From Octopus bimaculoides (Eukaryota), in NCBI RefSeq assembly GCF_001194135.2, contig NC_068984.1, positions 24,009,193 to 24,057,419 of the forward strand: 48,227 nucleotides of DNA, in the 5' to 3' direction. A model generated the notes under the pieces. It saw only the letters and a program-made list of their open reading frames with translations. It did no database searches and was not told the DNA's origin. The position numbers and the translations under genes were made by a program. The number at the start of each line of letters is the position of its first letter. Positions within the stretch are counted from its first letter, which is position 1. Positions 1 through 48,227 of this stretch are shown in pieces.

Positions 1-60
1 TATATATATATATATATGATGATGATGAGGATGATGATGATGATGAAGATGATGACGACG
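1..60. repeat. (TA)n followed by (ATG/ACG)n microsatellite
   Basis: Direct reading; explains ORF 16..222. Confidence 0.95.
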
Positions 61-924
61 ACGATTCAATTTTCTTTCATGATTAAACGCTTATCTATTA
101 TATTTAAATCAATTATTTTTGTATTTCTTATATACATAAATTACGTACCTATATTAACGGTGATAATTTTAACTGTTGAAATAGCTGTAGAACTTGGAGT
201 GTTTATTACGAAAAATTTATAAAATTTTCCCTTTAAACTATTCTAACTATGTTGCTCTAAACATCCGTTTTAGCCAATTTTGATATACAAATTCATTCTA
301 GTGATGATTATTACATTGTCGTAATATAATGTTGTTTAACGATATGTAAATAATTGAGATATATGTGAACTGATATATTTAACGTCGTAGGGTGAACACA
401 AAAAGAACTTTTTATCAATTGAATTTGCACCCACAGTGAAAAGAAAATTCAATAGCGTTAATTACAATTCTCGCTAGGAAAGTTTACACAGACAACTGCA
501 AAATTCAAATTGGTTAAAAATCAAATAAGGATATATAGTGTGGAATAAGGTTGTTCTTTCGTAGTTATGTACGGTGACAATCCCATACATGCTTCACCTT
601 TATTATTCCTCTTCTACAAAGTATAGTCCAACACAGTAACTTCCAATGCTTCTGTGATCTCGTCATACTACGTTCTCACGCTTAAAGTACCCGATACCCA
701 TAATGGCTTCTTGTCAATTGTATTATTTAAATGTAATACAGCGTAAACGCATCACTCTTGCCTACGACATCCTAGGGTGTTGGCGACACCTATTTTGAAA
801 AATACTATTTTAAAACATACTTACCAGACCTTAGAATGAGGGAAATTATTTATTGACTAAGCAATTTAAAATGATTACATGGGGAAAATTTCCTTCTAAT
901 ATATTTATCATATATCTTATAAAG

Positions 925-943
925 CACACACACACACACACAC

Positions 944-1001
<58 letters not shown>

Positions 1002-1195
1002 GTATGTATATATACATATATACACATATATATACATACACACACACACACATATCTTCGCTTGTATATAAACATACATATGCATATACGTATATGCATA
1101 TATATATGTGTGTGTGTGTGTTGTGTGTGTATATACTTACACACACACATACACACACACACACACACATACACACGCATATATATTATAATTTT
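925..1195. repeat. Compound (CA)n/(TA)n/(TG)n microsatellite
   Basis: Direct reading; explains the YI/HT/CV ORFs at 850-1324. Confidence 0.95.
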
Positions 1196-1504
1196 TATAT
1201 AAAAATTATATTGGACATAATATTCTTAAATGTTTCTCATATTTCTCACAGATTTGCAATAAAAATATCATCAACTGTTAAATTGTTAATTAAAGTCCGC
1301 TCCATTATGCTAACATATTTTTAACTCTCTCTCTCCCCGCCTTCCCTCTCTTAGGATGAATGTTTTAATTACCGCCATTTTATATGTGAGTTGGCAATAA
1401 GTTTTGGTCGTGAAGTATAAACCTTGTTGTTAGTATTTGCAATGCTAGTTTATAAGCATGAAAACACGCACGCGCATACACACACATATACACACACACA
1501 CGCA

Positions 1505-2755
1505 GGTGGTGGAGGTGAAGGTAGAGGAGGAGGAAAGGTAATGGTAGAGGAGGAGGAGGTGATGGTGGAGGAGAGGTGGTGGTGGAGGAGAGGTGGTGGA
1601 GGAGAGGTGGTGGTGGTGGAGGAGAGGTGGTGGTGGTGGAGGAGAGGTGGTGGTGGAGGAGGANNNNNNNNNNNNNNNNNNNNNNNNNNNNNNNNNNNNN
1701 NNNNNNNNNNNNNNNNNNNNNNNNNNNNNNNNNNNNNNNNNNNNNNNNNNNNNNNNNNNNNNNNNNNNNNNNNNNNNNNNNNNNNNNNNNNNNNNNNNNN
1801 NNNNNNNNNNNNNNNNNNNNNNNNNNNNNNNNNNNNNNNNNNNNNNNNNNNNNNNNNNNNNNNNNNNNNNNNNNNNNNNNNNNNNNNNNNNNNNNNNNNN
1901 NNNNNNNNNNNNNNNNNNNNNNNNNNNNNNNNNNNNNNNNNNNNNNNNNNNNNNNNNNNNNNNNNNNNNNNNNNNNNNNNNNNNNNNNNNNNNNNNNNNN
2001 NNNNNNNNNNNNNNNNNNNNNNNNNNNNNNNNNNNNNNNNNNNNNNNNNNNNNNNNNNNNNNNNNNNNNNNNNNNNNNNNNNNNNNNNNNNNNNNNNNNN
2101 NNNNNNNNNNNNNNNNNNNNNNNNNNNNNNNNNNNNNNNNNNNNNNNNNNNNNNNNNNNNNNNNNNNNNNNNNNNNNNNNNNNNNNNNNNNNNNNNNNNN
2201 NNNNNNNNNNNNNNNNNNNNNNNNNNNNNNNNNNNNNNNNNNNNNNNNNNNNNNNNNNNNNNNNNNNNNNNNNNNNNNNNNNNNNNNNNNNNNNNNNNNN
2301 NNNNNNNNNNNNNNNNNNNNNNNNNNNNNNNNNNNNNNNNNNNNNNNNNNNNNNNNNNNNNNNNNNNNNNNNNNNNNNNNNNNNNNNNNNNNNNNNNNNN
2401 NNNNNNNNNNNNNNNNNNNNNNNNNNNNNNNNNNNNNNNNNNNNNNNNNNNNNNNNNNNNNNNNNNNNNNNNNNNNNNNNNNNNNNNNNNNNNNNNNNNN
2501 NNNNNNNNNNNNNNNNNNNNNNNNNNNNNNNNNNNNNNNNNNNNNNNNNNNNNNNNNNNNNNNNNNNNNNNNNNNNNNNNNNNNNNNNNNNNNNNNNNNN
2601 NNNNNNNNNNNNAAGAAGAAGAAGAAGAAGAAGAAGAAGAAAAGAAGAAGAAGAAGAAGAAAAGAAGAAGAAGAAGAAGAAGAAGAAGAAGAAAAAGAAA
2701 AAGAAGAAGAAGAAGAAGAAGAAGAAGAAGAAGAAGAACAACAACAACAACAACT
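1505..2755. repeat. (GGT/GGA)n and (AAG)n/(AAC)n repeats flanking a 950-N gap
   Basis: Direct reading; gap 1664-2613. Confidence 0.9.
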
Positions 2756-3039
2756 GGTGGGGATAAATCTTCTACAGAAAAAGACTGAAGACTAATTTGG
2801 AAGCAAGCCTACACATTCAAGCAGAGAAACTGTAATTAAACTCTTGATGTAAATAATTAACTCTGGTCATAATTAGTATGGGGGGAAATCCAGAATTCGT
2901 TGGCTTACTGAATCAAGTATCATAGCAACAACTCTACCATTAAATTTTCAAGGAGGAAGCGTCCATGAGGATTCCCCCCTTCCTGGTCATTCTTTTAATT
3001 TTTTTTTTTAGCCATCGCAGCTGTCGCTCTTGTGTAATG

Positions 3040-3080
3040 TTTTCCTGATGAGGCTTAAAAATACCGAAACATGTCGTGAG
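3040..3080 (+). ncRNA. Degenerate minimal type I hammerhead ribozyme motif
   Basis: CTGATGA 3045-3051, GG..CC stem II, GAAA 3066-3069, palindrome ACATGT, GTC triplet ending 3075; stem I poorly paired. Confidence 0.45.
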
Positions 3081-3375
3081 TTATCTCTGTAATTACCTAC
3101 TCTGTACAGTATGTTGTCATTTATATACTAATATATTTGAACTTCAAAGATCTCTTCCTAATAATTTTTGACATTAATTAGTTATTTATATATTGATTGT
3201 TCCCATTACTAAGGGTGCAGTTTTAATTATTTAAGTACTATTGGCCTATTACATCAGTTATACCAACACCCACTTTAATACATACAAACTCGCGCGCGCG
3301 CGTGTGTATAAAGGTATATTTTTATATATATGTACACACATACAAACACATATATAAATTCACAGAAATTTTCAA

Positions 3376-3449
3376 TGGCCGGATAACTGAAGAGATGGCG
3401 GCGTCGGTTCCCACTCTGGCATCCGAAACTCGGAGTTTTATCATGGCTA
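3376..3449 (+). ncRNA. Minimal type I hammerhead ribozyme motif
   Basis: Stem I GATAA(3382-86)/TTATC(3438-42), core CTGAAGA 3387-93, stem II GATG/CATC with one extra C, GAAA 3425-28, stem III ACTC-G-GAGT, GTT triplet ending 3437. Confidence 0.7.
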
Positions 3450-3476
3450 CCGAATAAGTGTCACATATTTTTACAG

Positions 3477-3532
<56 letters not shown>

Positions 3533-4081
3533 ACATTCCTTATTTGTAGATTAACAATGCTACTAACTGTTCAGAAATGCCGCTATATTTCAAGTGATTT
3601 ACATATGAATGTTGGTAATCAGCCTTCATGTTGACTGGGACGTCCACATATTAGCCGATTACCAACACTCTCCAGTGGAGTGCTTGGAAAACAATGGAAT
3701 TTTCCGTATGAANNNNNNNNNNNNNNNNNNNNNNNNNNNNNNNNNNNNNNNNNNNNNNNNNNNNNNNNNNNNNNNNNNNNNNNNNNNNNNNNNNNNNNNN
3801 NNNNNNNNNNNNNNNNNNNNNNNNNNNNNNNNNNNNNNNNNNNNNNNNNNNNNNNNNNNNNNNNNNNNNNNNNNNNNNNNNNNNNNNNNNNNNNNNNNNN
3901 NNNNNNNNNNNNNNNNNNNNNNNNNNNNNNNNNNNNNNNNNNNNNNNNNNNNNNNNNNNNNNNNNNNNNNNNNNNNNNNNNNNNNNNNNNNNNNNNNNNN
4001 NNNNNNNNNNNNNNNNNNNNNNNNNNNNNNNNNNNNNNNNNNNNNNNNNNNNNNNNNNNNNNNNNNNNNNNNNNNNNNNNN

Positions 4082-4125
<44 letters not shown>

Positions 4126-4399
4126 CATTCAATGAAAGACTATGATGAGACGAAGGCATGTGTCAGCGTGGGTAGTAAGCTCTCTGAATACCTACTGCAA
4201 GAGGTTCCTATCGTTGCCCCATCTGTGCAGAAATGTGTAGGTCCCTAGCAAGACTGAAAAGATAGATGTGCGCGGCTGATGTTTAACACAACCATCAAAT
4301 GATGGCATTGCTAAAAATCATGTTGCAGGCATCATGTATAATGTACATACGTACGTATATGTGTGTACGTGTGTGTGTAAGTGTGTGTGAGTGTGTGTG

Positions 4400-4700
4400 C
4401 GCGTGTGGTACGTGGCTCAGGGATTAGGGCACTTGGCTTACGGTCATAAGGTCGTGAGTTCGATTCCTGGCGGAGCATTGTGTCTTCAAGCAAAACATTC
4501 AGCTGGCAAAAATGAGTTGTACCTGTAATTCAAAGGGCCAGCCCTGTTACATTCTGTGTCATGCTGAATCTCCTTGAGAATTATATTAAGGATATGCGGA
4601 CCTGTGGAGTGCGCAGTCACTTGCACGCTAATTTTACGAGCAGGCTGTTCCGTCGATTGGATCAACTGGAACACTCGTCGTCGTAAGTGACGGAGTGCCA
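4400..4700 (+). mobile_element. tRNA-derived SINE, family C
   Basis: B-box-like GAGTTCGATTCC; body homologous to 32740-33040 and, inverted, to 37537-37920. Confidence 0.85.
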
Positions 4701-4829
4701 GTGTGTACGTGCATGTGAGTATGTGCGTATGCGTGTATGCGTGTATGTGCATGTGTGTATGTGCGTGTGTGTGTGTATGCAAAGGAGAGAGTGTACATCT
4801 AAAGAAAATGATACAGTAGGATATAAATA

Positions 4830-5029
4830 CAGTAATCCCTCGCTACATCACAGTTCACCTATCATGGTTCACTTATCGCGGTTTATTACGTCGATTCCTC
4901 TGTGGTGTTGTTTTCTATTTATAGTATGATGAATAAATATACCGTACAGTACTATTTCTACTTTGCGGATTTTCAGCTATCGCGGGGGTATTTTGGAACG
5001 TAACAGCCGCGATAGTCGAGGGATTACTG
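4830..5029. mobile_element. Pogo/Tigger-like (Tc1/mariner superfamily) MITE, 200 bp
   Basis: TIR CAGTAATCCCTCG / CGAGGGATTACTG, TA on both sides (4828-29, 5030-31). Confidence 0.85.
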
Positions 5030-5751
5030 TACAAGCAAACGACAATATACACGTTGGAAAATGATACAAGAAAATTAAATTTTATTGAAAGCAAATAAAC
5101 CTGAGACCTTGTAAGATTTCTGGAAATTTGGGACAACTCATTACTTGTATAGAACAAGGCGCTTCACTTGTATAGAACAAAGCGTTAAGGTGAAATGTGA
5201 AGGCCCAGTAGAAACTGAAGATATTAACCGATTTCCAGAAGACAAACCACAGTGGACCAAGAACAAAGATTTAATAGATACCGCCATTTTGTTTCGTTTT
5301 TTCTTTTAATTTCTATCTGTATTCTTTCATTCTCCATTCTTTTTTCTTGTAATTTTTTTTTTCATTTTCTTTTGCCGGTATATCTCACACCTTTTAAATA
5401 AATCCCCTGTGGGATTGCCATTTCTTTGTTCTACAGAATGGTAGATGTATAGGAATTATTGAAAGCGTTTGTTTTTTGTTTTCTTTTCTTTTCTTTTGAA
5501 GCTTGAGGAACTCCCATCGGAAGGAACAGGTGTACATGTTTTATCGTTTAGCCAAATTAACTAAATTTTATGGTGTGTATGTGCGTGCATGTGTATATGT
5601 GTGTTTACATGCATATATATATTAGATGGATAGATAGATAGATACATACATACATACATACATAAATACATACATACATACATACACACACAGAGAGACA
5701 TAGCATTAAATAGCTAGAGAATAAAATTTAATTTTTTCAACAGAGGGAATG

Positions 5752-5960
5752 TTCTTTTCTACTCTAGGCACAAGGCTCGAAATTTTGGGGGAGGGGGCCA
5801 GTCGGTTAGACCAGGACGCAACTGGTACTTAATTTATCGACCCCGAAAGGATGAAAAGCAAAGTCCACCTCGTCGGAATTTGAACTCAGAACGTACAAGA
5901 CAGACGAAATACCGCTGAGCATTTCGCCCGGCGTGCTAACGTTTCTGTCAGCTCGCCGCC
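5752..5960 (-). mobile_element. tRNA-derived SINE, family A
   Basis: Reverse complement matches 7911-8116; B-box GAGTTCAAATTC. Confidence 0.9.
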
Positions 5961-7249
5961 TTTTGGTTGCTATTGTTATCAATTATTTATATTTGCTGCT
6001 GATAGTAATAACAATAAAAATATCTAGATATATATATATATTATACGCTGAAGTCGTTATGAATTTGACGCGGGACAATTCAAAACGCCACGGATTCCGA
6101 GGCGGATTCGTTTTTTATACGGTCATGCTTGCTGAGGAGAACTAAGGCCGTAGCCAGAATTCGAAATTATGATCCAGCTATATCCGATTCTTCTTTCTAC
6201 AGCTTTGAGCTGTGATGATTTTGCTAATCTTTACTCGCTTGCCCGATTTCTGTTGATCCGTTGTGTATTTCAGTGTAATTCGGTGGTTTAGTTGAGGATT
6301 TATCTCCTCTTTCTAGCATGTAGGCGCCTCATGTGCCCTCTATTATAATTATAAATTTTATTCTCTAGCTTAAAATTTATGGAACTTAGCCAAAGATTTT
6401 AGTCGTCACTACATTCGTGAACTAATTGAATTGACTAAATTACTAGATACATGAAACAGTCATAAAAGTCGTTGCTTTTGTTATACAGCCTCACCGTGGA
6501 TTTTGTTATATATTTCTTCTGTCAAATATAGTAAATAATTTCGTCAAGATTTACATCAATAGCATCACCGCTCTTACACATTCATCGAAAATGGATTTTC
6601 AGCCAGCAGTAGAAGAGTACATCTTTGAACATAAAAGACATCAGTACTCCGATGAGCCTGCTGGCGCTGTATGCATATAAGTATGCCACGTATATTCCCA
6701 GTAGCGTGGCCTTTAACAAACCCGGTTTTTGAAAATGTAATGCAACTATAGACAAGAGGTGTGAGACTATCTCTAGACCTTCTACCATACAGAACCTCAA
6801 CGGCCTGCAATTTTCGGGCATTACGTTTCGCTATTTGATTGTAAAATCCGACATTTCTCAAATGCAGAGAGTTTTCTCTTCTTGTAGACAATCGCTATTC
6901 ATTTCTGTTGAATGCAAGATGTTCCAAATTAACGGTGATGATATTGATGAACATGAGGTTATTTTCTTATGATGTCACGAATTTCTTTTCTTGTGCAGTG
7001 GACACTTGGATGACATGACTAATCCATTGTATATGAAACTTAATGAAATCAGGTTCATATATATATGTATATATATATATATATATNNNNNNNNNNNNNN
7101 NNNNNNNNNNNNNNNNNNNNNNNNNNNNNNNNNNNNNNNNNNNNNNNNNNNNNNNNNNNNNNNNNNNNNNNNNNNNNNAGAGAGAGAGAGAGAGAGAGAG
7201 AGATAGTCTCACACCTCTTGTCTATAGTTGCATTACATTTTCAAAAACC

Positions 7250-7372
7250 TTTCGAGGTCGATAAATTAAGTACTAGTTACGCACTGGGGTCGATGTAATC
7301 GACCTAATCCCTTTGTTTGCCCTTGTTTGTCCCCTCTATGTTTAGCCCCTTGTGGGCAATAAAGAAATAAGA
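7250..7372 (+). mobile_element. 3' fragment of family A-type SINE
   Basis: GTCGATAAATTAAGTACTAGTT body and AAAGAAATAAGAA tail. Confidence 0.7.
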
Positions 7373-7910
7373 ATATACACACACGCATACACACACATAC
7401 ATTCGTGAGATGTATGTTGTTTCAAGATACATCTCACGAATTCTCTCTGGAAAGCATCATCAGTGATGTTTCTGGGGTCTCAGGGCGTGTTCGAGATTTT
7501 CAACATCAGGTCTCTTCACTCAGTTGGCTCACCCAGGGTTGATCAATTCTCAGCGTGCATCCCTGTAACAGCAAACTATCGATCTGCTCTCTTTATCTTT
7601 ATCCAGAACCATCTAGTGGCCAATGGAATATATGCCCAACCAGATCTTTGCAGTAAAACAGAAACAGAATTATTTAACCATAGAACTTTACAGAGTCGTA
7701 TGAATAACAGCTATATATATTAGGAATAAACATATTTAATACATTTTTTAATAATCTTGATCAATACAATATCAAAAAGTTAAGAATATGTGAAATAAAT
7801 CCGTAGATATTAAAATAATTATAAAGCAGTTTGAGTTAAAAAGATAGCGGAGGTTTAAAAAATATTAACAGGATGGAAGGATAGATTTTTCAAAGATAAA
7901 GAATTTTCAA

Positions 7911-8116
7911 GGCGGTGAGCTGGCAGAAACGTTAGCATGCCGGGCGAAATGCTTAGCGGTATTTCGTTTGTCTTTACATCCTGAGTTCAAATTCTGCCGA
8001 GGTCGACTTTGCCTTTCATCCTTTCGGGGTCAATAAATTAAGTACCAGTTGCGTCCTGGAGTCGGTCTAATCCGCAAAAAAAAAAAAAAAATTCAGGCCT
8101 TGTTCTTAGAAAAGAA
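7911..8116 (+). mobile_element. tRNA-derived SINE, family A
   Basis: GGCGGTGAGCTGGCAGAA head, GAGTTCAAATTC B-box, CCTTTCATCCTTTCGGGGTC body. Confidence 0.9.
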
Positions 8117-8596
8117 AAAAAAATTTCTTCTCAAGTTATGATTTTTATTTTTTTTTATTGGTCAGCATGAATAAATGTATTACAAATATTTACTGGCTGA
8201 TAGACACGGCTCCTGAGTAGTGAAGTTGATAAAATAGTATCTGTTGATTAAACATTCAGTTTCTTAGTCACATATCTCCGACCATCGAAAATGTACAACA
8301 TTAACGAAGTAGTGTAGTTTTTCAGGGGAAATAATCCACGTAAAATGATTGTGTGTTGTCTCTCTTAGTCAATAAGTTGATTATTTGGGTTTAAAGAACT
8401 TGACACCTGCAGACGATCAGTAGGGGTAAAATCTGCCTTTTATTTACTACACGGAATCAGCTTACCTCAGAATTAAAATTCCCGTGTAGATGAAACTATC
8501 AGCCGTGAAAATGTGATACATACATACGAGCGTGGGGGCACATGCAGAGTTGGCGTAGTTTGCATACACACCACACCTACACACACTTACACACAC

Positions 8597-8652
<56 letters not shown>

Positions 8653-8826
8653 TTTCAGATCAGATATACAAATTTAATATTTTATACATACCTACATACA
8701 TACCTACATACATACCTACATATATATATATATACATATGTGTGTGTGTGTGTGTGTGCGTGTGTGCGTATGTATGTATGTATGGTTATACATAGCGAGG
8801 GAGAAAGAGGCAAACATACATATATA

Positions 8827-9103
8827 CGTGGTCTGATCAATAAGTATCCGGACTATTGCCATAGTAACGAAGCTAGAGCACGGAGAGTGAGGCAGCTTGG
8901 CACAGATTGACCTTAAACACTGCTGTGCATGCGCAGTAAGTTTTAACGTTCTAGCTCACATCTGCTGTTTACAGCAATGGTTGGAAGGAAGGTGAGTAGC
9001 GTGTGATCGTTGCATTGACCGTGACAGAAAGTTAAGCAGAGAATCTGCATCAAATTTTACCAAAAGCTTGGCGATACCCGCTCAAAGGCCAATGCAAAGT
9101 TTT
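8827..9103 (+). mobile_element. Mariner 5' end (TIR plus transposase N-terminus)
   Basis: TA|CGTGGTCTGATCAATAAGTATCCGGAC TIR; frame QRICIKFYQKLGDT resembles the mariner QR..IKF..KLG motif. Confidence 0.75.
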
Positions 9104-9480
9104 TAAAAAGTTTTCATCGTTCTTGTCACAATCAAGGAGATCTTGTGCAGTTGAAACCCGAGTGTCTTTTAGGTCAGCTGAAAGTAGTTTTGGCACAAAC
9201 TTGGCAGACATGCGTCTTACGCTAATCTTCAGTAATAATGGACTGAACTGAACCGTAACTAATCTGCGCATCCTTTGATAACACATCTGCATGCGGGTCT
9301 CCCAGAACGTTCATCAATATCGACATTTTTTGGCCATCTTACCAGTCGTACACTTGTGTGTGACTCATACACTCCTCTCCATACACTTTCTGCAACTTTA
9401 CGCCGGCCTCTGAGTAGGTATCACCATGACAACTTTCTCTGTCATGGTCAATGCGATGATCACACGCTACACACTCAATT
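9097..9480 (-). mobile_element. Mariner transposase fragment, opposite orientation
   Basis: ORF 9050..9292 contains VRRMSAKFVPKLLS; 9431-9477 is an inverted homologue of 8993-9033. Confidence 0.8.
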
Positions 9481-9689
9481 CAGCTTTGTATAGCTGCTAG
9501 AAACTGGCTGGAGAGGGTTATATATATGTATGTGTGTATGTATATATATATATATATATNNNNNNNNNNNNNNNNNNNNNNNNNNNNNNNNNNNNNNNNN
9601 NNNNNNNNNNNNNNNNNNNNNNNNNNNNNTGATTACAAAATTCAGTGCTAATTGAAATACATGTCATTTTCCAAATTTAATAGTATCTC

Positions 9690-11270
9690 CAGACAGAATT
9701 TAGGTTTTTCATGAATGACTAATTTCAAACTAATGACTGTTCTGCTTCAGGCTCTGCTGACAGCAAGAAGCAATGGAATCATAAATATCATGAAACAGTT
9801 CGTTCGCTATTTCTGCGCATGCTCGTTCATTGACTGCCCTCATTTCGTCGAATGTTGCGGGTTTTGTACTGCAAACTTTATCATTTAAGTATTCTTTTAT
9901 TCTTTTATTCTTTTACTTGTTTCAGTCATTTGACTGAGGCCATGCAAGAGCACCGCCTTTAGTCCATAGTATTTATTCTGTCGGTCCCTTTTGCCGAACT
10001 GCTAGGTAACGGGGATGTAAACACACCTCTATCGGTTGTCAAGCAATGGTGGGAGGACAAACACGGACACACAAACACACACATATATACATACATATAT
10101 ATACATACGACGGGCTTCTTTCAGTTTCCATCTACTAAATCCATTCACAAGGCTTTGGTCGGCCCGTGGCTATAGTAGAAGACACCTGCCCAAGGTGCCA
10201 CGTAGTGGGACTGAAGCCGGAACCATGTGGTTGGTAAGCAAGCTTCTTACCACACAGCTACCCCTGCGCGCGCGCGCGCGTATGTTTGGAGAGAGAAAGA
10301 GAGAAATAGAGGAAGGGATTAAAGAGAAAAGTGATAGAGAAAAGAGATAATAGGAAGGAAGAGTGTGTGTGTGTGTGTGTGTGTGTCCATAAAAAAGCCT
10401 AGAGGTATTATGGTCAGTGAGCGTAGAGGGTAGTCTACTGAATCTTCGTTCAATCTATCTCTTTGCCAAAATCTCATTAAGATAGGCCCTTATATTACCA
10501 TAGTAGTGTGGGGATGCCCCATCAAGCTAGAAATGAACTCCACCTCTTCAAAGATCTCTGAACGCTTGACATGGTAGATTTTCGCAACAAATTTAAGTAG
10601 GGCCAGTCAGAAAACCGTAAAAAGAGAATGGCCTACCTAATCTTTTTGATGATAAGCTGCGTTATACTGCAACTCCTGGTAAATTAACATGATGTTCTTC
10701 CGTAATATGCGGATTCTCGGCTCCCCTGTAGATGCAATTGTGGAGGTTAGCTGAACCATTTACTTCAACTGTAGCCTCGCCACCTCAAGCAGTCTTTATT
10801 GAAAAGTGTATCTTCTACACTTTTTGCTCCGTACCACTCGCAAAACACCACTCTGAGGTCCGGATCATCATCGCTGGAAACATGCGTTATTCTTGGAATA
10901 TAACCTTTCTCATGATAGCGCTTCAAGATGCGATGGACGCTTGGTTTTGAAATTATTATTTCATGACTTGCCTGCCTCAGATGTTTTTGAACTCTGGATA
11001 TACGTTTCTATTACTTTTTCTTGCTTTGTGGAGCTCATTGATGTCATCGATTTTCTGGAATGTTTCTTGAGGACATTCCGAACAGTCCCATCTGCTTCAA
11101 ACTTATCTCTAATTAGAGTGATGGTAAGAGTCAAAGGTAAATTGTTTTGAAACTCCCTCCTAAACTATCTTTACATTTTAACTGCGTTTTTCAAACTTCC
11201 AGCAGCGTTTTAGGAAAAATTTCTTTTGTTCAAAGCTTAGTCTGCTTCCCTTCAGTATTTCTAATGGAAT
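9690..11270 (-). mobile_element. Decayed Tc1/mariner-superfamily (DUF4817-type) transposase, split by a SINE and microsatellites
   Basis: Minus-strand frames RLSFEQKKF, TLIRDKFEADGTV, DDDPDLRVVFCEW, NLHNCIY..ENPH, DGASPHY and, after the insertion at 9893-10385, LNDKVCSTKPAT; stops and frameshifts present. Confidence 0.8.
9893..10270 (-). mobile_element. tRNA-derived SINE, family D
   Basis: Matches 35393-35908 (+) and 46495-46728 (-); internal (CA)/(TA) tract. Confidence 0.9.
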
Positions 11271-11453
11271 AAATTCGGAAAAATAAAATAAAATTGAATT
11301 AAATTAAATTAAGAAAGTTGTCAGTTGTGAGCATACATTACATTTTGGGAAACCTTGCATATATATTCATTTATACACACATTCATATAAATGTAGGAAA
11401 TTTCAGCAATTATTTCCTATTCTTTTCTTTCTCCCCCGTTTCTCACCCCTCTT

Positions 11454-11454
<1 letters not shown>

Positions 11455-11539
<85 letters not shown>

Positions 11540-11989
11540 TCTCTCTCTCTCTCTTTCTTTCCCCATACACACATAAAATCATACATATATGCACGTACGC
11601 ACGTTTGTATGTGTGTGTATTTTATAAAATGATTAATAATGCATATGTATTATCCATTGATGAACTGAGACAAACATACATTCTCATAACCCCAAGCATC
11701 GGATGTAGCTTTGACATGCACCGGGCTGGCTTTAGTGTGTACGCCATGTTCGCGAGATAAAGACCATTATAACTGTATATAATCCAGAGACGTTAAACCA
11801 GCTTATTTGGGTGGAAAGAGTCCATAGAAAACTTTCATGTTTATTTTCTGAACAACATAATGTTAGTAGTAGTAGTAGCAGTAGTAGTAGTAGCAATTTT
11901 TAAAAAAAGTTCTTTTAGTTTGTATGTTTGCAAGAAATATGTGTAACCCAGGTTATGCACTTGAGAAGATAAAAGTATGAGTGAGAGAA

Positions 11990-12045
<56 letters not shown>

Positions 12046-12440
12046 TAAGACAGAGACAGAGGCGGAGAGAGAGAATGTGCGTGCGTATGTGTGCGCGCAT
12101 GAATGTGTGAAGGTGAAAAGAGAGAGAAATGGTGAGTCAGAAGAGAGAGAGAGAGACGGAGAATCAGAAGAGAAAGAGAGAGAGAGAGTGAGAGAGAAAT
12201 AGAGAGGGAGGGAAGGAGAGTGTGAGAGAGAGAGAGAGAGTGTGTGTGTGTAGGTTAGAGAAAAAGGAAAAGAGAAGAGCAGTTGAAGAAAAGCGAAAGC
12301 GAAAGAGAGAAATAGAGTAAGGGATTAAAAAGAAAAGTGATAGAGAAAAAGAGATAATAGGAAAGAAGAGAGAGAGAGAGAGAGAGAGAGAGTGTGTGTG
12401 TGAGAGAGAGAGAGTGTGTGTGTGAGAGAGAGAGAGATGG
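11455..12440. repeat. (CT)n, (TAG)n, (AG)n, (AGAC)n and (GT)n microsatellite region
   Basis: Direct reading; a GA-rich ~80-bp unit at 12300-12380 also occurs at 10290-10372. Confidence 0.9.
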
Positions 12441-13063
12441 GGGCGGGGAGATTCGAAGAAGACCCAGTGTAGCAAGTACACCGGGTGAGCTGTGGAACAT
12501 AAAAAGATGAACGTTTCCTAGATTTTGATTTATCGCATTGAAAAGCAGGAAAAGAAAAAAGAAAAAAAAAGAATAGATAAATAAATAAAGAAGGAAAGAG
12601 AAAAACAAAGGCAAATAAAACCTTTCAGAACAACAACAATAAGATAACTCCAACAACAGGTTCCGGTTAAATAGAAACATTTCTGTACAAGGGTAAACAT
12701 GGAGAACATTAATCATGCGGCAACAAACTGTGCAACAATCTCAGTGAATTGAGGAGACTTTAGAATGATAGATGACGCAGTTGTAATCTTTAATTTATAG
12801 CGAGCGAACAGTAATACCTAAATATGGAGTACCTTCTACAGAGGTGCCGACACACGTAGAAAGACGAGAACATACACATACATGTATAGGAACACCCACA
12901 TATACGTGCAAAAACACTCACACACACGAACATATATTAAATATAGATATTTTTGCATGCGAATGCGTATGCGTGTGGATATGTTTGTATTAGGAGGGTC
13001 TATTTTCAATAAATACCTGGTAAAAATATATATGCACCCATACTTACACGTGTGTATGCATTG

Positions 13064-13103
<40 letters not shown>

Positions 13104-13454
13104 NNNNNNNNNNNNNNNNNNNNNNNNNNNNNNNNNNNNNNNNNNNNNNNNNNNNNNNNNNNNNNNNNNNNNNNNNNNNNNNNNNNNNNNNNNNNNNNNN
13201 NNNNNNNNNNNNNNNNNNNNNNNNNNNNNNNNNNNNNNNNNNNNNNNNNNNNNNNNNNNNNNNNNNNNNNNNNNNNNNNNNNNNNNNNNNNNNNNNNNNN
13301 NNNNNNNNNNNNNNNNNNNNNNNNNNNNNNNNNNNNNNNNNNNNNNNNNNNNNNNNNNNNNNNNNNNNNNNNNNNNNNNNNNNNNNNNNNNNNNNNNNNN
13401 NNNNNNNNNNNNNNNNNNNNNNNNNNNNNNNNNNNNNNNNNNNNNNNNNNNNNN

Positions 13455-13686
13455 TCAGCAAAAAGCCAAAATGTAAAAATGAGCGAGACAAATGAAAATA
13501 TACGAAATATAAAACGATTACTTACGTACCATGGTTTCACTTGTTAATATTTACGTATGTATATATCTGCAAGATCATCAGCGTAGTCTGTCGCTTACAA
13601 AACACAATTTCCAGAACTAGACACAGAACGCTATTTCGTATATTTTCATTTGTCTTGCTCATTTTCACATTTTGGCGTTTTGCTGA
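13455..13686. repeat. Inverted repeat, 55-bp arms (13455-13509 / 13632-13686), left side running into a gap
   Basis: Arms are reverse complements at 52/55 positions by manual alignment. Confidence 0.9.
13523..13585 (-). ncRNA. Minimal type I hammerhead ribozyme motif in the inverted-repeat spacer
   Basis: Minus strand reads TACG-CTGATGA-T-CTTG..CAAG-T-GAAA-CCATGG-TA-CGTA: 4-bp stem I, palindrome ACCATGGT, GUA triplet. Confidence 0.7.
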
Positions 13687-13937
13687 AATTTTTCTTGAAA
13701 ACACGCTCTTCGTGGTAACGGCGATTTGACGTCTATGTTTAGCATATTTGTATGTAATTGCATATATATGTATATATATATATATATGCTCGCGCACATT
13801 TAAGATGAAGCCGTAACCCTTTCGATAATTGAACGATAACATTAAGCAAATGATGGCTTTTAAACTCCCAAATATTGATGACAATAAGCGGCTGATAACA
13901 GCCATGATTAAATTAAATAGCTTCCATTGTAGAAGTA

Positions 13938-13984
13938 AGTGTGTGTGTGTGTGTGTGTGTGTGCTTGTGTGTGTGTGTGTGTGC

Positions 13985-14066
<82 letters not shown>
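13938..14066. repeat. (GT)n microsatellite
   Basis: Direct reading. Confidence 0.95.
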
Positions 14067-14069
<3 letters not shown>

Positions 14070-16169
14070 CACACGAGTGAGTCAACAGACGAAAAATGTA
14101 GCGCTCAACACAGTTAGACACACATTACTGAAGATTTCGTGTGCGTAAAACATGTCAGTATCATCAGATGTTCAGAGTAAGAGTCTAACATTTAAATAAT
14201 ATTAAGTTAAACTGTTAAACTGTTACATATTTCTTTCAATCGTTTAAATTACTGGACTATGACCATAGTGGAGCACACTCTAGATTGATATACAAAGATA
14301 TCATGAACATTCTTAAACACGCATGTTCTCGTAGAAATAAGTTTAATCAATTGGGATTTCACCTGCATTAGTCTTTTAGCATTAATGGCAATTCTTGTCA
14401 AGGAAGGTAAGGAAAGTAACAATAAAATTTAAATGAATTAAAAATGAATGGGGATATGCTTTGAAGAGTGAGTTTGATTTTTTTTAATGTATATTTGGCA
14501 ACGTTACAGAAACATGGCCGCCTTGAAAGATCATAGGGAATTGCATAGAAAAGTGTCGAGAAAATAGAGATTTTTGTCATGTTTTTGAGTGTTGATTTGG
14601 GTACTCACAACACAACGCTGGGTTTCATTCTCGGTGCGGTTTGTCAGCAGACCACAGCTAGGAATCGTTTTCCAACACAGCCCAGAAATCAATGGTGCTG
14701 CTGAAAAAAAGCATCGATTGGATGTAATTTGTCAAGTGCTTTTGTTGTCTTCAAATCTGAGAGTCAGATTCGAGTGTTTGCAACAGAATAAACTCAATTA
14801 AAATCTTTCAGTGACCAGAGATGGTGTTATACTGGGAACATGTTAGTACTTCTAAACCTCCAAAAGTAAAACTAATGAAATAAATACACAGCTAATGATG
14901 GGTTCCGTTTATTGTGCCTCATCACCATTGGAAGGTAATTTTCATTTCAGAACGATGAAGCTGTTAAAGCCACATATCTAACGAACAGGATTTGTTTACA
15001 TGCTGAAAGAAAGTTAAAGTAATATCTAAAGAAATAGTGAAGAAACGAGAAAGAGATTGCCAAGAGATTGATGAGATTGCCTCAGCAAAGTTAATATAAT
15101 GCAGGATGAGAAAAGAAATTTTAAGAATATATTCCCGCGTTGAAAGGTTGTCAGAGAATACGAGGTTGGTCGTGGCTTGTTTTCGAAAGATGAAGCTGTA
15201 TTGATTACCGTAATATTAAATATTTAAGCTTACATTGTACACTCGTGCACATATACAAACACACATATGCTGGAATGTTCCTCTCAAAACATCTGTAGGC
15301 ACAACACAAGAGATATAATGAATAAGAACAGAGAATAGAGAGCATGCACAGAAGTAAAAGTCAGATATCTAGCAGATGTTAAAATTCTTCTTCAAGTAAC
15401 CACAATCGAAAAACGTTTTTCACGCTGCGCTCGGAATTTCTGTCCCCCATTAGCTTTGGTAGGTCCTAAATTTCATGTTGTGTGTCACAGTCAATAACAT
15501 CAATGTTATCTTTTATTAAATGCGTAAGCCTCCCAAAATCAACATCTTTAGATGTTAACACAATGTAAGAGATAAGAGTAAAAGATAATAACTATGTCGA
15601 ACTAATGAGAACTCTGCAGATATTTCAATCGTAAAAAGAACTTCTAAGGAAAATGTTTTAATGTGTTTGGTGTTAGATTTAGAATGAAAACGATTTTGGT
15701 CAAAATGCATCATGGCTTGATAAAAACGAAGAAGGAACACAATCAACTTTGAAACTTAAAGCTGCATAAAAGGAAAGCCCAAGGGAACGTCCTGAAATTT
15801 AGATACCGGTACAAGATGTTGACGTTGTACAGAAAGTCACTTTATGTTTATTTAAGAAAAATATGGAAGACCTGAGCATGAGCAAATTTAGTTACTAAGA
15901 ATGAAAATACTGATTTGAGAGAGATCGAGGGGCGTGGAGCCGCAAAGCGTGCAGCACCGTCGGCCGAGCGCACTGGTCGTCGGGCGGGTGCCGGCTGGAT
16001 GAGAATTGTATGTATGCATGTATGTATGTATGTATGTATGTATGTATGTTTGTATGTATGTATGTATGTATGTATGTATGCATGTAATTACATACATACA
16101 TACATAATACATACATACATACATACAAATGACCATACCATGGTCAACAGTTATCACTGACAACTATTA

Positions 16170-16920
16170 AGCAACAGTCTTTGAATGCATCACTCAGACA
16201 ACACAAGTTGTACAGTAATGAAAGAAATGAGTACGATATATGCATACCCAAAAGTGAGAGCAACATCTTCACAGTACTACTATCTCATGCGACCCCAAAG
16301 AGGCTGGACTAGGCTACTTAAACAGAAGCTTGAAGAATCATACTTGCAAAATAACAAAACATGGGTACATATCCTGTTAGCTAGAGGATAGTAGCATCAT
16401 CGACAAGAAGTGTACCTCTCCTGAACCTGTGATAAATACTTTGCATCCCATCTAGAAAAATATACCTTCGCTATCCAAGAACAGAAGATAGATACCTGAT
16501 AAGCAAGAGAGAAAAAGATACCACTAAACCTCCACGTTGTGATAAAAAATGTCGGCTATGCTATACTAGTGTGGAAGATATCACTCACGTCATCAGCAGC
16601 TGCCCAAAATATCTAAGAGATTCTACCTTCTCTTGAGATTTGATATAGATACAATGCTTACCCACAGGAAGAATTGCCCTGATGGATACATCAAATACAT
16701 GTCAGAACCAGAATGTATTCCCACTTTTAAAAACAAGGAATACTTTTGGAATACTTCAATAAAAGCAGCAATTCGATGCAAACATAACAGATCTATATTG
16801 TTCTGTGGGACAAAAGTCATGCGTTATTGTAGAGATCAGCTGTCCAGCGGATGTGAATGTGCCATTAAAACTGCAGAAGAGAAGAGAACATTTATTGCAG
16901 AGCTTACGGCTTTTATACTC
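16170..16920 (+). mobile_element. R4/Dong-type RLE non-LTR retrotransposon 3' fragment
   Basis: Frameshifted motifs YTFAIQEQ, CCHC KCRLC..SVEDITHVISSC, FWNTSI..RCKHNR, IVLWDK, EISCPADVNV (restriction-like endonuclease). Confidence 0.8.
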
Positions 16921-17400
16921 TGACTACCATTTTTGTCAATGACTTGCCCTAAGTACTTAATTTGAGGCAAAAAGAATTCGCCTTTTTCTTCACACAAAGT
17001 GAACCCCCACTCCTCAATTTTATTGAACAAAGCTTTTATATACTCCACTTGCTCTTCACGCGAATTACTCTTAATCAATATGTCGTCCAAATAAGCGATT
17101 GAAAATTTACAGTCAGATAACACAACATCCATGATTTGCTGAAATATTGCTGGAGCAACTTTTAATCCAAAAGGTAACCGGGCATAGCTGCACAATCCTC
17201 AATGTGTATTTATTATCAGATACTTTGAGCATTTGCCATTTACTTAAATCTGTAAATAAGTGTCAGACAGATCCAATTTGGAGAAATTTTTTCCACCAAT
17301 TAATTTTGCGAAAATGTCCTCTGGAGTCGGGAGTGGATGGTGGCATGTCTTTAAGCAGTCATTGAATCCTGTAGAGAAATCGGCACACAGCATGAGATAC
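16920..17400 (-). mobile_element. Ty3/Gypsy reverse transcriptase fragment with in-frame stops
   Basis: CADFSTG, HPLPTPEDIFAKL, FSKLDLSD, RLPFGLKVAPAIFQQIMD, YLDD, YLGQVI. Confidence 0.92.
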
Positions 17401-17409
17401 CAGTGGCAA

Positions 17410-18460
17410 ATATGATTTCTTTGTGAATGATCTAAAATTTATACTATAAATATTCGTAATTCTGAGAAAGAGCTAGATTCACAGCATTTTCTACTGATAT
17501 AAGGATGGAGTTTGAACAAAAACGCGGGAAAACTGTTTACCAAACCCCAAACCTTCAGAGAGACATCGGTTGGCTCTCTGTCTTCCTTGTTCCACACATG
17601 CCTTGGCATTTGCAAGAATGTATCGTATAAAGGTGTTCTGAACAAATACAGAAAGATATCAGATTTAAAGCATGGTAATCGGAACAGTTTTCTTACAAGA
17701 TATCTCAATACATTTGTAGTAACAGTAAAGGTACAGCGTTTGGGATATTGACTGTTCTACTGAAGAAATCTGCTCTCTATACATTAAAACCTACAAAATC
17801 CTGGCATCAAGTGAAAGCTTCCACTGAAATAGTGATATTTATAGATACTTATAAATAGTGATATTCATAGACTTATAGATTTCCTTGAAACAAAAGAGTG
17901 GCGAGTCAACTTTGATTGTTATATTTTGTCCATCAGATAACTTCCATTAAACAACAGCGACAATCAGTTGCTACAAAAGAAAGAACAACGTTCTGTATGT
18001 GCGGAAGGAATTCATTTCTCGGTGACCTTCCATGCAAGCTCAGAATTGCTGGACTAGAATGTTTCAATAAAGACATGGAAGAGAAACATTTTGTATGTCA
18101 AAGAAAAAGTAAATAGAATAATAAATAGATAAAAAAAGAAGTTGTGCGTGGGTATGCTTCTTATGTTTTCAGTAGACTTAACTATTTTACTTTTGACAGA
18201 AAGTGTAATCTCTCTTGTGGTCGTAACATAACATCATATTTCGAAGGCTATGCTTTAGCAATAGAAGAGCTGGGAGTAGCTACAAAAAATCTAATGAACA
18301 AAAGAGATAGAAAATCCATTACGTAAACCTACCGAGATGCAACTCAAATTATTGATTATGTCATATCTCCCAGGAAAATATTACGCATATGAGCAGTAAC
18401 TGCCCCAAAATGTCATCGATCTTCCAATACGGTATAATGCTGCTGCTAAAACATTACGCG
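17410..18460 (+). mobile_element. Second R4/Dong-type LINE fragment (late RT to CCHC), heavily decayed
   Basis: FVNDLK (YMDDLK-like), STDIRMEF, LNTFVV..YSFGILD, EGYALAIEE, ENITHMSSNCP. Confidence 0.7.
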
Positions 18461-19139
18461 ATAACACCACAGTGCCATCCATTGGAAAGACTGCTCTGGG
18501 ATATAAACAGAAAATATGGAAGGCCAGATTGACACGCCATATTGACTTGCCAATATAAATATAATATAAATGTATAACGTAAATATTTTATTGCGTGAAT
18601 ATGTTTTTGAGAAATATAAAATAAAAACGTTTTCTGGTAGTGAGTACATATACATGTAACGATATTAGTGGAACATTTCCATTCAAACTTCTGTCAAGTG
18701 CTAATATAACATGCCTTATGTAGTTGTTTGGGACAGAAAAAAAAAAGCGAACAGCTAGAGTGAACTGTTTGGCAGATGTGAAAATTTATTTCAAAATCAG
18801 TGAGAAGAGTAATTATACAATAACTGCCTCGAAACCTATCGCTTCTCTAACCAGATTATAAATTCACTTTTACACCAATTGTTATTGCTATAATCAGCTA
18901 AGTTAGTGTGTATGTCTAATTAACAGTCTGGAAAAAAGAAAGTGACCAGCTAATACAGGCTTGACAAATACAATCTGTAAACGGAACAGTAAAAATAATA
19001 CTTTTCTAAAGTACAACATATAACTTTTTAACATTGTTGTTATTAAATTTCTACCGATGGAACTTCGTTTCTTTCTTGAAAATCAATCAGTTCCTTTTCT
19101 TTTTGTAGGGTAAAGACCCAACTTCGGGGGAAAAACAAA

Positions 19140-19307
19140 GGTCGATACAACTTAGCACCAGTGACGTCGCATCTCATTTCTACAGTTCAGTGAACTGGAG
19201 CAACGTGAAATAAAGTGTCTTGCGCAAGTATACAACACAAAGCTCGGTCCAGGAATCGAACTCACAACCTCACGACTGTAAGCCCGATGCTCTAACCATT
19301 GAGTCAC
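19140..19307 (-). mobile_element. tRNA-derived SINE, family B
   Basis: Antisense tRNA head (GGAATCGAACTC, TCTAACCATTGAG) and GTGTCTTGCGCAAG core. Confidence 0.7.
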
Positions 19308-19619
19308 AAAGCAAAATTCAACTATGTGAGAAGATCAATATACTGAACAACCAGAGCAAAACAACGTTTACAAACGGTCATTTAAAAATTTGTAACCGAT
19401 CTGTATAAATGTATAAAACACTCATAGCATTAATGAGTGTTTACAGCCGATCTAGCATTTATTAGACTTCGATCTGTTAATTACCCAGTGTGTGAGGGAG
19501 AATGGGAAAGAAAATATGAAGGTGAGAAAAAAAAATGAAGATAAGCAATTACATATGCGTTTCTATCGCATTCAGTTGAGACACGAGAGGGTAATACAGG
19601 AGATTTTGTAAATAGAAAA

Positions 19620-20695
<1,076 letters not shown>

Positions 20696-21597
20696 AACGA
20701 CTTATTTACGTTTTAGAAACGAACCTCTTTTTTTTATCCTGACCGCTTTCCTCGCCCATCATTTGGATTACTTTAACAACCTTGGTGAAAACACATTCTG
20801 CAGGTGCTTTAAATTCTTTTTAGATTTTCCACCCATTAAAGAAAAAAATATAGATACTTTATTTTATATCATATTTTATTTTCATTTTGTTTAAATTATA
20901 TTTGACATTATTATTCCAGGAAATCAACAAACAGCTTCCAGATAATTCTGGTAAATATACATAAAAAATAAATGATAAGAAAAAAAAAACAGGAAAAGGA
21001 CAAACAAAATCAAAAAAAAAACATACCCACACACACAAAAAATAAGGAGACATGAAGTTGCTGTAGCTTCTAACAAAGGCAACCGAAAATAAAAATAACA
21101 ACACGCACACACATATAATATTACATAGGCACACACATACACACACAAACACGCACACACACACACGCGCACACAGTATGTTTAATCAATTGAAACAAGA
21201 CGCCTGTATGGAAATAATGTGCGCACTCGCTGAGAATCGAACCCGTGTCTGTTTTGTGGAGTATGCCATAAGTTTGAGTACCATGAAGAATAGAAAGTGT
21301 AACATTATGGACACTTGCCTTTTTCAGAGAATATAAGAAGAGAAAGAAATTGTTTGCGCTGTGTTGGCGATGCAGGAAGTGGACGACAACCGGATATATG
21401 CTCAACGATATTAATTTAAGCTATTATTAACGTTATATTTCTTCCTTAGAACTTCAGTTCTTGATGGAATCCTTGAGGCGCCTTCGTGATCTGCAAAGTG
21501 TCTTGGGCATTTCGAAACCTGGAAAGGCCAGTCCCTCTCCAGTCTGAAGGCAGCCAAGTACTTCCAGTAGGGGAGAGAGAGAGAGAANNNNNNNNNN

Positions 21598-21800
21598 AGA
21601 GCTCAACTGGTACTTAATTTATCGACCCCCCGAAAGGATGAAAGGTAAAGTCGACTCCGCGGAATTTGAACTCAGAAATATAATAAGAAATGATAATAAC
21701 AACAAGAATCGACTCCAGCACTGGATTGGTATTTTATTTATCGACCTCGAAAGCATGCAAGATATAGGTGACCTCAACAGAATTTGAACTCAGAACGTAG
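21598..21800 (-). mobile_element. Two partial family A SINE copies
   Basis: AACTGGTACTTAATTTATCGACCCC..GGAATTTGAACTCAGAA at ~21598-21680 and ~21715-21800. Confidence 0.75.
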
Positions 21801-21819
21801 ATAATCAGAAACCGTAAGG

Positions 21820-22690
21820 CAGTGGCTCTCAAATGGGGGTGAAAATCAAATTGGTGGGGGCGATGAATGCCGTCTTCGATCGGCGACTGCACCCACAACA
21901 GGCAATCACGCATCCAGTGCATCATGACAAAGGCTCTTCTCAATAACTGCGGTCAAGCCGTAAAACCAACTCTTTTTCTTAATTCAAATACAGTAGCTAT
22001 GCGCCTCAATAAGTGCGTTATCTTCCAGAATTTAGTTCATCGATTTATAATGACTCATTCATCACTGAATTTCTTACCCTTGTTACTATGACACTGGGCT
22101 GCGTGATTCATTGAATACACGGCGCTCGCCTGAATTTGACGGTTTCTCTCTTCAGCGTCGGACGCAGATATAATATTATAGTTTAGTGTTTACTAATTTG
22201 CATTCGTTTTCGCCCACTTTTTATGGCAGGCTCGGCGAAAAAGAAGTGTCGACAGTATATTGATGAGTACTTACAATACGGTTTTACCAAGAACTCTACA
22301 GACCCAAAGCAGCCGTTTTGTATCATGTATCATCAATTTTTGTCCAATGAAGCCATGAAGCCCTCTCGACTTTCTGACCACACGAGAAGGGAACACCCAG
22401 CAAAAGTCGGTAAATCTATCAGATATTTTGAGTCATTGAAAACTGATTTTCTTATTTAAGAAACGCAAAAATTAATAACGGTTGACTGATTGCTTCCTTC
22501 AAAATTGCAGAAATTATTGCAAAAACAGGTAGTGCACATACGGTAGCTTAAAAGATTATTGAGCCTGCAGTAGAAGCAGTAATAGAAGTTATAAATCAAG
22601 ATCTTTCATCTATTATTGAAGCTCTACCTTTGAGTAATGATTCTATCCGTAGGAAAATTGATAAAATGTCAGGTCATATCAAAGAAATCA
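21820..22690 (+). mobile_element. hAT (Buster/Charlie-type) transposon 5' part with BED-finger transposase remnant
   Basis: CAGTGGCTCTCAAA end preceded by CCGTAAGG (NNNTANNN); KKCRQYIDEYLQYGF, LSNEAMKPSRL, ASFKIAEIIAKTG.AHT, LPLSNDSIRRKI. Confidence 0.88.
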
Positions 22691-23000
22691 GCCTTTCTTT
22701 TTTAGGTCTTTTAAAAGTTAAAACTATAAAATCAGCCATTTTTAACTCTAAAGTAAAGAAAAAAACTATAGTTTTTGAGTTCTAAAGCCCTTAAAAAAGC
22801 AACAACAAAAAAAGGCTGATTTTATAGTTCTGGCACTTTTTAAAGGTGTGATTTTAGGTGGTTTTAGAACAAAAACTGGTGTTTGAGGGGTTTTTTTCTA
22901 TAACAAAAATTAACGTTAACCGTTTATCGATAACTTCCGTTACATTTTAAAAGAATTAACTGATTAACGAAATTAACTTTTCTGTTAACAGCACCTACCT
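22690..23000. mobile_element. Probable terminal fragment of another DNA transposon or MITE
   Basis: Abrupt loss of Buster homology; clustered TTAAC/GTTAAC subterminal-like motifs. Unclassified. Confidence 0.3.
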
Positions 23001-25449
23001 TTGCATATATACAATCACTACGCTAATAAACTACCGTGTAATTTGCAAACAGATTGCCGATGGAAGACGAACTAATTAAAGACAACGCACCGATTATAAT
23101 AAACACCAACAAGGACAATGTGAATAATAATAAGAGTTTAAGTCCTTTGTGTCATTAAATTAAATGCTAAAGGAAAGCTATGAATCATTCTTAACCTTTG
23201 TCCCATTCTAATGTCACTAACATCATTGTTAAAGCCGATATTTTAAAAAAACAAGTTCCAAACAACAAATTCTTTTCGGCATCGACTAAAAAAAAATCAA
23301 GCCTAAATGTTATTTTATTAATCAATTGTCAGATGATCGTATAAACCTCAAGCTATTTCCTTAGAATTTTAACTATGTATTTTCAAAATTTTCCACGGGT
23401 AGAAATCAAGTATCTCCAACGTCATGAAATTAAACTGCTTGATGTTGACTTATATCACTAAAAATAAAATCAATTAATCGTAAGCTAATTTGCTACAATC
23501 GCAGTACGAGTTTAATTCGTTTAATGACCGAGCTCGTTTTACGTTTTACTCGTTTTACACACATAGATTTGGGATTTGTCTTGTTTTGTTATTTACTTTA
23601 ATCACTTTTTCTCGCATTAGTTCTCACTTCGTAGTTTGTATTCTCTGTTTTAATTTTTGTTTGTTATTTTGTGCTCATTACTTGCGTTTTCGGTACGTGT
23701 TCTTTTAAATATATTTCAGTTTCCAATATTCGTTTCATTTTGAAAATGTATCCTCATAAGCTGGCTAGGATGTTGGTGGCCAACGATACATTTAAATCAC
23801 GAAACAATTATGTGGTAAACATTAGCAATCCCAGGACCTCTGGGGCACACATACTCGCGCCCATTTTCGACGACCATGAAATATGCACGTCACGTGATCA
23901 GTCAGGATCGGAAGGACGAGATGGCAGAGGGAAAAAAACTTCCTGGAATCGGACAGTAAGTTGGTGGATTCTTGGTATGAACAGCTACGAAGTCCAAAAG
24001 TCCAAAAGCTCCGAAAATCTGTTTAGACATTTCTCACAGTCTAGCAGGTTCCGACAAAATTTCCTGGGTGTGCCAGTATGGACAATGAACAACTATAGCA
24101 GACTATCCATATCTTATCTAGATAGAATTATTTTAGATCAGCGATTAGGTATTATGTAGAATGTCTTCAGTTCAAATTGGTCAGCTACATAGACCAGTAC
24201 ACATGAGTACACATGAATAAGAATCCGATTACAGGTAGATGAATACATCATTACTGACATGCAAAGACCGCAGAGACCAGCTTAAGGAACAAGCGGCACC
24301 TGTCGAGGACAATCGTCAATAGCCGGTGGGGGAGCACTCTTAAAACACAACGATTAAATCAGAACCGATAGCGTTTTGTAATAAAGGGGAACCAATCTTG
24401 AAGAGGTGATTAAGGGCCTAGTATCAGTCGTGATAGTGCAAGGATAAACCTCGAAATTTTGTTTCAATGCGAAACACGAGGTCGGCTTTGTCAGAGCCGG
24501 AGTTCGTGTGCTAAAATGACTGTAGTTCGTGCTTCAATCTACTTAGCTTTGAGAAATAGATAATAAATCTCCAGCAATGGTTAGCTTCAATACAGGCTCT
24601 TCTCTCTTTAAAATGAAGGAATCGGATAATATCTTATGATCAGATCATTCTTTTTTAATCAGATTATTTCAATAATTTGAATTCTATATTTTTCTCTGTC
24701 TGTTAGATGGATCGTACTTATATTTGAAGATAAAAACAATTTTGTTTTTGTTTGAGACTGTATGATAAAAGTGAATGGTTCTACAACACATTGGGTCAAA
24801 ATCTGAATTAAAACAAATATAAAGATCATATAATCAAACAGGATGCAGGTTTTTGCGTTTGAGTTAGAAAGCGACCGAGAATTAACGAATTACTGAGACA
24901 AATATGTTCTAAAATGTAAACACTAAAATTATGTCGATGATATCACTGCTTATTTGGGAAGATATGCTTATGAGGTAGACATGGTGAGAGACATTCTTGA
25001 ACCATTTATGTTGACTTCACTCGCTGACACAATTCTATGCATGACTGTTCTTTTCCCACGAACAAATAAGACAGAATGGCATTTTTATTCTTATGAATCA
25101 GGCGATAAACAAATATTGACAGTAAAACTGTACCTTCTTTTCACTTTAGGGAATGGTTTTGAGTAGTGAGACAGCAGGACGTTCAAACAGGGTAGGAATT
25201 CTCTCTTGTAACTAGAGTGGTGATTCATTCTCACAATATCAAATCCATTTAGTGTCAACTTCGGGTTTCGTCTTTTCTGTACAAGAAAACAAAAACCTTA
25301 GACAGTGAGTGGAAACCCAGTCAACATTCAAACAGGACGTACCGAGCGACAAAGAAACAGTCTTGATAATATTTTGTAGAAATGAGAGAGCTATCTGAAT
25401 ACATTAGAATGATGATAGAAATACTTCAAATTGCCTTCAGCAGAGAAAA

Positions 25450-25760
25450 TTGAAACTATTCCTATGGAACTGCATAAAGATTTTGTATAATGTGCCAAAC
25501 AGTTGTGAATGCTCCAAAAGGATTTAAACAGATAGGAATCCGAGGAAAGTGGTTCTGGCCTCTATCAGCAACAATTAATCCAGAAAATTAATAGAAGAGT
25601 TTGATCAATTCAATCGATGAGAGTAGTGAATGATCTAACTTTTCGGATATTTGCTCTTTGCCTGAAAGTAGCGACAGGAGAGAATGTGATATTATCGATT
25701 TGCTCGTAAACAAGTATATATTCAGTGAGAATCATCCTCGAAGAACATGACACGTGCTAT
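25450..25760 (+). mobile_element. Possible very decayed LINE RT remnant
   Basis: GIRG and VNDLTF.DI-like motifs appear only if frameshifts are assumed. Confidence 0.25.
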
Positions 25761-27386
25761 CAACGGAAATGTTAGGAAAGAAAAGAAAAAATCTGTATGG
25801 GAGCTGACGTAGCAAACAACTGAACCCTTGCCTCAGAAAATAAAATAGATACATATGTGTGTGTGTATGTATGTATGTATGTATGATTGGATGGATTGGA
25901 TGTATGTATGTATGATTCTGTGAATTGTTTCTGCATCTAGTAATTCATTGTTTTGAGTTCAAATCGTGCAGGCTTTCGACTTTGTATTTTTCATCCTTCC
26001 AAGAATTATCATTTACAGATGATAGTAAAAATAATATCCGGTAAATTTTAGAATAGCAACCTATTTGTTGAGAAGCTGTTCAGTACATTATTCATTCAGT
26101 CATTTTACTCCTTATATACGGAACATATCCAGGGAAGATATAATAAGATAAGAAAAAAACAGGTAGTAAGATTGGACAGAGTGAGCATATTTGAGAAATA
26201 TAACGGATGGTTGCTGGAATTGGTAGAGTGTCGGACAAAATATTTTTGATATTTCGTAATGTCCGTTTGCGTTCTGAGTCCAAACTGCGCCTAGGTTCAC
26301 TTTACTTTTCATCGTTCTGAGGTCGTTATCAATAAAATAAGGGCTGCTGTCGATGTATTTCATTATACTTTAGAAAGGCAAAAAAAAAAAAAAAAAAGCA
26401 ATTTTAAAGGCTGCCGTCGAGACGAAACGATATCAACAAGCTCTCTAATCAAATGGTAGTACAACTTCTTGTGGCTGAATTAAGTAATACGAATTGTTTA
26501 TATATCTTACATTTAGAGTTATGTTATTTGTATAAGATATTGAAGTGGGTTGTTCATTTAAGTAGGGTTTTATATAAAGCCAAATCTCATCAAAAAGCTG
26601 GATCTTGGTTTGTAAATATTCCTCTAGAGGCTTAAAAGTAAAATATTTATTCAGATCAGCGATATAAAGCAGTGAACAAAAATCGAGTGCAGTACGCTCT
26701 ACGTTGTGATAAAATTTGAAGAGTGCATCACAAGTGAATGTATTTGTCTTGTAAAGTTTGTTTAAGCTGATATTGTTAGTAATCTATTGACTCAGTTCAA
26801 TGTATGAGCTGCGGTTTATCTTATTGACCTCGGGGATTTGAAATGTAATACAGTTACAGGCGAAATTTGAACTCAAACTCATTTAGAGCGAAAATAAATA
26901 CTGTAAAATAAAGAGCGTTAACCAATTCTGCCACACTTTTAGTGAGCCGATATCAAGTGTCATATAATAGCGTGATGTAATATTCAGCTATATAATTTTA
27001 GGAAAACTTAAATCGCGTCGTTAAAACAAAGTTTAGTCATCATTTTTTTTTTTTTTTTTCATGATTGTAATTTATTCTCCAGCTTTAGAAATGTTATGTA
27101 AACAAAGTTGTTTTTACAAAGAGTAAGCTGGGTGCACATAGCAAAATACACACGCACGCGCGCACACATACACACACACACACACACACAAAAAAAAAAC
27201 ACACACACACACACACACAAAAAAAACACACACACACGCATATACACTTGCCTACACATATAGGCATACAAAAGTATATGCGAGCACAAACACAGACATG
27301 CAAAAGAACATAAAAGCACGCACACACATACATGCACACACGTACGCACAAACACACACACACACACACATACATGCACACATGCC

Positions 27387-27424
<38 letters not shown>

Positions 27425-27504
27425 NNNNNNNNNNNNNNNNNNNNNNNNNNNNNNNNNNNNNNNNNNNNNNNNNNNNNNNNNNNNNNNNNNNNNNNNNNNN
27501 NNNN

Positions 27505-27545
<41 letters not shown>

Positions 27546-27904
27546 TACACACACTCGTATCACATCACTTTTTTTTCAGAACAAGACATTTATACATTTC
27601 CCTTATATTTTCTTTCGCTGCCCCACTCCTGATGTCCGCCTCCTCATCTTCTTACTCTTTCCCTCGTCGTTTTCCATCATATCAACTTTGTCACATGCTA
27701 AACATTTATTTATTTATTTATTATTTACTAACTTTAAATGATAACTGATATTGATTGATCTTATTCATTTTAAAGCAAATATTTTTCTTTAAAACAAATC
27801 TAGTTATTATCTACATATATGTAGATATGCGGTTACTTAGATTTCTCAAATTATCAACATGGTTTCAACGCACTTTCAATTGATTGGTGTCAACTCTTAG
27901 AAGC

Positions 27905-27990
27905 TTAACCAATCAAAAGCAATGTAACTACCGGACTGGGCGTATTACAACCCTTATAAAGATTTAATTTCAAGTGTTTTCAGTTCGTAG
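27905..27990 (+). promoter_or_regulatory. Pol II core promoter of the secreted-peptide gene
   Basis: CCAAT 27909-13, TATAAAG 27955-61, Inr TCAGTT 27980-85 (A at 27982, 27 nt after TATA start); CCAAT and TATA conserved in the paralogous block at 46441-46490. Confidence 0.75.
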
Positions 27991-28017
27991 ACGTAATCTC
28001 AAGAGAACTAAGTTGAG
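27982..28017 (+). other. Non-coding exon 1 (5' UTR) of the secreted-peptide gene
   Basis: Starts at the Inr; ends at consensus donor GAG|GTAAGT (28018-23); no ATG. Confidence 0.65.
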
Positions 28018-28204
28018 GTAAGTGGCATTAGCTAATGGTTTGTTTAATTTTCCTCGTTGTTATTCTAAATTTTGGAAATCGTATATGAACTCAAGAATTG
28101 TTATGAAACTTTGCTGTTGTACATTTTAGCCATCTCAGAGTTATTCATTTATCCCGTTGTTAAATGTAGGCAAGTGGTTGAATCGTTATGATAACGGCTG
28201 GCAA

Positions 28205-28246
28205 AATAATAATAATAATAATAATAATAATGACGATGAGGATGAC

Positions 28247-28288
<42 letters not shown>

Positions 28289-28292
28289 GATG
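28205..28292. repeat. (AAT)n(GAT)n microsatellite
   Basis: Direct reading. Confidence 0.95.
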
Positions 28293-29656
28293 ACAACCTA
28301 GCAGTGTTTAGTTACGTCCCTTTTTGTTCTGAATTTAAATGCCACCGACGCTTTTTACTCTTTTTGGGGTTGATAAAATTAATATAGATACTAGTTATAT
28401 TTTGGAATAGATTTAATTGAATGTACCAACTAACAAAATTTATTGCCACTTGCCTATGCTAGACATAATTTATTCTATTCGGTGAGGTTTCGATCCCGAT
28501 GTTCTAACCCATTAAAACACATCAATTTCCTGTTAGTCCAGAGCTCCCACTGCAGTATTTCATACATAACAGTATTAGTGGTTGCATGAACTCATTGCAA
28601 TCGAAAGACCAATATTTGATCCAGTTCTCGAACTCTCGACAAATATATGTTTGGATATTTCGAATCTTGAGTAATATCATAATCATTAAAGTTAGTTTGT
28701 ATTTTTTCCAAGTTTCTTATTTCTTATTTATTAAAGACTATTTTCATCATTAACGTCCTTCTTGTTTATTCTACTATCATCTTACACGTTTTCCAACACC
28801 AAAACTAACATCACCACAGCCAGTAGTACCACCAACACTACCACTGCCACTACCACAAACATCTTCCTAACTCTAACTTAATTCGTGCCAGACAAGTAAT
28901 TAGTTAACCACCACACCAATCACTTAACTATCTACATTCGTGTATCATGTTTGTCGGTTAATTACTTATGTCGATTCTACTGTTTAACCTCAGAGCATGA
29001 CATAATGACATTGTACCAAGCAAAGATTATTTCACGAAGGAAACAAAAAGGAGGTGGTAGAGAAAATAGTATCCAAGGAACTGGAGGTACTCTGCGCTGT
29101 CACCGAAAACTATATACAGCATGTGAACTTATCCAAACTCATGAACTTCGCTTTGTAGATTATTTCGTACGATAGTTAATGTGTTTGAATGAAGACATAA
29201 CAACTGCTAGTAAAAAGTACGAATGATGTTAACCGTTTCAGTTCTTTGTTTCTTATCTTTGTTTTCTCGTTGACTGATATATCACATATAAATGAAAACA
29301 AGATGGTTGTCGCTCTAGCACTGTCAAAGCAAACTTAACTAATTTCATGAAGACAAACAATATATGAAAGTGGTTTTATTTCAGCTGTCACTTCTAATAG
29401 AGATTTACTCAGATTGCAAATGTATTGTTAGGAGTAGAAAATATGAATTTCAACAAGATGGAAAGCAACTTGTTTTAGTGTCAGAATTTCGATTCAGTCA
29501 AGCAAAACGGCATTAAATGTTTTGGTGTTTTATTGTTTTCTTTTTTTTTTAATAAAATAGAGACAAAAAGTATCTTAATTAGGTAAATACTAATTAAAAG
29601 TTGTCTCTCTCTACAGACAAGGATGTAAATAAAGTATTTCATAATAATTCTTTCTA

Positions 29657-29855
29657 ATTTTGACACAAGGCCATCAATTTTGAGGGGAGGGGCAAGTCGA
29701 TTACATCAACCTCAGTACTTATCGGGTACTTTATTTCATCAACTCCGAAAGGTTGAAAAGCAAAGCTGACCTCGGCAGGAATAGAAATCAGAATGTAAAG
29801 AGCCGGAAAAAATGAAAGACATTTCAACCGACGCTCTAACAATTCCGTCAGTTAA
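29657..29855 (-). mobile_element. Diverged family A SINE
   Basis: CCGAAAGGTTGAAAAGCAAAGCTGACCTCGG body, homologous to 5752-5960. Confidence 0.75.
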
Positions 29856-30491
29856 CAGGCTTCAGGTATTTCATAATAATATTCGTCATCAATAATGACT
29901 TATTACTTGTAGAGCCTTATTAGTATTAAGGCTTTAGATTAGTCTTTTAGTTATCAATCTACAGCTTTTCTTCATTAACTTCCTTCTTATTATTCTCCCA
30001 TTATCTTACACACCTTCCATCATCAGAACTAACGCTACCAACAACAACAGCAACAACAAGAACACCACCACCACCAACAACAACGCCATCATTAATAAAG
30101 AAACATAATAAGAAAAACAAAAGACAAAGAATGTACAAGTAAAGCTGCACCTACTGACTTGGTGTTTTACAACTCAACGCAAACAACAGTGTCAGGGTGA
30201 AAATGAAGATGGGTGTACCAAGGATGATGTTTGTCGAATGAAATAAGAAAATTAGTGCAATGTTTAATTTACAAGCATAGGTCAGAACATTTAATAACAA
30301 AGACCTATTGTCAGATCAATTGATCTAGCTGTGCTAATTATTTAAACTTGATGACAAAGGCTGTGTTCGTTTAATGGGATATAAAAAGTCAAAGTATTCA
30401 GCTGCTGAATTTTTATGCAAACCATTTTTTATTGTTATAATGTACATTTAATTTCCTTAATAACAACAAGTTAAAGTTGGTCTGCTCCAGA

Positions 30492-30994
30492 CACTAGCGT
30501 TGCTAGTGGGCGGTAGGGGCGGTCCGCCCCGGGCGCGAACTTTTTTCCCCACGGAAGTTTCGGGTAATGAACTTGAACTCGTTTGGATGGGGAAAATGTG
30601 GATAGAGGGTGATGTGCTAGCAACCCTCTCTCTTACCATTTTATAACGTAAACAACATCACAAATAACTAAGCAGAGGCAGCCATGGTTGAAACAAGAAC
30701 AAGAACGACAAACATTATTAAAAGAGGAAAGAAGCATGGTCATTCCTTACCCATGTGGCCTTATCTTATCGCCCATCACTTGTTATGTGCTCATAAATTA
30801 GTTTGATAGTTGAGCTTTAATTGGCTGTATGCAAATGAGATCATAACTGGAGTCCGGAACTCTCGTGGGAAAATAATTTCGCGCCCCGGGCAGTATTTTG
30901 GGGTTTGTTGTAGGCAATATGTGCTTTTGTGGGGTCCGGGGGCGGCAAATGGAATGGCCGCCCCCGGACGGCACACACTCTAGCTACGCTAGTG
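30492..30994. mobile_element. hAT-type MITE, 503 bp
   Basis: TIR CACTAGCGT(T/A)GCTAG; perfect 8-bp TSD GCTCCAGA at 30484-91 and 30995-31002. Confidence 0.92.
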
Positions 30995-31139
30995 GCTCCA
31001 GAACAAAAAGTGAAATGTTGTGACATTATATAACAAATGGGAATGTTAAACCACTTCCCACTCTATACGCACAACCAAAAACAAACATATTTGTGTATAT
31101 AATCATACATATATGTACACGTGTGTGTGTGTGTGTGAC

Positions 31140-31950
31140 ATCTTATTCGGTATCTTGTTGGTTTCTCCAAACATTGTGCATGTTTCATTGTGCTGTTCGC
31201 TATTCACGGTTCAGTCACCGTTCCAGAAAGTCAAAGACAATGACGCCTTTGTCACCGTCCAACGTAGTCACCATAACATTTTAATATTGATCTATGACTT
31301 TTGAACTTGTTAGGCCTTAGAGAAGAGGTGTAACGCCATTTCAAGGACTAAGTTTTCGCTTCCAGATCATAAAGATACATCCACGTTTCGTGCCTTGTCA
31401 CCAGATCGGAAAAATAACGTGTTTTCGTTCACTACAAACGCTTCCAGCACAGGAGAACACTTCACGTCTTCAAATCTAGTATCAGTCTTCCACCGTCTTT
31501 TGTTATGCATAATGACCACAATCCTTTTGTGCAAGAAGCTCACCGACTGTGGCTCGTCTGTCCTCGCGAATCAATTAGTCCAACCGCTAGTGACTCCTGT
31601 CACTGGTCACAGTTGATCGTCTCTCACTACGAGGTTTATCTTCATTGCTGGTTTCCCTTCCTTAAACTTCTTCATCTATGTGTGCACATTCCTCTTGTCA
31701 ATGATGTCATCTCCATAAACAACCTGCAGCCTTCAATGGATGTCTAACAGCTTGCATCCCTCCTTCGACAGGAATTCAATGACAATATGTTGCTTCCCTT
31801 CAGAACCCATTATTTTCCAGCAATAAAGAACAAGAAGACCTACTACAGAGGAAGAATTACTCAACCAAAATGTGCAATTTGAATGACCAATGTCAGTTAA
31901 TAAAAGAGCTATGCCCACTTTCGCATTATTTTCGGTACAAGCCCGTTTTC
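31140..31950 (-). mobile_element. Decayed mariner transposase fragment
   Basis: Minus frames KQHIVIEFLSKEG, LIREDRRATV, VTRHETWMYLYDLE (TGDETW..YDPE-like), KGVIVFDFLE. Confidence 0.8.
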
Positions 31951-32397
31951 GTTAAACGTTGTATCAATGTTTTTTGTTTTGTTTTTGTTCCCAGAGTCTG
32001 AGCAATGTCTTGTGGTGTATTACAAATATGCATTATTAAATTCCGTTATAATGTCTGCTAGTTCCTTACAACTTTATTTTAAGCTTTGCAGCATCCAGAT
32101 AGTAAAAGTATGACATTTTAAATGTCAGAAAGTGGGATATATTTCAACTGTCTTAACCAATTATTTCATTTTGCTTAAATCATGCAATTATATGGAATTT
32201 ACTTACAATTAAAGTTATATTAGTAAATTTATGTAGTATTGATATTTTATTGCACCCGAGCTAATCTTGTTCACCAAAATATTTGTATTTATGTTTATAT
32301 AAATGTGCTGATAAGTATATTAAAAACTAACTTTCTTTTATATTTTTAGTTAAAAATCTTCAGCATAATATATCTGCGTAAAATATTTACATACAAA

Positions 32398-32467
32398 ATG
32401 AAAGGTCATTGCATCATCGTCTTCGTCGTATTGATTGCGATATTTGCTGGAATGGCAACGGTCAGCG
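32398..32467 (+). CDS. Coding part of exon 2 (exon 32350-32467): signal peptide MKGHCIIVFVVLIAIFAGMATVS
   Basis: Branch CTAAC 32327-31, pyrimidine tract, AG 32348-49; CAAAATG start context; basic n-region and hydrophobic h-region; phase-1 donor G|GTAAGT 32468. Confidence 0.85.
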
Positions 32468-32739
32468 GTAAGTATTTGATTAATCTTATTCATGTAAATG
32501 AATCGGGGTTGCTATTCAGACCGATAAAGATGTTACCTGTTAAACAATATCATGACAAATCAAAAACAAAAAAACAAAAAAATTAGAAAGACAAAAGAAC
32601 AATAGTTTGACATTTGCTTACTGTAGCATTTTATATGAATTTTTATACATCACGAATAAATCTGGAAAACGCCTGCTATAACAATCTGAATATTCTTGTA
32701 TTTATTTTTTACATTAATTACAAGAGTTACATTAATTGT

Positions 32740-33040
32740 GAAGGCGCGTAGGATATTCGGGTCACGATCGCGAGTTCGTTTGTTAGATTCCAAGCGGCGC
32801 CTTGTGTCCTTGAGCAAGACACTTTATTTCACGTTACTCCAGCTTACTCAGCTGGCAAAAATGAGTTATACCTGTATTTCAAAGGGCCATACTTGCCACG
32901 CTGAATCTCCCTGAGAACTACATTAAGGGTACGCGTTAGTGTAGAGTTGGCTCAGCTACATGCACGTTAATTTCACGGGCAGGCTGTTCCGTCGATCAAA
33001 TCAACTGGGACCTTCATCGTCGTAACCAACAGAGTCCCAG
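32740..33040 (+). mobile_element. tRNA-derived SINE, family C
   Basis: Homologous to 4400-4700. Confidence 0.85.
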
Positions 33041-33245
33041 CTTACATTCATTTCAAGTTCGATGTTGCTAATCATTTCGAATGTTCAGTAACATATTTGA
33101 GGCCTCTAGCTGAAAACCCATTAGAACGTTATACTTCATCATACACAAGTCAGAATATAATTAAAGTAGAAAAAAAATCAGTGAAAATTCCTGAGAAAAA
33201 TGTAAGAATCTTGTAGGTAGATCTAACAAAAAGCATACCATATTC

Positions 33246-33319
<74 letters not shown>

Positions 33320-33459
33320 TTGACTTCAGTGTATTTCAATTTTGTCGTGCGTAAATATCTTTGTCGTCACGCTATTTGTACCATTTCTATTCATATTTTC
33401 AAATATATAATACTCTGCCAAGAACTTTCTATTTCTTATTCTACTACATATATATGTGT

Positions 33460-33495
<36 letters not shown>

Positions 33496-33498
33496 GTG

Positions 33499-34083
33499 TG
33501 TTAAATAAAATGAAACCCCAAAGCCAAAGTTATGTGAAAATTCTAGGACATTTATAAAGAGAAAGGTAGTCTTACAGCTGTTTCAGGGATATAAAAGATA
33601 TCCCATCATCAGAGACGATATGAGAGAGTTAGATAGAAGAAAATAGTAGAGTTCATAAGAAGTTATTTTGGAAAGGAAGAAACATAAGAAGTATACAAGG
33701 AAATAAAAGAATAAAAAAATATATTGGATGTTAAAGTTGCTGTTCCATTATCCAAGGAATGTGTTGTGTAGAATGGGTAAAGAAACTTCTTGTCCATGGT
33801 ATGTAAAAAGCTTCTTTACCCATTCTACACAGCACATTGCATGGATAATGGAACAGCAACTTTAACATCCAGCATATTTTTTTATTCTCATATTTCCTTG
33901 TATATTTTTTATATCTCTCCTTTTCCAAAATAACTTCTTATGCTGAACTTTACTTTTCCTTCTATTTAACTCTCTCATATCGTCTCTTGGGATACCTGAA
34001 ACAGCTGTAAGACTACCTTTCTCTTTATAAATGTCATAGAAATTTCATACCACCTTGGCTTTGTTGTCCCATTTTATTTAACA
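33499..34083. mobile_element. Fold-back element with ~280-bp inverted arms carrying a hammerhead (possibly Penelope-like derived)
   Basis: 33499-33788 is the reverse complement of 33808-34083, with mismatches and indels; ~19-nt spacer; flanked by (GT)n and (CA)-rich tracts. Confidence 0.85.
33569..33616 (-). ncRNA. Minimal type I hammerhead ribozyme motif
   Basis: Minus strand GTCT-CTGATGA-T-GGGATAT-CTTTT-ATATCCC-T-GAAA-CAGCTG-TA-AGAC: 4-bp stem I, 7-bp stem II, palindrome ACAGCTGT, GUA triplet. Confidence 0.8.
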
Positions 34084-34302
34084 TATACACACTCACACAC
34101 GACCCGCATTAGACTCCTCACTGATACTATTATCGAACCAAGAGTCTAATAGCGGTCCTTCCGTAGCACTTACATAACCTTACCTGCCTTTTGGGTCTTC
34201 TGGATACCAAAACATAAGCTCAATTTAATTTTGATTTTTTATAAATCGATTTTAATTGAGTTTTTACCTGTAATTTTGGATTTTGTCCCTAATATTATTA
34301 TA

Positions 34303-34333
<31 letters not shown>

Positions 34334-35392
34334 NNNNNNNNNNNNNNNNNNNNNNNNNNNNNNNNNNNNNNNNNNNNNNNNNNNNNNNNNNNNNNNNNNN
34401 NNNNNNNNNNNNNNNNNNNNNNNNNNNNNNNNNNNNNNNNNNNNNNNNNNNNNNNNNNNNNNNNNNNNNNNNNNNNNNNNNNNNNNNNNNNNNNNNNNNN
34501 NNNNNNNNNNNNNNNNNNNNNNNNNNNNNNNNNNNNNNNNNNNNNNNNNNNNNNNNNNNNNNNNNNNNNNNNNNNNNNNNNNNNNNNNNNNNNNNNNNNN
34601 NNNNNNNNNNNNNNNNNNNNNNNNNNNNNNNNNNNNNNNNNNNNNNNNNNNNNNNNNNNNNNNNNNNNNNNNNNNNNNNNNNNNNNNNNNNNNNNNNNNN
34701 NNNNNNNNNNNNNNNNNNNNNNNNNNNNNNNNNNNNNNNNNNNNNNNNNNNNNNNNNNNNNNNNNNNNNNNNNNNNNNNNNNNNNNNNNNTCTATCAGAC
34801 TTAATATGTCACACACACTCGCTCGCGCACGCGCAACGAAAGGCTTTCTCTTAGTTTCCGTCAAGCGAATTCTATTCAAGATGTCAACACAAAGTATGGT
34901 AGCAAACATTTGCCCAGTGTGCCGTGCAGTATAACAAAAGTAAATGCTATTTGCAAAGATTATCTACAAAACACTTTTTTTTTTGTTTTTGCAACAAATG
35001 TGAAATTTTCTTCTTCCTGACATTTCTTCATTTTCTTTTCTCTTTCGCCAACCGTTACAATTGATATTTGCTTCAATATTCATCAGTTTGTCGTGTTCTG
35101 AGTTCTGATACATTAATGAATGCGTAAGTGAATACATATGTATGGTTGCCTATCGAACTACTTTCTTACATATACCTGCACCTATTTGGAAAACGAATTA
35201 TCTCTAACACTGTGCTTGAAGTAATACATACCTATATATCCAACCTATCGTGAAGTGTAACTACTAAACAAAGTAACAAAATAAAACTGAATTAGAACTA
35301 ACGCACTCACACTTACACATGCATCAGAAGGTGCAATGTTATAACTAATATAAGGGCAATGTTATAACATAAGTGCCATGTTATAACTAACA

Positions 35393-35908
35393 TAGGTGCA
35401 GGAATGACTGTGTGGTAAGGGGTTATCGGTCGGCGGGCGCTGGTACCCCTCCCATTACTATTTCATCTGTGTTGTTATCACCTTCATCCCATTAATGTCT
35501 GCGTCCAGCCCGCAGCTACTTTATGTTTGTCTGTCCTTGTTCGTCCCCTCTTTCTAAGGCCTTAATGGCCAAATTGTTGAAATAAAGTAGCTTGCTTACC
35601 AACCACATGGTTCCGGGTTCAGTCCCACTGCGTGGCACTTTGGGCAAGTGTCTTCTACTATAACATCGGGCCGACCAAAGCCTTGTGAGTGGATTTGGTA
35701 GACGGAAACTGAAAGANNNNNNNNNNCTTGACAACCGATGCTGGTGTGTTTACGTCCCCGTAACTTAGCATTTCGGCAAAAGAGACCGATAGAATAAGTA
35801 CTAGGCTTACAAAGAATAAGTCCTGGGGTCGATTTGCTCGACGAAAGGCGGTGCTCCAGCATGGCCGCAATCAAATGACTGAAACAAGTAAAAGAGTAAA
35901 AGAGAGTA
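35393..35908 (+). mobile_element. Family D SINE with a ~168-bp insertion in its head
   Basis: Head GGTGCAGGAATGACTGTGTGGTAAG (to 35419) resumes at TAGCTTGCTTACC (35588); contiguous in the 9893-10270 copy. Confidence 0.85.
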
Positions 35909-36040
35909 TAATACTGTAGAACCGCAACTGCAGTACTATTTTCTTATTTAGTTAACAACTATATCTATTCCACTATATCTAATTTAAAAACAATATCAAC
36001 GCCAATGCAGTTCTAATATTTAAATATTTTCTAATTGCAG

Positions 36041-36183
36041 CCCGTCCTTCAATCATACTTCCACCAGAGTGTGGAAATGCCTGTTTAGCACATTATGAAT
36101 CAAATCCTAATGAAAGCCGTTCAGTTTCAAAATACATAGGATGCATCAGAAAATGCTGGGAAAAAGCTCGATTTAATAATTGA
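36041..36183 (+). CDS. Coding part of exon 3: mature 46-aa four-cysteine peptide (A)RPSIILPPECGNACLAHYESNPNESRSVSKYIGCIRKCWEKARFNN*
   Basis: Acceptor TTTTCTAATTGCAG|36041; phase 1 completes Ala24 (V-S-A peptidase site); open to TGA 36181-83; CX3C-X19-CX3C. Confidence 0.85.
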
Positions 36184-36397
36184 AAACGTTGTTTGAGAAT
36201 ACAATTGAAGAATCGAGTTGGAGCATCATGTTAATGTAGACGTGTCCAGTTCTTGAAATGAAAATACAAAGAATCTCTTACAATTATTGCATGCTTCTAC
36301 ATTTTCTACAGTTTTTTTTTTTGGTCTGCTTAAATCTACATGATAATTATGAAAGGAATATAGTTTTTTGTGAAAGCAATTGATGTACTTTAATGAA

Positions 36398-36403
36398 AAT
36401 AAA
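36398..36403 (+). terminator. Putative polyadenylation signal of the peptide gene
   Basis: AATAAA 215 nt after the stop, followed by a GT/T-rich tract at ~36421-36431. Confidence 0.55.
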
Positions 36404-36849
36404 ACATTTTAAAATATTTAATATGTGGTTTAAAATTATTCAACAGAGAAGTTGTAATACATTTCTTAAATGATTCTATTTATTCTCAGGTAAGCTACTA
36501 TCCTCAACATTTATAATCAAAGACGCCCCTACCTTGACCATCCCATGTATAACTAGAGCTACATTATCCAGTTGTTCCTTATATAATACCTATGATGTAA
36601 TTTGATGGCGATTTTACTGGTTGGGATTTTTCAGTCGAATGAAATCGTAGACTACTTTATTTGACCATGTAAAAGATTGATAGTTGCAATAGAGACATTA
36701 ATCTCTCTCTATTACCTTTCAACAAAATGATATATTAAGAAACAGTAGAACAATTAACAACATAATAAAAATAAGTTTTATTTTTGGTGATGCTTAGTTT
36801 TACAAATCCTGTGTCATTCAGCTTAGCAGCCGCTGGTTAACTTGTTATC

Positions 36850-37125
36850 GGCATTAGAAGGTTAAGAGCTTCGCTGATGCATGCCAAAGGAGCAAGTAGC
36901 TGTCACGTCGAAGGCATCGCGCTAAAGAGCTTCGTTGAGAAGCACGTTGTTGTCTGATCGAAGGCATCGCGCTAAGAGAGTTAGAAAGTGAAAGAAACGC
37001 TTTAAGTACTGGTTTTACTACGCATGCGCACTCGAGGGGCTTCCGGGAAGGCAAGTCTCTTGCCCATGCGTAGATTGTACTTCCTCAATGGCGGCCATAA
37101 TTTCGCGCCACTACAACCAGTTCCC
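36850..37125. promoter_or_regulatory. CpG-rich, housekeeping-promoter-like motif cluster
   Basis: TACGCATGCGCA (NRF1-like) 37019-30, CTTCCGG (ETS) 37040-46, CAATGGCGGCC (YY1-like) 37086-96, ACTACAA..TTCCCA (ZNF143-like) from 37110. Confidence 0.4.
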
Positions 37126-37536
37126 AAACTGTAAATAATTTCGTTAAAATTTTCTGAAGTATGAATATTGCTACCATGAAATCAATGAACTGCATTGTTG
37201 TCACGTTATTTTGATTATTAAGGGTTCAGGAGATTTTTCTAGTCATCCATACGTTCAGTTAATCATTTGGCGTAGATTCTGTAAACTGTATATTCTCATC
37301 TACAGAAAAACAGCTTTGTTTCTGGTCACAAGAAATCAATATATTATTTTGTTGATAATCAATTCCATGGCGTTCATAAACCCTTCGAAACCTGTGAGAT
37401 CAAGAAGGTTTAATGCTCCCTTACAACAAACAAGAGGTAATCACTTAGATAATCTCTTCTACGAAGACAGTTTTTATTCTCAGTTGAAATCGCATCATTT
37501 TATTCCAGTTATGTCCCTTTAAATATATGATCACAT

Positions 37537-37920
37537 TTGTATTGTTGGCACTCCGTCGCTTACGACGTCGAGGGTTCCAGTTGATCCGATCAACGGAACA
37601 GCCTGCTCGTGAAATTAACGTGCAAGTAGCTGAGCACTCCACAGACACATGTACCCTTAACGTAGTTCTCGGGGATATTCAGCGTGACAGAGTGTGACAA
37701 AGCTGACCCTTTGAATTACAGGTACAACAGAAACATTGAGTAAGAGTGAAAGTTGTGGTGAAATAGTACAGCAGGGTTCGCCACCATCCCCTGCCGGAGC
37801 CTCGTGGAACTTTAGATGTTTTCGCTCAATAAACACTCACAACGCCCGGTCTGGGAATCGAAACCGCGATCCTATGACCGCGAGTCCGCTGCCCTGACCA
37901 CTGGGCCATTGTGCCTCCAC
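37537..37920 (-). mobile_element. Full-length family C SINE with 12-bp TSD
   Basis: TSD ATATGATCACAT at 37525-36 and 37921-32; antisense tRNA head at the right end. Confidence 0.92.
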
Positions 37921-39866
37921 ATATGATCACATATGCACCTAAAAATCATTTTACTTTACACAGAGTTTGAATGCACTGTTTATTCTATCGAGTTGGCTGA
38001 TGTTTTTTGTTCCGATCGCAGTTGATTTGCTTGCACTTTTATTATCCAGTCATCCAGAGTTGACTAAGTACAAGTAATATTACGATACTAAATCTCGATC
38101 AAATATGTTTTTATCTAGCAAATATGCTCCTCCTTCCATGGAAAATCCCAAGTTTTCTCATTCATACCGACTGATGAGAATTAGGGACTCCCACAACGCA
38201 TACCCTAGCAGATATCATTCAGGGGATTATTTTCTTTAGTCCAGTGATAACGTTGTTCATTCCAAGGTTTTGTGATAATATACGACTAGTTTTATGTCGT
38301 TTCATGTTGTATAGCTACTGATGTCTCTTGAATCATCAACAATCTGTGAAAGCTGTGATATAAGGGAGATGGGAGAAGTGAAACCCTTGGGCACTATCAA
38401 GTTTTTGTCCGTATTCAATTTTGAAATCACCGCGTGCGAAATCGCTAAAAACGCTTTAAAAATACAGTTTAAGCCTAAGAGCAATACAGTAAGTTATATT
38501 TATACTAAGCTCTCCTCTATGCAACAACACAATGGATAACTTAATTCATAACTGATAAATCGTGCAACATACATATACTTTGCTCTTAGGTTTAAACTGT
38601 TTTCCATGCGTTTAAATGGATAGGTAAATGGATATGTAAGTGTAAGGAACGACCGTGCGAACTCAAAAAGGAGAAATGGTGACGAATGGAAAAACAGAGG
38701 ACTCCTTTTATTTAAACGTGTCACACGGTCGAACACAAAATATATATATCAGATATGATGATATACATGATATGTTATGCGACGATAACATAGATGACCA
38801 GTAATGAAAGACCACAACCGTATAAGATGAATAACAGAGATATTTATTATGGCGTTAAAGATGTATGTCTGTGTGAGAGTGTGAATGCGACATATAAGAA
38901 CATAATCAAAGACAGGCCGTCATACAAAGAAAAGTATGTATGTGAGTTATTACAGCAAATAGAAAGAGTCAATAACACGTGAGCAATTATACCAGTTCTT
39001 TAGTACACTATAGGAAAAGTTCTGTATGTGAAGTTGGGGAGNNNNNNNNNNNNNNNNNNNNNNNNNNNNNNNNNNNNNNNNNNNNNNNNNNNNNNNNNNN
39101 NNNNNNNNNNNNNNNNNNNNNNNNNNNNNNNNNNNNNNNNNNNNNNNNNNNNNNNNNNNNNNNNNNNNNNNNNNNNNNNNNNNNNNNNNNNNNNNNNNNN
39201 NNNNNNNNNNNNNNNNNNNNNNNNNNNNNNNNNNNNNNNNNNNNNNNNNNNNNNNNNNNNNNNNNNNNNNNNNNNNNNNNNNNNNNNNNNNNNNNNNNNN
39301 NNNNNNNNNNNNNNNNNNNNNNNNNNNNNNNNNNNNNNNNNNNNNGATGCTGGATAGTAGTCGTAGACTCTTGTTGCTGATGTGGCGACGGCGGTGGTCA
39401 TCGTTGGCTGGACGAAGCTGTTGAAGTGGTCGCTGGCTAATTGTTGCTGCTGCTGTCGTGTGGTACACGGAACAGATCTCAAAGAGAAACTGGACCGAGA
39501 CAAATTTGTTGGGTATGAGTTAAAGCTATTTATAACAAACTATCGGCTCACCGGATATCAGAAATATACTCTATCGCGTGACCTTATTAAGGGCTGTGAT
39601 TGGTCAGTTTGCGTTCTGGCGGGAACGGTTCGAAGAAGTTGCCGATTCGAATAATGATCAGTCACGTAATGAGAAGGTTAATGTTTTCCGCTACGTTCGC
39701 GTTTGTTTATATTTAAATGAGAAGAATGGCGATAGCAGTTTTGTATCTAATGGCGATAGGTAGTTTTGTATGTAATGCCGATCGAGGTGTTAGTTTCACT
39801 ACATAAGTAAACAGATAGATAAAGAGATATAGATGGGTACATAGGCAATACGGAGTGACACGCACG

Positions 39867-39918
<52 letters not shown>

Positions 39919-40103
39919 NNNNNNNNNNCACAAACACAAACACACACACACACATACACACATACACAAATAAAGACTGAAACACTCGACCATATACACA
40001 CTCACATAAGGACACAAGGAGACACACATCCATACATAACAGATGCACATACGTAGTCGCACAAACCCATACAAAGACACACTCAAACATGCATATACAA
40101 GAG

Positions 40104-40147
<44 letters not shown>

Positions 40148-40189
40148 AGCATTGCTGTGACACATTTAAATCAAGGCAACATCTATCTG

Positions 40190-40725
40190 AAGACAGTTCT
40201 GGTCGGTTAGCCTGAATTTCCCAATCAGTTTGTTCATTGAAATTAAAGGCATTCGGCAATTCGGCACAACTTGCAGTGGTTTATATTCCTAGATATTCTC
40301 TTTGAGACCAGTATATGTATAGAGTTGCTCGGTCATGTTGTTGCAAGTACTCTGTTGACGTCAATCAACAGCATCCAGATATTACGAGGTCGATTGCATC
40401 TGGACGTCTGCATACGTGACATGATGGGCTGCTTTCATGTTTCGGACCACACAATGTTGTTATTCAGGACATCATGACAAAAAATTTCTAGTTATTGGTG
40501 AAATTTTGAATGTTTCCAGGCATTCCTCTATCCAGCTGTGAAGAAAACTGTCAAAGGTTTCTTTGTAGTCTATCCAGGCCATTGCGAGATTTATGCGCCT
40601 GTTATGACAATCATCAAGAATCATTTTCCTAATTAACAGTTGATCTTTGCCGTCATATGACCCATTTCGCACCGTTTTTCTTCATCGGAGAAAATGCTGT
40701 TAATGAGGAAAGCATAAGTGGTGAT
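40190..40725 (-). mobile_element. Internally deleted R4/Dong-type LINE
   Basis: GKDQLLIRKMIL..AWIDYKETFDS..HSWI (RT) joined almost directly to CHVC..DLVISGC..EY..HD and WEIQANRP-like motifs. Confidence 0.8.
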
Positions 40726-40747
40726 GGGTTGTTGTTGTTGTTGCTGT

Positions 40748-40778
<31 letters not shown>

Positions 40779-41328
40779 AAGGCTGGCGAATCTAGTTAAA
40801 CTGATTCACAAAATCTGCATTTTTTAAATAGAAGAAAACTATCTGAAAATCGGTTATATTAATGTAGTTTTCCACTCTTATAGCTATGAAGGCATGATGT
40901 TGTGGAGAAAAATTGGAGGAAAAAGTTATAGAGGTTTAAAAATCGAAAAAAACCGTATTTTTAGCCAATAGCGAGACAGACTTTCTGCGTTTAGCGGTTT
41001 CAACTTTAAAGTTGTACCCTGTGAAATTTATAGTTTAGCGTCTGTGAAATTACGTGTTCACTGTAGGTTTCTAAATAAACAGAAATACCGAATAAAATCA
41101 ACATGTATCATTTTATTGTTTCTTTTGTCTCTTCGTTGATTTCTATAGTGTTTTGTATGTTTTTATTATTTTTTAAATTTGTTATATTAATATATTTTTC
41201 TGCTTGTGTTTAATTTATGCGTATTTCTGTATTATGCATACCTGTCGTGTATTTGTGTATGTCATTAATATATAAGTGCATGTGGATGCATGTATTCATA
41301 TATAAGTTTATATGTACATTTATGCATT

Positions 41329-41371
<43 letters not shown>

Positions 41372-41730
41372 CTGTGTGTCTGTGTGCCTATATGTCTGTG
41401 TGTGTGTGAAACGGGGGCGTCTATCTTCAAAACTCCAAACGTTTTCATGCTTGGATTTGTAAACTACGATAAGAATAACATTGGTCAACAAAGAATTTGC
41501 CCCAAGGAAAAGAATGCCTGTATCTTATATGTTTTTGCATGCAGAATTCAAAAACAATGTCAGATTATCTGTATCACCCATAGTTTCTCTGTTCCACAAT
41601 ATCCCTCTCAGTTCCTGTTATGTGGGCTAAATTTCAGTTAAGCTGTTGAAATGTGAAGCTAACGGTTTAAGAAATTCTCCTAATTTAAATGTTTATGAAT
41701 TGAATTAACCTAGTGAAATCATAAATCCAG

Positions 41731-41815
41731 CTGAGTCAATGAGTCCCTGAAGCTTGGCAATACTGAGTCAATGAGTCCCTGAAGCTTGGCAATACTGAGT
41801 CGATGAGTCACCGAT
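41731..41815 (+). repeat. 32-bp tandem repeat (2 perfect units plus 1 degenerate) rich in TGAGTC(A)
   Basis: CTGAGTCAATGAGTCCCTGAAGCTTGGCAATA at 41731-62 and 41763-94. Confidence 0.9.
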
Positions 41816-42321
41816 GCTTTGTCAGTTACTGTGCTTGAAGTGTAGATGCGCGGTTGTGTACTAAGTTCACGTATTCCATTCACCTACATAATGCCAAGAA
41901 ACTATATGAACATCGCAAACAACTTTTGCTATATATGAAAAATATGTAAAATATTAAGACAACTGACGAAACATATCTATAATAAAATTCTAATTGATGA
42001 ATATAAATTTTTATTAAAATAAAACACGCGGGTGAAGTAAATCTTGTGGTGAGAAGAATCAACACGACGTGCGAGTGAAGTGAAACACAACACAACGTGG
42101 GGTTGTCACGGTAACTACCTGTTAATGCCTCGCTGTCTTTTGATTGGCTAAAATTATCCAAATTTCCCACTTTCATTCCAAATGACATCAGATTCTTTAA
42201 TTTACAAGATAAAGTAATTGGTTGATCGTAATCAAAATTCAGAGTTGCATCGATAGATAAAAATTGAAAGCAATCTGAGCAAAATTAAAGGGGCTGATTT
42301 TGTGAATCAGTTTGTCTAGAT

Positions 42322-42528
42322 CCAGGCGGGTAGCATCGTTAGTCCACCTAGCAAAAGGTTTATTGGCACTTCGTCCATCTTCATGTTCTGAGTTCAAATT
42401 CCACCGAGGTTGACTTTGCCTTTCATCGTTTCCAGATCGAGGAAATGAATTCCATTGAACACTAGGGGCGATATAATCAACTTACCCCTCCCCTAAGACT
42501 GCTAACCTTGTGCCAAAATTTGAAACCA
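42322..42528 (+). mobile_element. Diverged family A SINE
   Basis: GAGTTCAAATTCCACCGAGGTTGACTTTGCCTTTCATC. Confidence 0.8.
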
Positions 42529-42575
42529 TTATTATTATAGAATGAGAGAACAGTGCATGCCAAATTATTATTATT

Positions 42576-43266
42576 CCTTCGTAACACAGTGTAGGCAAAA
42601 ATGCACCGGAGTCTTTAGTCATCTGTCAAGTCACAACAAGGACCTCAGACTGATAATACTTTCCTTAAGATGTGCGCTGTGCCCAATAAAGCTGCTTTTT
42701 GCAAGACATCAATCTTGCATGGGATTTCCAGTGGGCCTTAAGAAGTCTTGAAGCTTCAATGAGACTGAGACCAACGCTCCGATCACCACTGGTATCACTT
42801 TTACATTACCCTCTCGTATTACATACTGTCTTGTCATTTCTACTTTCAATTCAGAGTATTTGGTGATTTTTTTCAACCTTTTTACTCACAGCATTCATGT
42901 CATTTAGTATGGCTACATCAATGATCTGACAGTATTTGTCTCTCTTATTCAATTTGACAATATCTGGCCAATGGTGTTCGATTACACGATCCATCTGAAA
43001 ATCATAGTCCCAGAGTATCGTTACTTTTCCATCCTCCTGCTTAACTTTACTTGGTACATGCTCATACCAGTTCTCTGTTACTTCATATTGGTATTTACAA
43101 CATAAGAGCCAATGAAGATACGTACACATTTTATCGTGGAGGCGTTTGTATTCTTTTTGTGCAAGGCTCCCACATCCACTTACCAAGTAGACCACATTTT
43201 CCACACTCTTTCCACAGAGTCTGCATTTCTTGGTGTCAGAAGTTTTATAGATGTTATACTTCACTG
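42576..43266 (-). mobile_element. R4/Dong-type LINE 3' part (CCHC plus restriction-like endonuclease)
   Basis: KCRLCGKSVENVVYLVSGC..LAQKEYKRLHD, ILWDYDFQMDRVIEHHWPDIV, IIDVA; (AAT)4 at the 3' end. Confidence 0.92.
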
Positions 43267-43267
43267 A

Positions 43268-43299
<32 letters not shown>

Positions 43300-43669
43300 C
43301 ATCATCATAATCATTATCATCCTCGTTATTATTNNNNNNNNNNNNNNNNNNNNNNNNNNNNNNNNNNNNNNNNNNNNNNNNNNNNNNNNNNNNNNNNNNN
43401 NNNNNNNNNNNNNNNNNNNNNNNNNNNNNNNNNNNNNNNNNNNNNNNNNNNNNNNNNNNNNNNNNNNNNNNNNNNNNNNNNNNNNNNNNNNNNNNNNNNN
43501 NNNNNNNNNNNNNNNNNNNNNNNNNNNNNNNNNNNNNNNNNNNNNNNNNNNNNNNNNNNNNNNNNNNNNNNNNNNNNNNNNNNNNNNNNNNNNNNNNNNN
43601 NNNNNNNNNNNNNNNNNNNNNNNNNNNNNNNNNNNNNNNNNNNNNNNNNNNNNNNNNNNNNNNNNNNNC

Positions 43670-44682
43670 TGTAACATGTGGGATGGATCTATCGGCCGAG
43701 TTCATAGTGATGATTTCCCCTCCGCCATCCTTTAATCGGGCAGGTGAGGCAGTTTTCCTTTGCCTTGTGGCTGTGGTGAAGGAGGTTATCTGGTGGACGA
43801 GGTTGAAAAGCATGAGAACAGATACACTTGCTAATCAGTCAGGTATTTTAATAGGATCTCCCATGATTTAATTGAACAGCCGAACTAATTTTTCGTGTGT
43901 GCACGGGAGAGAAGAGAGCCTGAAATCTGGCACCCTGTCTTTACTAAATGATTTCCACTTACGAGCCTTTGTGATGATCTTCCTTAGGCCTGCTATTGTG
44001 ATGTCTTGCCATGGTTGTTCTTGTAAATGTTGATAGGAGCCTTTTGTGCGTCTAACCCAATCTGCATTTTCATTGTATGTCTTATCAGTCCAAATGTTTT
44101 CCAAAAGTTTTCAGTTTCTTCCATTGGAGGGAGATCTTTAATGGTTATTTTTTTCTCCTTTCCTATTTCCCTGCAAAATGTTTTTACATTGGATGTCAAC
44201 AGCTTATTTTGCTGGTAAAAATTATTTCGTTTCTCAAATCTTTGTATTTTTTTAGCTTTTACTTGGACTTTTCGTTTCAATGTTTCTTTTGTTGATATAA
44301 GTTCTTCTCCTGATGAAAATCCATATTTTATCTTCCTCTTTCTTCCTTTTCTGAACCTTACATCATTTCCCAGATTGGTTCATCTAATATTGATATTCCC
44401 CCTCTCATTAAGTGAATCTCTTTTTCAATTTTACTTGTTTGAATTTCATCCAAGGTTTGGTTTTCTTCGTTTTTCGCTGGTATACAACTTGTTTCAATTG
44501 CCTTAGCAGATGCATAAATAATTCTATTTAACTCAGTAAGATCAGGTCTTAATTCTTGTATAATTTCTTTTGTTACATAACTGCCAATTTTTATATTTTT
44601 TTTAATTATTTTAGTTTGTATTTGAGAGTTTGTGAAGTGGTTCTCCATCATTCATACTTGTATGTCTTACAGCTGCAAACTC

Positions 44683-44685
<3 letters not shown>
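43670..44685 (-). mobile_element. R4/Dong-type LINE 5' ORF part through early RT
   Basis: ELNRIIYASAKAI, ENIW...YNENADWV, DITIAGLRKIITKARKWKS...HEKLVRLFN; frameshifted. Confidence 0.8.
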
Positions 44686-44718
<33 letters not shown>

Positions 44719-45012
44719 CATTATTATTATTACTATTATTACTATTATTATTATTGAACAAACGTCCATATCAGAGATCACATGAAAAAATAATTAACCG
44801 GATTACATAATGTTAAACAGGTTTTGATGCAAAAAGGAGTCATTCACCAATAAAAGGCTTCAGAATATTTGAACATCTTCCTCATTACACTGCCTGGAGT
44901 AGAAAAACAGATTCTTCGAAACAACATCTTTTTAACCGTATATATATATATATATANNNNNNNNNNNNNNNNNNNNNNNNNNNNNNNNNNNNNNNNNNNN
45001 NNNNNNNNNNNN

Positions 45013-45051
<39 letters not shown>

Positions 45052-45825
45052 CATATATATGTATATATATGTGTGTGTATGTATGTATGTATGTACATAT
45101 ATTGTACAGCTGCTATTTGTATTGCTATTGGTGGCTCAAATGGCCTCAAGGTGAGAGGAAGATGTTTATTTTAAAGTGATAGTGGCTGTAACCACAATAT
45201 TGTAAATAATCACGTACCCTAAGTATTTTTACATACGAAAAGGGATTAACAAAAATAGACAATATAAAAATTAAACAGACTAAGTTTGATGTTACACAGT
45301 AGAAAACAGAAAAAAAAATAGAGTGTATTGAGAACAGTAATTTAAATGAGAAAATGTATAAACAGCATGAAAAACAACGACATCACCTCCAAAAGCAACA
45401 GCACTTCATCCTTTCCAAACCTTATGAGTCATAAAGAGCTTTTCAATATGAACCAGCAATATTTACCCTGGGTAAATTACTGGAGTAAGGAATCAAGTCA
45501 CTTATGTCTTTTACTCTTGACTTAATTTCCAGTGAATGAAATATCTAATAGAAACACTGGAAGCTGAAACAATGACGTTAATTATTTCTTCCCAAAATTG
45601 ACATATTCAACACTTAATGAGTTCTGTTCCATTGCATGATTTTGGTTGTATCTGGTGGGAAGTCTTTGATCCTGTGCCGCAACAAAAATCTTTAACTTTC
45701 AACTTTGTGTTCTTCGCCACTTAGCCAATGCTGTGATTTTTTGTCACCCATCTCCACCATGTGCGCCTATATAAAAAGCTACGCAACAGTATGCAAAATT
45801 CAATTGCTCAAACTGTGCCGTAAAT

Positions 45826-45944
45826 ATAAAGTTTAGTCATCATTTTCTCGTACAAAATCATAATTTCTTCTACAGTTTTAAGAATGTTATGTAAATAGAC
45901 TTGTTTTTACAAAACGAAAGCTCGGTGTACACAAGGAAGTCATA

Positions 45945-45987
<43 letters not shown>

Positions 45988-46495
45988 GCACATGCAAGAT
46001 ACAAATAAATATATGCGCTCACAAGCAAGACACACACATACACACAATATTTTGTTTTCTATCAAAATAAGGCATTTATACTCTTTCTCTATTTTTCTTT
46101 CTCTCTTCTCGTTATAAGTACTGCTCCTGTCTCTCCTTTCTTCATCTCTTTTCACCATAATAACTCTTACTCAGATTAAATATAATTCATTTAACCATTA
46201 TTTAATCATTCCAAATCATGATTGATATTGATCAGGTTTACTTTAAAACGAATAAATTTCTTTAAAACAAATGTAGTTATCTCCATACTTGTTTATGTAT
46301 AATTATTACGTTATAGTCACATTGTTAACACCGCTTCAATACATTTACAACTGATGTGTGTTAACATTAGCACATTTACTACTAACAGTTTCAACTTTAA
46401 TACTTTTGCAGACGACAGGTTATAATTATAAGAAACCTAGCCAATCAGTGAGACTCAAGTAACAGACTAGCGTATCACAACCTATATAAATGTAT
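45826..46495 (+). promoter_or_regulatory. Diverged paralogue of the peptide-gene upstream region and promoter
   Basis: Shared AAAGTTTAGTCATCATTTT, AATGTTATGTAAA..TTGTTTTTACAAA, TTTCTTTAAAACAAAT.TAGTTAT, CCAATCA (46441) and GCGTAT.ACAACC..TATAAA (to 46490) with 27025-27975. Confidence 0.8.
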
Positions 46496-46728
46496 TCTTT
46501 TACTTGTTTCAGTCATTTGACCGTGGCCATGCTGGAGCACCGTCTTTAGTCGAATCAAATCGACCCCAGGACTTATTCTTTGTAAGCCTAGTACTTATTC
46601 CATCGGTCTCTTTTTGCAGAACCGCTAGGTTACGGGGACCTAAACACACCAGCATCGGTTGTCAAGTGATGTTGGGGGGGACAAACACAGATACACAACA
46701 TATATACACATACATATATATATATATA
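46495..46728 (-). mobile_element. Family D SINE, truncated by a gap
   Basis: TTCTTTTACTTGTTTCAGTCATTTGAC.. matches 9893 onward. Confidence 0.9.
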
Positions 46729-47589
46729 NNNNNNNNNNNNNNNNNNNNNNNNNNNNNNNNNNNNNNNNNNNNNNNNNNNNNNNNNNNNNNNNNNNNNNNN
46801 NNNNNNNNNNNNNNNNNNNNNNNNNNNNNNNNNNNNNNNNNNNNNNNNNNNNNNNNNNNNNNNNNNNNNNNNNNNNNNNNNNNNNNNNNNNNNNNNNNNN
46901 NNNNNNNNNNNNNNNNNNNNNNNNNNNNNNNNNNNNNNNNNNNNNNNNNNNNNNNNNNNNNNNNNNNNNNNNNNNNNNNNNNNNNNNNNNNNNNNNNNNN
47001 NNNNNNNNNNNNNNNNNNNNNNNNNNNNNNNNNNNNNNNNNNNNNNNNNNNNNNNNNNNNNNNNNNNNNNNNNNNNNNNNNNNNNNNNNNNNNNNNNNNN
47101 NNNNNNNNNNNNNNNNNNNNNNNNNNNNNNNNNNNNNNNNNNNNNNNNNNNNNNNNNNNNNNNNNNNNNNNNNNNNNNNNNNNNNNNNNNNNNNNNNNNN
47201 NNNNNNNNNNNNNNNNNNNNNNNNNNNNNNNNNNNNNNNNNNNNNNNNNNNNNNNNNNNNNNNNNNNNNNNNNNNNNNNNNNNNNNNNNNNNNNNNNNNN
47301 NNNNNNNNNNNNNNNNNNNNNNNNNNNNNNNNNNNNNNNNNNNNNNNNNNNNNNNNNNNNNNNNNNNNNNNNNNNNNNNNNNNNNNNNNNNNNNNNNNNN
47401 NNNNNNNNNNNNNNNNNNNNNNNNNNNNNNNNNNNNNNNNNNNNNNNNNNNNNNNNNNNNNNNNNNNNNNNNNNNNNNNNNNNNNNNNNNNNNNNNNNNN
47501 NNNNNNNNNNNNNNNNNNNNNNNNNNNNNNNNNNNNNNNNNNNNNNNNNNNNNNNNNNNNNNNNNNNNNNNNNNNNNNNNNNNNNNNNN

Positions 47590-48227
47590 CAGACACCTGC
47601 AGAGGCCAGTCCGGATCCTTAATACAGGTGAGGACTCCCTCTCTCTGACGCTTCCTTTTATTCACAAATTTCTGCAGGGCCCCTCCCTTTCGGAATAGGA
47701 TTAGCCGATCCTTTTCCTCACCGGGTGAGCCCACAGCTTCTACTGTCGGCAGTACAATTCCCGCCGACCTGCTTTCCTCCGTTGGTGGCACAATTCCCAC
47801 CAACGGAGTGTCGGGACACGCCGGCGATGCACTATCGAGCACCGGCCGTGCCTCGTTCTTTTTTTTCTTTTTCTTTGAGGCCACTGGAGTAGGGCGTACT
47901 TCCGCCTTAGCCAAAAGGTCCTCCTCCTCGCCCACAACTTTCGGTGAGCAACCATTGTTGCCCANNNNNNNNNNGTATGTGGGAAGAAACAGAATTTTTT
48001 GCCCTTCTAAGGGCTGGCTCGCAAGCTTGCGAGCCACCTCAGTGGTGTCAAATAGCAACCAAACCGTTGCGTACTTTACACCCCTTGCCATAAACTTAAT
48101 AGTTGGCAGATATTCTGCTAACTCTTTTTCAATTTCAATTTTGGGAAAGACCGTAATGGTATCGAGTAACCTAGAGTAGGTCCGCAACACCACCGTTCTT
48201 TCCCTGAAATCATTTAATCACTTCTTG
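47590..48227 (-). mobile_element. Probable non-LTR retrotransposon ORF1 fragment (RRM-like region then K/P-rich low complexity)
   Basis: Open frame RERTVVLRTYSR..FPKIEIEKELAEYL..GVKYATVWLLFDTTEVARKL, GC-rich. Family not determinable by eye. Confidence 0.5.

What the first reader, a model, noticed from the sequence alone, without database searches (positions are those of the whole stretch)
27025..46495. Duplicated promoter block implies a tandem family of the peptide gene
27025-27975 and 45826-46495 are collinear diverged homologues. They keep CCAAT, a GCGTAT(T/C)ACAAC element and TATA in similar spacing while the microsatellites between them differ. The shared motifs act as a phylogenetic footprint supporting the promoter call. 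Inference: a paralogue starts just beyond 46.5 kb, with coding exons outside the window or lost. Tandem expansion is typical of toxin and defence peptide genes.
Basis: partly seen in the sequence, partly recalled or inferred. Interest (0 to 1): 0.75.

Follow-up and report, generated by a model that had tools for sequence, protein, structure and literature searches.

The report
Orphan duplicate of a peptide-gene promoter
The stretch just upstream of a small octopus secreted-peptide gene really does occur a second time 19 kb downstream, but this old second copy runs straight into a jumping-gene insertion and assembly gaps and no second peptide gene is found in the genome, so it looks like a leftover of an old duplication rather than evidence of a gene family.

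Summary
Window 27007-27965 and 45807-46493 are collinear, diverged homologues (self-BLAST E 2e-33 and 6e-18). The CCAAT / GCGTATYACAAC / TATA register beat all 1000 shuffles.

The peptide gene has a 5'UTR exon at about 27985-28017 and coding exons at 32350-32467 and 36041-36183. It encodes 70 aa: a signal peptide plus a twin-CX3C helical hairpin. It is real and conserved in Octopus vulgaris (90% aa identity, dN/dS 0.34). But its signal exon and mature-peptide exon are each single-copy in the 2.34-Gb assembly, and 41.7 kb downstream of copy 2 holds no exon-like match.

Copy 2 is equidistant from copy 1 and from the O. vulgaris orthologue of copy 1, so it predates that species split. About 5 bp after its TATA box it abuts an antisense SINE. 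Then come an 861-N gap, a young high-copy transposon piece and a 2650-N gap.

The best reading is an orphan relic of an old duplication. The conserved motifs are not a specific footprint. A hidden paralogue in the gaps is not excluded. This is an ordinary finding of low interest.

The parts
27007..27965 (+). Copy 1 of the duplicated block, the 5' flank of the peptide gene. It comprises a distal conserved part (27007-27140), an (AC)n microsatellite (27148-27554, holding the 80-N gap 27425-27504), a middle part (27555-27900) and the proximal promoter-like part.
   Evidence: Self-BLAST; shuffle tests; TRF. Identity to the O. vulgaris orthologue is 87-97%.
27909..27961 (+). Copy 1 core motifs: CCAAT 27909-27913, GCGTATTACAAC 27940-27951, TTATAAAG 27954-27961.
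   Evidence: CCAAT and TATAAAG are conserved in O. vulgaris; the middle element there reads GTGTATTACAAAC.
27985..28017 (+). Putative non-coding exon 1 (5'UTR) of the peptide gene. The start is approximate; it ends at the donor GAG|GTAAGT (28017|28018). It has no ATG. This exon is inferred, with no transcript evidence.
   Evidence: Sequence. Identity to O. vulgaris is 97.6% over 27976-28017, and 27942-28091 is a >=98% identity stretch against a 90% locus mean.
32350..32467 (+). Exon 2. The acceptor is TTTTAG| at 32349, the ATG is at 32398, it encodes the signal peptide MKGHCIIVFVVLIAIFAGMATVS, and the donor G|GTAAGT is in phase 1.
   Evidence: It is single-copy in the genome.
36041..36183 (+). 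Exon 3 coding part, giving the mature peptide ARPSIILPPECGNACLAHYESNPNESRSVSKYIGCIRKCWEKARFNN plus a TGA stop. An AATAAA signal lies at 36398-36403.
   Evidence: It is single-copy in the genome by translated search. The O. vulgaris orthologue is CAI9720819.1.
45807..46493 (+). Copy 2 of the duplicated block. It carries (AT)21 at 45942-45983 and about 45 bp of extra sequence before its CCAAT.
   Evidence: K2P distance is 0.29-0.54 to copy 1 and 0.27-0.56 to the O. vulgaris copy 1.
46441..46489 (+). Copy 2 core motifs: CCAAT 46441-46445, GCGTATCACAAC 46470-46481, TATATAA 46483-46489.
46494..46728 (-). A SINE in antisense orientation. Its 3' tail abuts copy 2 about 5 bp after the TATA box, and its body runs into the 861-N gap (46729-47589).
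   Evidence: It is 91% identical to the SINE at 35727-35898. Alignment with five other copies, including a full-length O. vulgaris copy with a tRNA-like head, fixes its end and orientation.
47590..47964 (.). A piece of a young, high-copy dispersed repeat (55% G+C) lying between two gaps downstream of copy 2.
   Evidence: At least 44 copies in the genome, up to 96-99% identical; G+C content.

Best explanation
The second block is an orphan relic of an old local duplication of the peptide gene's 5' flank. It is not the start of a living paralogue.

Shown:
- A segment of at least 0.7-1 kb, ending at or beyond the TATA box, exists twice in direct orientation 18.8 kb apart and nowhere else in the genome.
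- The copies differ by K = 0.3-0.5.
- Copy 2 is as far from the O. vulgaris orthologue of copy 1 as from copy 1 itself, so the duplication predates the split of the two octopus species several-fold.
- Copy 2 now abuts a SINE in antisense orientation about 5 bp after its TATA box.
- No second copy of either coding exon exists in the assembly.

Inferred:
- The event was a tandem duplication of an ~18.8-kb unit (27007-45806). This fits the fact that copy 2's left flank is simply the tail of unit 1, with no homology left of 27007.
- The duplicated gene body later decayed or was deleted in this transposon-rich region. Alternatively, only the 5' flank was ever copied.
- The SINE arrived late. It is ~9% divergent from a SINE in intron 2 that is absent from O. 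vulgaris. It separated the TATA box from whatever start site copy 2 had.

Copy 1 remains the plausible but untested promoter of a single-copy, Octopus-restricted gene. That gene encodes a 70-aa secreted precursor whose 47-aa mature part is predicted to be a disulfide-stapled helical hairpin (twin CX3C).
For: - Homology and its significance.
- Two copies only in 2.34 Gb. One search shows that the same search returns at least 44 copies for a real repeat.
- Coding exons are single-copy: mature exon; signal exon plus flanks.
- The 41.7 kb after copy 2 hold no exon homologue: BLASTN, TBLASTN, twin-CX3C scan, and a signal-exon heuristic that recovers the true exon as its only hit in the control.
- No collinear unique homology exists beyond the block; every other shared piece is a multi-copy repeat.
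- Three-way distances place the duplication before the species split.
- SINE end and orientation.
- The gene is real: O. vulgaris orthologue with the same two coding exons and conserved splice sites, all four Cys kept, an in-frame one-codon indel, dN/dS 0.34.
- Predicted hairpin: helices at residues 31-43 and 51-67, pLDDT about 85-88.
Against: - Of the first 4.4 kb after copy 2, about 3.5 kb are Ns (46729-47589 and 48228-50877 in extended coordinates). By analogy with copy 1 (+30 bp and +4.4 kb), that is exactly where exon 1 and exon 2 of a paralogue would lie. Further gaps follow.
- A paralogue diverged as far as the promoter (K 0.3-0.5) with a fast-evolving mature peptide could escape a 47-aa translated search of 2.3 Gb.
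- The core stretch GCGTATYACAACC..TATAAA is 20/26 identical without gaps. That is somewhat better than the block average and could reflect past or present constraint.
- The O. vulgaris counterpart of copy 2 could not be examined. Collinearity stops at window 45762, 45 bp before copy 2, and the O. vulgaris locus continues with at least 1.97 kb of other sequence, partly dispersed repeats and a SINE, to the end of the fetched DNA.
- No transcript data were available for either copy.
Confidence: 0.6

Rival explanations
1. A true paralogue exists. Copy 2 would be its promoter, and its exons would lie in the assembly gaps, in unassembled sequence, or be too diverged to recognise.
For: Copy 2 keeps CCAAT, the GCGTATYACAAC element and TATA in register. 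About 3.5 kb of the next 4.4 kb are Ns. Small peptide genes are easily missed: the window's own peptide is not on record as a called protein.
Against: No second signal exon or mature exon exists anywhere in the 145,327 contigs. None is found in the sequenced 37 kb downstream, where exon 3 would be expected at about +8 kb. O. vulgaris has no annotated relative. The TATA box is now followed by a SINE.
Confidence: 0.15
2. Copy 2 is functional non-coding DNA. It could be a promoter for another transcript (for example a non-coding RNA that starts in the SINE, or a distant gene with a long first intron), or a downstream enhancer-like duplicate acting on the same peptide gene.
For: The block has remained recognisable since before the species split. 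The sub-blocks best kept between the copies (27007-27140) are also 97% identical between species, against a 90% mean.
Against: No host gene is evident in 40 kb downstream, only transposon debris. 22% of all 60-bp windows in the locus are >=96.7% identical between the species, so 97% is not exceptional. The start site is displaced by a SINE. No expression data exist.
Confidence: 0.15
3. The blocks are two copies of an old low-copy mobile element, for example the two LTRs of a decayed retrotransposon that encloses the gene. On this reading the promoter-like motifs belong to the element.
For: The blocks are direct repeats of ~0.7-1 kb in the same orientation that carry TATA-type motifs, as LTRs do. 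The window is full of transposon remains (RVT_1 hit).
Against: Only two copies exist genome-wide, although the search detects 65-67% identical matches. The 18.8 kb between them holds a conserved host gene on the same strand and no + strand gag/pol. The reverse-transcriptase-like ORFs I noted lie on the - strand (16839-17198, RVT_1; 40475-40681 and 43996-44651, judged by eye, with no Pfam hit). By eye, the bases before 45807 show no purine-rich tract of the kind that precedes a 3' LTR.
Confidence: 0.05
4. Copy 2 is an assembly artefact, such as a misplaced haplotype or a chimeric contig.
For: The assembly is gap-rich, and copy 2 sits at the point where collinearity with O. vulgaris ends.
Against: 23-38% divergence is far beyond allelic variation. 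The junction with O. vulgaris-collinear DNA lies inside one ungapped contig, 45013-46728.
Confidence: 0.05

Closest known systems
Partial or degenerate tandem (segmental) duplicates that leave an orphan promoter or 5'-flank relic
   Same: A low-copy, local, direct-orientation duplicate of non-coding 5' sequence, much older than the species split, with the gene body missing and later transposon insertions.
   Different: The right edge of the duplicate is hidden by a SINE and an assembly gap. It therefore cannot be shown whether the gene body was ever copied.
Tandemly expanded secreted-peptide families (conotoxin-type organisation: conserved signal exon, variable mature exon)
   Same: The same gene layout as many such genes: a short 5'UTR exon, a signal-peptide exon ending in phase 1, and one Cys-bearing mature exon. 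The Pfam chi-conotoxin hit (E 0.15, residues 4-26) falls on the hydrophobic signal only and is below threshold.
   Different: There is no second signal exon or mature exon in the genome. There is no family and no sequence relative outside Octopus.
Cystine-stabilised helical hairpins (twin CX3C), known from own knowledge in some secreted arthropod and plant peptides and in the mitochondrial small Tim proteins
   Same: A C-x3-C ... C-x3-C pattern with each pair on one of two predicted antiparallel helices.
   Different: No sequence or fold match to any solved structure. The peptide carries a secretory signal, unlike the mitochondrial proteins. Function is unknown.
tRNA-derived SINEs of octopus genomes
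   Same: The element abutting copy 2 matches many copies. The full-length O. vulgaris copy has a head that, by eye and from own knowledge of box A/box B motifs, looks tRNA-like, then a central microsatellite and a conserved tail.
   Different: Only the tail half is assembled here. No target-site duplication can be read because the head lies in the gap.

Membership tests
Tandem paralogous peptide-gene family | At least two homologous coding units (signal exon and mature exon) near each other | tested here: not met
   The mature exon and the signal exon with flanks are each found once in the 2.34-Gb assembly. Nothing is found in the 88 kb read locally.
Tandem paralogous peptide-gene family | Homology between units extends from the promoter into the transcribed region | tested here: not met
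   Homology stops at 27965/46493. The sequence after copy 1's TATA has no significant match to what follows copy 2 (z = -1.9 and 1.5). Only multi-copy repeats are shared further on. 3.5 kb of Ns leave this open for exons 1 and 2.
   With either copy as query, only the two local copies are found. The positive control for the method is a neighbouring repeat, which gives at least 44 copies.
LTR pair of a retrotransposon | Solo or paired copies elsewhere; a purine-rich tract before the 3' LTR; gag/pol between the repeats on the same strand | tested here: not met
   No other copies exist. No purine tract is seen by eye before 45807. The reverse-transcriptase-like ORFs noted in the window are on the - strand (RVT_1 at 16839-17198; 40475-40681 by eye), and a conserved host gene lies between the repeats.
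Functional RNA polymerase II core promoter (TATA/CCAAT type) | A mapped transcription start about 25-35 nt after the TATA box | not testable with these tools
   No transcript or CAGE data are available. The motif pair alone is not rare: 5 found against 2.6 expected.
Functional RNA polymerase II core promoter (TATA/CCAAT type) | Conservation above the neutral level in an orthologue | tested here: inconclusive
   27942-28091 is >=98% identical to O. vulgaris against a 90% mean, but 22% of all windows are >=96.7% identical. The species are too close for this test.
Twin-CX3C helical-hairpin peptides | Four Cys arranged as C-x3-C ... C-x3-C on two antiparallel helices | tested here: met
   In the 70-aa window precursor the motifs are C34-x3-C38 and C57-x3-C61. 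In the 69-aa O. vulgaris protein that was modelled, the corresponding residues 33, 37, 56 and 60 lie in the predicted helices 31-43 and 51-67. The pattern is conserved between the two species. Disulfide pairing was not tested.
Twin-CX3C helical-hairpin peptides | Detectable homology to a described member | tested here: not met
   Nothing in Pfam, PDB sequences, PDB folds (all E > 1) or 1.84 billion representative proteins (only the query itself).

The most novel reading that the evidence does not exclude
Copy 2 is still a live promoter. It would drive a second, strongly diverged member of an Octopus-only family of secreted twin-CX3C hairpin peptides whose exons sit in the unassembled 3.5 kb after 46728, or a transcript that starts in the antisense SINE. 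In that case the locus would be a young, lineage-restricted two-gene peptide cluster with a SINE-remodelled start site.
Probability: 0.12. Interest if true: 0.35.

Novelty: new member of a known kind. Interest (0 to 1): 0.15.

Why it matters
Mostly as a correction. A duplicated promoter-like block is not evidence of a gene family unless the coding exons are duplicated too, and here they are not. The locus is a clean small example of how old local duplicates decay in a transposon-rich cephalopod genome. It also flags an unannotated, Octopus-restricted secreted hairpin peptide gene that is conserved between two species and under moderate purifying selection. Its expression site and function would be worth a look in existing RNA-seq data.

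Tried and rejected
- **Alternative alignment register.** I tested a register in which copy 1's TATA pairs with TTATAAG at 46427 and copy 1's exon 1 pairs with 46434-46480.
- **Exon 1 as an old SINE tail.** MAFFT put the two side by side, but the shuffle test gave z = -1.9. Rejected.
- **Homology left of the block** (26600-27006 vs 45400-45806): none, z = -0.6.
- **Homology between copy 1's downstream sequence and the post-gap piece 47590-48227:** none. That piece is a high-copy repeat.
- **Rfam and tRNA scans of the whole window:** nothing.
- **Pfam, PDB sequence and Foldseek searches for the peptide:** nothing significant.
- **Exact look-up of the window's 70-aa product:** not on record, so no transcript-derived contig could be used to test exon 1.
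- **Searching the O. vulgaris genome for copy 2:** the tool does not hold that genome. The fetched O. vulgaris locus ends 1.97 kb after the break in collinearity, and that stretch is partly dispersed repeat and holds a SINE.
- **Literature search for the peptide sequence:** no paper. A general search on octopus SINEs and duplications gave nothing specific to this locus.
- **Species-level footprinting:** the two octopus species are 90% identical across the locus, too close to single out motifs.

Full report
**Setting.** The window is G000:C4:24009193-24057419 of a 2.34-Gb assembly in 145,327 contigs. It has 36.5% G+C and 16 runs of N. Its one recognisable host gene has a 90% identical protein in Octopus vulgaris. 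The genome is therefore an Octopus species close to O. vulgaris. I infer from the assembly's size and state that it is probably O. bimaculoides; this was not tested.

**The gene the finding refers to.** Reading the sequence gives the following model.
- Exon 2 is 32350-32467. Its acceptor is TTTTAG|, the ATG is at 32398, and the donor G|GTAAGT is in phase 1.
- Exon 3 starts at 36041 after TTGCAG|, the stop codon is 36181-36183, and AATAAA lies at 36398-36403.
- Together they encode 70 aa: MKGHCIIVFVVLIAIFAGMATVS-ARPSIILPPECGNACLAHYESNPNESRSVSKYIGCIRKCWEKARFNN. This is a signal peptide plus a 47-aa part with C-x3-C ... C-x3-C.
- The O. vulgaris protein CAI9720819.1 (69 aa, 'hypothetical predicted protein') is encoded by the same two exons with the same splice sites in locus L010, where the gap scan found no N.
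- All four Cys are kept and the only length change is one whole codon. dN/dS is 0.34 (8 non-synonymous and 6 synonymous changes). So the gene is real.
- AlphaFold2 on the single O. vulgaris sequence predicts two helices (residues 31-43 and 51-67, pLDDT about 85-88), each carrying one CX3C.
- Nothing similar is found in Pfam, PDB sequences, PDB folds or 1.84 billion representative proteins. It is an Octopus-restricted orphan, and none of these searches assigns it to a toxin or defence family.

**The observation.** The two blocks are homologous.
- Self-BLAST gives E 2e-33 and 6e-18.
- Shuffle tests give z = 19 for the distal part and z = 15.6 for the middle part. For the proximal CCAAT-to-GCGTAT register, none of 1000 shuffles reaches the observed score.
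- A competing register is no better than chance.
- Motif coordinates are given.
- The microsatellites differ as stated.
- The gap at 27425-27504 lies inside (AC)n and does not touch the homologous parts.
- All other gaps within the finding are intronic or intergenic. They are bridged by a collinear chain to the O. vulgaris locus: window 25652-45762 = L010 1-20916, 63% alignable, 90% identical.

**Is it a dispersed repeat?** No. With copy 1 (27530-28020) or copy 2 (45807-46476) as the query, the whole genome returns only the two local copies. The same tool returns at least 44 copies for the repeat at 47590-47964.

**Age.** On shared columns, K2P distances are 0.03-0.06 between copy 1 and its O. 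vulgaris orthologue. They are 0.29-0.54 between copy 1 and copy 2, and 0.27-0.56 between the O. vulgaris copy 1 and copy 2. Copy 2 is thus an outgroup to both orthologues. The duplication is several times older than the species split.

**What follows copy 2.**
- Homology to copy 1 ends at 46493, about 5 bp after TATATAA (46483-46489).
- From 46494 the sequence is the tail of a SINE in antisense orientation. It is 91% identical to the copy at 35727-35898.
- Alignment with five other copies, including a full-length O. vulgaris copy whose other end looks by eye like a tRNA-derived head, fixes its end and direction.
- The SINE runs into an 861-N gap. Then comes a 375-bp piece of a young high-copy repeat, then a 10-N gap, 253 more bases, and a 2650-N gap just beyond the window.
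- That the SINE was inserted between the TATA box and the start site is an inference. Its far end and target-site duplication are in the gap.

**Is there a paralogue?**
- The mature exon finds only itself in the genome. The next hit has E = 8 and an internal stop.
- The signal exon with its conserved flanks finds only itself. This matters because in expanding peptide families the signal exon is usually the best-conserved part (own knowledge).
- In the 40 kb fetched downstream, BLASTN at word size 8-9 finds only multi-copy repeats.
- TBLASTN at E up to 50 finds only noise.
- A six-frame twin-CX3C scan finds only the known exon.
- A signal-exon heuristic that recovers the true exon as its only hit in a control finds nothing downstream.
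- The downstream ORFs are transposon debris.
- The weak point is the Ns. About 3.5 kb of the 4.4 kb after copy 2 are unread, and this is where exons 1 and 2 would lie by analogy with copy 1.

**The O. vulgaris side.** Collinearity stops at window 45762, 45 bp before copy 2. From there O. vulgaris has at least 1.97 kb of unrelated sequence, partly dispersed repeats and a SINE, up to the end of the fetched locus. Copy 2 of this genome hits only O. vulgaris copy 1 within L010. I could not determine whether O. vulgaris has copy 2 further on, because the tools do not hold that genome.

**Is the block a promoter, and are the motifs a footprint?**
- Copy 1 has CCAAT and TATA 45 bp apart. It then has about 55 nt without an ATG ending in GAG|GTAAGT.
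- Exon 2 begins at a strong acceptor 48 nt before the ATG, which argues for an upstream non-coding exon.
- The TATA-exon 1-donor stretch (27942-28091) is >=98% identical to O. vulgaris against a 90% mean. However, 22% of windows are >=96.7% identical.
- The CCAAT-TATA pair is not rare in this A+T-rich DNA: 5 found against 2.6 expected. One further pair lies at 45725-45775.
- Between the copies the longest exact runs are TTTCTTTAAAACAAAT, AAAGTTTAGTCATCA, TTGTTTTTACAAA and AATGTTATGTAAA. None of them is one of the three motifs.
- The middle element is altered in O. vulgaris.
- The promoter call for copy 1 is therefore plausible but unproven. The 'footprint' adds little, although the core GCGTATYACAACC..TATAAA (20/26 identical, ungapped) is among the better-kept stretches.

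**Conclusion.** The duplicated block is real, local, two-copy and old. The inference of a tandem peptide family is not supported.
- Best explanation (0.6): an orphan relic of an old tandem or partial duplication, now abutted by a SINE.
- A hidden or very diverged paralogue: 0.15.
- Another function for copy 2: 0.15.
- A low-copy mobile element: 0.05.
- An assembly artefact: 0.05.

The finding is ordinary. The orphan hairpin-peptide gene is the more interesting by-product.

Noticed in passing
window 32350-32467 and 36041-36183 (+): Single-copy gene for a 70-aa secreted precursor with a twin-CX3C, predicted helical-hairpin mature part. It is conserved in O. vulgaris (CAI9720819.1, 90% aa identity, dN/dS 0.34) and has no relative in Pfam, PDB or 1.84 billion representative proteins. 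The window's own product is not on record as a called protein.
   Followed up: yes
window 35585-35921 (+), and L010 about 3809-4197: SINE insertions differ between the species. The sense-strand SINE in intron 2 of the window has no counterpart in O. vulgaris (window 35351-35907 corresponds to 2 bp in L010). O. vulgaris instead has an antisense SINE in intron 1, about 100 bp after exon 1, that the window lacks.
   Followed up: partly
window 45725-45775 (+): A further CCAAT...TATATAA pair lies 30-80 bp upstream of copy 2. It straddles the point (45762) where collinearity with O. vulgaris ends. The CCAAT is shared with O. vulgaris; the TATA part is not.
   Followed up: partly
window 46333-46431 (+): Copy 2 carries about 45-55 bp of extra sequence before its CCAAT. 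Both 46333-46387 and 46388-46431 resemble copy 1's 27860-27900 (GTTTCAAC...), which suggests a small internal tandem duplication in copy 2. Its significance was not tested separately.
   Followed up: partly
window 47590-47964: A G+C-rich (55%) piece of a young dispersed repeat with at least 44 copies in the genome, up to 96-99% identical. It has no Pfam hit on its longest ORF, and its family was not identified.
   Followed up: partly
window 16839-17198 (-): Reverse-transcriptase fragment with a YLDD motif (Pfam RVT_1, E 3e-18). By eye, further transposon-like ORFs lie at 9053-11164 (-, mariner-like), 22187-22782 (+), 40475-40681 (-) and 43871-44651 (-). The seven of them put to Pfam gave no family at its threshold; the best was a weak helix-turn-helix hit, E 0.006, for 10768-11007.
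   Followed up: partly
window 28205-28293 (+): (AAT)9 followed by (ATG)21 in intron 1, just downstream of the putative exon 1. It reads as a long Asn/Asp run in one frame but is not an exon.
   Followed up: no
window 38641-39804 and 41635-43906: Two stretches of 1.2 and 2.3 kb, each holding an assembly gap, have no counterpart in the O. vulgaris locus. They are lineage-specific insertions or deletions in the intergenic region between the gene and copy 2.
   Followed up: no

Follow-up and report, generated by a model that had tools for sequence, protein, structure and literature searches.

The window analysed here is a 48,227-nt stretch of the Octopus bimaculoides genome (NC_068984.1), and it harbours a candidate three-exon gene on the + strand. 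Direct reading of the sequence places a putative core promoter at 27883..27981 (+), comprising an inverted CCAAT box (ATTGG, 27883-87), a CCAAT box (27909-13) and a TATAAA (27955-60), about 25 nt 5' of the presumed transcription start. Exon 1 (27982..28017, +) is a non-coding part of the 5'UTR, with a putative 5' end and a 3' end set by the donor GAG/GTAAGT. It is followed by a 4.3 kb intron (28018..32349, +), which begins with GTAAGT and ends in the acceptor sequence TTTTATATTTTTAG directly 5' of exon 2. An (AAT)n(GAT)n microsatellite lies at 28205-28290 within this intron. Exon 2 (32350..32467, +) carries 48 nt of 5'UTR, the ATG at 32398, which is the sole ATG of the spliced 5' region, and 23.3 codons of a signal peptide, MKGHCIIVFVVLIAIFAGMATVS(A), and its donor, again GTAAGT, splits codon 24 after the first base (phase 1). 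The second intron (32468..36040, +) measures 3.6 kb as assembled.

Exon 3 begins at 36041, preceded by TTCTAATTGCAG, and its coding part (36041..36183, +) completes Ala24, encodes the predicted mature peptide (36043-36180) and ends with a TGA at 36181-83. Within it lie four Cys codons (36070-72, 36082-84, 36142-44 and 36154-56) and an N-E-S sequon (36109-17). The 3'UTR (36184..36420, +) holds an AATAAA at 36398-36403, with a putative cleavage site near 36420. The spliced 213-nt ORF reads MKGHCIIVFVVLIAIFAGMATVSA joined to RPSIILPPECGNACLAHYESNPNESRSVSKYIGCIRKCWEKARFNN, i.e., a precursor of 70 aa. The promoter, the three exons, the splice sites with matching phase and the AATAAA described in the first-pass annotation were thus all present at their coordinates, and the 70-aa layout with C34, C38, C58 and C62 was recovered in the spliced ORF.

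The boundaries of exon 3 deserve some caution. Within 9 kb, 22 YAG acceptors in the right phase would each open an ORF of 30 aa or more, so the exon 3 acceptor is not fixed by sequence alone, and the pyrimidine tract of the proposed acceptor is modest. A possible alternative (36008..36040, +) uses the CAG at 36008-10, 30 nt upstream; the exon would then start at 36011 in the same frame and gain the residues VLIFKYFLIA. This alternative acceptor is 100% kept in Octopus vulgaris, yet it is unused by the O. vulgaris gene model.

An unlikely reading of the locus is that it holds no functional protein-coding gene. The exons would then be either a chance ORF arrangement or part of a transcript that is non-coding or goes untranslated, with the O. 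vulgaris model an ab initio prediction made from the same inherited sequence. No ATG exon on either strand of the window other than exon 2 combines a signal-peptide-like sequence with a consensus donor. Exons of this type appeared at 0.105 per window in 200 third-order Markov simulations, and an in-phase partner exon with the twin-CX3C four-Cys pattern in 0/200 simulated windows. Absence of the combination from all simulated windows argues against a chance arrangement, as does the use of GTAAGT at both donors, a hexamer found ten times on the + strand of the window, twice as the proposed donors. At a genome size of about 2.3 Gb, a handful of similar arrangements could nevertheless come about by chance.

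Two assembly gaps, at 34334-34790 (457 N) and 35717-35726 (10 N), interrupt the locus, both within intron 2 and neither touching an exon. The smaller sits in a SINE-like insertion (35351-35907), which the orthologous site in O. vulgaris lacks, and the larger in a repeat-rich stretch that is not alignable between the two species. Colinear blocks flank the unalignable stretch, position 33381 corresponding to 11105 and position 35196 to 12406 of the O. vulgaris locus (L001). In O. vulgaris, intron 2 is gapless and 2,677 bp long (2.7 kb), and the gene model directly links the same pair of coding exons. As the gaps are confined to intron 2 and the O. vulgaris junction is gapless, the reading frame is independent of the unread letters.

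Searches of 5.8 billion and of 1.84 billion proteins brought up a single relative, the 69-aa O. vulgaris protein CAI9720819.1 (A0AA36ARJ6_OCTVU, "hypothetical predicted protein"; on OX597817.1, GCA_951406725.2), which matches the 70-aa ORF with 90% identity over 99% coverage (E 3.9e-35). The two share two coding exons with the phase-1 split at codon 24, the Cys pattern and the loop sequon, and differ in that CAI9720819.1, itself uncharacterised, is one residue shorter (Pro26 deleted) and carries seven substitutions. Full-length identity, the same exon structure and splice positions, and synteny place them in one orthologue group, and the flanks of the locus are colinear with O. vulgaris over about 20 kb. 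The O. vulgaris genome annotation therefore independently reproduces the junction between exon 2 and exon 3 (32467/36041) claimed in the first-pass annotation. The description of the gene as unannotated stands only in part: the O. bimaculoides protein is absent from a collection of 15 billion proteins, but its orthologue is deposited as CAI9720819.1. No homologue was found by the protein searches in any other annotated cephalopod.

The pipeline behind the O. vulgaris model merges Iso-Seq/RNA-seq, protein and ab initio evidence. TransDecoder has a default minimum ORF of 100 aa, so the 69-aa CDS may not stem from transcript evidence; ab initio prediction may be the model's sole source. None of the transcriptome-derived contigs in the protein collection searched held the exact protein of either species. 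This and the restriction of detected homologues to one congeneric species are in line with the locus being non-functional.

O. vulgaris carries all three promoter boxes unchanged, and identity across the block 27882-28101 is 97% or higher, with a background of 90.7%. Exon 1 shares 35/36 bases and its donor, the last 44 nt of intron 1 are 100% conserved following a stretch of about 82% identity, and exon 2 is identical at 48/48 positions of its 5'UTR and 63/70 of its coding part. O. vulgaris lacks a rival TATATAAA just 5' of exon 2 (~32297), and this deletion favours the upstream promoter and exon 1. The coding part of exon 3 shares 133/143 bases with one in-frame 3-bp indel, its stretch encoding the first helix of the mature peptide is identical over 69 nt, and the 3'UTR is 94% identical with AATAAA kept. 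The ORF, ATG, stop, four Cys and splice sites are retained in both species, and the substitution S49T preserves the N-x-S/T sequon.

Since O. bimaculoides and O. vulgaris are only about 9% diverged, conservation of these features is weak proof of selection. Identity of the CDS (90-93%) is close to the 90.7% background, neutral divergence being about 9%, and the dN/dS between the two species was 0.34 over 14 substitutions, which is not significant. Of the 22 blocks that reach 97% identity or more, four coincide with promoter/exon 1, exon 2, exon 3 and the poly(A) region, which, like the dN/dS of 0.34, speaks for a real gene. Exon identity is no higher than that of many non-coding blocks. Joint retention of the ORF, Cys and splice dinucleotides under neutrality has a probability of 0.07-0.16, to be multiplied by about one third for the in-frame indel, and the resulting ~0.02-0.05 for all features is not negligible. 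The exon identity, the lack of significance of the dN/dS and this last probability lend weight to the absence of a functional gene. Against it stand the exactly kept promoter boxes, acceptors and AATAAA, the loss of the decoy TATA by exon 2, the in-frame indel and the S to T exchange that spares the sequon.

The precursor has Cys at positions 5, 34, 38, 58 and 62, the last four forming the pattern CX3C-X19-CX3C. Its N-terminus reads as a signal peptide, with K2 in the n-region, a 16-residue hydrophobic core and V-S-A at -3 to -1. The predicted mature peptide of 46 aa (5.25 kDa) is cationic (pI 8.9, net +3), contains K54-Y55 along with other Lys and aromatic residues, and has a predicted second helix that is amphipathic and basic. 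AF2 models the mature peptide with helices at 8-20 and 28-44 (pLDDT 80) and returns the same helix-loop-helix in the full O. vulgaris precursor, with pLDDT of 78-80 across both orthologues. On each side of the loop, the Cys of the models are placed 6 and 10 residues away from the helix end. Two CX3C pairs placed symmetrically on two helices agree with the helical hairpin proposed at first pass, and this placement would fit pairing of Cys34 with Cys62 and of Cys38 with Cys58, the C1-C4 and C2-C3 pattern of alpha-hairpinins. A confident, compact fold predicted from single sequences is unusual for random ORFs, a further point against a chance arrangement.

The same models bear on whether the signal is cleaved at all. 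It is very improbable, in our view, that the N-terminus acts as an uncleaved signal anchor, so that the product would be a very small type II membrane protein whose CX3C hairpin faces the lumen or the cell exterior. The hydrophobic run of 16-17 residues is long for a signal peptide and AF2 draws residues 4-23 as a single continuous helix, but the run is below the typical 19-23 residue membrane span, the V-S-A provides small residues at -1 and -3 after the core, and a helix-breaking polar c-region is followed by R-P-S.

Taken together, we favour, with moderate confidence, the view that the gene is real and codes for a secreted, disulfide-stapled helical hairpin. It is probably a single-copy, three-exon gene, restricted to Octopus as far as can be seen, and an orphan on a known scaffold. 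We infer that the locus is transcribed and spliced, and that its product undergoes signal cleavage and disulfide pairing and is secreted to act outside the cell. The TATA/CCAAT promoter would drive a short mRNA of about 530 nt, and a 24-residue signal peptide would direct the 70-aa precursor into the ER and be cleaved off after V-S-A. Without a pro-region, this cut would directly yield the 46-aa cationic peptide, which would fold into two antiparallel helices joined by a loop, with Cys34-Cys62 and Cys38-Cys58 as the staples. The loop residue Asn47 may carry an N-glycan, and the product would be released as a stable extracellular peptide.

The venom, antimicrobial or pheromone role put forward at first pass found no support in the analysis. 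As to its role, we tentatively suggest an effector that would bind an extracellular surface, either a microbial or prey membrane or an ion channel. No dibasic sites flank the peptide and no C-terminal Gly for amidation is present in the precursor; the only RK (KK in O. vulgaris) is inside the second CX3C, and the C-terminus ends in ...RFNN (...RFNP in O. vulgaris). The gene was accordingly rejected as a classical neuropeptide precursor, as it has neither flanking basic cleavage sites nor an amidation Gly. A host-defence or secretory-gland role is preferred over a classical neuropeptide because the signal abuts the mature peptide without usable dibasic or amidation signals, and because of the amphipathic basic second helix and the TATA-driven promoter.

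The same secreted hairpin could instead be a signalling molecule acting on a receptor, e.g., a hormone, a neuropeptide-like factor or a reproductive or chemosensory pheromone, although we regard this as unlikely. All the structural evidence is common to both roles, and the conserved loop sequon and identical first helix (69 nt) would be in keeping with a specific binding surface. For octopods, expression of lineage-specific genes is reported mostly from nervous tissue, and that of genes of octopod age from male reproductive tissue (PMC7656900), a pattern that would suit a signalling role. The missing pro-region, flanking dibasic sites and C-terminal Gly speak against it, and the Pfam and protein searches found no similarity to a peptide-hormone family.

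The two-disulfide helical hairpin is a template for ion-channel blockers and antimicrobials. If expressed, this gene would be a cephalopod addition to the small set of animal two-disulfide helical-hairpin peptides and a candidate to look for in octopus transcriptomes of salivary gland, skin, sucker, nervous and reproductive tissue. It would likewise be a clean example of a short, lineage-restricted secreted gene missed by standard annotation, in this case because a 3.6-kb intron interrupts its 213-nt ORF. At present it stands among many other orphan small-peptide genes, and is already an unnamed model in O. vulgaris, so that its value lies in follow-up and not in the sequence alone.

The first-pass remark that the peptide is not recognised as a named family held: no Pfam or PDB sequence match and, among 1.84 billion proteins, no sequence relative of known families were found, and the fold search gave no significant match. 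The second-ranked fold match was a 38-residue chain of walnut Jug r 2 (TM 0.52/0.59), not significant at E=10, which we regard as an alpha-hairpinin-type, vicilin-buried peptide. A Pfam match to the T-superfamily signal region was dismissed as noise (E 0.15; 12.8 bits against a 27-bit cut-off). Mitochondrial small Tim proteins likewise carry two CX3C motifs on antiparallel helices, and this twin motif alone would support an intracellular protein of the small-Tim type. That reading is effectively refuted. Small Tims are made in the cytosol without a signal peptide and reside in the intermembrane space, an import route with which the N-terminal hydrophobic signal of the octopus precursor is incompatible; their CX3C spacing is 11-16 residues, below the 19 found here; and neither the small-Tim model (zf-Tim10_DDP, at E<=10) nor other Pfam models matched. 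Conotoxin precursors consist of a superfamily signal, a pro-region and the mature toxin. The octopus precursor passes directly from signal to mature peptide and was thus set aside as a Conus framework XIV conotoxin.

The literature does support CX3C...CX3C as a mark of alpha-hairpinins, kappa-hefutoxins/OmTx and Conus flf14/vil14a, as had been claimed (PMC7191063). Alpha-hairpinins are defined by the Cys motif XnC1X3C2XnC3X3C4Xn and a helix-loop-helix fold (PMC7191063); the octopus peptide has the motif, as C34-X3-C38-X19-C58-X3-C62, and the fold as predicted by AF2. It resembles the plant members (EcAMP1, MBP-1, Tk-AMP-X and vicilin-buried peptides), which share the C1X3C2-Xn-C3X3C4 motif (PMC7191063), in being cationic, of similar size and predicted helix-loop-helix, whereas the plant peptides are cut from modular or vicilin precursors and have shorter inter-pair loops. 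Descent from them was rejected, given an animal genome as source and no match in Pfam, PDB sequences or 1.84 billion proteins, and the resemblance would be convergent. Also comparable are the scorpion kappa-KTx (kappa-hefutoxins, OmTx) and Conus flf14a-c and vil14a, hairpins of 22-27 residues with short loops and a reported C1-C4/C2-C3 connectivity (PMC7191063). These share the Cys motif and are secreted animal peptides, the Conus ones molluscan, but the octopus hairpin is predicted, and its 46 residues and X19 loop exclude it from kappa-KTx on size; no PDB sequence match to any solved kappa-KTx or Conus hairpin was found. Kappa-KTx peptides block Kv channels through a functional Tyr/Lys dyad, for which K54-Y55 or the other Lys and aromatic residues of the octopus peptide may be candidates. 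It is a possible, though doubtful, reading that the gene founds a cephalopod-born hairpin family with a long, glycosylatable 19-residue loop, possibly of de novo origin within Octopus, serving as a channel-targeting salivary venom or as a reproductive or chemotactile pheromone. Were this true, it would represent a third independent animal invention of the scaffold of kappa-KTx and Conus framework XIV.

The locus is best read as a real orphan gene, restricted to Octopus, that has three exons on the forward strand and encodes a secreted helical hairpin stapled by disulfides. An inverted CCAAT (27883-87), a CCAAT box (27909-13) and a TATAAA box (27955-60) can be read in the sequence ahead of exon 1, which is 36 nt long (27982-28017) and ends at GAG/GTAAGT. 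Exon 2 (32350-32467) is preceded by TTTTATATTTTTAG and opens with a 48 nt leader; its ATG at 32398 is the sole ATG in the spliced 5' region, and codon 24 is cut after its first base, where the exon meets a second perfect GTAAGT. Exon 3 starts at 36041 behind TTCTAATTGCAG, reaches a TGA at 36181-83 and carries AATAAA at 36398-403. Spliced in silico, the three stretches gave a product of 70 amino acids, MKGHCIIVFVVLIAIFAGMATVSA / RPSIILPPECGNACLAHYESNPNESRSVSKYIGCIRKCWEKARFNN, with K as its second residue, a hydrophobic core of 16 residues and V-S-A ahead of the presumed cut, followed by a 46-residue mature part with a cysteine spacing of CX3C-X19-CX3C and a computed mass of 5.25 kDa, pI of 8.9 and net charge of about +3. 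Reading and splicing reproduced exactly the promoter, exons, splice sites, V-S-A signal, 46-residue peptide and AATAAA claimed in the first-pass annotation, whose observation is confirmed and whose interpretation is partly supported. Intron 1 also contains an (AAT)n(GAT)n microsatellite (28205-28290), the Octopus vulgaris counterpart of which (about 4300-4450 of the orthologous locus sequence, L001) is a long A/T-rich trinucleotide tract.

A word-indexed search of 5.8 billion proteins returned one match, a 69-residue 'hypothetical predicted protein' of O. vulgaris that is 90% identical (E 3.9e-35; CAI9720819.1 / A0AA36ARJ6_OCTVU, chromosome record OX597817.1), and an exhaustive HMMER search covering 1.84 billion representatives returned this orthologue alone. 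A Pfam search of the peptide found nothing above noise and a PDB sequence search no match, which agrees with the earlier remark that the peptide was not recognised as a named family, the one protein recovered being uncharacterised. The exact 70-residue sequence is absent from a 15-billion-protein collection, and the gene is therefore, as had been proposed, unannotated in O. bimaculoides. A small-Tim identity was rejected, as there is no Pfam profile match and a putative signal peptide is present. Searches by tblastn with the precursor, signal and mature parts found no paralogues in the window or the 22.9-kb O. vulgaris locus, and no other gene is called within 10 kb on each side of the orthologue. 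The peptide string was found in no paper by literature text search and is absent from the supplements of an O. vulgaris salivary-gland antimicrobial peptide study; nothing relevant was found in the literature on octopus helical hairpin, CX3C or cysteine-rich salivary peptides.

Within 9 kb, 22 in-phase YAG acceptors yield ORFs of at least 30 amino acids, and one of these, a second CAG (36008-10, exon start 36011), precedes exon 3 by 30 nt and keeps its frame, so the choice of acceptor needs outside evidence. The 36011 acceptor is itself 100% conserved in O. vulgaris, and its use would add VLIFKYFLIA after the signal-peptide exon. The O. vulgaris annotation was built from Iso-Seq/RNA-seq assemblies, protein alignments and Augustus/GeneMark predictions merged by EVidenceModeler (PMC10700109), and its model, a predicted gene model, is an independent call of the exon 2/exon 3 junction. 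At the 5' end, a decoy TATATAAA (32290-32305) that might be mistaken for a promoter precedes exon 2 by about 50 nt. O. vulgaris lacks it owing to a 14-bp deletion, and the 44 nt preceding the exon 2 acceptor are identical in the two species; a promoter directly upstream of exon 2 was rejected because its TATA is deleted in O. vulgaris, a loss that speaks for exon 1 and the promoter farther upstream. Just past the poly(A) signal, 36421-36667 is 94.7% identical to O. vulgaris and includes a conserved CAG/GTAAGC at about 36488.

In this very gappy assembly the window has 16 runs of N, and both of those flagged, 34334-34790 (457 N) and 35717-35726 (10 N), fall within intron 2 (32468-36040). The shorter gap is enclosed by an insertion of roughly 557 bp (35351-35907), the core of which (35585-35906) is a SINE-like repeat that recurs at least three times, at 93-97% identity, at other places in the 22.9-kb O. 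vulgaris locus; about 65 bp stand in other copies where the window copy has the 10 N. The repeat was unrecognised by ARAGORN and Rfam, and the insertion is missing from the orthologous site, L001 12565 and 12568 being adjacent there. The longer gap follows a (TA)n run mid-intron, in a repeat-rich stretch that is unalignable between the two species and is flanked by colinear blocks (33381 with L001 11105, 35196 with L001 12406), so order and orientation are the same in both. As both gaps are intronic, and as the O. vulgaris intron (2,677 bp) is gapless and annotated as a single intron joining the same two coding exons, the peptide frame is independent of the unread letters. A hidden coding exon in the gaps was ruled out, the two-exon ORF being complete across the gapless orthologous intron. 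Those window gaps whose flanks were inspected adjoin (TA)n, (CA)n or (TC)n-type microsatellites.

Other credible genes were not found in the 48-kb window, and its Rfam and tRNA scans were empty. A retrotransposon remnant is marked by an RVT_1 fragment (Pfam, E 4.5e-18) at 16836-17195 on the reverse strand, overlapped by a forward-strand ORF of 96 amino acids without a match. Gap-interrupted long ORFs on the reverse strand (42851-43813, 43993-44651 and 46640-48193), have no Pfam match and resemble the leftover coding sequence of decayed transposons (LINE-type); within this region, 43906-45741 aligns to the O. vulgaris locus.

We also considered the null reading, i.e., an untranslated or spurious ORF, which we regard as unlikely. 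A scan of both strands of the window for exons that pass a simple signal-peptide filter and end at a consensus donor gave the candidate exon as its single match; signal-peptide exons with a donor arose at 0.105 per window in 200 third-order Markov simulations, none with an in-phase acceptor giving a four-cysteine, twin-CX3C ORF. GTAAGT occurs only 10 times on the forward strand, two of these being the proposed donors. A handful of chance arrangements could nevertheless occur in a genome of such size. Coding identity with O. vulgaris is 90% (exon 2) and 93% (exon 3), against a background of 90.7% in alignable DNA; for the non-coding parts it is 48/48 (exon 2 leader), 35/36 (exon 1) and 94% (3'UTR). 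Of the 22 blocks that reach 97% identity or more, four coincide with the promoter and exon 1 (27882-28101), exon 2 (32302-32421), exon 3 (36012-36161) and the poly(A) region (36302-36471), and O. vulgaris shows no change in the CCAAT and TATA boxes, in AATAAA or in any of the two donors and two acceptors. The coding changes comprise six synonymous, eight non-synonymous and one in-frame codon deletion (dN/dS 0.34), with all cysteines retained, the N-E-S/T glycosylation sequon of the loop preserved through S49T and 69 identical nucleotides encoding the first helix. The ORF, four cysteines and splice dinucleotides survive in 7-16% of simulations of neutral drift at 6.6-9.3%, i.e., roughly 0.02-0.05 once about one third is factored in for an in-frame indel, and conservation is suggestive of coding, being weakly informative and no proof.

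The helical hairpin that had been claimed is supported by AlphaFold2, which with a two-row alignment predicts helices at 8-20 and 28-44 of the mature peptide joined by a loop (mean pLDDT 80). Run on the O. vulgaris precursor by itself, it predicts a signal helix (4-23) and, beyond a linker of low confidence, helices 31-43 and 51-67 at pLDDT 85-88. In the predicted model Cys38 and Cys58 lie 6 residues, and Cys34 and Cys62 10 residues, from the loop-side helix ends, a placement that C1-C4 and C2-C3 staples would fit. Foldseek found no significant match in the PDB; ranked second, and not significant, was a 38-residue chain of walnut Jug r 2 (TM 0.52/0.59, E 10), which we read as an alpha-hairpinin-type, vicilin-buried peptide. 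Judged from its sequence, the product would resemble a small effector peptide (a defence or secretory-gland product) more than a neuropeptide precursor, given its direct signal-to-mature layout, lack of a pro-region, usable dibasic sites and an amidation signal, basic amphipathic second helix and TATA promoter. A case almost as good can be made for a putative role in signalling or as a pheromone. In octopods, lineage-specific genes are reported to be expressed chiefly in nervous tissue, and genes of octopod age in tissue of the male reproductive system (PMC7656900).

The alpha-hairpinin motif is shared with the animal peptides kappa-hefutoxins/OmTx and Conus flf14/vil14a (PMC7191063). The candidate has the motif and predicted fold in common with all of these, a likeness of architecture only, and has no sequence relation to any. 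It is roughly twice as long as the animal toxins and has a spacer of 19 residues, it lacks the conotoxin pro-region and, unlike the alpha-hairpinins, it is not a plant protein; it is therefore a member of none of these families. The candidate represents a sequence family that is new, built on a scaffold that is known, and its single deposited orthologue is uncharacterised.
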